In this document: positions 1 through 64,000 of the stretch, in pieces
How the letters are laid out: each line of letters begins with the position of its first letter
Numbering within the stretch: position 1 is the first letter of the stretch
Source of the DNA: Raillietiella orientalis
Taxonomy: Eukaryota
Reading direction: 5' to 3'
Length of the DNA: 64,000 nucleotides
Assembly: GCA_036172245.1 (NCBI GenBank)
Contig: JAYWIR010000032.1
Location: 1-64,000, forward strand
Made by a program: the position numbers and the translations under genes
Notes under the pieces: model-generated
The model's input: the letters and a program-made list of their open reading frames with translations, nothing else
The model's database searches: none
Told to the model about the DNA's origin: nothing

Positions 1-330
1 GCCGCCGTAACCGCCGCGGGCGGCACCCTCGGCATCGCCTGCGCAGGCGCGACCTTCCCCGCCGCGGGCACGATTCTCGGCGTCGCCGCCGCGGGCACGA
101 CTTCCGCGGTCGTCGCCGCGGGCACGACCCTTGGCATCGCCGCCGCCGGCGCAGCAAAGCCCGCCGCGGGCGCGGTCCTCGGCATGCCTTCCGCCACCTC
201 GCCGTTGCCGCACGTTACCTCCATGGCTTCCATGGGGGACGATTGCCTCACCACTCCTCCAACTCCAGATGCCTGCATCCTGGCAGCTGTTCCGTCTGCT
301 CGGGACGACTGCAGGACTTCCACCGTGGAC
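1..330 (-). repeat. Imperfect GC-rich tandem repeats (core GCCGCGGGCACGA), reading on the minus strand as an Ala/Pro-rich VPAA-repeat peptide; possibly the ORF1 linker of another element extending left of the window
   Basis: GCCGCGGGC(A/G) recurs near 12, 61, 88, 115 and 163. The minus strand reads ...MPRVVPAATTAEVVPAAATPRIVPAAG..., similar in composition to the ORF1 linkers of X and Y. Confidence 0.4.
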
Positions 331-509
331 TTTTCGGCGCTGCTGCTGCTGCTGATGATGGTCCCCGGTTGCACTCTTGCCACACTGGCGTTCACTCAAA
401 CACTTGCCCTCTCAGGGCACTCAAAAATTGCCTTGGCAGTGGTTTTAAACACTGCCTTGGCTATGTATTGGGTATAAATTTAAACTAGCAATAATCACGC
501 CTCCCTTTC

Positions 510-3500
510 GTTCAGCGGCGGCGATACCGCCCGTGCGCAAGGCTCTCGCGATCGCTAGGGGAGTTGCTTACGCCTGCGTGGAGGCAGCACTCCAAGAGGC
601 AGCCAAGGCAAGGCCTCTTACATCCGTTACAGCAGCGCCATCTCAGGATGGAAAGAATAACTGCGACGCGAAGGAAGACGGCTGGATGCAGGTGAGAAAG
701 ATCATTAGAAAGAAACCATCAAGGTCTTCGCAGCTCTGTGTGAAGGTGAGTGAGCGAAAGAAACCCGCGAAACCTTTCCAGAAAAAGATTGCGATTCTTT
801 CCACCTGCGCAGTCGTCCTCTCGCGGTTGGAGCGGGAAGCTGCTGCTGCGGTTAAAAGGACGAAATTCCCAGCAGCAGTTGCAGAAAGCGCTAGGAAACA
901 GGCAGCGAACGATTTCCCTTATTCCGGGAAACAGCAGCAGCGCCTTGCAAGCCCTGGACTGTCGGATTCTGATCCAGAGTCCGACAGTAAGAGCACACAG
1001 CGCGACAACCGCCCGAAACCGCGCAATCTCCTCCCGATGACCCGCAAGCGCGTGGTTGCCGAGGAGGAACTGTTGCTGGGTAGCAAAGAGGAGGAAAAGG
1101 ACCTCACCTCTGAGCTACCGGCAAGAAGCAGTGCGGCTTCGAATAGAAATGTCTAGTCTCCGATATCGACCGCTCTGTCTCGTGAACACTTGCCGGACAA
1201 GGCGAGAAATCTGTGCTCACCTTCCCAGCCTTAATGCAGGTAGTCGCCTCTTTTCTTCGATTCAGCGTAGCCTGTTGGAACGTCAATGGGCTGCGCAGAG
1301 ACGGAAAGAGGCGTGACGTGTCAGACAGCCTGCGACATTTCGATTTGGCGATCCTTCAGGAGATGCATTACATCTCCGATGCGGAGGTTGCCGAAATCGA
1401 ACAGCGCGCTGGTGGCACTCTCTACTGGCGAGAAGGTTCTGCACAATCGTGCGGAGTCGGTTTTCTCGTCAATAGTAGGATGGCGGGAGCGGTGCGCAGC
1501 GTTCGATTCGACCAGGAAGGGCGAATGGGCCAACTTGTACTCAAGTGGTCAGATTCAATCGACCTCTTCGTAACGAACGTCTACGCGCCGAGCGGCTTTC
1601 ATCGGCGTGTCGAAAGAATCGAGTTCTTCGACGTGCTGGAGAGCCAATGGCTCAGAAACTTCAAAGCCAGAGTGGCGCATCTGGTCGCAGGGGACTTCAA
1701 CGTCCACCTGCTTTCCAACGAAACGCGGTCCCTGGCGGAACGGTCGCGGGTGGAAGAGGCATGCGCGTCGGTGCACGCGCGCAACCTGGAAGCCGGCGAG
1801 CCTGAAATGGAAAGGTGCGTGGATCAACTCTACCTCGATGAACACCCACTCTTGCGAGTGGGAAGGAGAGGCAGGGTGCCGTCCACGTTATCGGACCATG
1901 ATAGGCTAAAGTTCGAGCAACTCCCTTCGGGCAAGGGACCTCCAAACAATGTTTGGAGGATGCCGGCGGATTGGCTGAGTCACCCGGAAGCGGCTTAGCA
2001 TCTTCGCCAGTTCCTTCGCGGCTTTGCCATCCGGGAAGTCGCAGACTGGGACCATCTTAAAAGATCGGTTCGCGAGGTTTGCGACCGGTTCCCCCTGCAC
2101 CTGCTACCATGCGGCTTCGGGGAAGGCGTTGCCAATAGCAGAGCATTTCTGCAGGCGCGCACCTTTTCGAGAGGTGCGGAAGTCCGGCAACTCGCAGAGT
2201 AGAAGGCGAGGGCCCAGCGCCAGGTCTGGCAGTCTGGAGCGGCTATTCTGCTCGACGACCAAGGCCGGGAATGCACGGCTCCTGACGAAGTGCGGCGAGC
2301 ACAAAAGCGTCACATCTCCTTTCTCTACGCTAATTCCCCCACGGAAAGAGTCCTCTGCGAACTGCTTTTGGCGCTGGCTGCACATGGCATCGGCGAGGAG
2401 GAACGCAATCGTCTCGACGAGCCCTTCACTTTGGAGGAAGTTTCTTCCGCCATCGCAGGACTCAAGAGACGGAAGACGCCAGGTGAGGACGGACTGCCCG
2501 CGGAGTTCTATCAGAGCTTCGGCGGAACTCGCCCCACTGGTTTTTAGAATCTCGACGCTGATGAGGGTGACGGGCGATGTCTCTTCTTCCTTCCGCTCAG
2601 CAAGGGTGCGTCTCTTTCCGAAAGAAGGGGATCTGCGCCATCTCAACAACTGGCGTGCAATCACATTAGTGAATGCGGACGTCAAGTTGTTTTCGAAGCT
2701 GTGGGTCACGCGTTCAGGGAAAGTCGCGGAGTCCAGTGCCAGTGCCGACGGACGGGAGAAAGGCCGGGAGCCTTGGCACTAGCAGCAGATTTGCAGAAAG
2801 CATTCGACTGCGTAAACCAGGAACTCCTCTTGGAGCTCCTGAAGCGTCTTGGGCTTCCGAATCATCTTCTCCTGTACTTGCGCTCCTGCTGGCTCCACGC
2901 GATCATGAACTTGTATTTCAGTGGCTCCCGCGTGTACGGAGTGGCCGTGCGCAGAGGCATCAGACAGGGCGACAGCTTAAGCTCGTTGCTCTTCAGCATC
3001 TACTTTGAGTTGGTGCTAGAAGCGTACAGGCTGACGCTGGCCGTCCTGCTTAGCGCCTCTCCGTGCACTCCGTCCGCGGCAGTATACGGCGACGACCTTC
3101 TGCTTCTGTTGCCCATGTCTACTCCGCCTAACTCGGTCCAAGACTTGTTCGAGCTGATCCGTCGTGGAGCGGGCATGAGCGTTAACAGGACGAAGTGCTC
3201 CGTCGTGCCGATGGGTGCGTCGTGGGAATGGCAGGTCGACTGGATCCGCCTGGGGATCTTTACGGTCAGGTACTTCAAGTACCTTGGCGTACCGTTGGGC
3301 GAATTCTGCTAGTCTGAATCGTGGTCGGTCTGTCTTCAAAAGGCAGAGATGGCTCTAGGCCCGTTCTTGGAAGGGCGTGCATATGGAACACTTTCCTTGC
3401 CCCCCTCCTCCGCCCCTTATTTTTTGTTTGTTCGTCTCCCTATGTGATTAAACTCCGGGCGCAGCGTCTCCTACGTAAGGTCTTGTGGGGCGCTGCGCGA

Positions 3501-4899
3501 TACAGGGTTCGCCTCAAAGATTTGGTGGCGCCATGCCATGACGCACGCCTGGGCATCCTGACCATCCAGAAGATTGGACTGCAAGTGCAGTTCCGGCTTC
3601 TATCCCTATGTGGGAAATTGTGGTTTAGTCACTGGTGTGCTCCGGCTCGCCATATTCTCCAGCGATGTGTCGGCAGTGCAGGATTGCTTTCGTTGCTGCC
3701 GCGCAACCTTCCCCGGAGAACTGAATTTGGCATCCCACTGAGGCACTTGTCTTCGTTGCTGTTAGCCCATTGTAGGATTTCCTGCCGCCCCTCCAATTGG
3801 AATGCTTGGCAGCAGGAAGCTCTGGAGCACTGGACGTCCACTTTGGATGTGCGCCCAGAGCAACTGCGACCCTTAAAGGTCCTCTTACGCAAACCGCTAG
3901 GAGTGATCCTACAGGACTGGTCGCTTTGGTCCCGGATAGTCTTCTCACCCATCGCCGCAGCGCTGTGTGCTCTCAGGGCAAACAACGACAGTAGCCAACC
4001 GGCAAGGTGGAAGTTCTTCTGCAGCATTGCAGGAGTGAGAAGACTGTTGAGCGGCTGCAGAACGAGCGTGTTGGTAGACGCTGCCACTCCACGTTTCCTG
4101 GCAAAGGGACTTCTTCGTTGGAGTGAGGTTCTTGGATTACTCCCCTAAGATCTCGTGGTCCCTTCCTTGTGTGTGGACAGCTCCGTGTTTCCGCTTTGAT
4201 GGAAACAGGATGTTCTTCTTTTTCTGCACTGGGTATTCCAGTGCAATAAGCGCAGAAACTTGGTTACAGGGGGAGTCGTCTCCCCGAACTCCCTCAGGTG
4301 CGGGGCGATAGAATCGCTTACGCACCTGCTCTTTGAGTGAAGTGACTTGCGGGAGTTATGGCGGAGACTTGCTTCGGCACTTCGTCGTCCTCAGGACACT
4401 GCCACAGACCTGCTTCGACGCTTCTTCAGCAAAGACGGACTAGATAAAGGCGCTGTTATCGCAACAATCTCTTGCATCCGCGCCATCGTGATCGCCCGCC
4501 GTAGACTGGAAGGAAGCTCGCCGCGAACGGACGCCGCCAGAATCGCTGCGAACCTCATAAAAGCAGCTGTCAGGTGGCCTCATCTGCTCAGAAAAGTCTC
4601 CAGGGAAGTCGCCATTGTCAAACAGCGCTTCTAGAAAGATTAGGAACGTTTACTACCAAAGATCCCTGAACCCATCCTCCACTGTTTTTTTTTGTTTGTG
4701 CCCTTATGTTTTGTTTATTCTGCAGAACTTTCCCTCCGTTCCTTTCTTTTGGAAGGCATCCTGCGTGCCGGTGATCTTTCGGAACTAAACTTACTGTTTG
4801 GGCGTTTCTTGTGTCTCGAAAGGATGAATTTGCCTTGAAGATTGTGTTTCGTTTTTACAAATAAACGTCCCGGCGCAACCGTATTCAAAACGCAAAAAA
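510..4899 (+). mobile_element. Element A: decayed L1/Tx1-like non-LTR retrotransposon lacking the 5' half of ORF1; its 3' end abuts the RT region of element Q
   Basis: ORF1 C-terminal half (533-1234), APE motifs WNVNG/LQE/NVYAP/AGDFN/SDH (1213-1998), RT motifs DLQKAFD, QGDSLS, YGDD, YLG (2701-3312), C-terminal domain to 4634, and a 3' UTR ending AATAAACGTCCCGGCGCAACCG at 4860. Confidence 0.9.
1234..4634 (+). pseudogene. Element A ORF2 (APE endonuclease-RT), with stops, frameshifts and a short deletion near 2735
   Basis: ORF pieces 1213-1998, 2024-2782, 2701-3312, 3321-4148 and 4347-4634 are collinear with the intact 1191-aa ORF2 at 14204-17779. Confidence 0.9.
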
Positions 4900-7800
4900 G
4901 CATCAGCGATGAAAGTCTTAGCACCAGGCGGACGAGCTCCGCCGGGAAGCACTGAAAGAACTCCGCGGGCAAGCCATCCTCCCCAGGCGCCTTACGCCTC
5001 TTCAAACCCGCTATGGCGGAAGATACTTCTTCCTCCGTGGAGGGTTAATCCAATCTGGCGCGTTCCTCCTCGTCGATAGCAGGGTTACCCGTCGGAAGAA
5101 GCAGCTCGGAGAGACTGCGTTCTGTGGGCTCCTCCGCTTACAACGAGGAGTAGTAGCGGTTGACTACGCGGTGTACTTCGTCTGCAGCCGAGCATTCCTG
5201 GAGTGCGTCATCAAGCAGACAAGCCCCTCCAGACTGCTATACCTGGAGCTCGGCCCTGGTTTTGTACTCTGCCAGGCGCCGGACGTCCGGGCATCAAGAG
5301 AAGGTACGCGCCTGCAGATAGGATCTGCACTTCGCGACACCCTCCCCGAAGCCGCTAGGAAGCAGGTGCACGGGAATCGACAGCAGAACTCGCGGACCGA
5401 TCTTCTCAGATCGTCTCAGTCCTCAAGTTCACGGATGGCGAAGCCGCGGAGATGTTGGCTTAGATGCTGCGCCTCCTCCGAATTGCCAAGCCAGTCGGCC
5501 GGCAACCTCCTGACATTCATCAAACACCCATTGACAGGCGAAAGGAGCTCCAATTCCAGTCTCGGATGGTCCGAAATCGCGGAAGGCAGGCGCTCTCTCC
5601 ATGCTACTCGTGCGAGCAAGTGTTCATCGAGGAACGCATGGTCCGGCGATCTCTTCATCCCGGGCTCAGGAGCAAGCTAGTTTTGCAGGCGCACGAACGC
5701 GCATACCTCGCGTACCAGTTGCTTCTACCTAAAGCGGCATCTCTTCTCTGTTAGCAGGTGTAAGCTTAAGTCTCCTGCAAGGAGGTGCGTCACGTTAGGG
5801 CCGGAGTCAGCAAGCCAGCGGCTGCGCAGGCCACTCAAGAATGCAAGTCGCTGGACGTAATGACGCCGCCGCTCGGCGCGTAGATGTTCGTAACGACCAG
5901 GTCGATGGATTCGCACCACTTGAGCACAAGTTGGCCCACACGACCTTCCTCGTCGAAACAAAGGTTCCTCACCGGCTCCGCCACCCTGCTCCGTACGAGG
6001 AACGCGACTCCGCACGTGTGCGCGGAGCCTTTGCCGCCAGTGTAGCGTCCTGCCCGCGCGCTCTTCCAGATCCGATGCCTACCATTCGGAGATGCTACGT
6101 ATCTCCTGCAGCAGCACCAGATCGAACGCGCGCAAAGCGTTCGCTACCGTCAGCCTTTTGTCAGCATCACGTATTCCGTTGACATTCCAACAGGCCACGT
6201 TGACGCGACGAGCGGACGCGAGTCCATGCATCACTGCTGCGGACATGACGGCGTGCTCCTCGCTTCTTCCGGCGAGAAGTCAGCTGGTAGGAGAGCGGAT
6301 CGAGAAGCAAATTTGCTCCCGTTCGCCGCACATTGCGCCCAGCTGAGTCCTCGGAGCCGCAATCATCGCCTTGGTCTCCGTGCAGGATCCGGAACCACCT
6401 CCGGCAACAGGCTTGTGCTTTCGCACATTATCCCGGCGCGCTACCGGCTTAACCCGGTATGCGCGCTCCATTTGTTTGCACTTGGACTCCACCTCGGAGT
6501 CCGAGTGCCTAGCGCGAGACTGGCGTTTTTCCAGTCTCTTTTTGTTTTGGCAGGTGGAGGTTTGCCCTGCCCGCGCGGGGGTCGTAGCAGTCGCCAACGC
6601 AGCTTCCGTAGCTTTGGCTTACGCAGCCGCTCTCTTGCGCGAAGCGACAGAGACAGAGCACGCAGCCGTAGTGCGTACCTGTGTGCGCACTTTCTTCGGC
6701 GTTCTTCTCTTTTGCCTCTCACCTACTTTAAGGATGGGGAATATTGAAGGGTCAACCTTCTTCTTCCCCTTTGTGGGCGTCCTGGAGACTCGAGTCCAGC
6801 CCGCGTCGGGGACGCCACCCAGGGATGCCGACGCCTCCCTCAATTGTTTGGCAGGAGATGCCGGTTCACGTTTCGCGCTCGCGACGGGAGACGGCTCCGT
6901 CCCCGTTACGCACTCCATCTCCTACTCAGCCGATGCGGGCCAAACGGCGGTCATTGCCGTCGTCATGTGAGGTGCTATTGCAGCCTTCGCTGCTCGTGCC
7001 TTCGGCGTGGAAGACGTGATCTCCACCGCCGTAGGAGGAGACTTCAGTTCAGAGGCAGCTCCGAGGGTAACCGCGCACGCTTTCCCGCGTGCTCCGCAGG
7101 ACGCGCAAGCGGACGCGGACTGATCAGCAGCCTTGATAGAGTGCGTGTCCTCACTCTTGGGCTGCTCCGAAGGGGGTGATTTACAACCACGGCGACGTGG
7201 CATATTTCCCGTCTACGCGGCTGTCTGAGATGGTGGCTTTAATGAAGCAACGCGCCCTTTTTCGCGGGATCCCCACTCGAAGATGCCACGCCCTTCGCGC
7301 ACGATTTCTCCCGTAACACAACGGAGGATCTTTTCGGCGAGGACGGGGTCGATTGTTGGCGGCTTTTCGCCTGCCGCTTTCTCTTCAGCTGGGCGCACTC
7401 TTTGATGGAGTGGCCGAGCTGTTCACAATAGCGGCTGTTGCGTGAACGGCACGTCCACAGACGGTGGCCTTCTGCACCCCAAATGCCGCAAGCCGGTCCC
7501 TGACCGGCAAATTTAAGTTGGACGATCGCATCGCCCACCTGCAAGTGCGGAGGCATTTGCCTCCTATCCGCCATGATGACACGCGCCGTGGCAAATCCGC
7601 TGTGCAGAGATGCAATCCTTTTGATCGGATTGTCTGCTCTCCATACCGCGTGCACCGTAGCGAATTTACTAAATGCAGCGACGAGCAGGCGATCGGGCGT
7701 ATCCACCTGGACGGCGGACAATCGGACCACGAACGATTGCTCCATGACCGACGAAACGACCTCCTTCCCGCGGATATTTAGCAAGGTTCGGAGAAGGAGC

Positions 7801-8249
7801 TGGACTAGAGAAGCCTCTTTGCAGTGCAGCTCCCATTGTCCTAGCGGGTTAACCGGCATGACGGTCAGGAAGCCTTCCTGTCGGACCCCGACGCGCAAGA
7901 GCTCATCCCATAGATTTTCTCCGACACCGTCGGAGATCGCATCACTCACCGGATAGCAGAGCGCAGGCTTGTAGCCATAGGCTGCATATGCCTGCAGCTC
8001 CGCTTCGTCGAGAGGTGCTCCGTTGGCTGCCTCCTCTTTGACGACGGCGGCGAAGCTTCTCGTCGGTGGCGAGACACAAGAATCAGAGGCGTATTGAAAA
8101 TCTGGAGTAGAGTCTCCACTGCCAGTAGCAGCCGACACATCCATGTTTTGCTGCAGGGGCTCTGTGGACATCCCAGTGGACGCACTCGGGCGCAGCACAC
8201 ACAACAAGATGGAAAGGAATCACGCTCGAGGAGCAACACAGAACACGTC
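4900..8249 (-). mobile_element. Element Q: 5' part of a Tx1-like element (5' UTR, broken ORF1, APE and start of RT), cut off at about 4900 by element A
   Basis: 5' terminus GACGTGTTC at 8249; ORF1 7239-8207 with decayed knuckles (CGIWGAEGHRLWTC, CEQLGHSIKEC); TGATG at 6229-6233; KAPGEDGLPAEFF at 4715-5005. Confidence 0.9.
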
Positions 8250-8988
8250 CGTGCAGGCGTTGTCGTGAAGCGTATTCCCAACCGCTGCAAAAAAGAACTC
8301 GTTGCTACCGACAACAACTTCTCTGTTGACTCTGTCAACAGAGAGGGGAGCGACCCGGCGGCGGCGTCCGTCATCGACACCACCATCGATGACGTTGCCT
8401 TCGCGCGAGCCGCTGAAGAGCTGGCTGCCTCGTTGCAGTCAGAACCCTTCAAGGCTGGCAAGAAGGCCGTAAGGCGTCCGGCCTTCCCTGAGGAGTTCCC
8501 CACTTCCGACCCCGAGAAGAAGGCCAGAAGCGCAGCCTCCGTTTTTACGGCACCGTGCAAGAAGGCTGGACGTAAGTCCACAAAGCAAAGGAAGCTCGTG
8601 TTCCCCGTCGAAGGGGAAGTGATGGCTTCCGCAAGCGAGGGTGCCATGAGCGTGGGAAACTCTCGGGAACCGTCGACCGAGAGACTCCCACGGACGGACA
8701 CGGAAGGGATGGAGACGGAGGCCGAACAGTTGCCTCAGTTCCTGAGAAGGCCGAAACCCTCATAGACATCGCGCTTGCCTAGCAAGATGCTGGCTTCCCC
8801 ACAGCTCAAATCTTCCCAGCAGTAATGCCGGAAATCTCCTCCCGCCGTCGAATGCGCATCGCCGTTTGGAACGTGAACGGCATGACAGACGCCGTCAGCA
8901 GACGAGACATGGCTGCCCTACTGGAGTCCAACGACCTTGCGCTGCTGAAGGAGATTCACAAGATGTCTGCAGAACAAGCGCAAAAGAC
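8250..8988 (+). mobile_element. Element R: internal fragment (ORF1 C-terminus and first ~55 codons of APE), bounded by insertions Q and S
   Basis: ORF1 motif DDVAFARAAEELAASLQ; TAATG at 8823-8827; MPEISSRRRMRIAVWNVNG...LLKEIH. Homologous to T (30078-30846). Confidence 0.88.
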
Positions 8989-11900
8989 TTCTCACCCGGT
9001 AACGCAAAGGCGTTTACTCCATATAACATAAAGAAAAAACAATTATATAAAACAAACCAGTTGGGAACCAAGCTTTCAATAGCCGGCTGAACAAGAATGA
9101 AAAGAATATTGCTGGCACGCAGGCCAGAGTAACAGTTTTGCGAACGGTGTGGGGGGGCGGGGAACACAAAGAAACCAAAATAAAATAGAAACAATGAATA
9201 ACGAAGACCGGATAAGGGTCTTTGGGATCGCTCTGGGAGACACGGGGATAGAAGCATGGGCACCGGAAATTTTACCAGGCGAACGGGGACGGGATATTGG
9301 TGGGCGAGAGGTCGAAGGGTTTACCGGATTACGCCATTCTCAAAGGTCTGTAAACCGAAGATGTATGCCAGTGATGTCCTCTCCCACATTGTCACAAAGA
9401 TGAGACCACCTTGAAGCCTTTCTTATGAATTGAGCTGCAAGCAGGTGAGCCTCTTTTCGCTGCGCTGACAACTCCAGGGCGTAGCGGGCCTTCACGATAG
9501 CGCGAACGCAACGTATAGTTGCGACAATCCCGCCAAGCGAAAGTCCATTTCTGCTTAAGAAGCGCCGCAGCACATGAATGGCAGTGCCCCCTTGTGGCAT
9601 GATGCCCGAAGTGAGCCTTCGCAACAGTTCCCGGAGGTCACCGCAGTTTAGCAAAAGGTGCGGAAAAGACTCGATCTCCACGCACCTTAAACAGTTTGGC
9701 GAAGCAGCTCCCCCGGAAACGATGCTTCGCTGCCTATTACAGTGTAATGCACAATGATAAAAGAGCAGCACATCTTGTTTCCAATTTAGGGGTTAACACG
9801 GAGCTGTCCAAACAAACGAAGGGAACTACTATCTCATCGGGGAGCACACTTAAATGTTTGCTTCACCGACGGAGGCCCTTCGCCCGATTCCGAGGAGTGG
9901 CGGCTTGCACCAGCTCCTTTGTCGTCCAGCTGACGAGGAGCTTACTGACTGCTTCTATTTTGTAGGAGAACTCCCATTCCGCCAATAGGCAACCGTCGTT
10001 GCTTGTTGTGAGGGCAGATAGCGCTGCGGCGAGTGGTTTGTCGGGCAGACTATCCGACATCTTCCTGTCCTGCATGACTTCGTCCATTTGATGACTGAGG
10101 AGAAGTCGCAGGCGTCGAAGATCTTCCTGGCGCGTTCCTTCGGAAGCTGCCCATGATGAAAAAGATTCCTGCCGCCATGCATTAATGTTCATGGGGCGGT
10201 AGGAGATCAAACATTGGGCTTTCAGCAGTGAGGACAGCTGCCTCAGCGGGAAGCCAAACCCTATACTGGTGTGCCGAAAGTGGGGTAGCAACGAAAGCAG
10301 TATCTCGCTTCCCGTGCAGCGCCTCAGTATAGGGCGTGCGGGTAAGCACCACGGCGTACACCACAGCTAGGCACAGAGCCGCAGCATGCGAAACTGCACC
10401 TGCAGTTCGATGCTGTTTAAGTCGAGGATGCCCAAGCCTGAATCCTGACGAGGCGCCACCAAGTATTTAAGTCTAACACGGGATCTTGCAGAGCCCCACA
10501 ACGCTTTGCGTAGAAGGCGCTGCGCCCAGACTTTGACTTCCTGGCGAATGGATAAACAAAAAACAGAGGGCAGCGGCGGGGGGGAACGAAGGTGTTTCAG
10601 ATGCAGGCCCAATCCGGCAAGACCAACTCGCCTCATCAGAACGCGCCAAGTGAACGCTCTGCCTTCCAAAGGCAGTCCGACCACGCTTCTGAGATGCAGA
10701 ATTCGGCCAACGGCACCCCAAGGACATGAAGTACCTGCCCTTGGGGATCTTCAGACCGATCCAGTCGGACTGCCCCTCCCACGTTGCACTTACTGCAACA
10801 ACCATACACTTACTCCTCTGAACGCTCACGCAATCACCGCGACGTATCAACCTAAAGAAGTCTTCAAACGATGTCGCCGATGTGGACATGGGAAACAGGA
10901 GTAGCAGGTCGTCGGCATAGGCTTCCACAGCCGGCGTACCTGAAGAGAAGCTCGGCAGGTTGAATAGCGTCAGCCTGTAAGCCTTAAGCACAAATTCAAA
11001 TCAGATGCTCAAGAGCAGCGGGCTTAAGCTATCACCCTCCCTAATTTCTCGTCGTGCCGGCACTTCGTATAGGCGACAGCCACTGAAAACAATTAATGTA
11101 ATTGCGTGACGCCAGCAGGAGCGCAAGTACGCCAACAGGGATGCCGGAAAACCCAGACGTTCCAAAAGCTCAAGAAGAAGCTTTTGGTTCACGCAATCGA
11201 AAGCTTTGTTCAAATCGACGGCAACCGCCAAGGCTCCCAGAGTCTCCCTTTGCGTCCTGCGCCTCCGTCGGTGAGAGATTGAAGGCGTCGCTTCCGCACG
11301 ACGATCCACCGCCACACGATGCTGAAATTGCAGTTATGTGCGGATGAACAAGAGATTTGCGTCCATGGACCGCCCAGGAACAGCGTACGTCTGCTCCGGA
11401 CTTAGCAAGGATTCCGCGATCCTACCCATCCGCGCCACCCAAAGTTTCGAGAACAACTTGACGTCCGAATTCACTAATGTGATCGGACGCCAGTTATTCA
11501 GTTGGCGCAAATCTCCGCCTTTCGGCAGTAGACGCACCTTCGCTGAGCGAAACGAGGCGGGGACATCACCCGAGTCTCGCATCAGCGACGAGAGTTGGAG
11601 CACCAGGGGGATGAGCTCCGCCGCAAAACACTGGAAGAATTCCGCGGGGAGCCCATCTTCGCCTGGCGCTTTTCGTCTCTTGAGCCCCGAGATGGCCGAC
11701 GAAATTTCCTCTGCCGTGAAGGGCTTATCAAGACGTGCGCGTTCCTCCTCGTCTACAACAGGTGCATCAATCGGCAGAAGCAGCCGGGAGAGGCTGCGTT
11801 TCATCGGTGCCTCTGCATACAGAAAAGAGTAATAGCGCCTGATTATCCGTCGCTCGTCGGCTAGAGCCGAGCATTCGCGGTCCTGGTCGTCGAGCAGAAC

Positions 11901-12107
11901 TGTCGCCCCTGAATGCCAGACCTGGCGCTCAGCCTTGGCCTTGTACTCGGATAATCGACCAAAGTCCGCGCGCCTGGAAAAGGTGCCGGCCTGCAGAAAA
12001 TCTCTGCTGTTGGCTACAACCACTCCAAAGCAGCGCGGAAGCTGATGCAAGGGAAAGTGGCAGCAGAACTCGCGGACCGATCTTTTCAGATCGTCGCAGT
12101 CCTCGAG
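8989..12107 (-). mobile_element. Element S: E-subfamily copy retaining the 3' two-thirds of ORF2 (pseudogenised) and a complete 3' end
   Basis: ORFs 11334-12116, 11001-11315, 10473-10991 (YADD), 9863-10291 and 9340-9771 match the E1/E2 ORF2 closely; the 3' UTR matches 19810-20160; terminus CCGGGTGAGAA. Confidence 0.92.
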
Positions 12108-13938
12108 AGAAAGCAAACGGGTTTTTGTTTCGTTCTTGAGCGTTTGTGGTTTTATTTTTTTTTCTTTTTTTTTTGGTGTGCCAGTGAATTCGGTGGTGGC
12201 TAGGCAGCAATGCCTGGGACCATCACCAATGTTAAGAAGGGGGCAACGTCTATGTCTCCTCCTGAATCAATGGATGTGGGGGCAACCGCCCCCAGAGAAG
12301 CGACTCCCTCGCTAGGGAGAAGCTGGAGTTCCTTGGCTGCGGCGCCAACGCAAGCGGTTGCGCCTGAGTTGAAAGCCTACCTGGAGGAGGGGTACAATCC
12401 CCCTCTACTCTACAAGGTAGGTAACCTTTACTTATTAAAGAGTGCACGCGCTTTCTCGAAAGTGATGCACTCCCTCAAAGTACCACAGAAGGAGCTCTAG
12501 GCGATGACCATCAGTAGTGGTGAAAAGTACGTTGAGGTGATTTGCAAAGAAGCAAGTCTTGCCCAGCGTCTTTCTCCGTACACCTGTTCCTTTAGGGAAT
12601 CGCCGGCTGCTGCTCATCACGGAGGATAGATCTATCGTTATCCACTTCCTTGGAATCACCTTCCCGATGGCCGAAGAGGCTGTCCGAAAGAAACTAGTTA
12701 AATTTGGAACTGTCCACGCGTTGTGGAAAAGGACGACTCCGTTTTGGGAGTACGATCTCCTAAATTGCGGTATGGCTTCCGCGCTTCACGGTCCGCGAAA
12801 GTTGCTCCCTACCTAACAAGCTGGAGGTCAACGGCGAACCCGTTGACATCTGGCGGGCATTGCAGCACTTCAGTTCACCTGAAAAAAAGGTGCCCTCACT
12901 TGCAGTGCAAGCAATGCAAGCCACCCGGGCACTCTCTTTCAGTGTGCCCGCAAAATGAAGTCCGCGTCGCGTCCGCACGGAATGCGAAGAAGCGCGCGGC
13001 GAGAAAAAGACGAGTTCAGGTAGCCCCAGAGAGAGCCGCCGCTCGAAAAACAACTATCGTGCCCCAGGTGAAGCTCAGCTCCGAGATCATGGAAAACTCG
13101 GACAAGGTCGAGGAGAACGGCCAGGAACCTGGATGGCAGGTAGTAAATTCCAAGAGGCAGGAAAGCCTCAAGGAAGGGAAAAAAAATGTCGCGAAACGCA
13201 GCCAGAATTTGCCGCGTCGCGAAAATATCAAACGCTGCTCTGTCGTCATCAAGCGCATCCCTGCGGTCGAACAGAGCGGCAAAAGTGCACTTTTCGGTGT
13301 CCACTTTCAGCCCTCCGGCAAATTAATCCCGGAGGCTATCGACCCGGCGGTAACGTCCGTCGTCGAACTCATGCTCGACGACGTCGCCTTTGAGCGAGCG
13401 CCGGAGGAGCTCGCTGCGTCCTTGCAGCGTCCCCTGAAATCCGCGAAAAAGCCTCAAAGCGTCCGACGTCGATCAAGAAGTCGGAGATTACGAACTCTGA
13501 CGCAGAGGCGGAAAACACAGCCTCCGGCATCGCGGCCTCCCGCCCGAAGGCCAATCGCACGAAGAAGGCTACCCGCAAAATTATCCCGTCCGTGGAAAAG
13601 GGAGAGATAATTGAGGGAAACGAGCGTGCCAATAAAGTGGGGAACTACGGGGACTCTCTTCGAAAGGTAACCTCAAGCTGCGACTTCGGACGGATGGAAA
13701 GGGTAGAGTCTGTGCCCCAGGTGCTTCAATTGCCTGAGATGGCCGCGGTCCGCTTACTCGTCCCTCCCACCTGTCCGTTGACAGGTGCTGGAACGCCACG
13801 TTCCCAGCCTTGATGCGGGAATCGCCTCTTGCCGCCGTCTGCTAATTGCCTTTTGGAACGTCAAGGGGCTATGCGACGACGGCAAGAGACGAGACGTGGC
13901 CTCCACCCTGACATCCTTCGACCTGGTACTGCTGCAAG
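12108..13938 (+). mobile_element. Element H, 5' segment: 5' UTR, broken ORF1 (12210-13813) and ORF2 start up to FDLVLLQ; interrupted by the E1-E2 dimer
   Basis: MDVGA...YNPPLLYKVG...GTVHALW, knuckle CKQCKPPGHSLSVC, TGATG at 13811-13815, then MRGIASCRRLLIAFWNVKG...FDLVLLQ. Confidence 0.88.
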
Positions 13939-14203
13939 CCCAACCGACGACTGAACAAGAATGAAGAGAATATTGCTGGCACGCAGGCCAGAGTAACAGT
14001 TTTGCGAACGGTGTGAGGGGGCGGGAAACACAAAGAAACCAAAATAAAATAAAAACAATGAATAAGGAGGACGGGATAAGGGTCTTTGGGATCGCTCTGG
14101 AAGACACGGGGATAAAAGCATGGGCACCGGAAATTTTACCGAGCGAACGGGGACGGGGTATGGGTGGGCGAGAGGTCGCAGGGGTCACCGGATTACGCCG
14201 TTC

Positions 14204-17200
14204 TCAAAGGTGTGTAAACCGGCGATGTATGCCGGTGATGTCCTCATTCACCTTGTCACGAAGATGAGACCACCTTGAAGCCTTCTCCATGAATTGAGCT
14301 GCAAGCAGGTGAGCCTCCCTTCGCTGCGATGACAACTCCAGGGCGTAGCGGGCCTTCACGATGGCGCGAACGCAACACATGGTTGCGACAATCGCGCCAA
14401 CCGAAAGTCTATTTCTGCTGAAGAAGCGCCGCAGCACATCAATGGCAGTGCCTCCTTGTGGCATGATGGCCGAAGTGAGCCTTCGCCACAGTTCCCGGAG
14501 GTCACCGCAGTCCAACAAAAGGTGCGGAAAAGACTCGATCTCTCCGCACCTTAAACAGTTTGGCAAAGCAGCTCCCCCGGAAACGATGCTTCGCTGCCTA
14601 TTACAGTGAAATGCACAATGTAAAAAGAGGAGCACATCTTGTTTCCACTTAAGGGGGAACACGGAGCTGTCCAAACAAACGGGGGGAACCACTATCTCTC
14701 CGGGGGGCACACTTAAATGTTCGCTCCACAGAAGCAGTCCCTTCGCCCGATTCCGAGGTGTGGCGGCTTGCACCAGCTCCTTTGTCGTCCAGCTGCCGAG
14801 GAGCTTACTGACTCCCGCTATTTTGCAGGAGAACTCCCATTCCGCCGGTAGGCAACCGTCGTTGCTTGCCCTGAGGGCAGACAGCGCTACGGCGAGTGGT
14901 GTGGCGGCCAGACGATCCGACCACTTCTTGTCCTGCATGACTTCGTCCATTTGATGACTGAGGAGAAGTCGCAGGCGTCGAAGATCTTCCGGGCGCGTTC
15001 CTTCGGAAGCTGCCCACGATGAAAAAGATTCCTGCCGCCATGCATTAATGTTCATGGGGCGGCAGGAGATCCAGCTGTGGGCTTCCAGCAGTGAGGACAG
15101 CTGCCTCAGCGGGAAGCCAAACCCTATTCTGGTGTGCCGAAAGTGGGGTAGCAACGAAAGCAGTCCCTCGCTTCCCGTGCAGCGCCTCAGTATAAGGCGT
15201 GCGGGTAAGCACCACGGCGTACACCACAGCTTGGCACAGAGCCGCAGCATGCGAAACTGCACCTGCAGTTCGATGCTGTTTAAGTCGAGGATGCCCAAGC
15301 CTGCATCCTGACGCGGCGCCACCAAGTCTTTAAGTCTAACACGGGATCTTGCAGCGCCCCACAACGCTTTGCGTAGAAGGCGCTGCGCCCAGACTTTGAC
15401 TTCCTGGGGGGGTGGACAAACAAAAAACAGGGGGCGGAGGAGGGGGGCAACGAAGGTGTTCCAGATGCAGGCCCGTTCCGGCAAGACGAACTCGCCTCCT
15501 GAAAACGGGCTAAGTGCACGCTCTGCCTTCCGAAGGCAGTCCGACCACGCTTCTGAGACGCAGAAGTCGCCCAACGGCACGCCAAGGTACCTGAGGTACC
15601 TGCCCGTGGGGATCTGCAGGTCGATCCAGTCGGACTGCCCCTCCCACGTCGCACCAACCGGAACAACCATACACTTACTCCTGTTAACGCTCACGCCCGC
15701 ACCACGACGGATAAACTCGAAGAAATCTTCAAGCGACGCTGTCGGGGTGGACATGGGCAACAGGAGAAGCAGGTCGTCGGCATAGGCTGCTACGGCGGGC
15801 GTACCTGGACAGGAGCTCGGCAGGTTGGCTAGCGTCAGCCTGTAAGCCTCCAGCACCAATTCAAAATAGATGCTGAAGAGCAGCGGGCTTAAGCTGTCAC
15901 CCTGCCTAATTCCTCGTCGTACCGGCACGCCGTACACGCGACAGCCACTGAAAACAATGGATGTAATCGCGTGGCGCCAGCAGGAGCGCAAGTACGCCAA
16001 CAGGGATGCCGGAAGACCCAGACGTTCCAAAAGCTCAAGAAGAAGCTTTTGGTTCACGCAATCGAAAGCTTTGTGCAGATCGACTGCAACCGCCAAGGCC
16101 CCAGGTGTCTCCCTTTGCGTCCCGCGCCTCCGTCGGTGAGAGATCGAAGGCGTCGCTTCCGCACGACGATCCACCGCCACACGATGCTGCAATTGCAGCC
16201 ATGTGCGGATGAACAAGAGATTCGCGTCCATGGACCGCCCAGGAACAGCGTACGTCTGCTCCGGACTTACCAAGGATTCCGCGATCCTACCCATCCGCGC
16301 CACACAAAGTTTCGAGAACAACTTGACGTCCGAATTCACTAATGTGATCGGACGCCAGTTGTTCAGTTGGCGCAAATCTCCGCCTTTCGGCAGTAGACGC
16401 ACCTTCGCTGAGCGAAACGAGGCGGGGACATCGCGCGAGTCTCGCATCAGCGACGAGAGCTGGAGCACCCGAGGGATGAGCTCCGCCGCAAAACACTGAA
16501 AGAATTCCGCGGGGAGCCCATCTTCGCCTGGCGCTTTTCGTCTCTTGAGCCCCGAGATGGCCGAGGAAATTTCCTCTGCCGTGAAGGGCTCATCAAGACG
16601 CGCGCGTTCCTCCTCGTCTACAACAGGTGCATCAATCGGCAGAAGCAGCCGGGAGAGGCTGCGTTCCGTCGGTGCCTCTGCATAAAGAGAAGAGTAATAG
16701 CGCCTGACTATCCGTCGCACGTCGGCTGGAGCCGAGTATTCCCGGTCCTGGTCGTCGAGCAGAACTGTCGCCCCTGACTGCCAGACCTGGCGCTCGGCCT
16801 TGGCCTTGTACTCGGATAATCGACCAACGTCCGCGCGCCTGGAGTAGGAGCGGGCCTGCAGAAAATCTCTGCTGTTGGCTACGCCCTCTCCGACGCCGCG
16901 CGGAAGCTGGTGCAAGGGAAACCGGCAGCAGAACTCGCGGACCGATCTTTTCAGATCGTCCCAGTCCTCGAGCTCACTTATGGCAAAGCCGAGGAGGTAC
17001 TGGCGAAGATGCTCAGCCGCCTCCGGGTGGCTTAGCCAGTCTGCCGGCATCCTCCAAAAACAGTTTGGAGGCCCCTTGCCTGGCGGGAGCAACTCGCACT
17101 CGAGCCTGTTGTGGTCTGAAAGCACGGACGGCACGGGACCTCTCCGACCCACTCGACAGAGCAAGTGTTCATCAAGGTATACGTGGTCCGGCGTTGCTGC

Positions 17201-17779
17201 CATAACAGGGTCGCTAGCGAACAAGTTGCACGCGTGCACGGACGCGCACATCTCTTCCGCTAGCAACTTTTCCCTTTTGTGGGATCTATTCTCGGAAAGC
17301 AGGTGGACGTTAAAGTCCCCCGCAATGAGATGGGCCACAGTAGGGTGAGATCGAGTGAGCCACTGGCCTTGAAGGGTACCGAAGAACTCAATCCTTTCGG
17401 CCCATCGTCCAGCACCGCTAGGCGCGTACACGTTGGTTACGACAAGGTCGATCGAGTCGGACCACTTGAGTACAAGCTGTCCCACTCGGCCTTCCGTGTC
17501 GAAACGAACGCTGCGCACCGCTCCCGCCAAAGTTCCTCGCACGAGGAAAGCGACGCCGCACGTACGTGCAACGCCGCACCTATAAAGTAGCGTTCCGCCC
17601 GCGCGCCGTTCGATTTCGGCAGCCTGCTCTCCGGAGATGCTGTGAATCTCCTGCAGGAGCGTCAAGTCGAAGGCGCGCAGAGCGTCAGCCACTAGTCGCC
17701 TCTTCTCCTCGTGTTGGAGCCCGTTGACGTTCCAAGACGTTACGGCAACACGACGAGAAGACGCGATTGCCCTCCTCAC
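14204..17779 (-). CDS. E1 ORF2: APE endonuclease, reverse transcriptase and C-terminal Cys/His finger (1191 aa, uninterrupted; GTG start)
   Basis: WNVNG, LLQE, NVYAP, AGDFN, SDH; KAPGEDG, NWRPITL, DLHKAFD, QGDSLSP, YADD, YLG; CLRC...E...H...C. Confidence 0.95.
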   Translation of the reverse strand: MRRAIASSRRVAVTSWNVNGLQHEEKRRLVADALRAFDLTLLQEIHSISGEQAAEIERRAGGTLLYRCGVARTCGVAFLVRGTLAGAVRSVRFDTEGRVGQLVLKWSDSIDLVVTNVYAPSGAGRWAERIEFFGTLQGQWLTRSHPTVAHLIAGDFNVHLLSENRSHKREKLLAEEMCASVHACNLFASDPVMAATPDHVYLDEHLLCRVGRRGPVPSVLSDHNRLECELLPPGKGPPNCFWRMPADWLSHPEAAEHLRQYLLGFAISELEDWDDLKRSVREFCCRFPLHQLPRGVGEGVANSRDFLQARSYSRRADVGRLSEYKAKAERQVWQSGATVLLDDQDREYSAPADVRRIVRRYYSSLYAEAPTERSLSRLLLPIDAPVVDEEERARLDEPFTAEEISSAISGLKRRKAPGEDGLPAEFFQCFAAELIPRVLQLSSLMRDSRDVPASFRSAKVRLLPKGGDLRQLNNWRPITLVNSDVKLFSKLCVARMGRIAESLVSPEQTYAVPGRSMDANLLFIRTWLQLQHRVAVDRRAEATPSISHRRRRGTQRETPGALAVAVDLHKAFDCVNQKLLLELLERLGLPASLLAYLRSCWRHAITSIVFSGCRVYGVPVRRGIRQGDSLSPLLFSIYFELVLEAYRLTLANLPSSCPGTPAVAAYADDLLLLLPMSTPTASLEDFFEFIRRGAGVSVNRSKCMVVPVGATWEGQSDWIDLQIPTGRYLRYLGVPLGDFCVSEAWSDCLRKAERALSPFSGGEFVLPERACIWNTFVAPLLRPLFFVCPPPQEVKVWAQRLLRKALWGAARSRVRLKDLVAPRQDAGLGILDLNSIELQVQFRMLRLCAKLWCTPWCLPARLILRRCTGSEGLLSLLPHFRHTRIGFGFPLRQLSSLLEAHSWISCRPMNINAWRQESFSSWAASEGTRPEDLRRLRLLLSHQMDEVMQDKKWSDRLAATPLAVALSALRASNDGCLPAEWEFSCKIAGVSKLLGSWTTKELVQAATPRNRAKGLLLWSEHLSVPPGEIVVPPVCLDSSVFPLKWKQDVLLFLHCAFHCNRQRSIVSGGAALPNCLRCGEIESFPHLLLDCGDLRELWRRLTSAIMPQGGTAIDVLRRFFSRNRLSVGAIVATMCCVRAIVKARYALELSSQRREAHLLAAQFMEKASRWSHLRDKVNEDITGIHRRFTHL

Positions 17780-19680
17780 GGCTGGGAAAGCGAGGCCGTG
17801 GTGCTCGCCTCACCCGGCGAGCGGGCAGTAAGCAGCACGACGGGCTGGAGGGCGCGGTCGCCACCGGCCTCAACTGTGCTGCACGTAATCGGGTGCTCCT
17901 CCCCGGGTGCAGAACCTGTGGGTTCCGGGGTGAGCACTCGCCGTTCCGCGGCGAGTGTGTCACGCCTCAGGGCTTCAGCCCCGCGGGCGCTCGCTCCCGC
18001 GCGAGTTACGCGTCGTTCAGCTGCGTTATCGGACTCCTTTGCGAAGTCTGATGCTCGCACGATCGACGTGCGCTTGCATCCGTCCGATTGCACCGGAATG
18101 GTCTTCTCGGCGGTCACAGAAGCGGACTTGCACGCGTTGAAGGCGTTGGCTTTTTCCTTGGACGAGTCACAAGCCGCGCGTGTTTTCGTATTCGCGCGAC
18201 TGCTTTTTCCTTTGGAAGAGCTCAGGGATGGAGGTTGCGGAGCTTTCTTTGGAGATTTTTCTTTCCTCCTCTCCACAACCTTCCATTCGCCTTCGCTATT
18301 TTCGGAAGCTTCCGCGACAGTAGTTGCGGAAACCTCCGGGATTTTCGCTGCGTTCTCTGGGGGCGTTGCTTTCGCTACGCCTTTAAAAGGCGGCAACGGA
18401 GTCACCTTCTTGACAGTCGGGAGATTGCTCCTCTCCTGCCGAGTCGGCGATGGGGCGACTGCATGCAGCGTGCTTTTGCTCGTTGCGACGCTGCTTTTTA
18501 CGGCTTTCGTAGCCTTTGCAGTGGGGCCTGCGCTGCAGTGGGGCTGTCCGGAACTCGGAAGGGACAACGGAACGGGGCAAGAAGTCTTCGCACTGTTGCG
18601 ATCTTCCTGTTTTCCTACCTTTCCCTCCAGGGTGTTACAGAGATTTCCTGGTTCCAGGTTCGGAAAGGTGCCTGCGAGTTCGGCAGAGAGGGAAGGCACG
18701 GCACGTGTCAAACCCTCGCGCCCCTTTTTAATTGGCTTCCCCGCCGTGACTTTCCCCTTTCGGGGCGTTGCGGGCGGGGATGCTTTCTTTTTATCCGCGG
18801 ATCGCTCGTGGTTTTTTTCGAGTTTTTGCGGACGACGTTTTTTATTTGCCGCTGCGGCTTTTCGTGCAGTGGTCTCTTGAACCCGACGAATTTCCGCTGC
18901 GGCTCTTTTTCTTGCAAGTACCGGGCACTTCTTGATTTTGTGCCCGGAATCTTTGCAATAGCGGCATCTTGGAGAGGGGCACTCTTTAATTCGGTGCCCA
19001 TCCTTGCCGCACTGCTCGCACGCGCGAGTCTGGCCTATGAACCACAGGTGAACGACCGTGCCGTTCACCTGCAGCTGCTCAGGCACAACACGCCTGTTCG
19101 CGACGGTGATCCGCGCGGAGGCTTGTCCAATGTGGACAGAGGGGAAATCCTTTAGAGGATTTGGCCTCCTCCACAGAGCGTGCACGGTGGCGAACTTCGC
19201 CAGCACACTTACGACATCGCGGTCGGAGATTTCCGGTTCGATGTCGCACAATTGAACGACAAAAGAGTCGTCCATCGCGGTAGGTAGGACTTCCTTGCCA
19301 TTGATGGTCAACGGCGTACGGAGAAGGCGCTGCACAAGTGCTGCGTTCTTGCACCGAATCTTCGTATATTCCATCCTGCCAGCAGGCATTATGGCAAGGA
19401 GTTCCTCCTCGCGAACGCCGATCCGGACGAGCTCCTCATTGAGCTCACGACGGATTTACTTGTTAAGGGGCCAACTGACCTTATGACGGAGTGCTGGCAT
19501 GTATCCTGATGACACATACGCCTGGAACTCCGCATCGCAGGGTCCTGGTCTTTGGGAGGTAACTGCGGCGTAACTCCTCACCGGGGGCGAGGAAACCATT
19601 ACGGAGGATGCGGCCGCTTCAAGTGCAGCTGAAGTGCATCCAGTGGCTTGCTACTCCACACAATCCTGTGTACTGGCCAT
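17776..19680 (-). pseudogene. E1 ORF1 (gag-like nucleic-acid-binding protein with two CCHC knuckles), one in-frame TAA at 19456-19458
   Basis: ATG at 19680 is homologous to the E2 ATG at 25646; knuckles CEQCGKDGHRIKEC and CRYCKDSGHKIKKC; open from 19455 to 17776. Confidence 0.85.
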
Positions 19681-19786
19681 GTTGCACTATGCTACTTGGC
19701 AGATTGCACAGGAACTTACAATTGCGAGCAAAGACGCAGGCACAAAGTTGCCCGATCGTTGGCGCGGATAGATGCGGAAACACATC

Positions 19787-19809
19787 TGCACTGTACGAGC
19801 GCAAGAGAT
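19787..19809 (+). repeat. Target-site duplication, left copy (TGCACTGTACGAGCGCAAGAGAT), lying between E1 and E2
   Basis: Direct repeat of 25753-25775 (21/23 identical). It is derived from the APE coding sequence of element H. Confidence 0.88.
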
Positions 19810-20163
19810 TTCTCACCCGGTCACGCCGGGGCGTTTATTCCATATAACATAAGCAAAAAACAGCAATTATACAAAATAAACCAGTTGGAAACCAAACTCT
19901 CAACCGACGACTGAACAAGAATGAAGAAAATATTGCTGGCACGCAGGCCAGAGTAACAGTTTCGTGAACGGTGTGGGGGGGCGGGGACCACAAAGAAACC
20001 AAAATAAAATAAAAACAATGAATAAGGAGGACGGGATAAGGGTCTTTGGGATCGCTCTGGAAGACACGGGGATAAAAGCATGGGCACCGGAAATTTTACC
20101 GAGCGAACGGGGACGGGGTATGGGTGGGGAAGAGGTCGCAGGGGTCACCGGATTACGCCGTTC

Positions 20164-23100
20164 TCAAAGGTCTGTATAAATGCGATGTATGCCGGTGATG
20201 TCCTCATTCCCCTTGTCACGAAGATGAGACCACCTTGATGCCTTCTCCATGAATTGAGCTGCAAGCAGGTGAGCAACCCTTCGCTGCGCTGACAACTCCA
20301 GGGCGTATCGGGCCTTCACGGTGGCGCGAACGGAACACATGGTTGCGACGATCGCGCCAACCGAAAGTCCATTTTTGCTGAAGAAGCGCCGCAGCACATC
20401 AATAGCAGTGCCTCCTTGTGGCATGATGGCCGAAGTGAGCCTACGCCACAGTTCCCGGAGGTCACCGCAGTCAAGCAAAAGGTGCGGAAAAGACTCGATC
20501 TCTCCGGCACGGCAAAGCAGACCCAATAAACCAGCTCCCCGGGAAACGATGCTTCGCTGCCTATTACAGTGAAATGCACAATGTAAAAAGAGCAGCACAT
20601 CTTGTTTCCACTTAAGGGGGAACACGGAGCTGTCCAAACAAACTGGGGGAACCACTATCTCTCCGGGGGGCACACTTAAATGTTCGCTCCACCGAAGCAG
20701 TCCCTTCGCCCGATTCCGAGGTGTGGCGGCTTGCACCAGCTCCTTTGTCGTCCAGCTGCCGAGGAGCTGACTGACTCCCGCTATTTTGCAGGAGAACTCC
20801 CATTCCGCCGGTAGGCAACCGTCGTTGCTTGCCCTGAGGGCAGACAGCGCTACGGCGAGTGGTGTGGCGGCCAGACGATCCGACAACTTCTTGTCCTGCA
20901 TGACTTCGTCCATTTGATGACTGAGGAGAAGTCGCAGGCGTCGAAGATCTTCCGTGCGCGTTCCTTCGGAACCTGCCCACGATGAAAAAGATTCCTGCCG
21001 CCATGCATTAATGTTCATGGGGCGGCAGGAGATCCAGCTTTGGGCTTCCAGCAGAGAGGACAGCTGCCTCAGCGGGAAGCCAAACCCTATTCTGGTGTGC
21101 CGAAAGTGGGGTAGCAACGAAAGCAGTCCCTTGCTTCCCGTGCAGCGCCTCAGTATAAGGCGTGCGGGTAAGCACCACGGCGTACACCATAGCTTGGCAC
21201 GGAGCCGCAGCATGCGGAACTGCACCTGCAGTTCGATGCTGTTTAAGTCGAGGATGCCCAAGCCTGCATCCTGACGCGCCGCTACCAAGTCTTTTAGTCT
21301 AACACGGGATCTTGCAGCGCCCCACAACGCTTTGCGTAGAAGGCGCTGCGCCCAGACTTTGACTTCCTGGGGGGGTGGACAAACAAAAAACAGGGGGCGG
21401 AGGAGGGGGGCAACGAAGGTGTTCCAGATGCAGGCCCGTTCCGGCACGACGAACTCGCCTCCTGAAAACGGGCTAAGTGCACGCTCTGCCTTCCGAAGGC
21501 AGTCCGACCACGCTTCTGAGACGCAGAAGTCGCCCAACGGCACGCCAAGGTACCTGAGGTACCTGCCCGTGGGGATCCCCAGGTCGATCCAGTCGGACTG
21601 CCCCTTCCACGTCGCACCAACCGGAACAACCATACACTTACTCCTGTTAACGCTCACGCCCGCACCACGACGGATCAACTCAAAGAAATCTTCAAGCGAC
21701 GCTGTCGGGGTGGACATGGGCAACAGGAGAAGCAGGTCGTCGGCATAGGCTGCCACGGCGGGCGTACCTGGACAGGAGCTCGGCAGGTTGGCTAGCGTCA
21801 GACTGTAAGCCTCCAGCACCAATTCAAAATAGATGCTGAAGAGCAGCGGGCTTAAGCTGTCACCCTGCCTAATTCCTCGTCGTACCGGCACGCCGTACAC
21901 GCGACAGCAACTGAAAACAATGGATGTAATCGCGTGGAGCCAGCAGGAGCGCAAGTACGCCAACAGGGATGCCGGAAGACCCAGACGTTCCAAAAGCTCA
22001 AGAAGAAGCTTTCGGTTCACGCAATCGAAAGCTTTGTGCAAATCGACTGCAACCGCCAAGGCTCCCGGTGTCTCCCTTTGCGTCCCGCGCCTCCGTCGGT
22101 GAGAGATCGAAGGCGTCGCTTCCGCACGACGATCCACCGCCACACGATGCTGCAATTGCAGCCATGTGCGGATGAACAAGAGATTCGCGTCCATGGACCG
22201 CCCAGGAACAGCGTACGTCTGCTCCGGACTTACCAAGGATTCCGCGATCCTACCCATCCGCGCCACCCAAAGTTTCGAGAACAACTTGACGTCCGAATTC
22301 ACTAATGTGATCGGACGCCAGTTGTTCAGTTGGCACAAATCTCCGCCTTTCGGCAGTAGACGCACCTTCGCTGAGCGAAACGAGGCGGGGACATCGCCCG
22401 AGTCTCGCATCAGCGACGAGAGTTGGAGCACCAGGGGGATGAGCTCCGCCGTAAAACACTGAAAGAATTCCGCGGGGAGCCCATCTTCGCCTGGCGCTTG
22501 TCGTCTCTTGAGCCCCGAGATGGCCGAGGAAATTTCCTTTGCCGTGAAGGGCTCATCAAGACGCGCGCGTTCCTCTTCGTCTACAACAGGTGCATCAATC
22601 GACAGAAGCAGCTCGGAGAGGCTGCGTTCCGTCGGTGCCTCTGCATACAGAGAAGAGTAATATCTCCTGACTATCCGTCGCACGTCGGCTGGAGCCGAGC
22701 ATTCCCGGTCCTGGTCGTCGAGCAGAACTGTCGCCCCTGACTGCCAGACCTGGCGCTCGCCCTTGGCCTTGTACTCGGATAATCGACCAACGTCCGCGCG
22801 CCTTGAAAATAAGCGGGCCTGCAGAAAATCTCTGGTGTTGGCTACGCCCTCTCCGAAGCCGCGCGGAAGCTGGTGCAAGGGAAACCGGCAGCAGAACTCG
22901 CGGACCGATCTTTTCAGATCGTCCCAGTCCTCGAGCTCACTTATGGCAAAGCCGAGGAGGTACTGGCGAAGATGCTCAGCCGCCTCCGGGTGGCTTAGCC
23001 AGTCTGCCTGCATCCTCCAAAAACAGTTTGGAGGCCCCTTGCCTGGCGGGAGCAACTCGAACTCGAGCCTGTTGTGGTCTGAAAGCACGGACGGCACGGG

Positions 23101-23742
23101 ACCTCTCCGACCCACTCGACAGAGCAAGTGTTCATCAAGGTATACGTGGTCCGGCGTTGCTGCCATAACAGGGTCGCTAGCGAACAAGTTGCACGCGTGC
23201 GCAGACGCGCACATCTCTTCCGCTAGCAACTTTTCCCTTTTGTGGGATCTATTCTCGGAAAGCAGGTGGACGTTAAAGTCCCCCGCAATAAGATGCGGTA
23301 CAGTAGGGTGAGAACGAGTGAGCCACTGGCTCTGAACGGTACCGAAGAACTTAATCCTTGTGGCCCATCGTCCAGCACCGCTCGGCGCGTACACGTTGGT
23401 TACGACAAGGTCGATCGAGTCGGACCATTTGAGTACAAGCTGTCCCACTCGGCCTTCCGCGTCGAAACGAACGCTGCGCACCGCTCCCGCCAAAGTTCCT
23501 CTCACGAGGAAAGCGACGCCGCACGTACGTGCAACGCCGCACCTATAAAGTAGCGTTCCGCCCGCGCGCCGTTCGATTTCGGCAGCCTGCTCTCCGGAGA
23601 TGCTGTGAATCTCCTGCAGGAGCGTCAAGTCGAAGGCGCGCAGAGCGTCAGCAACTAGTCGCCTCTTCTCCTCGTGTTGGAGCCCGTTGACGTTCCAAGA
23701 CGTTACGGCAACACGACGAGAAGACGCGATTGCCCTCATCAC
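20164..23742 (-). CDS. E2 ORF2: APE endonuclease and reverse transcriptase (1192 aa, uninterrupted; probable ATG at 23739)
   Basis: All APE and RT motifs as in E1. The CxxC of the C-terminal finger is altered (LLCRAGE). Confidence 0.95.
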   Translation of the reverse strand: MMRAIASSRRVAVTSWNVNGLQHEEKRRLVADALRAFDLTLLQEIHSISGEQAAEIERRAGGTLLYRCGVARTCGVAFLVRGTLAGAVRSVRFDAEGRVGQLVLKWSDSIDLVVTNVYAPSGAGRWATRIKFFGTVQSQWLTRSHPTVPHLIAGDFNVHLLSENRSHKREKLLAEEMCASAHACNLFASDPVMAATPDHVYLDEHLLCRVGRRGPVPSVLSDHNRLEFELLPPGKGPPNCFWRMQADWLSHPEAAEHLRQYLLGFAISELEDWDDLKRSVREFCCRFPLHQLPRGFGEGVANTRDFLQARLFSRRADVGRLSEYKAKGERQVWQSGATVLLDDQDRECSAPADVRRIVRRYYSSLYAEAPTERSLSELLLSIDAPVVDEEERARLDEPFTAKEISSAISGLKRRQAPGEDGLPAEFFQCFTAELIPLVLQLSSLMRDSGDVPASFRSAKVRLLPKGGDLCQLNNWRPITLVNSDVKLFSKLWVARMGRIAESLVSPEQTYAVPGRSMDANLLFIRTWLQLQHRVAVDRRAEATPSISHRRRRGTQRETPGALAVAVDLHKAFDCVNRKLLLELLERLGLPASLLAYLRSCWLHAITSIVFSCCRVYGVPVRRGIRQGDSLSPLLFSIYFELVLEAYSLTLANLPSSCPGTPAVAAYADDLLLLLPMSTPTASLEDFFELIRRGAGVSVNRSKCMVVPVGATWKGQSDWIDLGIPTGRYLRYLGVPLGDFCVSEAWSDCLRKAERALSPFSGGEFVVPERACIWNTFVAPLLRPLFFVCPPPQEVKVWAQRLLRKALWGAARSRVRLKDLVAARQDAGLGILDLNSIELQVQFRMLRLRAKLWCTPWCLPARLILRRCTGSKGLLSLLPHFRHTRIGFGFPLRQLSSLLEAQSWISCRPMNINAWRQESFSSWAGSEGTRTEDLRRLRLLLSHQMDEVMQDKKLSDRLAATPLAVALSALRASNDGCLPAEWEFSCKIAGVSQLLGSWTTKELVQAATPRNRAKGLLRWSEHLSVPPGEIVVPPVCLDSSVFPLKWKQDVLLFLHCAFHCNRQRSIVSRGAGLLGLLCRAGEIESFPHLLLDCGDLRELWRRLTSAIMPQGGTAIDVLRRFFSKNGLSVGAIVATMCSVRATVKARYALELSAQRRVAHLLAAQFMEKASRWSHLRDKGNEDITGIHRIYTDL

Positions 23743-25646
23743 GGCTGGGAAAGCGAGGCCGTGGTGCTCGCCTCAGCCGGCGAGCGGGCAGTAAGCAGCA
23801 CGACGGGCTGGAGGGCGCGGTCGCCACCGGCCTCAACTGTGCTGCACGTAATCGGGTGCTCCTCTCCGGGTGCAGAACCTGTGGGTTCCGGGGTGAGCAC
23901 TCGCCGTTCCGCGGCGAGTGTGTCACGCCTCAGGGCTTTAGCCCTGCGGGCGCTCGCTCCCGGGCGAGTTACGCGTCGTTCAGCTGCGATATCGGACTCG
24001 CCCACCGCAAAGTCTGATGCTCGCACGATCGACGTGCAGCTTGCTCCGTCCGATTGCACCGGAATGGTCTTCTCGGCGGTCACAGAAGCGGACTTGCACG
24101 CGTTTAGGGCGCTGGCTTTTTCCTTGGAAGAGTCACAAGCCGCGCGTGTTTTCGTATTCCCGCGACTGCTTTTTCCTTTGGAAGAGCTCAGGGACGGAGG
24201 CTGCGGAGCTTTTTTTGGAGATTTTTCTTTCCTCCTCTTCACAACCTTGCATTCGCCTTCGCGATTTTTCGGTGATGCGAAAAATTACAGATTGCGGATT
24301 AACATCTTCCACCTTTGCGTTCTCTGGGGGCGTTGCTTTCGCTACGCCTTTAAAAGGCGGCAACGGAGTCACCTTCTTGACAGTCGGGAGATTGCTCCTC
24401 TCCTGCCGAGTCGGCGATGGGGCGACTGCATGCAGCGTGCTTTTGCTCGTCGCGACGCTGCTTTTTACGGCTTTCGTAGCCTTTGCAGAGGGGCCTGCGC
24501 TGCAGTGGGGCTGTTCGGAACTCGGAAGGGACAACGGAACGGGGCAAGAAGTCTTCGCACTGTTGCGATCTTCCTGTTTTCCTACCTTTCCCTCCAGGGT
24601 GTTACGGAGATTTGCTGGTTCCAGGTTCGGAAAGGTGCCTGCGAGTTCGGCAGAGAGGGAAGGCACGGCACGCGTCAAACCCTCGCGCCCCTTTTTAATT
24701 GGCTTCCCCGCCGTGACTTTCCCCTTTCGGGGCGTTGCGGGCGGGGATGCTTTCTTTTTATCCGCGGATCGCTCGTGGTTTTTTTCGAGTTTTTGCGGAC
24801 GACGTTTTTTATTTGCCGCTGCGGCTTTTCGTGCAGTGGTCTCTTGAACCCGACGAATTTCCGCTGCGGCTCTTTTTCTTGCAAGTACCGGGCACTTCTT
24901 GATTTCGTGCCCGGAATCTTTGCAATAGCGGCATCTTGGAGAGGGGCACTCTTGAATTCATGCCCCTCCTTGCCGTACTGCTCGCACGCGCGAGTCTGGC
25001 CTAAGAAACACAGGTGTATGAGCGTGCCTTTCACCTGCAGCTGCTCAGGCACAACACGCCTGTTCGCGACGGTGATCCGCGCGCAGGTTTGTCCGATGTG
25101 GACAGAAGAGAAATCCTTGAAAGAGTTCGGCCTCCTCCACAAAGCGTGCACGGTGGCGAAATTCGAGAGCACGCTGACAACATCGCGGTCGGAAATTTTC
25201 GGTTCGATTTCGCACAATTGAACGACAAAAGAGTCGTCCATCGCGGTAGGTAGGACTTCCTTGCCATTGATGGTCAACGGCGTACGGAGAAGGCGCTGCA
25301 CAAGTGCTGCGTTCTTGCACCGAATCTTCGTATATTCCCTCCTGCCAGCAGGCATTATGGCAAGGAGTTCCTCCTCGCGAACGCCTATCCGGACGAGCTC
25401 ATCATTGAGCTCACGACCGATTCTCCCGTTAAGTGGCCCACTGACCTTATAACGGAGTGCAGGCATGTATCCTGATGACACATATGCCTGGAACTCCGCA
25501 TCGCAGGGTCCTGGTCTTTGGGAGGTAACGACGGCGTAACTCCTCACCGGGGGCGAGGAAACCATTACGGAGGATGCGGCCACTTCAAGTGCAGCTGAAG
25601 TGCATCCAGTGGCTTGCTCCTCCACACTATCCTGTGTACTGGCCAT
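23739..25646 (-). pseudogene. E2 ORF1, frameshifted near 24960 and disturbed near 24260-24315
   Basis: Pieces 24675-25646, 24133-24678 and 23739-24242 are collinear with E1 ORF1. Confidence 0.85.
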
Positions 25647-25752
25647 GTTGCACTATGCTACTTGGCAGATTGCACAGGAACACACAAGTGCGAGCAAAAA
25701 CGCAGGCACAAAGTTGCCCGATCGTTGGCGCGGAAAGACGCGGAAACACGTC

Positions 25753-27301
25753 TGCACTGTACGAGCGCGGGAGATCGAGCGTATCTGGGGTGGAAGGCTG
25801 CTGTGGCGTTGCGGCACCGTTAAATCTTGCGGTGTCGCGTTCCAGCTTCGTCCAGCTGTCGAGGCTGCGGCAAAAAGCGTAGGGTTCGATAGTGCCAGTC
25901 GCGACGGGCAGTTGACCATCAGGTGGTCCGACTCCACCGATCTGGTCATTACCAACGTGTACGCTTTAAGAGGCAGCGACGCGCTAAGAGCAAAGTTAAG
26001 GAGAAATTTCTTTCTTACCCTGAGGCGCGAATATCTAGACGAAGCGGGAGTGCGCAAAGCGAACCTAATCGCAGGAGACTTTCACCTGCGCCTGCTGTCA
26101 GATTCGTGCGACACACTTCGGGACCGCGTGAACGAGCTGTGCGCAAAGATGCACACGCGCAACTTGTTCGCAAGAGCTACGAAAATGGCCGAAAGCATAG
26201 ATCACGTGTTTCTGGACCAGCACCTATGCTCAGGCGTGGGCAGGCGCGGCAAGATACCGTCGAAACTGTAGGACCATGACCGGATCGTACTCCAGGTGCG
26301 CACACGCGATAGGGGTCCGCGTCATCTTCGTGGCGCTTACCGGGCGACTGACTGAAACTTCCGGAAGCCCCGGAGCATCTCCGCGGTTTCATACGAGGTT
26401 TTAGCTTAAGTCGCTTCAGGACTGGGACCGTTTCAAGCGCTCGGTCCGGAAATTTTTGCGACGTGTTCCCTATGAACCTCCTGCCTGCCGGGTTTTGTGG
26501 GAACGTGCGTAACGAGAGATAGTAATTACAATCTCCATGTTACGCGCGAACACCAGACGTACACAGGCTAACCGAATACTGGGCGGGAGCCGAGAGGCAG
26601 GCGTTGCAATCCGGGTCGGCCAGCTTACTGGACGACCAGAGTTCGGAGCACTCGGCCCCCGCCCAGGTGAAAGGCATCTTAAAAATTTCTACTCCTCCCT
26701 GTACGCGCGCGCTTCACCGAAACGGGATGTCTTGCGAGTCCTTCTTCCGGAGGGCGCTCCGGGGATCGGGGAGGAAGATAGAAAGACCCTCGACGAGCCT
26801 TTAACGATGGGCGAGATCATCTCGGCCATCGGAAAGCACAAGAGGCGAAAGGCTCCAGGAGAGGATGGCCTGCCAGAAGAATTTTTTCAATGTTTCGCGT
26901 AAGAGCTCACTCCTCTGGTGAACAAACTCACCTAGCTGATCCGCGAAACGGGAGACGTCCCCGCCTCGTTTCGTTCGGCAAAACTGCGTCTCCTCCCTAA
27001 GGCAGGAGACCTTCGTAGCATGAGTAAGAGGCGGCTAATTACCGTGATAAACGCGGACACCAAGTTGCTGGCAAAATTGCCGATTAACGGAAATCTTCAT
27101 TAGCCCGGAGCAGACATATGCTGTTCCCGTGCGGAGCATGGATGCCAACATGTTCCTCGCTAGCACCTCTTCGCGCTTCAACAGGAAAGGGTCAGGAAGG
27201 GCAACCGGACTTCCGGAATGTCCGCTGCTAGGAAACGGGATGGTTGGAAGGGAGGGGGAGGGAGCCCTCGCAGACGCAGTCGATTTGCATAAAGCATTCG
27301 A
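25753..27301 (+). mobile_element. Element H, second segment: remainder of APE, linker and RT up to DLHKAFD (pseudogenised); begins with the right TSD copy 25753-25775 and is interrupted by T
   Basis: AREIERIWGGRLLW...NVYA...AGDFH; KAPGEDGLPEEFF; DLHKAFD. It continues the reading broken at 13938. Confidence 0.87.
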
Positions 27302-30300
27302 TTTTCACCCGGATTTCGCCGGGGCGTTTATTGTAAAATAAACTTTTACAAATACGTGCGGTGGCTGGACCATTGCTGCAGCCACGCACGAAAAAACACA
27401 GAGCCTGCCGGGTCACCGGTTCGCAGACAGGTACGGTCCACAACGGAAGCAGGGGGAAGGGGGAAAACCAAAAAACACAACAAAAAAGATAAGAAAAGTT
27501 CGGAGGGTAAGGGAAGGGATCACAGTTGCTGGTGGGGCCGTAGCATCCTTTGCAGAATGCCGGCAAGCTCCTTCTGTATTCCTGTATCCAGGTGGGGCCA
27601 TCGGGACGCCCTCTTCAGGAACTGGGAGGCTGGCTGGATGGCACCCTGGTCGCGTTGTCCTCCCGTAGCCTTGCTCCTAGCGGTGACAATCCCGCGTAGG
27701 CAGCACAAAGCTGCTAACGAGGTCACTAACCGAAGGGCGTCGGCAACGAAGAGGGCTTTCAGTGCGTCCCTGGAGTTGCCGCAGGGGATTCCGATGGCAG
27801 CGGCAAAGCGAAACCAAAGGGGCCGAAAGGCAACACAATCCACTAGCAGGTAAGGGAGGGACTCCCGTTCCCCACACCTGACGCAATTGGGGTCCACCGC
27901 TCCCCAGGTCCACTGGTGTCGGCGGGCGTCGCAGGGTAGTCCCCAGTGCTGCAACCGGAGAGCCAACTCCTGCCATTTTAAGTGGAGGGCGGAAGTGTTC
28001 ATGAGCACCGGGGGCTACTTCGGATGTTCAATGGGAACATCGAGCAGCGCGCCCCAGCGCAGAAGTCCATTGAGAGGCGTACTCGGAGTCGCAGTGTCTG
28101 TTAACTGGCCCGTCTTCCACTCTCCTAACTTCTTCTCCTTTCCGGAGATTGTTACTGTAACCACCCACTTCGCCGCAACATCGCTGTCCAGATCTTCCAT
28201 CAGGAAGGGCAGCGCAGCTCAAGGGGGGTTATTCCTGCCCACGCTCTCTTCTTTGGGTCCTCCAGGATCTCGCGAAGCGTGCAACTTCTGTAACCCCCAA
28301 ACAGGAACATTCGTTCCTGTTGGGAGCGTTGCATGCCGAACTGTCCCCATGTTCGAACGGTTTCCTGCAACCAGGCACTACCATTGAAAAGGCGACAGGT
28401 GAGCAATCCTGGGTTTTTGCGATACAGCGCAGCCACCCTCGGTAGCTGGAGTCCGCATCGGTTGGCGCGGCGACGGAGTGCAAGAAACGACGTCAGCCCG
28501 GTCTTGCCGGTGGGTTGCTGGAGAAGGAGACGTGCAGACACGAACCAACAGGTACACAACAACTCTGGAACGAGTGCCGACAATCGGAACTGGAGCTCCA
28601 GCCGCTCCAGCGTCAGGAGGCTCAGACCACCATCCTGACGAGGAGCGCACAAGTCCTTTAAGCGGACTCGGGCCGAGTCGTTGCCCCAAAGGGCGATACG
28701 GAGGAGGCCTTTTGTCCTCTTTTTAATTCTCTCTGTGGGGGGGCAGACAAAAAGCAGGGGGCGGAAAAGAGGAGCCGCGAACGTGTTTCAAACCGCGGGC
28801 CGTTCAGGCAGGAAAAACCTCACGCCTCGGAACGAGCCGTTCGCCGTCTCTGCTTTTTGGAGGCAGCCGGACCACGCTTCGGCAGGGGAGAAGTCCCACA
28901 ACGGCACACCAAGGTACTTGAAGTACCTCACCTTGGGGATCCACAAACGGACCCAGTCCTGCTGCCCTGCCCACGCCGCACCAACTGGCATCATGGACGA
29001 CTTCGCCCTGTTCACCGTAAACACGGTTCCTCGATTCAGCAGGTCGAAGAACTTCTCGACCGCCCAAGCCGGGGTGGACATAGGAAGCAGTAACAAGAGG
29101 TCGTCCGCATATGCTGAAACCGCAGGCGTTTCGGCGCATTCATGCGGCAGGTGCGCCAGAGTTTCCCTGTACGCTTTCAGTACCAACTCAAAGTAGGTAC
29201 TGAAGAGCAAGGGGCTCAGGCTGTCTCCTTTCCGGATCGAACGTCGCACCGGCACGCCGTGAACAGTATGCCCGCTGAAAGTAACATTGATTCTCGCTTT
29301 GTATTCCGCCATCCTACGGATGTCGGGGGTCCTGGCGTAACGACCGGCCTGCAGATAGGCTCGTTCGTCACGTACTGCGTCCTGAAATCCCGCAGGTAGG
29401 CGGTGCAGAGGGAACTGGTCGAAGAACTTCTGGACCGACCGCTTGAAGCGGTCCCAATCCTGGAGTGTCCGCAGCCTGAAGCTCCGTATGAACGTGCGGA
29501 GATGTTCCGCCGCACATGGGAACTTCAGTCAGTCCCATGGCAAACGCCACACTGACGAGGGGGGGCCCTTATCGCGCGGAAGAATTTCAATAACAATGGG
29601 TCGATGGTCGGACAACCCGCACGGTAACTTGCCGCGCCTGCCCACGCGAGGGCACAGGTGCTCGTAAGGAAACACGTGATCAATGCTGTCTTCCTTCCCC
29701 GGTGCACTGGCCAACAAATTACAGGTGTGCACCGCCATGCACACCTCGTTTACCAGGTCACGCTCGGGATTCTGCCCATCTGGTTTCAGGCGAACGTTTA
29801 AATCGCCTGCAACCAGATGGGCATTCCGGACGCCTGCTTCGGTCAGCCAGTCTCGGCGGAGGGCAAGGAAAAACTTTTTCCTCGCCCTCCTAGTCATCAG
29901 GTCCGCGCCGCTCAGTGCGTACACGTTCGTGACGATCAGATCGATCGAGTCGGACCACCTGAGAGTGAGCTAGCGGAGACGACCGTGATCGTCGAACCGC
30001 ACCCCCCGAGCCGTCGCCTCGACGGCTGGCCGAAGCAGGTAGGCGACACCGCAACTTTTCGCTCTCCCACACCTGTATCATAGCCGCCCTCCGGAAATCC
30101 GTTCGATCTCTTGTGCTTGTTTTGTAGAAATCAAGTGGATCTCCTGCAGCAGCGCAAGGTCGTAGGACACCAGAAGGGCGACCATGTCTCTTCTCCTGCC
30201 GGCATCTGTCATGCCGTTCACGTTCCAAACGGCGATGCGCAGACGACGGCGGGAGGAGGTTACCGGCATTACTGCTGGGAAGATTAAGGTGTGGGGGAGC

Positions 30301-30846
30301 CCTAATCTTGCGATGCAGGCGGGATGTCCATGGGGGTTTGGGCCTTCTCAGGAACCTGAGGCACCTGTTCGGCATCCACTTCCTCGATCCCCTCCGTTTC
30401 CGTGCGTGAGAGACTCTCGGGCGACAAGTCCCTAGAGTTTCCCACGCTCATGGCAACCTCGCTTGCGGAAGCCATCTGTTCCCCTTCGACGGGAAAGACG
30501 AGCTTTCTTGGCTTTGTGGACTTACGTCGAGCCTTCTTGCGCGGTGCCGTGGAAACGGAGGCTGCGCTTCCGGGTTCAACCTCGAGGTCGGAAGTGAACA
30601 ACTCCTGAGGGGAGGCCGGACGCCTTACGGCCTTCTTGCCAGCCTTGGGGGGTTCTGACTGCAACGAGGCTGCCAGCTCCCTTGCGGCTCGCGCGAAGGC
30701 TACGTCATCGATGTTGGTGTCGATGACGGAAGCCGCCGCCGGCTCGCTACCCTCGCGGTTGACAGAGTCAACAGAGGGGAGGTCGTCGGTAGCGACGAGT
30801 TCTTTTTCGCAGCGGTCGGGAATGCGCTCTACGACAGCGGTGCACT
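27302..30846 (-). mobile_element. Element T: ORF1 C-terminus, ORF2 pseudogene with an internal deletion at about 29295, and a complete 3' end; 5' part cut off by W
   Basis: TAATG at 30267-30271; APE 29529-30269; fusion AEYKA|RINVTFSG joins the linker directly to mid-RT; YADD in 28788-29312; terminus CCGGGTGAAAA. Confidence 0.9.
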
Positions 30847-33800
30847 GACGTGTTCTGTGTGGCTCCTCGAGCGTGATTCCTTTCCGTCTTCTTGTGTGTG
30901 GTGTGCCCGAGTGCGTCCACTGGGATGTCCAAGGAGCCCCTGCAGCAAAAGATGGATGTGGAGGCTGCCACTGGCAGTGGAGACTCTACTTCAGATGTCC
31001 GGTCCGCCTCTGATTCTTGTGTCTCGCCACCGGCGAGAAGCTTCGCCGCCGTCTTCAAGGCGGCGGCAGCCAACGGAGCACCGCCCGACGAAGCACAGCT
31101 CCAGGCATATGCAGCCCTTGGCTACAAGCCTGCGCTTTGCTATCCGGTGAGTGGCTCTATCTCCCACTGGGTCGGAGAAAATTTGTGGAACGAGTTTTGC
31201 GCGTCGGGGTCCGACAGGACGACCTCCTGGCCTTCATGCCGGTTAACGCGCTCGTACACTGGAAGGTGCACTGCAAAGAGGCATCCCTAGTCCAGCGCCT
31301 TCTCCTCACCCCGCTAAATATCCGTGGGAAGGAGGTCGTCTCGTCGGCCATGGACTAGTCGTTCGTGGTCCGATTATCCGCCGTCCAGGAGGACACGCCC
31401 GATCGCGTGCTCGTCGCTGCACTAAGTGCATTCGCCACGGTGCACGCGCTGTGGAGAGCAGACAATCCGATCCAAAGGATTGCATCTTTCCACAGCGGAC
31501 TTGCCATGGCGCGTGTCACCTTGGCGGATAGGAGGCAAATGACCCCGCACTTGCAGGTAGGCGATGCGATCGTCCACCTTAAATTTGGCGGTCAGCAACC
31601 GGCTTGCGGCATTTGCGGTGCCGAGGGCCACCGTCCGTGTACGTCCCCTTCACGAAACTGCCGCTATTGTAAACAGCTCGGCCACTCCATCAAAGAGTGC
31701 GCCGACCTGAAGAGAAAGAGGCAGGCGAAAACCCGCCAACAATCTACCCCGACCGCGCCGAAAAGATCCTCCTTTGTGCCAGGGGAGAAATCGGGCGCGA
31801 AGGGCGGGGCATCTTTGAGTGGCGGGCCCGCGAAAAAGGGCGCGGTTGCTTTAGGGAAACCACCATCCCAGACAGCCGGGCAGACGGAAAGGATGCCACG
31901 TCGCCCTGGTGCAAATCGCCCCCTTCGAAGCAGCCTAAGAGTCCGGGCACGCACTCAATCAAGGCTGCTGAACCGTGCGCGTGCGCTTGCGCGTCCAGCG
32001 GAGCACACGGGAAACCGTGCGCGGGTACCCCCTGAGCTGCCTCTGAACGGCAGTCTCCTCCTAAGGCGGTGGAGATCACGTCTTCCACGCCGAAGGCCCG
32101 AGCAGCGAAGGCTGCAATAGCGTCTCGCGTGACGATGGCAATGACCGCCGTTTCGCCCGCATCGGCTAAGGAGCAGGTGCAGTGCGTAACGGGAACGGAG
32201 CCGTCTCCCGCCGTGAGCGCGAAACGTGAGCCGGCATCTCCGGCCAAACAATTGAGGGAGGCGTCGGCATCCCTGGGTGGCGTCCCCGACGCGGGCTGGA
32301 CTCGAGTCTCCAGGACGCCCACAAAGGGGAAGAAGAAGGTTGACCCTTCAATATTCCCCATCCTTAAAGTAGGTGAGAGGCAAAAGAGAAGAACGCCGAA
32401 GAAGGTGCGTACCAAGGTACGCACTACGGCTGCGTGCTCTGTCTCCGTCGCTTCGCGCGAGAGGGCGGCTGCGGAAGCCAAAGCTCTGGAAGCTGCTTTG
32501 GCTACTGCGACGACCCCCAAGCGGGCAGGGAAAGCCTCCACCTGCCGAAACAAAAACAGACTGGCAAAATGCCAGTCTCGCGCCAGGCACTCAGACTCCA
32601 CCTCGGAGTCCGGGTGTAAACAAATGGAGCGCGCTTCCCGGGGTAAGCCGGTAGCGCGCCGGGCTAAACTGAGAAAGCACGAGCCTGTTGCCGGAGGCGG
32701 TTCCGGATCCTGCACGGAGACCGAGGCGATGATCCTCGGCTCCGAAGACTCACCTGGGCGCGATGTGGCGGCGAACGGGAGCGATTCCGCTTCCCAATCC
32801 GCTCTCCTACCAGCTGACTTCTCGCCGTACGGGGCGAGGAGCACGCCGTCATGTCCGCAGCAGTGATGCATGGACTCGCGTTCGCTCGTCGCGTCAGCGT
32901 GGCCTGTTGGAATGTCAACGGGCTACGTGATGCTGACAAAAGGCGGACGGTAGGCAACGCATTGCGCGCGTTCGATCTGGTGCTGCTACAGGAGATACAT
33001 AGCATCTCCGTACAGCAGGCATCGGATCTGGAAGAGCGCTCCGGCGAGACGCTACACGGGCGGCAAGGCTCCGCGCACAAGTGCGGAGTCGCGTTCCTCG
33101 TCCGAGGCAGGGTGGCGGAGCCGGTGCGGAACGTTTGTTTCGACGAGGAAGGTCGTGTGGGCCAACTTGTCCTCAAGTGGACCGAATCGATCGACCTGGT
33201 CGTTACGAACATCTACGCGCCGAGCGGCGACCGGCATGACGCCCAGCGACTTGCATTCCTGGGTGACCTGGCAGGCGCTGGCTCGCTGACTCCGGAACCA
33301 GGCGTTCTCCTAACGTGGCGCACCTCCTTGCAGGAGACTTCAACGTCCACCTGCTAACAGAGGAGAGATGCCGCTTGAGGGAGAAGCAACTGGTGAACGA
33401 GGTATGCGCGTCCGTGCGCGTGCAAAAGTTGCTTGCTGGTGAGCTCGGGATGGAGTGATCGCCGGACCATGCGTTCCTCGATGAAGACCTGCTCTCACGA
33501 GTAGGTCGGAGAAGACGCCTGCTGTCCGCGATTTCGGATCATCCTAGACTGGAGTTCGAGCTCCTCCCCCCTGGAAAAGGGCCTCCGATGAATGTTTGGA
33601 GGTTGCCGGCCGATTGGCTTAGCAATTCGGAGGCGGCGGAGCATCTCCGCCAACACCTCCGGGGCTTCGCCATCTGTGAAATCGAGGACTGGGACGATCT
33701 GAAAAGATCGGTCCGCGAGTTCTGCTGCCGGTTCCCCTTGCACCTGCTTCCCCGCGGCTTCGGGGAGGGTGTCGCGAACAGAAGATCCTATCTGCAGGCG

Positions 33801-33934
33801 CGTACCTTTTCAAGATGCCCGGACGTCCGGCGTCTGGCGGAGTATAAGGCCAAAGCCGAGCGCCAGCTTTGGCAGTCTGGAGCGGCTTGTCTGCTCGATG
33901 ATGCTGCCCAGGAATACTCGGCTGCAGCCGAAGT
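30847..33934 (+). mobile_element. Element W: 5' part (5' UTR, broken ORF1 30925-32866, APE and linker), same subfamily as Q; interrupted by Z
   Basis: 5' GACGTGTTC at 30847; knuckle CRYCKQLGHSIKEC; TGATG at 32864-32868; WNVNG...NIYAP; ends at EYSAAAEV. Confidence 0.9.
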
Positions 33935-36900
33935 TTGCCACCTGGATATGCCGAGGCATTTATTATTCTAATTTTCTACAAAAATTAGATAATAAAGTCT
34001 TTCAAAAGTTAATTGTCGGAAACACTTGGTTTTCCCACCTTGGTTGACGTATCGGTTGCCGGTGCATTCACCAGTTAGGTCCATTCCCGAGGCGCATGGG
34101 AAGGGAAAACTAAAACAAAAACAAACAAAAAGAGAGATAACGGGGAGAAAAACAGTTGTATGGGGAGAGGGGGGGGGCAGGGAAGGGATCACTGAGCGCC
34201 TGGGTCGGTCCTCCGCATCCTGTTCAGGATGCAGTCAAGTTCTGTTTTAACTCTGAAAGATAGACGTCACCTTGTCGCCGTCTCTAAAGAGATCGTCGTC
34301 CAGTGGATGGCGTCCCTTCATCTTGGGCCTCTTCTTCTGGCGTGCCACCTTTGCACAATGCCGCGCACGCAGCAGAGGACTGCTAGAGACGCAGCGGGGC
34401 GCAGGCCGTCACGCAGAAAGAGGCGACGGTAAATTTCCTTAGGGTCGCCTACTGGAAGATGGAGGATTGGGGCGATTCGACACCAGAGTCCATCCAGGGC
34501 GACACACTCGAGAGTGAGATGCGGGAAGGTTTCTCTTTCTCCGCACTCGACACGGCGGGCATCCACATTCCCCAGTGTCCAGTGAGACAGGCGTGCTCTG
34601 CTTAACAGTCCCCAGTGCAGAAATAGCAACGCCGTCTCCTGCCACTTCAACGGAAGTGTGCCGCAATCCCAACACGCTGGGGGCCACTTCACCTCCTCCG
34701 GAGGTCTTGCGAGCAGCTCTCCCCAGCGCGCAAGTCCGTGAGGCGGGACGCTCGGGGTGGCAGCGTCCGTGAGCTCCCGAGTCGTCCACGCCTTTAAAGG
34801 TTTTTTCCTGCCTCGGATGAGGCAGGACACTTCCCACGATGCCAGCTCGTTGCTGCTTCTACTGTTTTTCAGGGAGGACAGAACGGGGGCAAGGGGGCTG
34901 GAAGAAGCCCACAGAAACTTCCGGGGCGTGTTGATAATATCCTGCAGCGGCTGTCGAGCGTACGGTCCTCGTCGTAGGCAGTTGTATTCCGCCTCGCTCG
35001 TTCCGTTGATATTAGCCCACGCGGAATTTGACTCCTGAAGCCAGGCAGTGCAGTTCGCGCGGATGCAGGAGATCCAGGTATTCTCCCTCATCAGGGCGAC
35101 CATCTGGCGCAAATCGGAACCACAGTTGGAGAGGCTGCGCTGTTAGGCCACGAGGATCGAGGACAATCCTTCGCAGCCGGTCGCTCTTCTGGCGAGGAGC
35201 CGTGCCGGATCGCACAATGGCGTCATCCATAAGCTAGCCGCAAGGGCTAACTTTCGAATTGCTGTTTGAAGTTGGATGCGCTCCAACGTAAGGAGGCCCA
35301 AGCCACCATCCCTGCGTGGAGCGCACAAGTCTTTCAATCGGACTCGCGACCTCGCTGTGCCCCAAAGGGCAGTCCTCAAGAGGGCTTTGGTCCGTCTCTG
35401 TATGATGGGAGGGGCGGGGCAAACAAAAAGTAAGGGGCGAAGGACTGGGGCCGCGAACGCGTTCCACACCGCGGCCCGCTCCTGCAAGTAAAACTTGCCG
35501 TTCCGGAACGGGCCGATCGCCAACTCCACCTTTTGGAGACGGTCGGACCAGGCTTCTGCAACGCAGAAGTCCCCCAACGGAACGCCAAGGTACTTGAAGC
35601 ACCTGCCCGTGGGGATCCCCAAGCGGATCCAGTCCGGCCGTCCGGCCCACGCCGTATTGTTTAAAAGTATTGGTGATGTAGGAACGATTGTGGATTTCTC
35701 TCTGTTCACCTCGAGGCCCGTTTCGCGGCGCAGCAACTCAAAGAAATCTTCGAGCGCCGACGCAGGGGTGGACCCGGGGAGCAGGAGCAGAAGGTCGTCG
35801 GCGTAGGTCGACACGGCAGGCATGCCGGGACACGAGCTTGGCAGGGTTGCCAGAGTCTCCCTGTATGCCCTCAGCACCAGCTCGAAGTAGATGCTGAAGA
35901 GCATGGGGCTCAGACTGTCACCCTGCCTTATGCCACGCCGAACCGGCACGCCGTACACGTGCCGGCCGCTAAAAGAGATGTTTATTTGAGCGAAGCGCCA
36001 GCAGGAGCGCAGGTAAGCCCGGAAGACGGCCGGGAATCCCAAGCGTTCCAGGAGCTCCAGAAGCAGTTCCTGGTCGACGCAATCGAACGCTTTACGCAGA
36101 TCGACTGCGACCGCAAGGGCACCGGGCGCGGCTCTTCCATGAAGGGCGTCCCCTTCCTGGTCACAGAAGAATCCAGGATTTTCTTGACCTCCCTGGTCTT
36201 CGCTTTGTTGCAACTGCCACCATGTACTGGCGAGGAACAGGTTGGCCTCCATGCTTCGTCCGGGAACAGCGTATGTCTGCTCCGGACTCACCACGGATTC
36301 CGCCACCCGTCCCAGTCGCTCAGCCCAAAGCTTGGCAAGCAACTTCGCATCCGCATTCACTACTGTGATGGGACGCCAGTTGCCTACATTGCGATTGTCT
36401 CCTCCTTTCGGCAGGAGACGTACTCTAGCTGACCGGAACGATTTGGGGACGTCCCCTTGTTCTCGGATCAGCATGCATAGCCGATGCACCAGGGGGGCCA
36501 GATCCGCCACGAAGCCTCGGTAGAACTCCGGGGGCAGACTGTCTTCCCCTGGTGCTTTTCTCTTTCGGAGCTTTCCGATGGCGGAGACGATCTCTGCCAT
36601 CGAGAAAGGCTCCGCGAGTTCATGTGCCTGCTCCTCCTGCAGCGCGGGGGCGCCTTGCGGCAGAAAGCGCTGCGCCACGGCGTTCTCTGTTGTTCTACGC
36701 GCGTACAAGGAGGAGTAATAGTCCCGCAGGATGCGGTTTATTCTCGCCGGAGATGAGCATTTTTGGCCTTGGGCGTCCAGCAGGCTGGGCGACCCGGATT
36801 GCCAGGTCTGTTGCTCAGCCCCAGCTTTATACTCCGCCAGGCATCGAACGTCGGGAGTCCTAGAGTAAAGACGGGCGTGGTGGTATGCCCGGTCGTTCCT

Positions 36901-38291
36901 CAGCCCTTCGCCGAAACCTGGAGGGAGACGGTTCAGGGGAAACTGGTCGCAGAACTCGCGGACTGAGCTCTTGAAGTCGTCCCAGTCCGCGAGCGACTGC
37001 AGATGGAAGCCTTGCAGGAACGAGCGAAGATGTTGCGCTGCTCCTGCGAGGCGCAACCAGTCCCCTGGCAAACGCCACGCTGTGGAGGGTGGACCTCTAC
37101 CGCGCTAGTGTATTTCTAGCGCGAGCCGGGGATGGTCGGAAAGTTCGGATGGCACTGCCCCTCGATTTCCCGCCCGCGAACACAGGTGGTTGTCGAGGAA
37201 CATGTGATCGATCCTCGTCTCCGTCCCGGCGTCACCGGCCAACAAGTTGCGCGCGTGCATGGCAGCGCACATCTCGTTGACCAGCTGTGCGCGAATGTCG
37301 GGCGCACCTGCCAGCAGGCGGACGTTAAAGTCCCCGGCAATGAGGTGCGCCTTTCGCATGTCTGCATCGGCCAGCCAATCTCGCCGCAGGCCTTCGAAGA
37401 ACGCAGTGCGTTCCCCGCGCCTGTGGCTCGTGCCGGGCGCGTACACGTTGGTCACGACGAGGTCGATCGCGTCGGACCACTTGGCAACAAGCTGCCCGAT
37501 TTGACCTTCCCCGTCGAAGTGCACGTCGCGCAGCGCATTAACGACGGCTGGCTTCAGCATGAAAGCCACACCGCGGGTGTGATCTCTCCCGTTCTCGTAT
37601 ATGAGCCGCCCGCCTGCGATCCGTTCGATTTCCTGGGCCTCCCCTGCGTGGAGCACGTGCGTCTCCTGCAGAAGCGCCAGATCGAAGTCCCGCAGGCTGG
37701 CGGCCACTTCTCTCCTCTTGCCGTCGTCGCGCAACCCGTTGACGTTCCAACAGATTACGCGCAGTCGCCGGCAGGAGGAGAGTCCACGCGTTGGTGTGTT
37801 TATTGTGTTAGCTTACCGTCCTCCGCCTGCAGTTCAGCAGGCGGGAGTTGTGTATCCATTGCGACGGGCTGTTCCTCGCAAGGAGGCGGTCCGTCGGTGG
37901 TTGAGGTGGTGGTTGGAGGATCCTGCTTGGCCAAGACCGCCTCCGGCGAGGAGTCGCGAGACCTCGCGGACATCGTCTCCCCGTCGTCGTGGTCCGACCG
38001 CATTTCCTCCTCCGCCGGTGGAGGTGCGGAGCGCCGAGGGTTGCCTACCTTGCGGCCCGCTTTGCGCTTCGGGAGAGCAACAGCCGGAGCGTTGCCGGCT
38101 TCAGCTTCGGACTCGCAAGTCTCCGGTCCTTTCGCATCAGCCGGACGCCTCAAGGCCTTCTTCTGGGCCTTGGGAGTTTGCTGGAGCATGGCTGCCAACT
38201 CTTCCGCCACCTTGTTGAAGTCCCGGTCGTCGCTGCTCACGCTGGGCTCGCGACTTTGTCGCGGCGTCGGCGTTGGCGCGGCGGCGGATTG
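33935..38291 (-). mobile_element. Element Z, 3' segment: ORF1 C-terminus, ORF2 pseudogene (about 34190-37791) and 3' end
   Basis: ORFs 37105-37734 (APE), 35143-37071 (RT with YADD) and 34318-35112; terminus AATAAATGCCTCGGCATATCCAGGTGGCAA. Confidence 0.92.
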
Positions 38292-41200
38292 TTCACACCC
38301 GGATGTGCCGGGGCATTTATTTCTTAGAAATAAAATAACAGAAAAAATGTCGCGTGGCGAACCCGAAGGTTCACCACTCCAAAACAGCTTGCTGGTTACC
38401 GGCTCCGTGCCGGGGAGGTCCTTCCGATGCGCGGGGATGGGAAATAAAGAAAAACAAAAAGAAACAAAAAGTTCAAATGTGGGGGGGAACAAATGTTGTA
38501 GGGGTGGGAGGGCGGGGAAGGGATCACGGTGCGCGTGGAGAGGTCCTCTAGATCCTATTCAGGATCCGAACAAGCTGAGTCCTTTCAGCGCCCAAGTGGC
38601 GCCACTTGCAGACACTTCGCGCGAAAACGCGAGTCCAGTGTAAGGCGTTGCCGGTTGGCTGACGCCTTCTTCTGGTGGCGTTCCAAGCTGCCACTATTCC
38701 TCCGCCCTATTTCCGGACACAATAAGGATCCACAGCCCCCCGGGTTGTGTGATGAAGGCGTGCTTTGAATGGAAGTCCCCAGAGGACCACAAGCAACGCC
38801 ACATCCTGCCATTTCAGGGGGAGGGATGCACTGTTCCAGGACGCTGGGGGCCACTTCATCTCCTCCGGAGATAGTCCGAGTAGCTCGCCCCAGCGTCGAA
38901 TTCCGTTGGGCGGGACTCTAGGCGTCGCAGCGTCAGCTAGCTGCCGAGATGTCCACGCCTTTATCGATTGTGTCCTGCCGCCTATAGTGCAGGACACGGT
39001 CCATTTCCCCTGCTCGCTACTGTCCCTGGCATTCACAAGGAAGGGCAGCGCTGGGGCGAGGGGGGTTATCAATGCCCACAGAAGCTTGTCGTGGGACTGC
39101 ACGATCTCCTGCCGCGTCCAGCGGGCGTGCCTTTTCATACAAGTGTTCCTTGTGCCCGCCGGAACGTGGATCTTTTCCCAGGTGGAGACTGACTCGTGCA
39201 ACCAGGCGGAGTAGTTCCCTGGGAGGCAGGAGATCCAGGCGTTCTCCCGAACCGCAACAAAGATGCGTCGCAGCATAGAGCCACAGTATGGTCTTCTGCA
39301 GACGCGCGCAGACAGAAACGACAAAAGTCCGTCGAATCCGCAGGCTCGTTGGGCCAGGAGGCGTGCTGGAACGCACCAAGGCGTGTCCCACAATTCCGCC
39401 GCAAGGGCGAGAGTCCTGAACCTAAGTTGTAGTTCAATGCGCTCCAGCGTAAGAACGACTAGTCCTCCGTCCTTACGTGGAGCGCAGAAGTCTTTGAGCC
39501 TCACACGGGACCTCCCTTTGCCCCAAAAGACTGTCCTCAGGAGACCCGCTTCTCGGCAAAGGCTCCCGCCGAGTCCATCCCACCCTCTGCCCGATCTTCT
39601 TGGTCAGAGGGGGGCGCGAGGCTCCCTTGACCGTCCTGTGCAACGCGTTGTCGCAACTGCCACCATGAGCTGGCGAGGAGCAGGTTGGCCTCCATGGTTC
39701 GTCCGGGAACAGCATAGGTCTGCTCGGGACTCACCACGGAAGCGGCCACCCGCCCCAAACGCTCAGCCCACAACTTGGCATACAACTTTGCGTCCGCATT
39801 CACTACTGTGATGGGACGCCAGTTGCCAATGTTGCGTAAGTCTCCCGACTTCGGCAGGAGACGTACTTTAGCTGACCGGAACGAGGCGGGAACTTCGCCG
39901 TGTTCGCGGATCAGCGCACTTAACCTGAGCACCAGGGGGGCCAGCTCTGGCGCGAAGCGATGGTAAAACTCCGCGGGCAGGCCGTCCTCCCCTGGTGCCT
40001 TCCTTCTCTTGACCCTGTTGATGGCGGAGATGATCTCCGCCATCGTGAACGGTTCCGCCAATCTGGAACGGTCCTCCTCCTTAAGCGCGGGAGCGCCATC
40101 CGGCAGCAGGCGCTGCGCGAAATGGCGCTCAGGTGTCAGTGGCGCGTACAAGGAGGAATAAAACTCCCGCACGATGCGGCTTACCTGGGCTGGGCTGGAG
40201 CGTTCTTGGCCCTGATGATCCAGCAGGCAGGCCGAGCCTGACTGCCAGGCCTGCCTCTCCGCCTCAGCCTTGAATTCAGCCAGGCGACGGACGTCGGAAC
40301 GCCGGGAATAACGGCGCGCCTGTAGGTACGCCCGCTCGTTCCGGACACCCTCACCGAAGCCCGGCGGAAGACGTTCCAGCGGAAACTGGTCGCAAAACTC
40401 ACGGACTGAGCACTTCATTTCGTCCCAGTCCGCGAGCGTCTGAAGCTGGAATCCTCGCAGGAAACAGCGTAGATGTTCCGCCGCTCCTGCGAGGCGCAAC
40501 CAATCCCCTGGCAGGCGCCAGGTGTTCAGGGGAGGGCCCTTATTGCGCGGATGTAACTCGAGCACGAGCCGTGGATGGTCGGACAGCTCTGCCGGGAGCG
40601 TTCCTCGAGTTCCCACCCGCGTGCAAAGGTGGTTGTCGAGGAACATGTGGTCGATGTTCCGATCTCTCCCGACATCGCCGGCCAACAAGTTGCGCGCATG
40701 CATGGCTGCGCACAACTCGTTGACCAGCTGTGCTCGTCCGCTGGGCGCAACTGCCAGCAGGCGGAGATTGAAATCGCCCGCAATGAGGTGCGCCCTTCGC
40801 ACGCCTGCTTCGGCCAACCAGTCTCGCCGCAAGGTTTCGAAGAACGCAGTGCGTTCCTCGGCCCTGTGGCTGCTCACCGGAGCGTACAGGTTCGTGACTA
40901 CGAGGTCGATCGAGTCGGACCACTGGAACACAAGCTGCCCAACTCGACCATCCCCGTCGAACCGTGCACTGCGCAGTGAGTTGTCGACGGTTGGCTTTAG
41001 CAGAAAGGCCACTCCGCAGGAGTTGTCCGTTCCATTCCTCCACAGTAGCCGCCCTCCCGCGATTCTTTCGATTTCCTGGACATCTCCCGGTCGGAGAACG
41101 TGCGTCTCTTGCAGGAGCACCAGGTCGAAGTCTCGCAGTATGGCGGCTACATCTCGCCTCTTTCCGCCGTCGCGCAACCCGTTGACATTCCAACAGGTGA

Positions 41201-41798
41201 TGCGCAAGCGGCGGCAGAAGGCGAGCCCACGCACTGATGCGTTTATTGTGGGGTGGAGGCGGCCTCCTCCCTTGCGGGAGGCGGCTTGTTGGCGGCCGTG
41301 ACGACGGTCGGCTGCTCACACGGGAGCACGTCGTCCACAGCGACTTCCATGGGGCTGGCTTCCGAGACACGGATCGGGGAGGGGTCGCGTGGCGCGACGC
41401 ACATTGCCTCCTCCTCCGTGCCCGAGGACATGGCCTCCTCCACCTGCGGAGGGGCGACCCGTCTCGGGCAACCGGTCTTCTTGCCAGCCTTCCTCTTCGG
41501 CACGGCTGCGGAAGTAGAACAACCGGCTTCGGTTTCGGACTCGGAATTTTCCGGGCCCTTCACCGTTGCCGGTCGTCTCAAGGCCTTCTTCTCGGCCTTG
41601 GCAGGCTGCCGTAACATGGCTGCCAGCTCTTCCGCGGCCTGCGCGAAGGTCGCGTCCATTATGCGCGCCGCCTCCTCGCTTTCCGCACCGACGCTTTGCG
41701 CAGGCGCGACAGGGGCGGCTTCATCGATCGGCGCGCAGACGTCCTTCGCTGGCAATGCCGGAACGGCATTGTCGTCAGCTGATGGTGACGTCACTGCG
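38292..41798 (-). mobile_element. Element Y, 3' segment: ORF1 C-terminus, ORF2 with ~0.7 kb of the RT core deleted at about 39550, and 3' end
   Basis: ORF 39537-41234 (APE to RT start) is fused to 38707-39504; the segment matching X 43223-43925 is absent; terminus CCGGGTGTGAA; TSD 38280-38291 / 48657-48668. Confidence 0.92.
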
Positions 41799-42048
41799 TT
41801 TTTACCCGGATATGCCGGGGCATTTATTTAAAAAAAATAAAAATACATGTAATTTTCGGGTGAAGAACCTGATGGTTCAGCACAAAGCAGCCTGCTTCTT
41901 GCCGGTTCTAAACCGGCGAGGTCCTTTGAACGCGCGGGAACGGGAAGAAAGAAACAAAACAAACAAAAAAAATGTAAAAGTTGGAGGGAGTACTTATGTT
42001 TGGGAAGGGAGGGCGGGACGGGAATCACATTGCACGCTTAAAGGTCCT

Positions 42049-45000
42049 CTAGATCCTGTTCAGGATCTTCACAAGCTGCGTCCGTTGTGCACCCAGGTGT
42101 CTCCACCTGCAAATGTTTCTCACAAAAAGGCGAGTCCAGTGTACCGCATTGCCGCAAGCTTGGCGCCTTCTTCTTGTCGCGTTCCAAGCCGACACGATCC
42201 CTCTAATGCAGCAAAGAACTGCCACAGAAGCGGGAGGGGACAAGGCATCACGCAAGAAGAGTCGCCTAAAAACATCTTTAGGGCCGCCTCCGCGAATGTC
42301 CAGGATTGCTGCAAGACGATCCCAGAGAGGGCGGAGAGCAATGCACTCAATAAGGAGGTGGGGGAATGTCTCTTTCTCCCCGCACCGGTCGCACTGGGAA
42401 TCCACAGCCCCCCGAGTGGAGTGAGAGAGGCGTGCCTTGAAAGGTAAACCCCAATGTATCACGAGCAGCGCCACCTCCTGCCATTTCAGGGGGAGAGAGT
42501 CACTATTCCAAGACGCTGGGGGCCACTTCATCTCCTCCGGAGATAGTCCGAGTAGCTCTCCCCAGCGTCGGATTCCGTTGGGCGGGACACTCGGCGTCGC
42601 AGCGTCCGCTAGCTGCCGAGATGTCCACTCCTTAATCTTTTGTGTCCTACTTTTGATGGTGCAGGATACGGTCCATTTCCCCTGCTCCCTGTTGTCTCTA
42701 GCGTTTTGTAGGAAGGGCAGCACAGGAGCAAGCGGGGTTATCAGGGCCCACAGAAGCTGATCGTGGGACTGCACGATCTCCTGTAGCGTCCAGCGGGCGT
42801 GCCTTTTCAGGCAAGTGTTTTTTGTGTTCGCCGGAACGTGAAGCTTTTCCCAAGTGGAGACTGTCTCGTGCAACCATGCCGAGTAGTTCCCTGGGACGCA
42901 GGAGATCCAGGTGTTCTTCCGAACCACAACGGCCATGCGCCGCAGATGAAAGCCGGAGTGTGCTTGTCTGCGGTCGCGCGCCCAGAGAAACGAAGAAAGT
43001 CCGCTATATCCTGAGGCTCGCTGGGCCAGAAGTCGTGCTGGACCGCACCAAGGCGTGTCCCACAATTCCGCCGCAAGGGCGAGAGTCCTAAACTGAAATT
43101 GTACTTCCATGCGCTCCAGCGTAAGTAGGCCAAGTCCACCGTCTTTACGTGGAGCGCACAAGTCTTTAAGACGCACACGGGACCTCCCTTTGCCCCAAAG
43201 GACTGTCCGTAGGAGGCCCGCTGCTCTTTTCCTGACGAAATAAGAAGCGGGGCACACAAAAAGTAAAGAGCGTAGAGGGGGGCCGCAAACGCGTTCCACA
43301 CTGCGGCCCGTTCCTGCAAGTAAAACTTGCCTTCGTGAAACGCACCGATCGCCAACGATGCCTTTTGTAGACGGTCGGACCAGGCTTCTGTCACGCAGAA
43401 TTCCCCCAACGGAACACCAAGGTACTTAAAGCATCTGCCCGTGGGGATCCCCAAGCGGATCCAGTCCGACCGTCCAGCCCACGCCGAGCCGGTACAAGTT
43501 ATGGACGACTTCGCCCTGTTCACCTCCAGGCCCGTCCCGCGGCGCAGCAACTCGAAGAAATCCTCGAGCGCACTCGCCGGAGTGGACCCGGGAAGCAGCA
43601 GCAGAAGATCGTCTGCATAGGCCGACACGGCAGGCGTGCCGGGACACGAGCTCGGCAGGGTTGCCAGAGTTACCCTGTATGCCCTCAGCACCAACTCAAA
43701 GTAGATGCTGAAGAGCAAGGGGCTCAGGCTGTCACCCTGCCGGATGCCGCGGCGCACTGGCACGCCATACACGTGCCGGCCGCTGAAAACAATGTTAATC
43801 AACGCGTTGCGCCAGCAGGAGCGCAGGTAGGACTGGAGCACGGACGGGAATCCCATTCGTTTCAGGAGCTCCAGAAGGAGATCCTGGTCGACGCAGTCGA
43901 ATGCTTTGCGCAAGTCGACAGCGACGGCGAAGGCTCCCGCCGATTCCGCCCCACCCTCTACCGGGTCTCTCTGGTCAGAGGGGTGCTCAAGGCTCCCTTG
44001 ACCGTCCTGTGCAAAGCGCTGTTGCAACTGCCACCATGTGCTGGCGAGGAGCAGGTTGGCTTCCATGGTTCGCCCGGGGACAGCGTATGTTTGCTCCGGG
44101 CTGATCACGGAATCCGCCACCGGTCCTAAACGCTCAGCCCACAATTTGGCATACAACTTTGCGTCCGCATTCACCACTGTGATGGGACGCCAGTTGCTAA
44201 TGTTGCGTAGGTCTCCTGACTTCGGCAGGAGACGTACTTTTGCTGATCGGAACGAGGCGGGAACTTCGCCGTGTTCGCGGATCAGCGTACTTAGCTTGAG
44301 CACCAGGGGAGCCAGCTCTGTCGCGAAGTGTTTGTAAAACTCCGCGGGCAGGCCGTCCTCCCCTGGTGCCTTTCTTGTCTTTAATTTACTGATGGCGGAG
44401 ACAATCTCTGCCACCGTAAATGGTTCCGACAACCTGGAACAAACTTCCTCCCCGATCGCGGGAGCCCCATCCGGCAGCAACTGCTGCGCGAATTGGCACT
44501 CGGGTGTTAATGGCGCGTATAAGGAGGAATAAAACTCCCGCACGATGCGGCTTACCTGAGCTGGGCTGGAGCGTTCTTGGCCCTGATGGTCCAGCAAGCA
44601 GGCCGAGCCTGACTGCCAGGCCTGCCTCTCCGCCTCAGCTTTGAATTCCGCCAGGCGACGAACGTCGGGTCGTCTGGAATACCGGCGGGCCTGAAGGTAG
44701 GCTCGCTCGTTCCTGACACCTTCTCCGAAGCCCGGAGGAAGACGCTCCAGGGGAAACTGTTCGCAAAACTCGCGGACTGAGTACTTCATTTCGTCCCAGT
44801 CCGCGAGCGTCTGAAGATGTAATTCCCGCAGGAAGGCGCGCAGATGTTCCGCCGCTCCTGCGAGGCGCAACCAGTCCCCTGGCAGGCGCCACGTTTTCAG
44901 GGGAGGACCCTTGTTGCGCGGATGTATCTCGAGCACGAGCCGTGGATGGTCGGACAGCTCTGCCGGGAGCGTTCCACGAGTTCCCACCCGCGTGCACAGG

Positions 45001-45605
45001 TGGTTGTCGAGGAACATGTGATCGATGTTCCGATCTCTCCCGGCATCACCGGCCAACAAGTTGCGCGCATTCATTGCTGCTCACAACTCGTTGACCAGCT
45101 GTGCTCGTCTGTTGGGTGCACCTGCTAGCAGGCGGAGATTGAAATCGCCCGCAATGAGGTGCGCCTTCCGTACGCCTGCTTCAGCCAGCCAGTCTCGCCG
45201 CAGGGATTCGAGGAACGCAGCGCGTTCCTCGGCCCCGTGGTTGCTCATTGGCGCGTATATGCTCGTCACAACGAGGACGATCGATTCGGACCACTTGCGA
45301 ACAAGTTGTCCAACTCGACCGTCCCCGTCGAACCGAACGCTACGCAGAGAGTTTTCGACTGCCGGCTTCAGCAGAAAGGCCACTCCGCAGGAGTAGTCTG
45401 TTCCGTTCCTCCACAGTAGCCGCCCTCCTGTGATTCTTTCGAAATCCTGGCCTGCTTCTGTTGTGAGCACGTGAGTCTCTTGCAGTAGGGCCAGGTCGAA
45501 GTTTCGCAGAATGGCGGCTACGTCTCGCCTCTTCCCGTCGCTGCTCAACCCGTTGACATTCCAACAGGTTATTCGCAAGCGGCTAGAGGAGGCGAGTCCA
45601 CGCAA
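42049..45605 (-). pseudogene. X ORF2 (APE-RT-finger) with a TGA at 45078-45080 and a frameshift near 43280
   Basis: ORFs 45081-45605, 42807-45074 and 42049-43299 together cover all motifs. Confidence 0.92.
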
Positions 45606-45613
45606 TGGTGTTG

Positions 45614-47359
45614 TTATGGTGGGGTGGAAGAAACCGCCTCCTGTTCAGAAGACGGGTGGTCCGGGTCCATGTCGTTGGAGTGTTCAGGGGCATCGCTTAC
45701 TCCGTCGGCCGTGGACTGTGTTAATAGTTGGTAAAGGATGCTCTCAGGCACGGAGTCGCATTGTGCAACGCACATGGACTCTTCCTCGCTGTCAGATGCC
45801 ATTTCAACCTCTTCCTGAGAGGTGACAGCACGCCTACGAGCACCTGTTGCATTTTTATGTTTTCTCTTCGGCAAGCCAACGGAGGGCGAGTTCCCGCTTT
45901 CGGCGTCAGACTCGGAAGTTTCCGGGTCTTTTGCCGTAGCCGGGCGTCGAACGGCCTTCTTCTCGGCCTTGACGGGCTGCCTCAGGAAGGCAGCCAACTC
46001 TTCCGCGGCTTGCGCGAAGTTTGCATCAGAGATGCGTTCCACGTCATCACGGATTTCGTCGCCTGTTGGCGAGTCGGGTGACGTAACAACCGATTCGATA
46101 GCGGCAACTGGCGCGCTATCGTTCGGAACCGCAGCGGCTGAGCTTTCGCTCGCCGCTACAACGCTTCCAGTGGACTGGACTGGAACAATAGATTCGATCG
46201 CGGCAACGTGTGCCGCGCTTTCGATCGCGACCGTAGCGATTTCGCCGCACGAAGCCGGAACCGCTTTATCGATCGACGCCGCGGGTGCGGTATCGATCGA
46301 TGGCTTGCTGGTGGAAGCCTTCGCGGGAACGCGATCGATGTGCACGGTGGAACGGCGGACGGTTTTTTCCACCATTTTCACCGTTTTCTTGGGGGCCTTA
46401 CCTTTCCCTTTGCTTTCCTTCTTTTTCACCAACTGCCAACTGTTTTCGGCGACAGTTTCGCCTTCCTCCGGTTTTTGTTCCACTGGCGTCGATATCTCGC
46501 CTGTCTGGGAGGTTTCACTCGATTGGGGATCCTGTTTGTCCGGTTCCTGTGGCGACTCTGTTCTCTTGTTGCCAACAGGAGTGGAAGCAAAACGAAGAGG
46601 GCACACCTTTCTTACGTGGCCCTTGTTACCGCAGCGTAGACACACGATGTTGGGGCACCTCCGTTTAAGGTGCCCTGTAGTCTCGCAGTTTCCGCAGAAT
46701 TTGGGTTTCCCTATGTACCACAGATCAATGTATTCTTCATCGACCTGAAGTCGGTGGGGTAAACCACTATCCTCGCGGACTGTCACACGCGCGGCGGCAT
46801 AGCCACTGAACGCCCTAGTATAGCCCAGGGTGTTCGGCTTAGCCCACAGAGCGTGGACGGTCCCGTACTTTTCCAGTTCCTGCCTAACGGCATTTTTCGC
46901 CATTCGCATCGTCAACCCGGTCAGGTGGATGACGATCGATTTGTCGGCAGTAAACGGGAAGATCCTTCTCCCGTTCACGGTCACCGGGCATCTCAGCAAC
47001 TGCTGAGTCATTCCTGCAGTTTTGCAGTTCAGCTCCACTAGCTGACCGCCACTGCGAACGGAAAGGCCGAGAACTTCTACTTCCGGCACTTTCAGTTTTT
47101 TAAATTCCGCGGCAAACGTTCTCAACATCGCGGGAGAATAAAGCCCACCTACCTTATACAGTAGGGCCGGATTATATCCGTGGGCCTCATAGGCCCGCTG
47201 TTCCTCGCATGGTGGCGGCGCGGGAGCCGCCACCACCGCACTCCAAGACCTCGCCGGGGCGGGGGACGAATATGTGGGGGAGATGGCCCCCACATCCATG
47301 GGCTGAGGGGACGAGGCACGCCCGTCCCCCTTTTCCGCATTGGCGGTGTCCTCAGGCAT
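45614..47359 (-). CDS. X ORF1: intact gag-like protein (~581 aa) with two CCHC zinc knuckles
   Basis: Open from ATG 47359 (MPEDTAN...); CGNCETTGHLKRRC and CLRCGNKGHVRKVC; Tx1-type ORF1 layout. Confidence 0.9.
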   Translation of the reverse strand: MPEDTANAEKGDGRASSPQPMDVGAISPTYSSPAPARSWSAVVAAPAPPPCEEQRAYEAHGYNPALLYKVGGLYSPAMLRTFAAEFKKLKVPEVEVLGLSVRSGGQLVELNCKTAGMTQQLLRCPVTVNGRRIFPFTADKSIVIHLTGLTMRMAKNAVRQELEKYGTVHALWAKPNTLGYTRAFSGYAAARVTVREDSGLPHRLQVDEEYIDLWYIGKPKFCGNCETTGHLKRRCPNIVCLRCGNKGHVRKVCPLRFASTPVGNKRTESPQEPDKQDPQSSETSQTGEISTPVEQKPEEGETVAENSWQLVKKKESKGKGKAPKKTVKMVEKTVRRSTVHIDRVPAKASTSKPSIDTAPAASIDKAVPASCGEIATVAIESAAHVAAIESIVPVQSTGSVVAASESSAAAVPNDSAPVAAIESVVTSPDSPTGDEIRDDVERISDANFAQAAEELAAFLRQPVKAEKKAVRRPATAKDPETSESDAESGNSPSVGLPKRKHKNATGARRRAVTSQEEVEMASDSEEESMCVAQCDSVPESILYQLLTQSTADGVSDAPEHSNDMDPDHPSSEQEAVSSTPP

Positions 47360-47440
47360 TTCTGCCTGAAAAACACCGCTCAAACACCACACAACCTACA
47401 ATCTCGCGCTAAAACGCAGGAGCAGCAAAAGAAACACGTC

Positions 47441-48656
47441 TGCCGTCACTGCGGGCACGACCGGCTCAGGATCGACGGTATCGATCGCCTTTACCGTTAC
47501 TTTCTTTACGGCTCTGGCGATCGAGACGCGTTCGATCTTCACCGTACACGCGCGGACGACCGGTTTCTGCTTTTTCGGCGCCGCCTTGTTTATCTTTTTT
47601 GCCTCCTTCTTCTGGGGCTTCTTCCTTTCTACCTTTTGCCAACCTTCCTCGGTCTCGGCGCTTTCTCCAGCTGGTTGTTCGCTGGTGGATGCCTGAGTAG
47701 CGGGTTGGTCGGCAGGGCGGGATTCTGCCAGTTGTTGGCTTCGGTCCTTTTCCTTCGGCGTCTCTTCCTTCCTCGCGCCTGACGGAACGGACCTTTTTCG
47801 GTTGGGGCACATCCGCCTGATGTGCCCCTTCTCCCCACAGCCCAAGCACACGATGTTGGGGCATTTCTTTTTTAAATGCCCCGACACCTGGAAAAAGCCG
47901 CAGTATACGGGTTTCCCCACATACCACAGGTCGATCTCCTCCTCCCCGACCTGCAGTCTGTGGGGTAGCCCACCCTCGGCACGTACCGTCACGCGCGCAG
48001 CGGCGTAACCACTAAATGCCCTGGTGTAACCCAGGACATTGGGTTGTGCCCACAACGCGTGAACGGTCCCGAACTTCTCTAACGATTCTCGCACGGCGCT
48101 CTTTGCCATGCGCATCGTTATGCCGGTCAAATGCACCACGATGGAGTTGTCCGCCGTGAACGGGAAGATCCTTCTCCCGTTCACGGTCACCGGCAGGCGG
48201 AGCAGCTGCGGAGCCATCCCTGCAGATTTGCAGTTCAGCTCAACCAGCTGCCCGCCACTCCTAACCGAAAGCCCGAGGACTTCGTCCTCCGGGACTTTCA
48301 ACTTTTTAAACTCCGCGGCGAACGATCGTAACACCGCGGGGGAGTACAGGCCACCTACCTTGTACAGTAGGGCCGGGTTGTAGCCGTCGGCCATATAGGC
48401 CCGCTGTTCCTCTGCGGGGGGCGGCGCAGGCGCCGCCACCACCGCGCTCCAAGCCCTCGCCGGGGCGGGGGACGATTCCGTGGGGGGGATGGCCCCCACA
48501 TCCATGGGCTGGGGGGACGAGGCTCGCTCGCCCCCCTCCGCCGTCTTTGCGGCGTCCTCGGGCATCTCTGCCCAGGAACAACCGCTCACAGCTGAAAACA
48601 CCGAAAACACTCGCGAGAAAAACGCGGAGCACCACACAAGCACGTCCACCCTCTCA
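47441..48656 (-). mobile_element. Element Y, 5' segment: 5' UTR and N-terminal part of ORF1 (ATG 48565)
   Basis: ORF1 reads ...PEPVVPAVT and resumes across X as AVTSPSADDN (41243-41798); GACGTGCTT near 48646. Confidence 0.92.
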
Positions 48657-49729
48657 GGCGGCGGGTTGAACAGCTGGCGTGACGTCACATCGCATCGATC
48701 CGTCAGCGGAGCGAGTATCGATCGCCGGCACGCGTTTGATGGCCACGCTTCACGCTTTGATTGTTGGGCGTGGCGCGTCCTTCCCCTTGCCCTTCACCAC
48801 TTTCGCCGGTGCGGGCGCGGTTTTCTTGACGATTTTTATTTTACGGGTGACCAGCTGTCAGCCTTCCTCGTCGGCAGTCTTTTCCGGGAGCTCCTGTACC
48901 GAGTCCCTTTCCTGCTGCGCGACTTTTGTCTTAGCCGACGGCTGATCCCCTTTTGTGGGGTTTATTACTATTTTTGCCTTTTCTTCCTTCTTTTGAGGAA
49001 GTTCCGGCGTTGGAGCGACGTTCATCGGGCACACCACTTTCGTGTGGCTCTTCGCGCCGCACGTTGGGCAAACTGCGTCCGGGCACCGCTTTTTCAAATG
49101 CCCGAACGACTTACAGTTTCCACAAAATTTAGGTTTCCCCACAAACAAAATGTCGACGAACTCGTCGCCAATTTGGAGCTTGTGGGGAAGCTGTACGCTT
49201 TCTCGAAGCGTTACGCGCGCGCCTACTCGCCCACTAAATGCACCGTTCACTCCGAAGGTGTTGGGCTTTCTCCACATCGCGAAAACGCTTGCGAATTTTT
49301 CCAGTTCAGCGCGGATGGCGTTCTCATCCATCCGCACTGTTGTCCCTGTTAGGTGGACAACAATGGAGTGGTCCACCGTGTGTGGGAGTAAATTCCTGCC
49401 CTCAAATTGTACGGGCGTGCAGAGCATCTTGTGGGTAAGAGCTGCATCCTTGCAGATGAGCTCGGGCAACTGCCCTCCGCTCCGTATTGACAGGCAAAGA
49501 ATTTCATGGTCGGCAATGCCCATCTTTTTGATGGCATTGCCGAATTTTCGCGCCCGTAACGGGGAATATAAATTTCCTACCTTGTACAGGAGGGCCGGAT
49601 TGTAGCCCTCCTGGATGTAGGATTGGATTTCGGCGGCGACATCGGGCGTTTCTTCCGCTGCCACGGCGCTCTAGGCCTTCGCCGTAGTGGCGGGTTCAGA
49701 AGTAGTGGTGGGGTGTGATCCCACCTCCA
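48657..49729 (-). mobile_element. Element Z, 5' segment: N-terminal ORF1 (broken); extreme 5' end lost
   Basis: YNPALLYKVG...CGNCKSFGHLKKRC, CPTCGAKSHTKVVC; reads ...AVQPAA and resumes across Y as QSAAAPTPT. Confidence 0.88.
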
Positions 49730-51205
49730 GATCTAGGATCCGCCTCAAAGATTTGGTTGCTCCGCGTCGGGATGCTGGTTTGGCTATCCTGACAATGGAG
49801 CGAATCGTTCTGCAGGTTCATTTCCGACTGCTAACACTGTGTGCCCAGCTATGGACATCCCCCCTGTGTGTGCCAGCTCGCATTCTCCTGCGTAGATACG
49901 CCGGCAGCGGAGGATTTTTCTCGCTTCTGCCGGGCACTCAATGCAGGAAGCGGGGTTTTGGGTTTCCATTGCGGCAGTTGACCGCACTTCTGGAAGCTCA
50001 CACCTGCATCTCCTGCCGCCCAATGAACTTTCAAGATTGGCGGCAAGAGTCTGTTGAATTCTGGGCGGCTTTTCAAGAAATACGCCCTGAAGGTCTTTGC
50101 CCCCTGCTCTAATTTTTGCCACGATCCTTGGAAGAAGTGCTGCAGGACAAGGTGAAGTTTTCTACCCTGGCTGCCACGCCTCTTGCCGCAGCGCTGTCTG
50201 GCCTCAGGGCAAGAAACGATAGTTGCCAACCGGCGAGTTGCGAGGTTTCCTTCACGATAGCGGGAAAAACCAAACTCCTTGGCGCCTGGAAGACGAGTGA
50301 GTTGGCGGACGCCGCCACTCCTCGTGTTACTGCAAAGGGACTCCTCCGGTGGACAGAAGAACTTGCTGTCAGCTTCGGAGAACTTGTAGTCCATGCACAG
50401 TGTGTTGACAGTTCGCTGCTCCCCCTTGCTTGGAAACAAGCCGTGCTGGTTTTCGTTCACTGGGGTTTTCAGTGTAACGAGCGTGGGCATCGTGACTTCG
50501 GGGGACTTGCATCTACGAACTGCGTTCGTTGCGGATCGACGGAGTCGATTCCGCACCTACTTCTGGACTGCAGCGTCCTACAAGGACTATGGCGTAGGCT
50601 GGCTACAGCACTAATGCAACCCGTGGACACCGCAAGAGACTTGCTGCGACGATTCTTTACGCCGATCGGGCTGTCCCTAAGCGCAAGAATTGCTACCATC
50701 GGTTGCATACGCGCGATAGTTTCCGTCCACCAGGCGCTGGTAATCAACGGAGAGCACCAAGAGGTAATCAGCAAAGCATCCTTCTACATAAGAGCATTCG
50801 CTAGATGGCCTTATTTGACAGAAGAGACAAAAAGGAATCTCAACGCAATACACCGCCGGTTTACACACGCTCAGCAGCGGCCAACCCGGTGATCATTGCC
50901 CTCCCCTCCATAAACCAATTTTGTATTTTCTTTTTACACCCGCGTTCCCATAGGCTCCGGAACATATTAGGTGCTCATCGTTTAAATCCCCGTGAGTACG
51001 GAGCCTAACAAAAAACCCGTTACCCTTCCCTCCAGTTTTTGATTTTTGTTTGTTTCCCCTCATTCCTTCCACGTTGCGAGCGGTTGGTTTACCAGGCCTG
51101 CGAGCCGGTAATTTTTCTATGTTCTCTGTCATTTTGTTGGTTGAGGACATTGTCCCTGACCAGTTTATTATTATTAATAAACGCCCCGGCGTAACGGGGT
51201 GGTAA
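49730..51205 (+). mobile_element. Element P: 3' fragment (ORF2 C-terminal domain to 50892, 3' UTR and terminus)
   Basis: RIRLKDLVAPRRDAGL...CVRC..ESIPHLLLDC; terminus AATAAACGCCCCGGCGTAACGGGGTGGTAA. Confidence 0.9.
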
Positions 51206-54200
51206 ATTTCAATCTCGGCCTGCTAACAGGTGAGCCTGAAACACGAGAGAACGCGATGAACAAGTTGTGCGCCGCTATGCGTGCGCGCTACTTGTTCGCG
51301 GGTGAGATGGGAATGGTCCGCAGCATCGACTACGTCTTCCTCGACGCTGACCTGTGTTCACGGGTCGGCAAACGGAGGAAGATTGCCTCGACGCCGTCGG
51401 ACCATCCGCGGCTAATTTTCGAGATGCGGCCTCGCGACAAGGGACCGCCATCCAGGGACTTGCGTCTCCCCGGGGACTGGACGCGCCTATCAGGTGCAAA
51501 GGTACACCTTCGCGAATACCCGAGAAGCGTCACGCTCCCGAATCTCCAGGACTGGGACCTATTTGAGGAATCGGTCCGCGAGTTCTGCGAGCACTTCCCC
51601 CTGGATTGCCTGCCTCCCGGATTTTGCGAGGGTCCTTGCAACCATCGAGCCTATTTACAGGCCCATCGCTACGAGAGAACCCCTAATGTACGTCCCTTGG
51701 CCCACTACCGCGCTGGGGCCGAACGGCAAGCCTGGCAATCCGAATTGGCCAGGTTGCTGGACGACCAGGGCCGGGAATGTTCGTCGCCGGCGTCGATACC
51801 ACATTTCATGCGGAGATTTTTTTCATCCCTCTACGCAAGGACGCCTCCGGACCAAGATGACTCTCGGCGCTTGCTCCCCGATGGTGCCCCGGCAATAGTA
51901 AAAGAGGAGTCGATAAGCCTTGACGAGCCTTTAATTACCGCCGAAATTCTCGCCGATATCAAAAGGCGCAAGAGGTTTAAGGCGCCAGGGGAGGACGGCT
52001 TGCCCGCAATGTTCTTTCAGTGCATCGCGGAGGAGCTGGCACCCCTGGTGCTCGTGTTGACAGGGCTGATCCGAGACGAAGGCGATGTTCCCGCCTCGTT
52101 TCGGTGAGCCAGAGTGAGGCTCCTTTCGAAAGGGGGAGACCTCAGGAAATTGAACAACTAACGTCTGATCACGATCGTGAACGCGGACGCCAAGTTGCAA
52201 GCAGGGCTATGGGATTCGCGTTTGGGGCAGGTGGCAGAATCCGTAATTAGCCCGTAGCAGACTTATGCTGTTCCTGGGAGGAGTATGGATGCCAACCTCT
52301 TCATCGCAAGCTCATGGGTGCACCTGCAGAGAAGAGAAAAGAAAGGGATAGGGAAAGTAGGCAACCCTACATTGGGGCCGCCAGCCGGGCTTGGAAGCGA
52401 CCCCCGGGCGGGGAACGAGGCCCTAGCGATCGCAGTCGATCTCCCTAAGGCGTTCGACTGTGTAGACCAGGACATCCTATAGGAGCTCCTAGGTCGCATG
52501 GGCTTCCCACCATCCTTGATTTCCTACCTGCGCTCTTGCTGGCGGAACGCAATAATTTCGAACCTTTTCAGCAGTCAAAAGGTGCATGCTGTGCCGGTGC
52601 GGCGTGGCATACGGCAGGCAGAAAGTCTCAGTCCCCTGCTCTTTAGCTCCTACTTTGAGTTGGTGCTGAGAGTGTACAGGGTGACTTTGGCCCCCTTGCC
52701 GAGCTCGTGCCCCGGCACGCCCGCAGTAAGTGTTTATGCCGACGATCATCTGCTCCTGTTACCTATGTCCACCCCGGCGAAGGCGGTCGGAGTTTTCTTC
52801 GACCTGCTCAGCCGCGAGACCGGACTGCAGGTGAACAGGGCGAAGTCGTCGGTGGTGCCAGTTGGTGCGACGTCAGCAGGGTCGCAGGACTAGGTCCGTT
52901 TGAAGATCCCCACGACAAGGTGCTTCAAGTACCTTGGTGTGCCGTTGGAAGAGTTCTCCCCTGCGAAAGCGTGGTCCAGCTGACTCTAAAAAGTCGAGAC
53001 GGCGATCGGCTTGTTCCTGGAAAGCAAGTTTCACTTGCCGGAACGAGCCGCGGTTTGGAACGCCTTTGCGGCCCCTATCCTCTGCCCCTTGCTTTTTGTT
53101 TGCCCTGCCCTAGGAGTAGTTAAAAAGTGGACGAAGGACCTCCTTCGCATCGCCCTTTGGGGCAAGGGGAGGCCCCGATTCCCTTTGAAGGACCTTTGCG
53201 CTCCTCGTCGGGACGGCCGAGTTAACCTTCTGACGCTGGAGCGCCTGGAGAAACAGCTGCGATGGCGTGCCCTCGACATCGCAGCGAAGATGTGGAGCAC
53301 CCCGTGGTGCATTCCGGCTCGCTTCCTCGCCAGTCGTATGTCCCGGTGCGAGGGACTTGCGTCTTTTCTTCTGTGCCCCGGCCGAAAGATCAAAAGATGC
53401 GGCCTACAGCTCCGCCGCAAGGCATCGTTGGCTATGGAGAACAGCTGGATGGTTTGCTGCTCCGCCTACTCCTCCGCCTGGCTGGAGAAGTACATCGGAA
53501 CGTGGGCTGTGGTGAACCAGAGAAGCCACGTAACGTGGAATCGTCTCCGATGCGGGCTCTACGCCCGCTGCACTCTGAGGAATCTCTTGGAGAATCCAGC
53601 TAGAAGCACGTGGGCAGAGGCAACATGCCTGGCTGCGGCGCTGATCTTCCAGAGGAGGGAGCTTCACAGCAGTCGGACGCCAAGGTGGCAAGTCTCCTGC
53701 TGCATCGAGGGAGGGGAGAAAGGAATGAGCGGCTGGACCATGGGTCAACTGGCGGACGCCACGACCCCGAGCGTCCAGCCGCGAGGATTAAGAAGATGGG
53801 CGAGCTACTGGCCATCCCTATGGATGTACTGAAGTGGCCCCCGCTTCTTCAGGAATCCAGGATCCTGCCCCTTAAGTGGAAAGAGTCGGCGTTGCTGTTG
53901 TTGCATTGGGGTCTACCCTGCAACGCGCGCCGCTTCCACTGGACGAGGGGAGCTGTGGATCCTGCGTGTGCCAGGTGCGGGGAGCGGGAGTCGCTTCCCC
54001 ACCTTATTGTGGATTGTGCTGCCCTCCGTCCCCTTTGGGAACGGTTTGGGAGGACCCTCGGTCTCCCTACGGGCAGTTCCCCTAGAGACGTTCCTCGGCC
54101 CCTCTTCGTGAAGGAAGCCCTGCAGCCAGCCGCAGCCCTTGCAGCCTTGTGCTGCATCCGAGGAATCGTGGCTGCATAAAGCGACACCAACAAGGAAGGA

Positions 54201-54550
54201 GTGGGTCAACAGGCGAGGGATGTCATCCCATATGCCCAACGCTTCTTGCGGAGAGCTGCTGGATGGCCCCAACTAGGGAACATACGGATGGACCTCGAGA
54301 GCTTCCTTCAACGGATGGGCCTCCTCTCAGCGAACAGTGATCCCTTCCCTGCCCTGCAACCTCTTTTGTTTGTTTGCGTTTTTATTTTTACTTTTGTTAT
54401 TTCCCCATCCACTCTCGTTGCTGGGGAGTGCCACGCCGGGCTGCGTCCCGGCGTCCCTATATGTCCCGTGCATAAGGCCGTGAGCGTGGCCTGGTGCCGT
54501 AATTGTAGAGTGTTTTATTAATATACGCCCCGGGCGTCCCCGGGTGGCAA
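51206..54550 (+). mobile_element. Element V: ORF2 pseudogene from mid-APE (FNLGLL) to 54340, plus 3' end
   Basis: ORFs 51199-52107, 52285-52482, 52498-52893 (YADD), 53011-53832 and 53610-54179; terminus ACGCCCCGGGCGTCCCCGGGTGGCAA. Confidence 0.92.
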
Positions 54551-55990
54551 CTCCAAATGCTCGGTGCAGGCGGTGCAAAGGGAAATCCTCGCAGAACTCG
54601 CGGACCGAGACCTTCATGCGGTCCCAATCTTCGAGGTTGCGGAGGATGACGCCTCTCACGAACTGACGGAGATGTTCCGCCGCACCGGAAATGCGCGTCC
54701 AGTCCCCTGGCATACGCCACGCCCTGGATGGTGGTCCTTTGTCGCGTGGCATAATTTCGATTATCAACCGGAAGTGGTCCGATTGCGTCGTCGGAATTTT
54801 CACTCGTCTGCCGACCCGTGGGCACAGGTCGGCGTCAAGGAAGACGTGGTCTACGGTTTGGGCCATTTCCGGTAGGTCCCCCAGCAAGTTGCGCGTACGC
54901 ATAGCGGCGCACAACTCGTTGGTTGCGTCTTTTTGCCTGCATGGCACACCTGAGAGCAGGCGGATGTTGAAATTACCACCGATCAGATGTGGCTTGCGTA
55001 CGTTTGTATCTGCCAGCCAGTCGCGCTTCAGGATTTCGAGGAACCGGGAACGTTCACCGTACCCGCGTCCTCTGCTCGGAGCGTACACATTAGTCACGAC
55101 AAGGTCGATCGAGTCGGACCACCTAATTATAAGCTGGCCAACCCGACTGTCGTTGTCGAATCGTACGTCCTTGACGAAGGAAGCGACTGCTGGCTTCATA
55201 AAAAACGCGACGCCACAGGTGTTGCGAGCGCCGCATTGCCCAAACAGACGACCCCCTGCGATCCTTTCGATCTCCTGGGCGTTCTCCGCGGTGATCACGT
55301 GGATCCCCTGCAGGAGTGCCAGGTCGAAGTCACGCAGAGTGTCGGCCGTGTCCCGCCTGTTGCCGTCATCGCGCAGCCCGTTGACGTTCCAGCAGGCTAC
55401 GCGTATCCTACGGCGACAGGCAAGTCCAGGTGTTAATCCTGGGAAATTGACAATCGGGCTCCCGCCATCTTTTCGGGCGGGACGCTAGGAGGAGGGGGAG
55501 CGTCGCGCATTGCATCTCCCTCCTCCATGGAGGACGATTCGTCGTCGGGGCCTTGCAGAGGAAGTAGAGGTTCACCCACCTGCACATCCTCCTCCATGGG
55601 GGTCGCTAGCTGCACGGTGTCGGGGAATGAGATATTCCCACCCTCGCCTCCTACGCTGCCGGCTTTCCCCTCGGGGGCCGATTCATCCGCCTCTTTATTG
55701 ATCCGTATGCGCCTCCTGGGATTCTGAGACTTACGTCCCGTCTTCTTTGGTAGCGCCTCTGCTGAGGAGGACGCCCTTTCGACGTCCGAATCGGCCTCAC
55801 CTGCCTCCGGAGCCTTCCTCGCGGCCGGCCTTTGCAAGGCTTTTCGCGAGTTCTTTTCACGGCCTTGCAATTCAGCATCGAGTTCTTCCACTGCCTGCTG
55901 GAAGGCGGCCTCCTCGATCGCGTCGAGCGCGGCGCGCGGTTCCCCCTCTGTTTCGCCAGAGGGTTCACCATGGACCGTCGAGGATTCGGC
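54551..55990 (-). mobile_element. Element U: ORF1 C-terminal part and APE domain, cut off by V; upstream boundary uncertain
   Basis: WNVNGLRDDG, NVYAP, GGNFN, SDH in 54551-55432; ORF1 tail 55433-55891 (MEELDAELQ...KALQRPA). Confidence 0.85.
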
Positions 55991-58900
55991 GGACTCTTTT
56001 TCTCCTCCCTTCTCTCCCCTTTCCCTTTTCTCCTCCCTCCTTTGCCTTTTTTCCCTTCCCGTTTCTCCCTTTCCTCTTCCCCGCTCCTCGCCCTCTTCGT
56101 TCGTAGTCCCCGCCGCCGCTACGGCGCGCGGAGGGCGTCGGACGACGCGGGGAGGAGGGGACGCTCCGGGAAGGCAGGAATGTCTCCGGGATTGCGGGTC
56201 CCGCTGCCAAGGATGGTTTGCTTTTATGTGGGATCAGGAGGTGCACCCGTTGCTCGCCTTCTTCTCGAGACCCGATTCCCAGAGGGCTCTCCCACCTCGC
56301 TCTAGAGAAAAAACGGGAAGCCGTCCCGTAAGGCACGGGAACGAGGGCGTTCCACTCGCCGCTCCCCACCCAACACCAGTTCCGAGCTCTTCCTCAGGTG
56401 CTGTTGCTGCTGCTGTTCCTCCTCCTCTTCCTCCTCCCTGACTAGTAGGTAAGTGGGTGGGGCTTTTTCTTTCTGCGTTTGCGCTTAAGGATCCTTCAAG
56501 GGAGGCGAAGGGAAAAAGGAAAATAAAAAAAAAAAAAAATTGGAGTTCGCGCGCCAAGGGAGCGCATGCTCCTTTTTCCGTTCCGCCTCCCGGAAACGAT
56601 GGTGGGGTCCCGAGATCGATATCTCTATTTCCTTTATGAGCGAATTCGATCCCGTAAGGTCCCCCAGACCTCAGCGATCGCGCCCATCCAGCCAGCAGGG
56701 ACAAGAAAGGCGGATGTGGAAGAAGAAACGCCGGGAGAAGAGGAGGAAAAGACGGAACGCACCTTCGTATCCAGAGGCACATGCATTAGGATCTTCCCGG
56801 TTTTTCGGGAGAGATGGCTTTTTACTCCAAGCAAACAAACGTCACGTCACGGCATAAATATGCTGGAATCCTCTTCCCCCGGTCCTTTTCGAAATTTCAC
56901 TTTTTTTTTTTTTTAGCAGCGCCCCCTTGTCGATCTTGGAAGGCGGGGGCGGAGGAGACGAATGGAAGAGAAGACGAAAAAGAAGGAAGAAGAAAAAGCA
57001 CTCGGGACGTCACAGGGCACGCAGATCGCGGGCAGCACATCTGCCGCGCGCGGATGGGAACCGAGAGCAGACCCTACTGCCAGGGAACATCGACCGCACG
57101 TTCAAGGAAGTCCGAGCCGTTCCCATATTTCCGCTATTTGCGCCGCATTCCAAAAGCCCGCCTGTCCGGTTTTTTTTTCCCCCGAGCGAACGAGCGAGAG
57201 GGTAAAGTCCCAAACTCCCCCGGGGGTGGCCTCTCTGCTTCTGCGGGTGGGTGGACGGATTCTTGAGGCGGAGCTGCCGGGAAGCCAACTCGCAGTGCGT
57301 GACACAGCTTTGCTCAAAAAGGCTTCCAGCAGTACGCATGAACGAACTGACTAAACGGCGATCTACGACGACGGTTCATCCGCCCACGGTCCTCCATCAA
57401 TCGCCAACAGACTGCACCACAGTCTGCGGCCGTCCTGACTGCCCAAACTGTTGGCAACAATGCTACGTGCCCAGGCCATTGTCGTGCAGCTCACGGTGCT
57501 GCTCGTTACCCATTGGTTACGCACGAAAGTGGGTGCGCGTGACGTCTGCTTCCATTGTTGGTAACATTGCTGAATGCCTTGCGATCGCCGTGCCGCTCGC
57601 GATCTTGATCGCTCCTCATTGGTTGTTTGCAGAAAACTGTTAAGAGCCTCGGCAGCTGCGGTTGATGCTCATTCTACTGATCTTTATGATTCGTCATTTC
57701 ATCAAATTCTGCTTGACTTGTCCTCTGCACGCTCTGAATCACACTGTGCTGCATTGCAAGATGGGCGCGGTGTGATGCCGTGTGACGTCAAAATCTTCCG
57801 CAAGCAGATCTTTCCTGATTCGTTTCTGAGTAACAGTAGTTTCCTTCGAAGGATCTGAGACAGACGTTTCGTAGACTGTGCTCACCCACTCTGAAAGCCA
57901 TTGAATTAAAGCAGAGTTGTTGGAATATGGAAGAAAGGAAGACCCAGGGATAGGTAAGAGTGGCTAATCGATGTCCTGGATTCCCTTTAACGCTGCTATG
58001 ATCTTGCCAGCTCCAATTCATATGACTCACCCACCACTGCCTCAAGGGCAACGACGCGAGGTAAACACAATAATTAACGCAGCACATAAAGACGCGCTCT
58101 GCTGAAATAAAAGAGGATGCGGAACAGACAGAAATCCCGAAGCGGGATCGGGAAGGAAGTCTCCTTACAGATGCCGACGCCTCCCTCCGAGGTTCACCCT
58201 CTCGAGAGCCGTGCAATGGCAAAAAGATCCGGATGTTGACAAAAGCATTGGAGCTCCCTTTTGGGAGGAGATTTTGATGGTGCGCGGAAGAGCTATCCAC
58301 TGCAACATTCGGAAGAGTGGCGACTGCTCTTACATCTTCGCGCGAAATGTGTCACGACCGATAGCGCGGGGTGCAAGGTACTTCCGATCCCGTTCTTAGT
58401 AATTCCTAAGAGACGGCTGTGTTCTTGGGAACCTCCGAAAGGAGCGGAAGAATCACTTCAGCATCCAGCATCGAGGAGCAGAAGCAGTTTTTCTCGTCTC
58501 TCTTGCTGACATGGCGCACCGAAAGGATGGCGGTGACAGCTGCGGTTCTTCGGGGATCCAGCCGCAAACAGAAACGCGCAAACGGGAAGGCACTCAAGTG
58601 TGTCGCACGCACGTGCACAATAATATGCGGGCTCTTCCTTCTGCGAAGAAAAAATCTTTTCCCATCATGGCTTAATTCTTTTTCCTCTTTTTTCCCTGTC
58701 ATGTGGGACGCCGCGCTCCGGCCGGCGTGACGAACTGGAACGCTGCCGGAGGTTGTCTTTACTGAGCGTGAGTCCGTGCCTCGTGGAATTCCACAAGAAA
58801 CCTGGCTGCCCTGGTGATCCTGCCTCCTCCACCACGCCTCCTTTTCGGTCTTGCCGGCTGCTGCTACGAGCTCCGACGCCTTCGGCGCAGAGGAACGACA

Positions 58901-60055
58901 CGGATCTGGAAGCATTCTGCCTCTTTCGGATTTTTTTCTGAACAGAAGAAATCCCGAGAACTTTCTGCTCCTGGTCGAAAGGCAAAAAAAAAAAAGGTGG
59001 GGATGAGGCGCCTCCGCCCCTTCGACCGATTTCCATGATTTCCTCAGCCACTGGTACCAGGATTTTCTCCCGCTACTGACTTGTGAGGTAGAGGCTCCTG
59101 GACTTTCCTCGTTCACGCTGCGGTGCCAGAAGATCCGCACGTGCGCACGTCCGAATCCTGCGAAAAAATGAAAATCGCGAAGAGGGATGATGAGGAGAGT
59201 AGGGGGATGAGGGCTATCGACAGAACCTTGCGTGCCTGCAAGGTGAGGAGAGCGCAGCCTCCCCAAACTGCCAGGAGCACCGTTGGCGGCGAGGAACGTC
59301 ATCTTCTATCACTACGGCCGTCTCCTTGGTACTTTCCTGGTCCCCCTGCTGCGGTTTTCAGGATCTCGACCCACCCAAGTCTACGACGATCGTTTACTTT
59401 GGCGCTCATTCCGCCCCTTCCAGCCTCCCTTTCCGCCTCTATTTTTATCTCGTCCGAATATGCGAAAGAGGTTTCCTTCCTTCGCACCCATGCGATGATC
59501 CTCTGAGGCGCAAAGCAGGGACCGGCACAAAGGAAAGGGGAGGAAAGCGAGGGCAATGAGTAAGAGAACGAGGAGGAGGAAAAGGGAGGGTTTGGTACAT
59601 TCTTCCCCGTCCTCAGCAGGAAGGCAAGAACTGGGTAAGACCCTTTTGCAGATGCCATCGCGCACCGTTTACGGAGGTTCCTCACGGAGAGCATCTCGAG
59701 GATGGCCGTTGGCTGACGCGCTTGGAGACGAAGGCGGGGGGCCTCCATCTTTTCGCGTTGCCGGGCAGACAAATCACTTTCACCTTCCTCTGCCCAGGGC
59801 ATTCTGCGCGCGCGCGAGCTCCCGCTTTCCATTCGACCGCCCGAGGGAGAAGGGGTTGCAGCCGCCGCAGCAGCAATGGCCGAGAAAGCCAAAGGCCGCT
59901 TTTCACCTAGGCACGGTCCCTGGGACCTTCCAGGCCATCTCCAGATTCCCTCGACGGCTACCTTGGGCATGGTGACAGCAGCGCGAAGAAGGGAAGTCTT
60001 CCCCACGCGCGGTGGTAACGTTCGAGAGTTCCGCTTCACTCGCTCGCGATCAGTC

Positions 60056-60072
60056 GAGAGAGAGAGAGAGAG
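60056..60072. repeat. (GA)n microsatellite
   Basis: GAGAGAGAGAGAGAGAG run. Confidence 0.7.
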
Positions 60073-62899
60073 TAAGAAAAAAGTGAGGGACCAGGAAGGG
60101 AGGGGTGACGAGCGAAAAATACCCGTGGAACGTGATCCGACGGACAAATCCTCGCAGACCGCCGGAGGCTAACTCGTCCGCGGGTTTGCCCCGGCATTTC
60201 TTTGACCACTCCACGAAGAACAAAAATAATTAACGGCGGTCAGCAGGCTCGGAGCTCTCGGCTTCCTCCGGCGTGACGGAATTTTCCTCGCGCGATTTTT
60301 CGGCTCTCTCCTTTTTCCCTCTTTCCTCCCGTGCGCACGCGCATGGCTCCGTCGCCGGCTACCTGAGAGCTGCCCCGGTGACGGCGTCGCACTGGAAACG
60401 AAATCGAATACAGAAGCCGCTCTCGCCGAGCCAGGAGGAACGTGCAGGAATCCTGCAGCATGGCAAGCAGGAGCGGTGGGCGAAAGGGGGAAGCAAAGGG
60501 AATGAGGAACTCAGAGCAAGGGAAGAACCCTCCGGGATGATGGAGCACAATTTCTCTCTAGCTACGGACGCAGGTGTCACCGCGGAAGCCATGGACTTTC
60601 CCCCGTGGAGATGGTACTATCCTGTTCCTGTTGTTTAAAAGTTTCTGGACGAGAGGAGAGATACTCACGCCCTACGAGTCGCGAAAGGATGGGGGCAGGG
60701 GGTTTTCCTTGCCATCTGAGGTCATCCATTAGCGGCCGTCTGCGAGCAAAGTGGAATTCTGCGCGGAATTGAGCCCGTAGTTTCCACTTTCGGTCTTCCG
60801 CCTAGGAACGTTTCTCATCCGTTCTGCATCTCTTGCGGGAAATAAAAGGGAGGGGGGGAGGGGGAAGACGCGATGTGTGGGAGAAAGGACAAAGCAGCGA
60901 AGACCCGTACGAAGTTCTTGTTATACTCATTACTTCGAATTCTAAAGCCTTAGCGGAAGAACCACTTGCCTGACGTGCAATCTCTGGTGATTCGAGGGAG
61001 CAGGCAAACAGAGCACCCAAATATGTCTTTGCGTCGCCCTTTTCCCCTTGATCTGCGAGCAGCCCCGTCCAGGAGACTCTGAGCAGATACGCGGTAACGA
61101 AGAGGAGGATACAAATGCTTTGAACGCAGCCAGCAGAAAGTGGTCTCCACCTGAGGCTGGAGGCTGAACGCTAGGAAGAAGGATTGCGCTGCCCCTGCTT
61201 TCGTTTGCATCCCGCAGAACGGCTGCCACCTCGGTGAGCGTTCGAGGAGATCGCCCTGTGTAACCGCAAACGACCATGCCTGGTGGTCAGTTTTTTTTTT
61301 TTTTAATCGGACTTCCTAACGACTTGGATTCCTGAGCAACGCGTTAAACTAGCGGGATCTCCGAATCACCAGTCGTGTATCCCCCTCCTCCTCCTCTTTC
61401 CTCCTTCCCTGGAGCACGAGGAAAAAGAGCGGAAACCGCTTTGAACGCGGCGCTGGAACAAGCCGCTCACGGTTTGGCGACAGTTTTTTTTTCGTGTCCG
61501 GGTTTGCACGCTCGCGGAAACTTGTTTCCGACGTTTTAATGGCAAATTATTGCGGAACGTATCCTGGAAACGATGCACCACATTGCTGACTCTGAGCACC
61601 GCAAGTGGGTGGTAGGCGAAAACTCCTCTGCCGGCTCCATGGCCGAGATGTGTGACATCGGGAGACGCGGTAGGGAAAAGATGGGATGCCCGTTCTTTTG
61701 AAGATGGAGGGATGGGAGCATGGAAGGGGGAACTCCCAGGTACTGGACGAGCACCTTCGCATGCTTGTATAAAAGTACGAACAGGCACACCCTCAGCGAT
61801 GTCCACAAGCTCTTTCCCGCTCTCCCGTTCCTTGCCCATTTCCAGGCGAAAGAATGGAGCGGATTCGAGTTACAGAGGATATGTCTCAATGCAACAATGA
61901 ACAGAAGTTCCGCATCTTGCAACAATGACCCGACCCCGTGAAACAATGAAAAGACCTCCCTCTTGTGTAGCAATAAGGAAAACGCGACTGAAGTGAGTAT
62001 GCCCACATCTGAAGAAGTTTAGCACATCATGAAAACCACAATGTGCTATACTTAGTGATGTCAAGAGGTTAACACCGCTATTTAAATCCGCCTATGGATT
62101 GCAGCAGGAAGGATTTGCCGCTGCTCTCTCCAAAGAGTCTCAGTAATTTCAGACTCTCGGGATCTGTCACTTCACTGGGGGTTAATACTCCCCCTCTTCC
62201 ATTCTTTTGTTAACGATGTGATCATATCCATTTTGGACCATTTTTCTTTTATAAGTGGATTCGAAACTGTTTTCTCATGTACTCATTCTTTTGATGCAAT
62301 TAATGCTGCTAATTGCTCATCCATTTTAAAACGGGAGAAATTAATTAGTAAGGACGTCGGTGGTTGGCATGTGGATGCACTCGTCGTTTGAGATAGAGCG
62401 AATTTTCCCTCTCAGATGTTCGTTTCCTCGGCATCACTCTTTTATTCCTCTGGCATGCACACCTCCTCAAAAGTTCCGCTAATCGTAGTTTCATTTCACC
62501 TTAGAAGTCTTGTACATTTTATTTCAACGGTGACAAGAAATAAAGAAACAGAGAACAGAGCAGATCAAGGAAGATTTCGCACGAGACATCTGCACGTGAA
62601 AACTAGAAGATTTCTGCAAGAAGCCGTTCCTAAAACCCTCAGTTGCTAATAACGAGAGAGCAACAATACAACCGAATTTTTTCAACATGTTGGCTTAAAG
62701 TGATCTCTCTACGGAATCTGTACAGGTGCATCGTGAATCAGAAATCTTTTCTATGCCATGGAAACTCACTGTGTACAAAGCAACAACAACCCAGGTGTTC
62801 ACGGCGAAGTCGTACTTACGAGACGTACAACATGCGATGTTTCGCGTGTTCGAACGAATGACCACCTGTGTGTGTTCTTCTTGAAAGCTAGCTACCGTG

Positions 62900-64000
62900 G
62901 ACCACGTCCCGTACTTCTGTTTAATAGGGAATCAAGCTGACCTGCACACGGTTCCCCTCTTGCCGAAACCCATCCCTGAAAGTGTTTCAAAACCAAAGGT
63001 AATTCAAGTGGAACACCGAAATCAAGGAGCGGGTGTTCGCTCCTTGGTTTCGGAGGCATTTTGGTGTATCCGGGTTGCGGTGAACGCGAAAATCGGCATA
63101 GGGAAACATGGTGGTTCGCTGCATGGTGGTTTCCAACGCCTGTCGGGCCCCAACGATGACACGGATGCCTTAGCTGCAATGCCTCTCCCGTCGAGAGGCC
63201 TCTCGGCGCGAAGAACCGCCGCAGCACATCTCGGTCGGTGTCCTTCTGGTGCAGCAGCGCTGCTGCCAGCCTCCGCTACAGTTTCTAAAGGGCACCGCAG
63301 TCTATAAGCATTTGCGGAAGGATCGATTTCGTCGACCTGCACCTGGCACAGTTCAAGGATGCCACCCTTTCGGAATCTTGGTACCGTTGCTTGTTACACT
63401 GGAATCTCCAGTGGATGAAGAGTAGTACAGCCAGCTCCCAGGACAGATAGAACAATGAGCAGTCCAAACAATAGGGATGGACCTATTGTCGACACAAGTT
63501 CTTCAGGAACAACACTCAAAAGATCGGCCCACCGAAGGAGCCCCTTCGCCACAGAATGCGGAGTGGCAGCATCCACCAACTGACGCGTCTTCCAGGCACC
63601 GAGGGGTGTTGCATTCCCCTCTATGGTGCAGGAAAACTCCTACCTCGCCTCCTACCTCGGAGAATTTAATATAATTATTATATTACATGCCAGGTATAAA
63701 ATTAATATTTTATTATAATAAATAATTTATGTATTTAAATATTTTTATGTTACATTATATATAACATGCATGTATAAGAAAAGATGTTATATATAACAAT
63801 ATATATTTATATATACGTGCATATATATATTTATATAAATATATAACCGTACCAACTAAATGCTGTCATCTCTTGCCCTGTAGGCAAACAGCGCTGCAAC
63901 GAGGGGTGTAGCGGCCAGAGTGGAACACTTCATCGCATCACCACTTCCAGAGGTCGTGGCAACAGAGGTGTTGAGGGGGGTTAAGATCTTAAGGAAATAT
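62900..64000 (-). mobile_element. Highly decayed relic of the same lineage (ORF2 C-terminal domain), split by an AT-rich insert
   Basis: DAATPHSVAKGLLRW, VLLFIHWRFQCN, CARC, LRRFFAPRGLS, and PLVAAL-like sequence at 63850-63920. Confidence 0.8.
63661..63846. repeat. AT-rich low-complexity / degenerate (TA)n tract
   Basis: Abrupt switch to almost pure A/T with TATATA runs. Confidence 0.85.

Follow-up and report, generated by a model that had tools for sequence, protein, structure and literature searches.

A spacer-free nested array of one divergent LINE lineage with reused insertion sites

The window analysed here, a stretch of DNA of 64 kb, raises the question of how some 55 kb of sequence came to be occupied by copies of a single LINE lineage inserted into one another, and of whether such elements home to their own kin, as had been proposed in a first-pass annotation. 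With the intact ORF1 and ORF2 of element H1 as tblastn queries, LINE fragments were detected between 1201 and 55451, in either orientation and with 29–100% amino acid identity. Direct similarity, at the protein level or by self-blastn, covered 96.9% of 545–55975, a figure that is partly circular in that some of the query ORFs were taken from the array itself, against 10.2% of the right flank. The eight stretches without direct similarity (76–329 bp) belong to the 3′ UTRs or ORF1 linkers of mapped elements, and five of them are terminated by the conserved 3′ hairpin of the lineage. Pfam matches were obtained for 17 of the 124 array ORFs of at least 130 aa. The domains found were RVT_1, Exo_endo_phos, zf-CCHC and zf-RVT alone, with no integrase, transposase, protease or RNase H among these 124 ORFs, which agrees with the LINE exclusivity first described for this locus. 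The roughly 15 spacer-free copies of that description were resolved into 15 elements in 18 segments (Table 1), and it is confirmed that 545–55975 is a nested, spacer-free tiling by one APE+RT LINE lineage. At least six sub-families, 65–96% alike in DNA, are present, and the GC content is 57.8% in the array versus 52.4% in the flank.

The start of the array, initially placed at 510, was corrected to 545, directly after a copy of U4 snRNA whose nucleotide 1 stands head to head with the 5′-truncated end of element a and which forms the left limit of the LINE sequence that can be recognised. It was considered whether a U4 retro-copy had split the ORF1 linker of element a, the upstream portion of which would then be 1–406; no TSD was found and the reading frames did not join. 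The right edge, near 55975, is the 5′-truncated end of x15 against unique non-LINE DNA, and a solo degenerate fragment of the same lineage lies 7 kb beyond the array, surrounded by non-LINE DNA. Three points of contact between LINE copies and non-LINE DNA were thus seen: 544/545, the end near 55975, and 63.2 kb.

Table 1. Features mapped in the window, with the names used in the first-pass annotation
Feature	Positions	Strand	First-pass name	Evidence and structure
U4 snRNA copy, full length	407..544	-		Rfam RF00015, 83.5 bits, model positions 1-138 of 138
Element a	545..4900	+	A	tblastn; 3′ motif at 4862; Pfam APE and RT; 5′ truncation in ORF1 linker; ORF2 aa 1-1198 frameshifted; 3′ hairpin degenerate; 3′ end adjoins b, antisense, at ORF2 aa 455
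Element b	4901..8250	-	Q	Complete 5′ end (…GGACGTGTTC), located in ORF1 linker of c; ORF1; ORF2 aa 2-455; 3′ part missing
Element c, remnant	8251..8988	+	R	ORF1 C-terminal part, ORF2 aa 1-65; interrupted on left by b, on right by H3 at site A (EIE codons)
Element H3	8989..12112	-	S	5′ truncation at ORF2 aa 280; 3′ end …CCGGGTGAGAA at 8989
Element T, left half	12113..13938	+	H	Complete 5′ end (GCAAACGGGTTTT), ORF1, ORF2 aa 1-53
Element H1	13939..19789	-	E1	Both ORFs open (559 and 1201 codons), the sole such copy
H2 TSD, downstream copy	19790..19809	-		13 bp exact, 18/20 matching; second copy at 25756-25775
Element H2, full length	19810..25755	-	E2	96% identical to H1; ORF1 frameshifted; C-terminal zinc finger altered
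Element T, right half	25756..27300	+	H	ORF2 aa ~59-583; interrupted at RT 'KAFD' codons by 3′ end of d
Element d, paralogue of c	27301..30845	-	T	ORF1 C-terminal part and ORF2, with internal deletion aa 349-613; site A empty
Element b′, paralogue of b	30846..33932	+	W	Complete 5′ end, ORF1, ORF2 aa 1-364; interrupted by 3′ end of 12/e
Element 12/e, 3′ part	33933..38287	-	Z	ORF1 linker through ORF2 (two in-frame stops) to 3′ hairpin
Element 11/f, 3′ part	38288..41798	-	Y	ORF2 internal deletion aa 573-811
Element g, complete, 5645 bp	41799..47443	-	X	5′ end GCAGACGTGTTTC, 3′ end …CCGGGTAAAAA
Element 11/f, 5′ part	47444..48656	-	Y	5′ UTR, ORF1 N-terminus with CCHC knuckles, part of linker
Element 12/e, 5′ part	48657..49720	-	Z	ORF1 N-terminus and linker; 5′ UTR truncated
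Fragment 13	49721..51206	+	P	ORF2 aa 819-1200, 3′ UTR, hairpin; may be 3′ part of b′; 3′ end joins 14 at site B (GDFN codons)
Element 14	51207..54551	+	V	Starts at ORF2 aa 165; 3′ hairpin at 54522; 3′ end adjoins x15, antisense, near aa 307-312
Element x15	54552..55975	-	U	ORF1 C-terminal part, ORF2 aa 6-307; 5′ truncation in ORF1 linker
Solo degenerate fragment, same lineage	63186..63639	-		tblastn; ORF2 aa 992-1138

ORF1 of the lineage encodes an N-terminal domain, which gave no Pfam match, and two CCHC knuckles (zf-CCHC by Pfam in H, g and 11). An ORF1 with an RNA-binding N-terminal domain and CCHC knuckle(s) is taken here to be of the plant/Tx1 type. ORF2 encodes an APE, then an RT, then a C-terminal CX2CX7HX4C finger. 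In protein P0001 the Exo_endo_phos domain spans aa 25–233 and RVT_1 aa 474–744, domains that recur in other copies, and the CX2CX7HX4C motif is visible. The match of g to the zf-RVT domain (PF13966) scored 25.9 bits (E=1.6e-5), just under the cut-off of 27.5, and that of H1 scored 15 bits; the nearest Atlas clusters combine APE, RT and zf-RVT, the last being present in 32–74% of members. The conserved 5′ end given for g in Table 1 was also found at H1, H2 and T. The conserved 3′ end, AATAAA-GCCCCGGC…CCGGGTG, forms a hairpin that is followed by an A/T-rich tail of 5–10 nt. This hairpin is present at the 3′ ends of nine copies and has seven pairs, three of the seven with compensatory changes, while no run of at least 8 A or T that would represent a poly(A) tail was seen at any 3′ end in the array. 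The best matches among named proteins were plant L1-like proteins (24–25%) and a Closterium protein (29%), and the named matches were scattered over plants, Closterium, turtle, pseudoscorpion and fish. The closest protein among 1.84 billion representatives was a metagenome fragment at 59%, followed by a match at 34%, and a scan of metagenome contigs gave one 1.2-kb locus at 35%. The lineage appears to be a divergent, L1/Tx1-like LINE.

All 13 junctions of the first-pass annotation were recovered in the present map, each inside LINE sequence, and the 3′ junctions lie in LINE sequence in ten cases out of ten, although junctions sampled inside the array are biased towards LINE targets. Target-site duplications (TSDs) or split halves of the target were taken as proof of nesting. 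By this measure the self-insertion originally described is proven for three insertions, namely g in 11/f, 11/f in 12/e and H1/H2 in T, the others standing without a TSD or a matching half. Element g is flanked by a perfect 10-bp TSD, CGCAGTGACG (47444–47453 and 41789–41798), and 11/f by an 8-bp TSD, CCGCCGCC (38280–38287 and 48657–48664). The stacked 5′ parts of 12, 11 and g lie opposite the stacked 3′ parts of g, f and e, and the linker that is divided between 11 and f (422+147 bp) adds up to g's 571 bp. H2 was inserted at the same site of T as H1, just upstream of it; H1 itself is without its last ~91 bp, which were deleted where its 3′ end meets T. For seven elements the half expected from simple nesting is missing. 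Deletions within the array are inferred, as many targets are without their other half, and no consistent order of events was obtained for the whole array since too many halves are missing.

The positions of the insertions within their targets proved to be partly repeated, the identical nucleotide having been used by two pairs of independent insertions. Site A corresponds to the 'EIE' codons and site B to the 'GDFN' codons of the endonuclease (APE) gene of a relative, and both carry CG^ATYTC. This reuse exceeds random placement (P about 0.002–0.006): two pairs among 12 events lay at most 5 bp apart in the same orientation versus 0.06 expected (P=0.0015). At site A, family H entered both c and T antisense at the same phosphodiester, T having been entered twice, in a register of GAGAA followed across the insertion point by GTCTTTTGCGC for H3 in c and by ATCTCCCGCGC for H1/H2 in T. 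These insertions are considered independent because the flanks in c and T are 69.6% alike, while H3 is 90–92% identical to H1 and H2. At site B the 3′ end of 13 meets 14 at TTCAATCTCGGCCTGCT, and a contig of run X1, which provides the one junction from elsewhere in the genome among the loose ends listed, joins an H-type 3′ end to TTCAATCTCCGCCTGCT. This loose end of the X1 contig, at 19808, could also be read as one more site A event ('EQAEIE', antisense, offset by 6 nt), a reading that was rejected. It is assigned to site B because its 17 letters are an exact match, in sense, to the GDFN sites of f and g, which are uninterrupted. Three further insertions fall in the ORF1 linker, where the insertion points of g and 11/f are 16–26 nt apart around the GTGACGTCAC palindrome.

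In total, the H/b-type family accounts for four events in the window and one on a contig elsewhere at two sites sharing CG^ATYTC, with other families using other insertion positions; the TSD starts share AT(C/T)TC preceded by CG. CGATYTC occurs 41 times in the window against 21.7 expected, at about four per element, with most occurrences unoccupied, and site A is unoccupied in a, d, e, f, x15, H1 and H2. As the motif is short and occurs 41 times, it alone cannot confine insertions to kin, and with some four motif sites per element the double use of one site is not rare, given insertion into a LINE. The idea that a synonymous change makes the site A of H immune to H itself was rejected, since the H site reads CGATTTC, which fits the motif.

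It is considered probable that the locus is a nested cluster of one LINE lineage in which the site preference of the endonuclease makes a cluster, once seeded, attract further insertions. At least six sub-families inserted into copies that were already present, by target-primed reverse transcription and over a long period, and left TSDs of 8–20 bp. Their endonucleases appear to prefer short sequences that coincide with conserved codons, or with structured places, in the element's own sequence. For the H/b-type family this is CG^ATYTC, located in the APE gene at the 'EIE' and 'GDFN' codons, and for the e/f/g family and b it is the ORF1-linker zone around the palindrome. Each new copy would bring new target sites, by which a seeded cluster could draw insertions and stay LINE-only, and it is probable that a regional bias also contributes, be it through chromatin, through a centromere or through selection against insertions elsewhere. 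In later remodelling the b-in-c composite would have been duplicated, and deletions, suggested by the missing halves, would have taken many target halves.

The proposal of homing to kin holds in so far as a preference at the sequence level is evident from site reuse; the shortness of the motif, five junctions at unique positions, the origin of one composite by segmental duplication and the borders with non-LINE DNA weigh against it. A stronger version, in which the endonucleases of the sub-families home to kin codons (EIE, GDFN and the ORF1 linker) and build up a self-renewing island that the host may use as a centromere, is regarded as unlikely. If it were true, each insertion would disable a rival copy and supply fresh target sites, and the organism and LINE lineage would be distinct from the known Zepp and ZeppL cases.

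The five unique positions (a>b aa 455, d>T aa 583, 12/e>b′ aa 364, 14>x15 aa ~307 and T>H3 aa 280) also fit a passive pile-up, in which insertion is near-random, copies survive in a gene-poor, recombination-poor domain that is possibly a centromere, and this lineage is the dominant or only active TE. Such an origin is possible, if somewhat unlikely. It is in keeping with insertion outside LINEs, as seen in the solo fragment and in the edges at the U4 copy and at unique DNA, with X1 contigs that pass from T-like sequence into GA-rich non-LINE letters at 27166, and with the 'protected cold spot' account reported for TE-rich algal centromeres (PMC11005252). However, near-random insertion sits poorly with two sites reused at the identical nucleotide plus a third hot zone, with the AT(C/T)TC after CG common to the TSD starts, and with the complete lack of spacer in 55 kb when the adjacent 8 kb is only 10% LINE.

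The common junctions could alternatively represent copied DNA, a few nested insertions having increased in number through segmental or tandem duplications and through unequal crossing-over. This has some basis in the b-in-c and b′-in-d composites, which share their junction and are nearly equally diverged (b and b′ 88.5%, c and d 86.3% identical), and which by this equal divergence appear to be a segmental duplication. H1 and H2 are likewise head to tail and 96% alike, and the many missing halves imply that the array was clearly rearranged. As an account of the array, duplication is nevertheless improbable, since H2 has its own TSD, H3 and H1 are themselves 92% alike but their flanks 69.6%, the stacking of 5′ parts opposite 3′ parts fits nesting and not tandem duplication, and the site B pair consists of different elements in different targets. 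An assembly chimera of dispersed repeats is highly improbable: the short X1–X3 contigs neither bridged nor contradicted any array junction, only 22 of 225 X1 contigs being at least 99% alike and the listed 'joints' of X1–X3 contigs being other copies partly aligned to two homologous elements, but misjoins between repeats arise at homologous positions and give hybrids, and do not put a 3′ hairpin next to a TSD whose coordinate is unrelated, the split halves of T, 11/f and 12/e resume in register, and the tandem H1 and H2 are 4% different.

Nested clusters of L1-type LINEs are already known as algal centromere components in the form of Zepp and ZeppL, and the presence of nested copies in clusters is a feature that the array shares with both; the array lineage is divergent, has a 3′ hairpin and lacks poly(A). 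Zepp ends in a poly(A) tail, in contrast to the hairpin and short tail of the array elements. The Zepp elements of Coccomyxa subellipsoidea C-169 (formerly Chlorella vulgaris C-169) are described as L1-type LINEs, and the GC content reported for the Zepp cluster is 61% versus 53% in the rest of the genome (PMC3446292). The resemblance of the array to Zepp, as drawn from published descriptions, lies in the nested clusters and in a GC content above that of the surroundings, while the array differs in that several sub-families 30–35% apart coexist. In Chlamydomonas, ZeppL-1_cRei is reported as an L1 LINE that hardly occurs outside a single cluster on each chromosome, the clusters being bound by CENH3 (PMC8226300; PMC9940879; bioRxiv 10.1101/2025.03.28.645958). 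As described there, ZeppL makes up only about 60% of the Chlamydomonas clusters, the rest being other TEs, whereas the array is ~100% one lineage. ZeppL is also a single family in Chlamydomonas in contrast to the many of the array.

A second group of relevant elements is that of the Tx1/R1 LINEs, with which the array has an APE endonuclease in common and may share sequence-specific integration into multicopy targets. Tx1L, for example, inserts into the DNA transposon Tx1D. Sequence-specific integration of Tx1/R1-clade APE LINEs into multicopy targets, such as that of Keno into U2 snRNA genes, has been reviewed, with transposons among the targets listed and with tandem insertion at one site on record (PMC4640811). 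The array differs from these elements in that its targets are related LINE coding sequence, in that at least three sites and not one are involved, and in the looseness of its 7-nt motif. The HeT-A, TART and TAHRE arrays of Drosophila telomeres arise by head-to-tail addition at chromosome ends, in one orientation and without TSDs. LINE-only arrays in a dedicated chromosomal niche are thereby also on record (PMC6581046; PMC13534243). A telomeric LINE array of the HeT-A/TART type was rejected for the present locus, which shows mixed orientations and internal insertions with TSDs and has no telomere-like repeat in the 64-kb window.

The published accounts of Zepp and ZeppL cited here leave the confinement and purity of the clusters unexplained, the proposals made in them being integration hotspots, a requirement of chromosome function and survival in cold spots (PMC3446292; PMC11005252). 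The array provides junctions at the base-pair level, which show that a preference for sites borne by the elements themselves can be at least part of the answer. Should targeting of kin hold, related LINE coding sequence would join the list of LINE targets, and a simple self-reinforcing model would be available for the formation of TE-only, centromere-like domains.

With regard to the DNA on either side of the array, a coccidian origin had been considered because the flanks are GA-rich, but it was not supported by PMC9141347 or PMC11828913. No Pfam family was matched at 0.001 among 72 ORFs of the flanks, and no tRNAs were found.

The interval 545–55975 was found to be tiled by 15 elements (18 segments) of one APE+RT LINE lineage, in the order a, b, c, H3, T-left, H1, H2, T-right, d, b', 12/e, 11/f, g, 13, 14 and x15, where 11 and 12 are the 5' parts, and f and e the 3' parts, of elements split by insertion. 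In the array, 96.9% of positions showed direct similarity, compared with 10.2% in the right flank, the former figure being partly circular as some queries were taken from the array itself; the stretches without direct similarity correspond to 3' UTRs or linkers of elements on the map. Pfam matches were obtained for 17 of 124 array ORFs of at least 130 aa, every one to a LINE domain, and tblastn with H1/H2-type ORFs as queries returned LINE fragments from 1201 to 55451 on both strands (29–100% aa identity). Together with the target site duplications (TSDs) described below, this confirmed the LINE-only nested array reported in the first-pass annotation, all 13 of whose junctions were reproduced by the present map. 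Self-blastn resolved sub-families of H1 and H2 (96.0%) with H3 (90–92% to H1/H2), b/b' together with c/d (87%), and f and g (83%) with e (74–75% to f/g), the remaining pairs being 64–73% alike. The window is GC-rich and undepleted in CpG, with 57.8% GC in the array versus 52.4% in the right flank. CpG observed/expected was approximately 1.0 across 545–55975, even in the oldest copies, and thus gives no indication of CpG decay through methylation.

Selected features of the window
Feature	Position	Strand	Evidence
U4 snRNA copy, full-length	407–544	-	83.5 bits
ORF2 of H1, 1201 codons	14204–17809	-	Exo_endo_phos (APE) + RVT_1 (RT)
ORF2 of H2, 1202 codons	20164–23772	-	Exo_endo_phos (APE) + RVT_1 (RT)
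Solo degenerate LINE fragment, ORF2 aa 992–1138	63186–63639	-	tblastn; outside the array, in AT-richer DNA

Element termini were defined by alignment of copy ends. A GCAGACGTGTTTC-like 5' end was located in g (47443), H2 (25755), H1 (19789), T (12113), b (8250) and b' (30846). The 3' end reads AATAAA(C/T)GCCCCGGC-loop-CCGGGTG followed by 5–10 A/T-rich letters, with no poly(A) found at the element 3' ends. This hairpin is retained in nine copies despite otherwise unalignable 3' UTRs, with compensatory changes in three of its seven pairs. CCHC knuckles are encoded by a 559-codon ORF upstream of the APE-RT ORF, and ORF2 ends in a CX2CX7HX4C motif, the zf-RVT score in element g lying slightly below threshold. 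Among array copies both ORFs are open in H1 only. The ORF1 of H2 is frameshifted, leaving H1, on the state of its reading frames, as the only candidate autonomous copy within the window. ORF2 of H2 is open, with the H1-type C-terminal Cys/His finger altered and no zf-RVT detected in its C-terminus (20167–20400, minus strand). Three long ORFs of 394–520 codons lie antisense to LINE ORF1/ORF2 (17696–18880, 23659–25221 and 37120–38643, all plus strand); none gave a Pfam match, and all three probably arise from the GC-rich composition of the coding sequence.

Element g (41799–47443) is flanked on both sides by a perfect 10-bp TSD, CGCAGTGACG. Upstream of it lie the 5' parts 11 and 12, and downstream f and e, which begin at an equal element coordinate; the linker piece is 422 bp long in 11 and 147 bp in f, and the two together account for the 571 bp of g. 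The TSD of 11/f is CCGCCGCC. These TSDs and the stacked 5' and 3' parts establish nesting at three levels, with g inside 11/f and 11/f inside 12/e, the three elements sharing one orientation. T is interrupted by H1 and H2. The downstream copy of the H2 TSD (13 bp exact, 18/20) lies between H2 and H1, so H2 re-used the site in T, immediately upstream of H1.

Reuse of sites was also seen between different targets. At the EIE codons of the APE gene (site A), the 3' end of H3 (…CCGGGTGAGAA, 8989) meets c at the EQAQ-EI codons in antisense, and H1/H2 meet T in the same register. While c and T are 69.6% alike, the H copies are 90–92% alike, so that H3 in c and H1/H2 in T are independent insertions rather than a copied composite. 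At the GDFN codons (site B), the 3' end of 13 meets 14 in sense at …AAAT/TTCAATCTCGGCCTGCT, and a contig from X1, a sequencing run of the same organism, links an H-type 3' end to TTCAATCTCCGCCTGCT, identical to the uninterrupted GDFN sites of f (40772–40756) and g (45143–45127). The inferred nicks at both sites share CG^AT(C/T)TC. Within the ORF1 linker, the TSD of g overlaps a palindrome, GTGACGTCAC, and that of 11/f is 16 nt away from the homologous palindrome in 12; relative to the conserved AEELAA motif, b entered the linker of c ~150 nt upstream and the e and f break points, counted from the sequences, are 75–165 nt upstream. For 12 events placed randomly along an element of 5.8 kb, P was 0.0015 for two same-orientation pairs at most 5 bp apart and 0.028 for four pairs within 100 bp. 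The palindrome TGACGTCA occurs three times in the window, twice in ORF1 linkers beside the g and 11/f insertion sites and once in the non-LINE flank (41786, 48680, 57783). It should also be noted that in c, 20 nt from the site A nick, GCAGAC on the H strand is identical to the six letters with which the H 5' end begins; such microhomology (8960–8975; 25743–25755) could have determined the 5' junction and, with it, the 20-bp TSD.

The suggestion that the lineage homes to its kin is partly supported by this reuse of sites inside relatives' coding sequence, but the motif is common (CGATYTC 41 times in the window versus 21.7 expected) and five junctions have unique target positions, within a set of array junctions biased toward LINE targets and with a single junction visible from elsewhere in the genome. 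Site A is present, with no insertion in it, in a, d, e, f, x15, H1 and H2. A CG^AT(C/T)TC-type motif by itself cannot explain the confinement, which probably requires a regional factor or selection as well. Two X1 contigs at the loose end 27166 carry T-like ORF2 sequence and then GA-rich non-LINE letters, so T relatives adjoin non-LINE DNA elsewhere in the genome.

Nested L1-type clusters are already known. They are described as one per chromosome for Zepp in Coccomyxa C-169 (PMC3446292) and for ZeppL in Chlamydomonas, where they are CENH3-bound (PMC8226300, PMC9940879, bioRxiv 10.1101/2025.03.28.645958); LINE/L1 elements are among the contributors to Chlorella centromeres (PMC11005252), and the Tx1 and R1 clades contain target-specific APE LINEs whose targets include transposons (PMC4640811). 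In the passages of this literature that were consulted, no statement was found of Zepp or ZeppL using defined sites in one another. The present case is set apart by its divergent lineage, a hairpin 3' end lacking poly(A), ~100% purity, many coexisting sub-families and base-level evidence of reused sites within relatives' coding sequence. In the nearest Atlas clusters the domain set is APE+RT+zf-RVT. A search of 1.84 billion representatives gave as its best match an unnamed metagenome protein (619 aa, 59% identity), and the second-best had 34% identity, with named matches spread over eukaryotes without focus. On these comparisons the LINE lineage lacks a close described relative in the libraries searched.

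The array has also been remodelled. The composites b-in-c (4901–8988) and b'-in-d (~30100–33932, opposite orientation) share a junction, with 88.5% identity over the b part and 86.3% over the c/d part, which fits duplication of the composite before H3 entered c. The half predicted by simple nesting is missing in seven elements (b, c, H3, T, d, b' and x15), and ~91 bp of H1 and ~20–36 bp of T were lost at the H1 3' junction. Fragment 13 possibly represents the 3' part of b'; if so, we infer that a single ~1.5-kb deletion took b' aa 365–818 and the start of the 5' UTR of 12.

At the left edge, the 5'-truncated end of a (545) is fused head-to-head to nt 1 of the U4 copy, and this exact start suggests that the copy is RNA-derived. 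Speculatively, the inverted arrangement would reflect a second cDNA primed on U4 RNA during LINE integration, in a twin-priming-like manner. Positions 1–406 (69.5% GC) contain a 27-bp repeat (3.4 copies, 59–150) and an open Ala/Gly/Thr-rich frame, with no family match; this stretch may belong to the ORF1 linker of a, lying on the upstream side of the U4 copy, and the array would then extend past the window. At the right edge, x15 is truncated in the ORF1 linker near 55975. No protein family was matched at 0.001 in the 8-kb right flank, where the sole non-LINE hint is a minus-strand ORF (57366–57668) with a weak, below cut-off resemblance to Myb_DNA-bind_3 (E=0.009).

Follow-up and report, generated by a model that had tools for sequence, protein, structure and literature searches.

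Can a LINE specialize in inserting into the genes of other LINEs? The known targets of site-specific LINEs are rDNA, snRNA genes, telomeres, microsatellites, and a few DNA transposons. In a contig of Raillietiella orientalis (JAYWIR010000032.1), copies of one LINE subfamily, which we call E, lie antisense within the endonuclease genes of related LINEs, and an original prediction from the DNA alone held that E is a site-specific element with this gene as its target. We analyzed the whole stretch of 64,000 nucleotides, which we refer to as the window. If the prediction is true, then LINE targets gain a new class, the endonuclease coding sequence of a sister clade of LINEs, and the locus is a concrete instance of retrotransposon lineages competing directly. 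It would also suggest how LINE-only nests (possibly centromere-like) accumulate without harm to host genes.

The LINE nest and the E subfamily

Almost all of the window is a nest of L1-like LINEs, with a zinc knuckle in ORF1 and an APE endonuclease and a reverse transcriptase (RT) in ORF2. Matches to LINE ORFs span the whole window (tblastn map), and all nine of the LINE 3' ends that we could recognize in it adjoin other LINE sequence. The copies are inserted in one another, as in a nest of the Zepp/ZeppL type, and several diverged subfamilies are present together. These LINEs have no poly(A); they terminate in a short hairpin followed by …GGGTGAGAA. The window also contains an inverted pair of ~4 kb (4901-8988 versus 33935-30105, 88% identity) with a common U/T head-to-head junction, and a head-to-tail run of 5'-truncated LINE copies (V45-V41-V37). 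The features around the E copies are:

4901-8988, plus strand: R-left, a composite (from the tblastn map, the sequence, and the inverted match)
6234-4901, minus strand: U' fragment within R-left (ORF2 amino acids 1-445)
8989-12107, minus strand: S, a 5'-truncated copy of E
12108-13938, plus strand: H-left, from host H (5' region, ORF1-like part, APE amino acids 4-43)
13939-19776, minus strand: E1, a copy of E with ORF1 and ORF2 open
19777-19809, plus strand: 33 nt of host H codons between the 5' end of E1 and the 3' end of E2
19810-25742, minus strand: E2, a full-length copy of E with a complete 3' end
25743-25775, plus strand: repeat of these 33 nt, read as the target-site duplication of E2
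25776-27302, plus strand: H-right, from host H (APE amino acid 52 to RT amino acid ~573)
30101-30120, minus strand: empty target site in T, ACAAGCACAAGAGAT^CGAAC

All three copies of E in the window are on the minus strand; S and E1 are 90% and 96% identical to E2, respectively. S has its 3' end (…CCGGGTGAGAA) at 8989, is truncated at around amino acid 270 of ORF2, and has broken frames. In E1, ORF1 (19389-17776, 537 amino acids) includes a zf-CCHC domain at amino acids 122-139 (E=6.8e-5), and ORF2 (17779-14204, 1191 amino acids) includes APE and RT, with its ATG start lost (TGAGG). In E2, ORF2 is open (23742-20164, 1192 amino acids) with an overlapping stop and start (UGAUG), ORF1 is in broken pieces, and the complete 3' end includes the hairpin motif. 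Pfam identifies Exo_endo_phos at amino acids 15-223 (E=2.5e-11) and RVT_1 at amino acids 464-734 (E=3.1e-21) of the E ORF2. The nearest solved structure is human L1 ORF2p (8uw3_A, E=7.7e-45), and the L1 endonuclease structure 1vyb_A also matches (E=1.3e-5). Given its ORF1 and ORF2, E is an APE-type non-LTR retrotransposon of the L1 superfamily. Its best relatives in the databases are at most 31% identical and are mostly unnamed.

Junctions of E with its host LINEs

The 3' junctions of S and E2 are exact: …GCGCAA(A/G)AGA(C/T) is followed directly by TTCTCACCCGG, antisense in the host's APE gene (A-Q-E/K-I). For S, the host is R, whose ORF2 runs on the plus strand from ~8822 to around amino acid 53 of APE (…SAEQAQK) and is broken off at 8988. 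The original prediction had located this junction at 8974-8988, and the sequence agrees (ACAAGCGCAAAAGAC joined to TTCTCACCCGG at 8988/8989). It had also described an empty matching site in T, the paralogue of R, and we find the site there uninterrupted (ACAAGCACAAGAGATCGAAC, minus strand 30120-30101), with one mismatch to the filled sites. R-left matches 33096-30107 colinearly in inverted orientation (88% over 2995 nt), and the match to T stops exactly at the S junction. On the 5' side of S, we found neither a continuation of the host nor a duplication: no R-right follows, and the sequence from 12108 is the 5' part of H.

For E2, ACGAGCGCAAGAGAT (19795-19809) is joined to TTCTCACCCGG at 19810. 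In a multiple alignment of 14 APE N-terminal sequences from the LINE copies in the window, R-left and the host stretch beside E2 terminate at one common column, and the host stretch beside E1 and E2 is H-type and not R-type. Both E copies in the window with an intact 3' end use this site, and none of the seven other LINE 3' ends recognized in the window do; the seven junctions of other subfamilies are at seven different places.

As predicted, R and H are different host subfamilies, although they fall within one clade (T/H). H-right is 68% identical to T over 678 nt, and H-left is 75% identical to the R region over 96 nt. In a tree, T and H-right are sister lineages (SH-aLRT 99, branch lengths 0.25 and 0.33) and fall in the major clade opposite E; H is separated from R/T by ~0.58 substitutions per site. 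The prediction also held that E's own sequence at the homologous place differs, and it does (GAGCAGGCTGCCGAAATCGAA). However, the GCCGAAATCGAA motif of E is also present in its relative A, so the difference reflects divergence of the clade and need not be an adaptation.

A search of raw reads, which had been proposed as a check, turned up a filled site in a third host. Contig record 1 of the public run X1 (383 nt, one of the 7 of 93 loose ends listed) is 97% identical to E2, has E1-type letters at 19963, 19986, and 19988, and contains a third exact junction. Its flank before 19798 (CGTGATCTCTGCAGAACA) comes from an R-like host and is absent from the window, where its sole match is R itself, with 3 mismatches. 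Overall, all three of the readable and unambiguous E 3' junctions (S, E2, and X1 record 1) have one target and one orientation in common. S in R and the X1 copy in its R-like host could go back to one old insertion, which would leave at least two independent events.

Another loose end among the seven listed for X1, at 19808 (AGCAGGCGGAGATTGAA), is at a different site, antisense of the APE "FNLRLL" codons (host sense), and the same junction is found at 51207/51208 in the window. This end is possibly from the W subfamily; by manual count, 28 of 32 nt agree between the termini of W and E2. If it is a copy of E, then E is not strictly specific. A metagenome scan found no E-like 3' ends among 118 loci.

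The tandem of E1 and E2

E1 and E2 form a head-to-tail tandem with 33 nt of host codons between them, so E is also found landing beside its own 5' end. The intervening stretch, 19777-19809, is gaaacacatctgcactgtacgagcgcaagagat (…CTVRAQEI), of which at least 19785-19809 is clearly host-like. The copy at 25743-25775 is the same at 30 of 33 positions, and the three differences are all A to G. The 3' flank of E2 is repeated at its 5' end over 28 nt with 3 mismatches; among the eight flanks that we tested, only this one had a second copy in the window. The repeat fits a target-site duplication of 25-33 nt that would rebuild the target. The range arises at the left border, where, in our reading of the alignment, the frame of H is shifted by 2 nt, and E2 is the one insertion with both flanks (n=1).

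On the far side of E2, H-right extends from IERIWGGRL… to …AVDLHKAFD, where the 3' end of T sits inserted in antisense. On the other side of E1, the 3' junction has been lost: E1 is short of its final 89-91 nt, the host lacks 33-38 nt, and E1 adjoins the last residues of H-left (…FDLVLLQ, …CTGCTGCAAG) at 13938. The original prediction had counted three independent junctions in the window, and this count does not stand. E1's own junction is destroyed. E1 abuts H-left 33-38 nt upstream of the site, a position that is compatible with the same interval but is no demonstration of the same site. The target that E1 was said to carry does adjoin its 5' end, but it is the same 33 nt that form the E2 junction. 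The E2 junction itself was placed exactly, although the "H" to its left is just this 33-nt remnant. What survives is the core idea of a site-specific LINE that inserts antisense into the APE genes of related LINEs.

The ORF2s of E1 and E2 differ at 113 sites with dN/dS of 0.53, and both would remain open under neutral decay with P=0.013 (5000 simulations). From these values, E1 and E2 are probably separate retrotranspositions. Their tandem junction was not seen among the listed contigs of X1.

Explanations for the recurrent junction

We think it reasonably likely that E is a sequence-specific LINE that is aimed at the endonuclease gene of the T/H clade. The reasons are the three exact junctions in three hosts, the empty site in T, and the divergence of the hosts, with 68-75% identity as compared with 90-96% among the E copies. 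Coincidence, with two insertions meeting by accident where every insertion meets a LINE, is barely credible. Landing in a LINE is expected in a window that is wall-to-wall LINEs, and many junctions had been scanned to arrive at the prediction, but the junctions agree in nucleotide, orientation, and the 11-nt motif, and the third case comes from independent data. By our own arithmetic, one such coincidence has a chance of ~1 in 12,000 (a 6-kb target and two orientations), and with ~45 junction pairs to compare, this is still ~0.004.

A different possibility is that one or two old insertions were spread at the DNA level within a LINE cluster, by inverted or segmental duplication, gene conversion, or unequal crossing-over of flanking repeats, with the junction inherited. 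The inverted pair shows that the region does duplicate as DNA, the arrangement E1-33 nt-E2-33 nt is the product expected of unequal crossing-over between the duplicated flanks of one insertion, and the host flank in X1 is R-like. Nevertheless, we consider this quite improbable: the hosts are more diverged than the inserts, the stretch beside E1 and E2 is H-type, and T, which is the closest paralogue of R, is empty. Also, the ORF2s of E1 and E2 show purifying selection and are both open, and S in R has ~90% identity to E2, as compared with 97% for the X1 copy in its R-like host. The copying of one insertion by duplication was to have refuted the original prediction, but it does not fit the distance between H and R/T. 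Somewhat less improbable, but still unlikely, is targeting at the level of the region or cluster as in Zepp/ZeppL nests, with a hot spot that is due to DNA structure or to pairing of a read-through RNA tail or a carried 33-nt leader with homologous LINE DNA, rather than to a sequence-specific endonuclease. Nucleotide-exact junctions in three diverged hosts require a nick at a fixed bond, which targeting of a region alone would not provide, and the other subfamilies in the nest insert at seven different places. Conversely, all nine recognizable 3' ends adjoin LINE sequence; another type of junction (W, in GDFN codons) recurs in the window and X1; the 33 nt at the E 5' end could be a transcribed leader, as its copies differ at 3/33 positions versus ~3% over ORF2; and the nested clusters of Zepp and ZeppL, as far as these accounts describe them, are a precedent (PMC8226300, PMC3446292).

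If E is sequence-specific, then this APE-type LINE, which is L1-like and has a structured 3' end that lacks poly(A), would integrate by target-primed reverse transcription into LINEs of the T/H clade, at a single defined sequence on the sense strand of their APE-coding region. The nick would be at GC(G/A)CAA(G/A)AGA(T/C)^CGA (A-Q-E-I^E-R), ~50 codons into ORF2 and after the last T of the 33-nt host stretch. Because the nicked sense strand would prime the cDNA, E would always be antisense to its host. The other strand would be cut ~25-33 nt upstream, giving a long target-site duplication; this stretch and the downstream CGA… would rebuild the site at the 5' side of E, so that a second E could land and form a head-to-tail tandem (E1, then E2). 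We infer the choice of the nicked strand, the place of the second cut, and that the specificity lies within the E endonuclease; part of it could instead come from a read-through RNA tail that pairs with the target.

A stronger version is that the endonuclease evolved specificity for the endonuclease-coding sequence of a rival clade, that each insertion kills a rival ORF2 and provides a renewable, host-neutral landing pad, and that the site in E's own clade is non-cleavable (GCCGAAAT^CGA versus CAAGAGAT^CGA). We view this as doubtful, and E would then be disabling its rivals while avoiding its own copies. If so, transposons would here be in an arms race with one another, much as in homing endonuclease and immunity systems.

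E can be compared with several known groups of LINEs. The nicking of human L1 is loose, at TTTT/A-like sites; E has a similar architecture of APE and RT, and presumably also integrates by target-primed reverse transcription, but it has one fixed 11-nt context. Zepp has a poly(A) tail, which E lacks, and the mixture of diverged subfamilies in the window is another difference from Zepp/ZeppL clusters. Tx1 makes a 23-bp target duplication. The Tx1 clade is described as an animal group in which Tx1 inserts into the piggyBac-type Tx1D, Tx1-Mar into Mariner-N4_AMi, and Tx1-9_AMi into Harbinger, at fixed sites (PMC4494074). E resembles these APE-type LINEs in its recurrent use of a single place in a multicopy transposon family and in its probable long target duplication, but their targets are DNA transposons, and E is antisense in the sequence that encodes the endonuclease domain in a sister clade of LINEs. 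Zepp and ZeppL (L1-type) form nested clusters in green algae by targeting existing copies, and the window is similar in being LINE-only, with insertions into existing copies and head-to-tail 5'-truncated runs; for Zepp, the passages considered mention neither insertion at a set codon-level site nor a constant antisense orientation (PMC8226300, PMC3446292), both of which E appears to have. Like the rDNA-, snRNA-, and telomere-specific LINEs (R1, R2, Keno, Utopia, and SART1/TRAS; PMC4640811, PMC1919474), E has exact junctions and would have a conserved multicopy sequence as a safe, self-renewing target. Those LINEs target host genes or repeats, whereas E inserts into the gene of another selfish element and inactivates a competitor instead of a host gene.

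E would also provide a naturally occurring APE endonuclease whose recognition context appears to be long, and thereby a means to study how APE-type retrotransposons choose their targets and possibly to put that choice to use. As for W, the recurrence of its junction between the window and X1 hints that several of the subfamilies here may each have a fixed target site of their own in related LINEs.

The LINE nest and the order of its parts

One LINE family, with several diverged subfamilies, occupies the 64-kb window (GC ~0.55–0.61). With the two E1 proteins as tblastn queries, we found ORF1- and ORF2-like pieces between 1.2 kb and 63.6 kb, in both orientations. A full unit has two frames: an ORF1 of ~537 amino acids with a CCHC zinc knuckle, and an ORF2 of ~1191 amino acids with an AP-endonuclease (APE) domain at amino acids 15–223 and a reverse transcriptase (RT) domain at 464–734. 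The closest solved structure to ORF2 is human L1 ORF2p (E = 7.7e-45). Our database search found no close protein relatives (the best match had 31% identity over partial length, the top-scoring match had 28%, and most were unnamed).

In all subfamilies, the 3' end has a short hairpin motif and then a few A-rich letters, without poly(A); the 3' end of E2 is AATAAACGCCCCGGCGTGACCGGGTGAGAA. From the motif and the ORF map we located nine LINE 3' ends. All nine adjoin another LINE, which makes the window a nest of LINEs inside LINEs. Within the nest, the E subfamily has three minus-strand copies: S, which lies in a host LINE that we call R, and E1 and E2, which lie in a host called H. We derived the order of the parts from self-BLAST and inspection of the junctions.

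Order of parts around the E copies
ends 8988, plus strand: host R-left, to APE amino acid ~53
8989–12107, minus strand: S, an E copy 5'-truncated at ORF2 amino acid ~270, 90% like E2
12108–13938, plus strand: host H-left, comprising the 5' region, an ORF1-like part, and APE amino acids 4–43, with last codons …DLVLLQ
13939–19776, minus strand: E1, 96% like E2, with the final 89–91 nt absent
19777–19809, plus strand: 33 nt of host codons
19810–25742, minus strand: E2, both ends complete
25743–25775, plus strand: second copy of the 33-nt host stretch, 30/33 identical
25776–27302, plus strand: host H-right, APE amino acid 52 to RT amino acid ~573

E1 and E2 form a head-to-tail tandem, and what the original prediction called H to the left of E2 is just a 33-nt remnant beside the 5' end of E1. 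Both copies were damaged later: E1 lacks its 3' end and the ATG of the UGAUG stop/start overlap (changed to UGAGG), and ORF1 of E2 is in pieces. S lacks both the downstream part of R and any duplication, and H's 5' region begins at 12108, so the 5' side of S has been rearranged.

Junctions in the endonuclease gene

The strings and coordinates first given for the S and E2 junctions, and for the empty site in T (the paralogue of R), were confirmed when we re-read the sequence. We aligned 14 APE N-terminal sequences from LINE copies in the window: both R-left and the 33-nt stretch stop in one column, after the codons A-Q-(E/K)-(I/T). R and T are colinear (6000–8988 versus the reverse complement of 33096–30107; 88% over 2995 nt), and their alignment ends precisely at the S junction, where T is continuous (…CAAGAGAT CGAACGG…). 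The filled hosts have AGCGCAA(G/A)AGA(T/C) in common.

Uninterrupted sequences at the site, by alignment of window copies
T: AGCACAAGAGAT
V-type copies: CCCAGGAAAT or TCCAGGAAAT
E and A: GCCGAAAT
U: TCGGATCT

The E subfamily's own sequence at the target position is GCTGCCGAAATCGAA (E-self site, GCTGCCGAAAT^CGA). As none of these copies is interrupted, the apparent target is limited to the T/H clade. The original prediction had all three E copies at the homologous codon. This is true of S and E2; at E1, ~90 nt of the element are gone, together with the 33–38 nt that separate LLQ from the site in H, and the junction does not lie at the codon. Either a ~125 nt deletion across a canonical junction or priming at the second-strand cut, from an end that had been resected, would explain this loss.

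We also compared the window with public sequencing runs. One run (X1) contains a fraction of 0.42 of the sampled words of 19700–25900, two others (X2 and X3) contain almost none, and no RNA run among those listed contains the stretch. Of 144 X1 contigs placed on 19700–26300 at 85% likeness or more, only 11 reach 99% likeness; X1 therefore does not simply represent the individual that was assembled. The first X1 record (383 nt) covers 19798–20159 with 10 differing letters, one 3-nt insertion, and a gap-free junction, and it has E1-type letters at 19963, 19986, 19988, and 20129–30. Its leftward extension, CGTGATCTCTGCAGAACA, together with the aligned AGCGCAAGAGAT, gives …V-I-S-A-E-Q-A-Q-E-I|. 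The host is R-like but is not R (the sole match in the window has three mismatches). Judged by its sequence, this record is a third exact junction of this kind, in a third host sequence. The junction evidence from X1 comes from the seven loose ends (contig ends that run off the window sequence) listed out of 93, and further flanks exist. The contigs show presence only; among those listed, none spans the junction between E1 and E2 in the tandem or the one between E2 and H-right, and a contig over the E 5' UTR ends at 25762 without a loose end.

Probable mechanism, independence, and alternative explanations

At the junction, the plus strand reads host…GAGAT|TTCTCACCCGG…, where the part after the bar is complementary to the 3' end of E. 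From the established model of target-primed reverse transcription (TPRT), in which the nicked strand is the primer, we infer a nick on the host sense strand between T and C (GAGAT^CGA). With that strand as primer, E must lie antisense. The 33 nt to the left of the nick are repeated at E2's 5' side and are followed there by CGAGCG… of H-right, and a cut in the other strand 25–33 nt upstream would produce this duplicated stretch. At least 25 of the 33 nt (TCTGCACTGTACGAGCGCAAGAGAT) are clearly host-like, and the remaining GAAACACA, where H is 2 nt out of frame, plausibly encodes E-T-H. The duplicated stretch plus CGA… would remake the full site at E's 5' side, which would explain the second, tandem insertion; the remade site to the right of E2, GCGCGGGAGAT^CGA, is empty. 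The two copies of the stretch differ at 3/33 positions, all A to G, versus ~3% over ORF2, which is a non-significant excess (P ~0.09 by our own Poisson estimate). The 33 nt could be either a true duplication or a transcribed leader, and the specificity could come either from the protein alone or with help from a read-through RNA tail that pairs with the target. Of eight LINE 3'-end flanks tested for duplication, seven had no second copy in the window. A motif that E has in common with the beginning of V37 (CGCCGCGCCAACG) was rejected as a marker of E's true 5' end, as V37 is truncated there inside ORF1. The alignment of the E and U 5' regions falls short of the terminus.

A single insertion that was copied at the DNA level could also place E copies at one codon. 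Such copying does happen within the nest, as a ~4 kb inverted duplication at 88% identity (4901–8988 versus 33935–30105) carries the same head-to-head LINE junction in both arms (U'/R and U/T). However, this explanation is contradicted by the divergences of hosts versus inserts, the H-type flank, the empty site in T, and a signal of selection. H is a lone subfamily whose two parts match other copies at only 64–76% (H-right is 68% like T over 678 nt, and H-left is 75% like the R region over 96 nt), while identity is 90% over 3152 nt for S versus E2 and 96% for E1 versus E2. The copies split into two major clades, (A, (U, U'), (E1, E2)) and (V55, (T, H-right), (V37, (V41, V45))), in a tree built from the 700 nt downstream of the site. 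T pairs with H-right (SH-aLRT 99), and both branches are long (0.25 and 0.33). The two hosts therefore belong to old sister lineages, and these lie in the major clade that does not contain E. The inserts are thus much younger than the split between their hosts, and the duplication scenario, which the original prediction had named among the outcomes that would refute it, does not fit. S entered R after the inverted duplication, while T remained empty. The ORF2s of E1 and E2 differ at 113 sites (49 transitions) with a dN/dS of 0.53, and both frames remained open in 1.3% of 5000 simulations of 113 neutral substitutions. E1 and E2 look like separate retrotranspositions rather than an in-place duplication. 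Overall, we consider DNA-level copying quite improbable.

A hot spot or RNA-guided pairing could supply the specificity if targeting worked at the level of the cluster, and this too would count as a fixed-site mechanism; we judge it unlikely. That pure chance brought these insertions to one codon is very unlikely. The best explanation, and in our view a fairly probable one, is that E is a site-specific LINE aimed at the APE codon. The core of the original prediction, site-specific antisense insertion into the APE gene, is supported by three exact junctions (S, E2, and the X1 record), at least two of which are certainly independent events, and by the empty T; it loses E1, whose junction is destroyed. 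Reading E as a weapon with self-immunity would be conjecture. The site sequence of E is shared with its relative A, which points to clade divergence and not to demonstrated adaptation.

LINEs with fixed sites in transposons are already known. In the Tx1 clade, such elements are Tx1 into Tx1D, Tx1-Mar into Mariner-N4_AMi, and Tx1-9_AMi, which enters three Harbinger families ~300 bp in (PMC4494074). Other reports describe Zepp and ZeppL, which form LINE-only nests by insertion into existing copies (PMC8226300, PMC3446292), and Cnl1 and Celine, which are further array-forming or centromeric LINEs (10.1101/2021.08.11.455996, PMC11288735). We found no LINE with a fixed target at a codon of another LINE's endonuclease gene in the mostly open-access literature searched.

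Other junctions and features of the nest

One X1 loose end, AGCAGGCGGAGATTGAA (before 19808), seemed to read Q-A-E-I-E and was a candidate for a fourth AQEI junction. We rejected it: this sequence is antisense to the GDFN/FNLRLL codons, near APE amino acid 155, and it matches the LINE copies V41 and V45 exactly. The same junction is present at 51207/51208 of the window; there, the 3' end of subfamily W (…GGGGTGGTAAAT) adjoins a sense-oriented LINE whose sequence starts from amino acid 155. The termini of W and E2 are equal at 28/32 positions (our own count), and a W-type contig could therefore get through the 85% filter. We counted this loose end neither for nor against E; if it belongs to an E copy, the specificity of E is not strict.

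At the W-type 3' end, the junction reads …GGTAAAT|TTCAATCTC. At 51160–51235, the LINE that adjoins the W 3' end (…AATAAACGCCCCGGCGTAACGGGGTGGTAAAT) is in sense orientation, and its first codons are exactly APE G-D-F-N (TTCAATCTCGGCCTGCT); the public-run contig with its loose end at 19808 has a W-like junction whose flank is of the V41/V45 type. The family may have a second type of fixed-site junction here. Elsewhere, T has its 3' end (minus strand, …CCGGGTGAAAA) antisense in host H, right after the RT codons A-V-D-L-H-K-A-F-D (one copy, 27274–27330).

V45, V41, and V37 form a head-to-tail run (38290–49700, minus strand) in which every downstream copy begins inside ORF1. Two extra tandem pieces (5' region plus ORF1 N-terminus) lie upstream of V45, at ~47696–48670 and 49023–49700. 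The run may consist of nested sense insertions; duplicated flanks were not found for it in the window. A fixed site in this array was rejected, as V41 and V37 are cut at different ORF1 positions.

The 3'-terminal motif common to all subfamilies is AATAAA(C/T)GCC(C/T)CGGC(G/A)-loop-CCGGG, with a hairpin of 5–6 bp.

Positions of the 3'-terminal hairpin motif
8989–9015
19810–19836
27303–27329
33936–33961
38291–38318
41799–41825
51179–51207
54523–54550

This motif is probably an RT recognition element. The stem is altered on both arms in W (CCCCG/CGGGG), and the 5' arm is mutated in S (CCTTTG). For most copies, the folding energies by themselves are non-significant. A metagenome scan for the shared motif (AATAAACGCCCCGGCG) returned 118 loci, none with an E-like end; all were unrelated (terminator-like bacterial sites and one sample's unrelated repeat).

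The ORF1 stop overlaps the ORF2 start (minus strand, 23736–23745 and 17773–17782), as UGAUG in E2 and as UAAUG in both T and R, an arrangement that suggests termination-reinitiation; in E1 the ATG is altered (UGAGG). Farther upstream there is an ATG, followed after ~130 nt by a donor-like motif, GT(C/G)AGT or GTAGGT. Both are conserved between the E and U 5' regions and are present in H as well.

Positions of the upstream ATG and donor-like motif
19600–19690, minus strand
25560–25650, minus strand
30990–31110, plus strand
12400–12430, plus strand

In E2, the frame that starts at this ATG is open for 323 amino acids, and the feature may be a longer ORF1 start or intron-like. At the right end of the window (62001–64000), GC falls to 0.45, versus 0.54–0.62 elsewhere, which may mark the edge of the LINE nest; a LINE ORF2 fragment persists inside this low-GC end, at 63186–63639.

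Follow-up and report, generated by a model that had tools for sequence, protein, structure and literature searches.

A head-to-tail dimer of a site-specific, L1-like element in a nest of related LINEs from Raillietiella orientalis: probable product of two insertions into one target

Two copies of a retrotransposon that lie head to tail in one host sequence raise the question of whether they entered that target separately or derive from a single insertion that was later duplicated. The question arises for a stretch of Raillietiella orientalis DNA 64,000 nucleotides long (assembly GCA_036172245.1, contig JAYWIR010000032.1, positions 1 to 64,000; referred to below as the window), in which two minus-strand copies of an element, here called E, form a head-to-tail dimer. 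Both copies (E1, 13941-19789, and E2, 19810-25755) interrupt the APE-coding sequence of H, a related element on the plus strand. The dimer is real: repeat families spaced 5960-5967 bp apart within the window define a direct head-to-tail repeat with a unit of ~5.9 kb, and blastn of 13941-19809 against 19901-25775 returned 95.99% identity over 5881 columns. The span proposed for it in an earlier note on this DNA, 13939-25775, was correct. The features of the locus, the H halves being located by tblastn with E ORF2 and by translation, are:

13818-13938, plus strand: host H, 5′ half at the insertion; APE-coding residues ~4-43, ending ...FDLVLLQ (CTGCTGCAAG)
13939-13940, no strand: dinucleotide CC where H meets E1, of uncertain origin; homology between E1 and E2 begins at 13941
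13941-19789, minus strand: E1, 5849 bp; 5′ end complete, 91-nt 3′ tail absent
13941-14203, minus strand: E1 3′UTR
14204-17779, minus strand: E1 ORF2, open, 1191 aa
17776-19389, minus strand: E1 ORF1, open, 537 aa, with a zf-CCHC knuckle
19390-19789, minus strand: E1 5′UTR
19790-19809, plus strand: left target copy (TSD_L), ACTGTACGAGCGCAAGAGAT; H-type APE coding (...AQEI), ending at the nick site GAGAT^
19810-19900, minus strand: E2 3′ terminal tail, 91 nt; by computed fold an A/U-rich hairpin, then AAUAAA, then a CCCGG/CCGGG stem-loop, ending ...GGGUGAGAA
19901-25755, minus strand: E2 body, 5855 bp
20164-23742, minus strand: E2 ORF2, open, 1192 aa
start equivalent 25355, minus strand: E2 ORF1, disrupted by loss of 1 nt at 24959 and by indels of +2, +2 and -3 at 24284-24315
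25743-25755, minus strand: E2 5′ end, GCAGACGTGTTTC
25756-25775, plus strand: right target copy (TSD_R), ACTGTACGAGCGCGGGAGAT; 2 of 20 bases differ from TSD_L; continues in frame into H
25776-27299, plus strand: host H, 3′ side, from EIERIWGG... to the RT motif AVDLHKAFD

The order is thus H, E1, target copy, tail-E2, target copy, H. Exactly one copy of the target site duplication (TSD) separates the head-to-tail units, placed between the 5′ end of E1 and the tail of E2, and the 111 bp between the two bodies consist of this 20-bp copy (19790-19809) and the 91-nt A/T-rich tail (19810-19900). The halves of H are collinear: on one strand, a single ORF breaks off at residue 43 and resumes at residue 52; residues 52-573 (ORF2-like; EIERIWGG...) can be read from 25762, and the right side ends at AVDLHKAFD, where it is interrupted by the 3′ end of a minus-strand family (c30257-). 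When a TSD was sought on both outer sides of the dimer, the right copy was present (25756-25775) and none was found to the left of E1; the window has the 20-mer at just these two positions, and 100 shuffles yielded none. The order given in the earlier note (H, E1, TSD, E2, TSD, H) holds for the dimer and for the H halves on both sides of it, while the tail of E2 has to be added between the bodies and no TSD can be placed to the left of E1.

Judged from its sequence, E is an APE-type non-LTR element (LINE), L1-like in appearance, with an APE- and RT-bearing ORF2, a CCHC ORF1 and, at the 3′ end, a conserved stem-loop and no poly(A). Pfam profiles Exo_endo_phos (2.5e-11 in E1, 5.7e-11 in E2) and RVT_1 (3.1e-21 and 1.4e-19, respectively) matched ORF2. 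The hallmarks of LINEs are present, a 20-bp duplication flanking E2 and a third copy, E3, being 5′-truncated at 12107; no terminal repeats were found within one E unit. In a protein homologue search that scored 8000 candidates, 39 reached E ≤ 1e-10, with a best local identity of 28-31%, and no close relatives were found among these candidates. In these similarity searches the database relatives, many of them with zf-RVT, were at most 28-31% identical, and the best PDB matches were to L1 ORF2p. Human L1 is not known to be site-specific, carries poly(A) at its end and has an ORF1 of another type; E differs from it in the CCHC motif of ORF1, in the overlap of stop and start at UGAUG and in its structured 3′ end. 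Human LINE-1 ORF2p (PDB 8uw3, 8sxt and others) is the best solved relative (RT, E = 7.7e-45; APE, 1.3e-5), and it and E have the same order of APE, RT and C-terminal zinc motif.

The window contains three copies of E, and the third provided both an outgroup and an independent 3′ junction:

8834-8988, plus strand: host H2, another family; APE-coding residues ~5-55, ending ...SAEQAQK (GAACAAGCGCAAAAGAC^) at the E3 tail
8989-12107, minus strand: E3, third copy of E, 5′-truncated, 92% identical to E1; tail at 8989-9077

The 91-nt tail is the true 3′ end of E2, as it also terminates E3 (8989-9077) and a genomic copy in a Logan contig (record 8); its terminal motif is common to seven elements of seven families. 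All three tail-bearing 3′ junctions (E2, E3 and contig record 8, the aberrant junction of E1 being left out of this count) follow ...GCGCAA(G/A)AGA(T/C)^, and each lies in a different host. Since the same insertion site recurs in three different hosts, E is site-specific, as the earlier note had proposed, inserting at ...GCGCAAGAGAT^C with a probable plus-strand nick at ...GAGAT^C. In an anchored comparison, TSD_L and the target in H2 were alike in 13 of 17 bases (P = 1.2e-5). An Rfam search of 13500-26200 gave three matches, all with E values of ~0.9 and far under the gathering scores, and no ribozyme or known RNA was found at the ends. Metagenome matches to a 17-nt pattern from the tail (94 loci) were dismissed as chance, none of the 94 showing blastn or tblastn similarity to E.

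The 5′ end of E was set at 19789/25755 by an exact 13-mer, GCAGAYGTGTTTC, common to E and to the 5′ end of a sister family (c45602-), the latter being bounded by its own 10-bp TSD. When up to two mismatches were allowed, the 13-mer gave six matches; three were exact, and all three of these lay at element 5′ ends. Since this shared motif fixes the 5′ end of E, the duplicated target is ~20 bp and not the 23 bp first reported; the accompanying claim that it is longer than the TSDs of other families survives at the corrected length, at least against the 10 bp of the sister family. The idea that ≥33 bp of the E 5′ end might be captured host sequence was dropped in favour of the boundary given by the 5′ motif, because the final 200 nt of E1/E2, in free local alignment with the APE 5′ coding DNA of 10 copies, reached no significant score (z at most 2.1). 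A contig that breaks at 19796 hinted at a TSD of 13 bp; that length was also discarded, the evidence being too indirect.

When the E1 and E2 bodies were globally aligned they were 96.03% identical, with 232 substitutions and 14 indel columns. The earlier note had described these substitutions as scattered along the length; their distribution is in fact patchy, with 6 to 45 differences per 450 bp (chi-square p = 5e-15). ORF2 showed 43 synonymous and 71 nonsynonymous differences (dN/dS 0.53) and no stop codons, whereas under a neutral simulation 29.3 ± 4.7 synonymous differences would be expected, with P = 0.005 for 43 or more, and 4.3 stop codons, with P = 0.013 for none. With E3 as the outgroup, which spans only the 3′ 3 kb (3036 columns), private changes numbered 26 in E1, 72 in E2 and 219 in E3 (relative-rate p = 3.7e-6). 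Among those in coding sequence, the ratio of nonsynonymous to synonymous changes was 46:20 in E2 and 13:11 in E1. The private changes of E2 are clustered, 40 of the 72 falling in the first 900 bp (elsewhere, 18 for E1 vs 32 for E2), a pattern as compatible with a mosaic or gene conversion as with greater age. Other genomic copies were represented by Logan contigs, which are collapsed short-read sequences from one run, perhaps of the window's own sample, 8 of the 115 records being listed. Of the seven listed contigs that lie on E1, six were closer to E1 than E2 is (sites differing from E1, contig vs E2: 5 vs 35, 7 vs 11, 5 vs 18, 1 vs 5, 12 vs 35 and 26 vs 56), and one was further away (16 vs 13). 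The sequencing runs matched were one run (X1, share 0.56) and two runs of the same study, with no RNA run among those listed.

The equal, neutral and evenly spread divergence expected of sisters made by unequal exchange was therefore not what was found. The values for ORF2 (its dN/dS, its synonymous excess and its lack of stops) bear out the proposal of the earlier note that two insertions, rather than a neutral sister duplication, lie behind the dimer; its prediction that E1 and E2 would not be exclusive sisters with equal branches agrees with the counts of private changes and with the six contigs nearer to E1. The units would thus derive from separate insertion events, with gene conversion possible, and two separate insertions into one target explain the dimer better than unequal crossover does (probability about 0.68).

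The order of the two events is probably the reverse of that first supposed. E1 had been placed first, yet the private changes, the coding pattern, the frameshifted ORF1 of E2 and the comparison with contigs all suggest that E2 has been in place longer, E1 probably having entered the left target copy later. E1, too, carries damage: UGAGG stands in place of the conserved UGAUG stop/start, and the AUG of ORF2 is lost. If E1 is the newcomer, the target copy it reused has the E2 tail and not CGAG downstream, and the rebuilding of GAGAT^CGAG once invoked for the second insertion becomes unnecessary and may be wrong. Under this order the dimer would be informative about the half of the target on which the machinery depends: if E1 entered a site already half occupied, beside the E2 tail, only the sequence upstream of the nick would be required for recognition.

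On the 3′ side of E1, the textbook pattern in which target copies (T) and E alternate, T-E-T-E-T, is incomplete. This outer junction, which escaped the earlier note, is aberrant, lacking the tail, the left TSD and ~17 nt of H coding sequence; a third target copy is absent to the left of E1, and no convincing microhomology was found at the H/E1 junction. Since the outer target copy and the tail are missing there, double insertion needs an extra event. A deletion of ~129 bp, at or after the insertion of E1, may have taken the ~17 nt of H, the leftmost target copy and the E1 tail together; alternatively, initiation of E1 may itself have been aberrant.

In the APE-coding region of related LINEs, the E endonuclease would nick the sense strand at ...GCGCAAGAGAT^C, around codon 55, and E would then be copied antisense to its host, presumably by target-primed reverse transcription. 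A second-strand cut ~20 bp upstream would produce the 20-bp target duplication. Two E RNAs of somewhat different lineages may have used the same site in H; if a usable target copy is kept after each insertion, a second event would yield a head-to-tail dimer with one target copy between the units.

The same T-E-T-E-T structure is also predicted if a single E, inserted with a 20-bp TSD, was duplicated as a 'tail-E-T' segment by unequal sister-chromatid or homologue exchange or by replication slippage, with decay and gene conversion, and the 129-bp deletion coming later. Such an origin would suit the observation that E1 and E2 are mutually the nearest of the three copies in the window (219 private changes in E3 vs 26 and 72), and conversion tracts could account for the patchy divergence. 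It is nonetheless unlikely: 20 bp is very short for homologous exchange, the branches are unequal (p = 3.7e-6), ORF2 has a dN/dS of 0.53 and zero stops where 4.3 were expected, in six of seven listed contigs the genomic copy resembles E1 more closely than E2 does, and duplication, conversion and deletion would all be required.

Template jumping is a known property of non-LTR reverse transcriptases, and an enzyme that had reached the 5′ end of one E RNA and moved straight on to the 3′ end of a second could have laid down two non-identical units in one retrotransposition, as could the copying of a concatemeric or read-through template. Such an origin is very improbable given that a jump would fuse the 5′ end directly to the tail, whereas a full 20-bp, host-derived target copy sits between the 5′ end of E1 and the tail of E2; moreover, cDNA primed at the canonical nick would provide the left unit with a tail, which E1 lacks. 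Marginally less probable still is an assembly artefact, in which a repeat was collapsed or expanded or two E loci were wrongly joined into a chimera. Repeats are densely nested in this region, no listed Logan contig bridges 19796-19798, leaving the E1/target/tail junction without independent read support, and parts of E2 are uncovered. A mis-join would not, however, recreate collinear H halves (residues 43 and 52 of one ORF, same strand), and the units differ at 232 sites plus 14 indel columns, each having unique junctions.

Understood as two insertions, the tandem is an ordinary R1-like double insertion, a known route to such dimers. In the parts of McGurk & Barbash (2018, PMC5932611) used here, the spacer between the units of Drosophila R1 tandems is a short target duplication (33 nt of rDNA), and R1-type dimers are ascribed to two insertions in one target unit, insertion-site preference being the main cause of dimers. 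On that account E resembles R1 as a site-specific non-LTR element forming a head-to-tail tandem with a target-derived spacer. Unlike R1, which targets rDNA, E has as its target the APE-coding sequence of sibling LINEs and lies antisense to its host; and unlike R1 arrays, the E tandem has a 20-bp spacer and only two units, which are 4% diverged, with one outer junction damaged. The dimer is a clean, ordinary case of site-specific elements seeding tandem arrays, the first step towards TE-derived satellites, and it fixes the target, nick position, TSD length and 5′ and 3′ terminal motifs for one family of the surrounding nest.

That nest of LINEs inserted in each other's coding motifs is more interesting than the dimer. 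When E ORF2 and ORF1 were used in tblastn, 44 segments were found over most of the window, on both strands. The insertion junctions fall inside sibling coding sequence, and the nest is a TE-only cluster formed by nested insertion into related LINEs. The Zepp and ZeppL elements of green algae, as the portions of PMC3446292 and PMC8226300 used here describe them, are L1-type LINEs that form nested clusters by insertion into existing copies, and the window is likewise a nest of LINEs inserted in related LINEs; those portions give no fixed codon-level sites, no sibling families with their own sites and no 3′ ends without poly(A). No description of sibling-LINE coding motifs as fixed targets was found in the literature searched, which is not proof of absence. 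The insertion sites observed in the nest are APE ...AQEI^, APE GD^FN, RT ...HKAFD^, ...LHRAFG^, ...EYSAAAE^ and a site in ORF1, four of the six being antisense to the host. We tentatively suggest, at somewhat less than even odds, that at least five related L1-like families each have their own fixed site in a conserved coding motif of their siblings. The LINEs would then serve as mutual safe-harbour targets in a self-feeding TE-only island, possibly a centromere-type cluster, of which the dimer would be one symptom; this would bear on the growth of islands composed solely of LINEs, among them the Zepp-type clusters that have been put forward as centromeres in algae.

A direct repeat of ~5.9 kb lies inside the nest, with repeat families spaced 5960-5967 bp. 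Its units, E1 and E2, are head-to-tail minus-strand copies of the L1-like LINE family E, seated in the APE-coding region of H, a related plus-strand LINE. By blastn, 13941-19809 and 19901-25775 are 95.99% identical; globally aligned, the bodies (5849 and 5855 bp) are 96.03% identical and differ by 232 substitutions and 14 indel columns. Their 5′ ends were placed using a sister family, c45602- (41800-47443), which lies between TSD copies CGCAGTGACG (41789-41798 and 47444-47453) and starts with GCAGACGTGTTTC. This 13-mer (Y at position 6) occurs exactly only three times in the window, at the c45602- 5′ end, at 19777-19789 and at 25743-25755, and c45602-/E homology starts exactly at its G, which sets the limits of E1 and of the E2 body.

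Features of the E copies
13941-19789, minus strand: E1, 5′ end placed by the 13-mer shared with c45602-
17776-19389, minus strand: E1 ORF1, open, 537 aa, zf-CCHC 6.8e-5
14204-17779, minus strand: E1 ORF2, open, 1191 aa, Exo_endo_phos 2.5e-11, RVT_1 3.1e-21
19790-19809: 20-mer after E1, ACTGTACGAGCGCAAGAGAT
19901-25755, minus strand: E2 body, 5′ end placed by the same 13-mer
20164-23742, minus strand: E2 ORF2, open
25756-25775: 20-mer after E2, ACTGTACGAGCGCGGGAGAT
8989-12107: E3, third E copy, 92% identical to E1, 5′-truncated

With this boundary the TSD, put at 23 bp in the earlier note, is corrected to 20 bp; the 20-mer was found at those two sites only (0 in 100 shuffles). A target copy does lie between the units, as had been proposed, but it is not all that separates them: the 91 nt at 19810-19900 are not spacer. 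A matching tail precedes E3 (8989-9077), and in Logan contig record 8, another genomic copy, it is continuous with the E 3′UTR. In RNA sense it ends in ...AAUAAACGCCCCGGCGUGACCGGGUGAGAA, and its terminal motif (AATAAA, a CCCGG/CCGGG stem and GGGTGRNAA) also closes six elements in the window that belong to other families. Stretch 19810-19900 is therefore the true 3′ terminus of E2, and E1 is without it. In all seven elements (4860-4885, 19810-19842, 27300-27332, 33937-33975, 41800-41835, 51170-51205 and 54515-54548) a short stem-loop follows AATAAA with no poly(A); the shared motif probably serves as RT recognition element throughout the group. The stem is mutated in E3, and the c1237+ copy is truncated.

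The right 20-mer is in frame with H (...AREIERIWGG; tblastn detects H from 25762), the other half of which stops at 13938 (...FDLVLLQ). The Q codon lies 33 nt from GAGATC in sibling elements vs 16 nt here, so the E1 3′ junction (13938-13941) lacks ~17 nt of H; it also lacks the tail and the outer target copy. This fits a ~129-bp deletion at or after insertion; it also fits aberrant initiation, with a non-canonical nick, a tail-less template and resolution of the 5′ end at the target copy already present. No convincing microhomology was found at this junction. The E3 tail is joined to APE-coding sequence of another family at ...GAACAAGCGCAAAAGAC^ (^, junction), with 13 of 17 host bases identical to the E2 left flank in a fixed register (P = 1.2e-5), and that of record 8 at ...GCAGAACAAGCGCAAGAGAT^. 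Together with E2, these junctions indicate one nick position in three hosts, E always being antisense to the host. Look-alike sites at 30103-30117 (1 mismatch) and 55267-55281 (3 mismatches) are unoccupied. E's own target region (17615-17623 and 23578-23586, APE codons ~53-55) reads ...GCTGCCGAAATCGAA vs ...GCGCAAGAGATCGA in the targets, so E may spare its own copy while hitting siblings.

Unequal exchange between TSDs followed by decay predicts sister units with equal, neutral and evenly spread divergence. The earlier note had taken neutrally diverged sisters as the sign of such a crossover, and the outcome went against a crossover. In ORF2, 43.2 differences are synonymous and 70.8 nonsynonymous (dN/dS 0.53); when the 113 observed substitutions were placed at random with the observed spectrum, 29.3 ± 4.7 synonymous changes were expected (P(≥43) = 0.005), and stop codons, of which there are none, would number 4.3 (P(none) = 0.013). 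Differences, described earlier as scattered along the length, are in fact patchy, ranging from 6 to 45 per 450 bp (chi-square p = 5e-15). With E3 as outgroup (3036 columns), private changes numbered 26 in E1, 72 in E2 and 219 in E3 (E1 vs E2 relative-rate binomial p = 3.7e-6). Further E copies are represented by Logan contigs with word depths of 8-17x, unique flanks having ~5x; the contigs are collapsed short-read ones of one run, possibly of the source sample. Among the seven listed contigs that lie on E1, six have fewer differences from E1 than E2 has (5/35, 7/11, 5/18, 1/5, 12/35 and 26/56), the other showing the opposite (16/13). On these results it is improbable that E1 and E2 are exclusive sisters. 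Part of this pattern could also arise by gene conversion, and the clustering of 40 of the 72 E2 private changes within 900 bp suggests a mosaic; over the rest of the alignment E1 has 18 private changes and E2 has 32. The double-insertion reading is mostly right and the dimer real, the TSD length and probable order of arrival needing correction.

The final layout is the same under either order, since the newcomer would lie to the right if it used the right target copy and to the left if it used the left one. The earlier note had E1 arriving first and E2 using a rebuilt GAGAT^CGAG; the data lean to the reverse, at about two chances in three, because E2 has more private changes, its private coding changes (46 nonsynonymous to 20 synonymous) appear neutral and those of E1 (13 to 11) constrained, its ORF1 is frameshifted (1-nt deletion at 24959, frame regained via +2/+2/-3 at 24284-24315) and other copies are nearer E1. 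If E2 is older, E1 reused the left target copy, with the E2 tail, not CGAG, on the downstream side. The dimer is of a known kind, matching the double-insertion route described for TE dimers generally and for R1 arrays, whose units are separated by 33-nt rDNA duplications (PMC5932611).

E1 is not pristine: besides lacking the tail, it has an altered ORF1-stop/ORF2-start overlap. This overlap, UGAUG/UAAUG (TGATG or TAATG after TCCCAGC), is kept by 7 of 12 compared copies; E1 reads UGAGG (TGAGG, 17774-17780) where 7 of the 11 others have the conserved form, and four copies of another subgroup are without it. Its conservation suggests termination-reinitiation coupling. The best solved relatives of E are human L1 ORF2p (7.7e-45), and the search of sequence databases gave none closer than ~28-31% identity.

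Related LINEs are densely nested in the window: tblastn with E's two proteins as queries found 44 segments (32-100% identity) on both strands, spread over most of its 64 kb. More unusual than the dimer is that sibling families are seated in each other's conserved coding motifs all around. The nest resembles Zepp/ZeppL clusters of green algae, described as LINEs entering existing copies (PMC8226300, PMC3446292, PMC9940879, PMC11005252).

At one junction per family, 3′ ends abut sibling coding motifs at 51205/51206, 54548/54549, 33937, 41799/41800 and 27299/27300, the last joining c30257- to the RT motif of H (AVDLHKAFD^). Likewise with one junction each, c49723+ lies in the APE motif GD^FN of c51205+, in its host's orientation; c51205+ directly follows ...LHRAFG^ of c55427-; c37788- directly follows ...EYSAAAE^ of c32863+; and c45602-, with its 10-bp TSD, lies inside ORF1 of a c41231-type element. 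An inverted repeat of 3.8 kb (5175-8987 vs 33934-30107, 87.4% identity) carries in both arms a c6234/c32863-type 5′ part head-to-head with the ORF2 start of an H2/c30257-type element (H2, the host of E3), and its alignment ends exactly at the E3 insertion point (8987/8988); it arose either by segmental duplication or by repeated site-specific insertion at one point. Three minus-strand ORF1 N-terminal fragments are stacked ~1.2 kb apart (46595-47044, 47696-48250 and 49023-49463), as expected if same-orientation ORF1 insertions pile up host 5′ parts. G+C falls to 0.45 at 62001-64000 vs 0.54-0.62 elsewhere in the window, which may mark where the LINE island ends.

Follow-up and report, generated by a model that had tools for sequence, protein, structure and literature searches.

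A conserved hairpin directly behind AAUAAA ends L1-like LINEs in place of poly(A) and is a candidate recognition module for their reverse transcriptase

L1-like LINEs nested in the 64-kb window (the whole stretch of DNA analysed here) end in a shared module of roughly 30 bases instead of poly(A). The module is found at nine listed sites and reads AATAAA-YGC-CCCG-GCRY-N2-3-CCGGG-TG-NN-A(2-5) in element sense, and on balance we take it to be the 3'-terminal recognition and initiation module of an L1-like superfamily whose members carry an APE endonuclease, a reverse transcriptase (RT) and CCHC motifs in ORF1. As such it would be a LINE tail of the stringent type, working as a single hairpin. Recognition of the tail by the RT is plausible, and the functional fold is most likely a single bulged hairpin rather than the H-type pseudoknot put forward in the original prediction. 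The sequences which that prediction had listed, at the site in element E2 and at eight others, are all present as written and on the strands implied.

The window has a GC content of about 0.55-0.61 along its length and holds a dense nest of non-LTR retrotransposons, in which a tblastn map with the intact ORF1 and ORF2 of element E1 as queries places more than 15 LINE pieces on both strands, most of them interrupting each other. Stop-to-stop frames, the longest of 1202 codons, encode the APE endonuclease (Exo_endo_phos) and the RT (RVT_1), and CCHC zinc knuckles (Pfam zf-CCHC) are found in ORF1, in the frames upstream of ORF2. The 1202-codon ORF2 of E2 (20164..23772, minus strand) combines an APE endonuclease, an RT and a C-terminal CCHC motif, with Pfam matches to RVT_1 at 1.4e-19 and to Exo_endo_phos at 5.8e-11. 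Its counterpart in E1 is 95% identical to it, and the solved structure closest to this E1 ORF2 is that of human L1 ORF2p (8e-45, vs 6e-15 for R2). A C-x2-C-x7-H-x4-C motif is visible in the ORF2 translation, where Pfam zf-RVT itself reaches E = 0.17, under the cut-off; the zf-RVT domain is present in 28 of 45 database relatives of ORF2, all of them at identities of 28% or less, and the atlas neighbours of ORF2 carry RVT_1, Exo_endo_phos and zf-RVT together. An N-terminal APE, an RT and a C-terminal Cys/His motif within ORF2, accompanied by a separate ORF1, is the domain arrangement of the L1 clade, to which the elements probably belong, a placement made from best hits and not from a tree of all LINE clades. 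The open reading frames at 55.5-64 kb are of low complexity.

Every one of the nine tails is preceded, immediately 5' and in the same orientation, by an APE+RT ORF2 or part of one. In E2 the tail (19809..19839, minus strand) reads AAUAAA-CGC-CCCG-GCGU-GA-CCGGG-UGAG-AAA in element sense, so that the hexamer is followed by the hairpin, by UGAG and by an AAA terminus; it is delimited by sequence, by the junction with the leader of the next element and by a contig from the public sequencing run X1. Four further tails lie on the minus strand and were identified by sequence and by an nhmmer profile, namely T (27302..27332, with the loop CGAAAU, also supported by its fold), Z (33934..33964, with CCUCGG ... 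CCAGG, also supported by RNAalifold), Y (38292..38321) and X (41799..41828). On the plus strand are P (51176..51206), identified by sequence and fold, and V (54520..54550), identified by sequence, profile and fold, which has the hexamer AAUAUA and one extra G in its stem. The remaining two are in poorer condition: S (8988..9018, minus strand) is the decayed tail of an old, 5'-truncated copy of the E family, recognized by its sequence, and A (4860..4882, plus strand) is degenerate or truncated and was recognized by sequence and by its profile match. The sample therefore comprises nine copies, seven of them non-degenerate, all from one 64-kb nest.

The module is specific to LINE 3' ends within this stretch. 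A loose regular expression run over the window recovers eight of the nine listed tails together with one spurious partial match (60150-60174), and an nhmmer profile built from eight tails finds each of its own members at E <= 2.2e-7 and adds A at E = 0.001, with E = 0.074 for the match that comes after it in the window; the profile matches in the 64 kb are confined to LINE 3' ends. Scans with the exact pattern gave one match in 241 million metagenome records, one in a prokaryote genome collection and none in viral contigs. Both matches were set aside as chance, the metagenome match sitting within a long open frame with no LINE ORF nearby and the prokaryote match, on a Marinobacter contig, likewise having no LINE ORF nearby; the best tblastn E-value around the two was 0.089. 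Since the exact pattern is nearly absent from the collections scanned, eight copies in 64 kb are far above chance. No tail has an Rfam match at gathering thresholds. At those thresholds a U4 snRNA gene is the sole Rfam match in the window. Within the 64-kb window the profile finds ORF2-bearing copies only, and no non-autonomous partner, SINE or otherwise, with the same tail.

The tail is far better conserved than the sequence around it. Over the 36 pairs formed by the nine copies, mean p-distance is 0.27 in the 30-nt tail, 0.52 in the preceding 290 nt of UTR and 0.45 in the 3' part of ORF2. In a maximum-likelihood tree built from the 3' part of ORF2, the copies fall into one superclade of (P, A, (E1, E2, S)) and another of (T, V, (Z, (X, Y))); all named nodes stand at 100/100, and both superclades carry the tail. 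ORF2 and the rest of the UTR are near saturation among the lineages which retain the module, so that here, as in stringent tails, the 3'-terminal sequence is conserved among diverged LINE lineages well beyond the rest of the element. The variation that does occur is patterned: the loops are clade-specific, with a CGURA-like sequence in E and P and with CAYAU in the clade of X, Y and Z. In the old copy S, 17% of the tail (5/30 positions) has diverged from E2, compared with 10% of ORF2 and UTR. Since the tail of this dead copy decays, conservation acts on transposing lineages and not on the inserted DNA.

The elements stop abruptly behind this module. After GGGUG come two variable bases and a run of 2-5 A's (eight copies), and then unrelated sequence; no poly(A) tract or simple repeat follows the tail in any copy in the window. 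The poly(A) 3' end, which is typical of mammalian and flowering-plant L1 though not universal, is accordingly missing from these elements, and the predicted compact, conserved and structured 3' terminus in its stead is supported. A hexamer is present in all nine copies, as exact AAUAAA in seven, AGUAAA in S and AAUAUA in V, and the copies end 23-25 nt past it. The terminus of E2 is fixed in two ways, in that the adjoining base is already part of the leader of E1, the element that follows, and that the contig from run X1 agrees with it as far as 19808 and carries unrelated flank beyond. That of S follows from the paralogues T' and T, of which the first is interrupted and the second intact; their comparison sets the junction right behind ...GAGAA(G). 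A search of public sequencing runs returned one DNA run with 0.25 of the words and listed no RNA run; the three sequencing runs compared yielded short contigs only, from diverged copies, and confirmed one terminus. The insertion ends that could be fixed, through paralogous targets, are 3' junctions only, the nest being too rearranged for target-site duplications. Several copies are truncated at the other end, S beginning at ORF2 amino acid 280, V at 165 and P at 819, and all three keep the tail, as target-primed reverse transcription, with its start at the 3' end, would lead one to expect.

Folding of the tails points to one structure, here called hairpin L. In E2 (19814..19833, minus strand) it is CG(C)CCCGG / CGUGA / CCGGGUG, seven base pairs with one bulged C and an RNAfold minimum free energy (MFE) of -8.9 kcal/mol, and its general form is YG(C)CCCGG / loop of 5-6 / CCGGGUG, the bulged C lying five pairs from the loop. 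The core corresponds to the second stem of the original prediction (CCCGG/CCGGG), extended by pairing of Y-G with U-G(R) across the bulged C. Hairpin L is the MFE fold in all seven non-degenerate copies (-5.6 to -14.9 kcal/mol), and the RNAalifold consensus of the nine copies is this single hairpin. It is more stable than the competing upstream stem (stem 1, see below) by 0.2-11 kcal/mol in nine of nine copies and by 1.0-11 kcal/mol in the seven non-degenerate ones. With the register fixed, 90.5% of cells are paired, vs 29-49% after a shift of the 3' partners by 1-3 columns. Both partners of a pair have changed at two places in the RNAalifold register, giving U:A at columns 17-30 in Z and U:A at columns 13-34 in X, and in P the change of CCGGG to CGGGG removes the bulge and leaves a perfect 7-bp stem of -14.9 kcal/mol. 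Covariation in hairpin L across the nine copies is not significant, its score being reached by 147 of 500 shuffles. Stability was tried as a further line of evidence and rejected: mononucleotide z-scores as low as -5.2 were mostly lost with dinucleotide-preserving shuffles, under which z ranges from -0.35 to -2.74 and P alone stands out. Because these dinucleotide-shuffle scores are weak, stability is no evidence for a motif as rich in GC as this one.

Further upstream the UTRs cannot be aligned between the superclades, and what they have in common is an architecture, a T-rich run followed by a C-rich tract and then a hairpin, HP1. This hairpin, with a CYGG / CCRG core, lies 66-112 nt before AAUAAA and is present in eight of the nine tail-bearing copies and in E1; in copy A it was seen, by eye, as a 4-bp version only. 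In E2 it is CUGGC / CUGCGU / GCCAG (19936..19951, minus strand), identified by its position relative to AAUAAA and by pair types which differ by clade. At the second core pair the E family has U:A and Z has U·G, with C:G in most other copies, and the pair beside the loop is C:G, U:A or G:C. A second element touches the hexamer itself: six of the nine copies have, no more than 60 nt upstream, an exact complement of 7-8 nt to the AAUAAA region, which in E2 is GUUUAUU (19875..19881, minus strand), the exact complement of the tail AAUAAAC, giving a potential AU hairpin, HP3. The p-values for this complement are 0.01-0.17 each (mononucleotide shuffle) and combine to 0.006 by Fisher's method, over copies which are not independent.

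The reading that we favour assigns these parts to successive steps. AAUAAA, helped by upstream U-rich and UGUA elements, would direct cleavage of the RNA 3' end just behind the hairpin; ORF2p would then bind the hairpin through a stem common to all subfamilies and a clade-specific loop, and, with target-primed reverse transcription starting on the few terminal nucleotides, would leave any poly(A) on the RNA uncopied. The hexamer has a part of its own in the argument, because at this distance and as a processing signal it could explain part of the conservation without recognition by the RT.

Taken further, this last point becomes the best surviving alternative, though in our estimate an unlikely one: the module would be a 3'-end processing signal and nothing else, AAUAAA and a structured, GC/GU-rich spacer making up for an absent downstream element, with a hairpin that the RT does not read and short A-tails of other origin. 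By sequence the region looks like a poly(A) signal, an AAUAAA-type hexamer lying 10-30 nt before the element end with U-rich and UGUA elements upstream, from which cleavage would follow. The hexamer, exact or as a one-base variant, is indeed found in every copy at a constant distance from the end, the region before it is AU-rich, and UGUA occurs no more than 100 nt upstream of it in five of the nine copies. The 2-5 A's would nevertheless be left unexplained, since poly(A)-primed reverse transcription, as in relaxed L1 elements, would give longer and more variable A-runs; moreover, the stem is conserved more tightly than a spacer needs, and the loop varies by clade.

Further alternatives turn on stem 1, the upstream helix of the original prediction, which in E2 is ACGC / CCCG / GCGU (19823..19834, minus strand; -4.0 kcal/mol with the first 19 nt folded alone) and which excludes the outer part of hairpin L. 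The complementarities from which it was proposed, ACGC/GCGT against ATGC/GCAT and loop CCCG against downstream CGGG, are literally there. Folded alone, stem 1 has -1.0 to -5.9 kcal/mol across the copies, and its outer A:U pair is broken in three of the nine. The covariation claimed for it comes down to one of its four pairs (columns 13-23), which changes on both sides: six of the copies have C:G, and the other three, X, Y and Z, have U:A. Since these three form a single clade (100/100), the double change counts once. One arm went from CG to TG and the other from CG to CA, substitutions that are the commonest of all where CpG is methylated. As one event that is also explicable by CpG decay, it is suggestive only, and among 500 shuffles 30 attain the covariation score of the pseudoknot notation (see below). 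The change does fit stem 1 and not hairpin L, in which column 23 falls in the loop, and to this extent it counts against our preferred reading.

Two proposals give both helices a role. The wider one, which we hold to be quite doubtful, joins several ideas: an L1-like superfamily wholly without a poly(A) tail would have as its sole RT entry point a two-state terminus, a short and a long hairpin, between AAUAAA and the cleavage site, and at least one subfamily (E) would in addition insert sequence-specifically at a fixed position in sister LINEs, ...GCGCAARAGA|TCGA... within their endonuclease-coding sequence, and, with 36 nt of this target as part of its 5' end, would build head-to-tail arrays. 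The narrower one, to which we give a low probability, makes of the two exclusive hairpins a switch, in which stem 1 (AYGC/GCRU) would form first and keep CCGGGUG unpaired and available to, for instance, the CCHC knuckles of ORF1p, hairpin L forming afterwards for RT initiation. It draws on the presence of both complementarities, on the knuckles in ORF1 and on the fact that each helix can claim changes on both sides, columns 13-23 for stem 1 and columns 17-30 and 13-34 for hairpin L; the weakness of stem 1, its broken outer pair and the origin of its one double change in a single event of two CpG transitions speak against it.

That the motif has no function as RNA at all is, in our judgement, very improbable. 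It would then have been homogenized by recombination or template switching among co-expressed LINE RNAs, or would act as DNA, for instance through its palindrome with CCGG. The sample is small and its copies sit in one dense nest, and the core of the stem is a CCGG palindrome, so that sequence conservation alone would yield pairing. Against recent homogenization, however, the clade-specific differences between tails (the loops, and U13/A23 in X, Y and Z) follow the ORF2 tree, and the decay of the tail in the dead copy S argues against a function of the inserted DNA.

Precedent for the compact H-type pseudoknot, in which stem 1 would be combined with pairing of its loop CCCG to downstream CGGG and the whole read by the RT, comes from R2, whose proteins are reported to bind pseudoknotted 3'UTRs (PMC11601368, PMC12222951). 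In the nine-sequence MAFFT alignment, pseudoknot notation pairs 88.9% of cells, vs 22-53% with the 3' partners slid, and one of its eight pairs shows a both-sides change, the covariation across the nine copies not being significant. We nonetheless consider this fold scarcely credible, because it would use all four nucleotides of the hairpin loop and leave connecting loops of 0, 0 and 3 nt in the alignment, which by the general rules of pseudoknot geometry we judge sterically implausible, because its stem 2 has no both-sides change in any of four pairs, and because a plain hairpin made from the same nucleotides is much more stable.

If the bulged hairpin is indeed the handle by which the RT takes hold of its template, these elements would be another independent case of L1-like LINEs with stringent, structure-based template choice rather than choice by poly(A), and would bear on what the ancestral mode of the L1 clade was (Ohshima, 2012; PMC3472496). 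They would also offer a very small candidate recognition RNA, of about 25 nt, for an APE-type RT, in which the roles of stem and loop are separable by mutation. At a practical level the motif marks exact 3' ends and so aids the annotation of a heavily nested LINE cluster. Our literature searches, which were not aimed at the motif itself, found no paper on it.

Among known systems, the behaviour proposed here for poly(A) resembles that of the Drosophila I factor, whose RNA is polyadenylated but whose new insertions lack a copy of that poly(A). The I elements are of another clade, with RNase H and an end of (TAA)n. The tails of UnaL2 and of ZfL2-1/-2 end in short tandem repeats. In human L1, retrotransposition depends on the poly(A) tail. 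Stringent LINEs of the L2 clade were reportedly treated by Kajikawa and Okada in 2002. The 3' stem-loop of stringent LINEs is bound by ORF2p, which reads the stem generally and the loop specifically (Hayashi, 2014; PMC4176376), and such reading, described there for UnaL2 and ZfL2-1/-2, would fit the constant stem and clade-specific loop of the tails described here as candidate sites of ORF2p binding, although these elements belong to a different LINE clade and the end here is a run of 2-5 A's. The 3'UTRs of human L1 and Alu have been proposed to hold a stem with a bulge and a loop of 5-7 nt (Grechishnikova and Poptsova, 2016; PMC5135761). The loop of 5-6 nt and the bulged C five pairs from it are comparable, whereas the human stem is one of 8-10 bp and is accompanied by a long poly(A) tail. 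R2 resembles our elements in that, according to two studies (PMC11601368, PMC12222951), a structured 3'UTR RNA positions a non-LTR RT for target-primed reverse transcription without poly(A); it differs in its restriction-like endonuclease, single ORF, rDNA target and much larger RNA fold, and the pseudoknot is unsupported here.

The closest likeness is to elements within the L1 clade itself, and the idea in the original prediction that a tail of this kind would be unusual for the L1 group was overstated, since stringent tails and families without (A)n are both known from this clade (Ohshima, 2012; PMC3472496). That paper describes LINEs of the L1 clade whose 3' stem-loops are conserved and carry compensatory changes, among them the monocot L1 lineage 1a (LINE1-1_ZM with ZmSINE2/3), in which the last 45 nt form a hairpin and diverge by 0.144 compared with 0.570 elsewhere, and L1-1_CR of Chlamydomonas, which has its tail in common with SINEX-3_CR; in the same survey 13 of 15 green-algal and 9 of 233 flowering-plant L1 families are without (A)n. 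Those elements and the present ones are alike in being L1-like, in having a last stretch (about 45-80 nt in the former) that is far more conserved than the rest, by 0.144 vs 0.570 there and 0.27 vs 0.45-0.52 here, and in a 3' hairpin, which in the published cases shows some compensatory changes and in ours is predicted. Unlike ours, those elements retain a terminal poly(A) and are defined through a SINE partner, whereas here there is no poly(A), no partner in the window, and a hairpin of unrelated sequence directly behind AAUAAA. The tail is unrelated in sequence to the known 3' ends with which it was compared. What sets it apart is its position directly behind AAUAAA, without repeats or poly(A); otherwise it is a device of a known kind and introduces no new principle.

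The 3' ends of E2 and of S, the old 5'-truncated copy, which represent two independent E-family cases, abut the identical nucleotide of a homologous site, ...GCGCAARAGA/TCGA... (slash, junction), which lies in antisense orientation within the endonuclease-coding sequence of the LINEs T' and U (junction and target segments at 8960-8990, 19774-19810, 25740-25790 and 30100-30170). At the sequence level this suggests that insertion of the E family into sister LINEs would be site-specific, and such insertion would explain the head-to-tail E2-E1 pair. E1 (13941-19809, minus strand) carries an ORF1 of 559 codons and an ORF2 of 1201 codons, both with open frames, and stops ~90 nt short of the full 3' end of the element, without the ~30-nt terminal tail; its cut-off 3'UTR is fused to element U at the codons for LLQ in the APE, the endonuclease at the N-terminus of ORF2. 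The initial ~36 nt of both E1 and E2 are homologous to the insertion target (APE residues ~54-66), and this target-like stretch is read through in frame into U, which likewise suggests site-specific insertion. A 36-bp target duplication together with unequal exchange is an alternative account.

A second preferred insertion site may be provided by the codons for FNL in the GDFN motif of the APE. There the 3' end of element P is followed by the start of the 5'-truncated V, which corresponds to these FNL codons in sense orientation (51204-51225). In a public sequencing run, the contig whose match to the E2 3' end stops at 19808 joins this E-like end to a 17-nt flank nearly identical to that of P.

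Elements X, Y and Z are arranged head to tail (33934-46200, minus strand), with every 3' tail adjoining the following element where this begins, 5'-truncated, ~500-570 nt upstream of its ORF2. Beyond them, a tandem of three ORF1-like segments (46595-49550, minus strand) shows 29-34% identity to the ORF1 of E1, two of the segments (46599-47382 and 47805-48588) being 77% identical to each other in DNA. A 3.8-kb block in which two LINEs lie head to head, one represented by a B-type ORF1/ORF2 and the other by the beginning of a T-type ORF2, is present in two copies of opposite orientation and 87% identity (5175-8987 and 30107-33934), and looks like a segmental duplication within the nest that is older than the S insertion. 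At the edge of the nest sits a full-length U4 spliceosomal snRNA gene (407-544, minus strand; Rfam RF00015, 83.5 bits, E = 4.5e-17). LINEs are fewer at 56000-64000, where the ORFs are low-complexity and one LINE ORF2 fragment occurs (63186-63639, minus strand); over the final 2 kb the GC content drops to 0.45.

The 3'UTR layout ahead of the tails (19840-20000 in E2, and the corresponding region upstream of every other tail) is common to all subfamilies although the sequences are unalignable. It comprises a T-rich run, a C-rich tract, HP1 (a hairpin 66-112 nt before AAUAAA), a variable hairpin and an AU hairpin. The core of HP1 is CYGG/CCRG, with pair types that differ by clade, and in the AU hairpin (G)UUUAUU is paired with AAUAAA(C).
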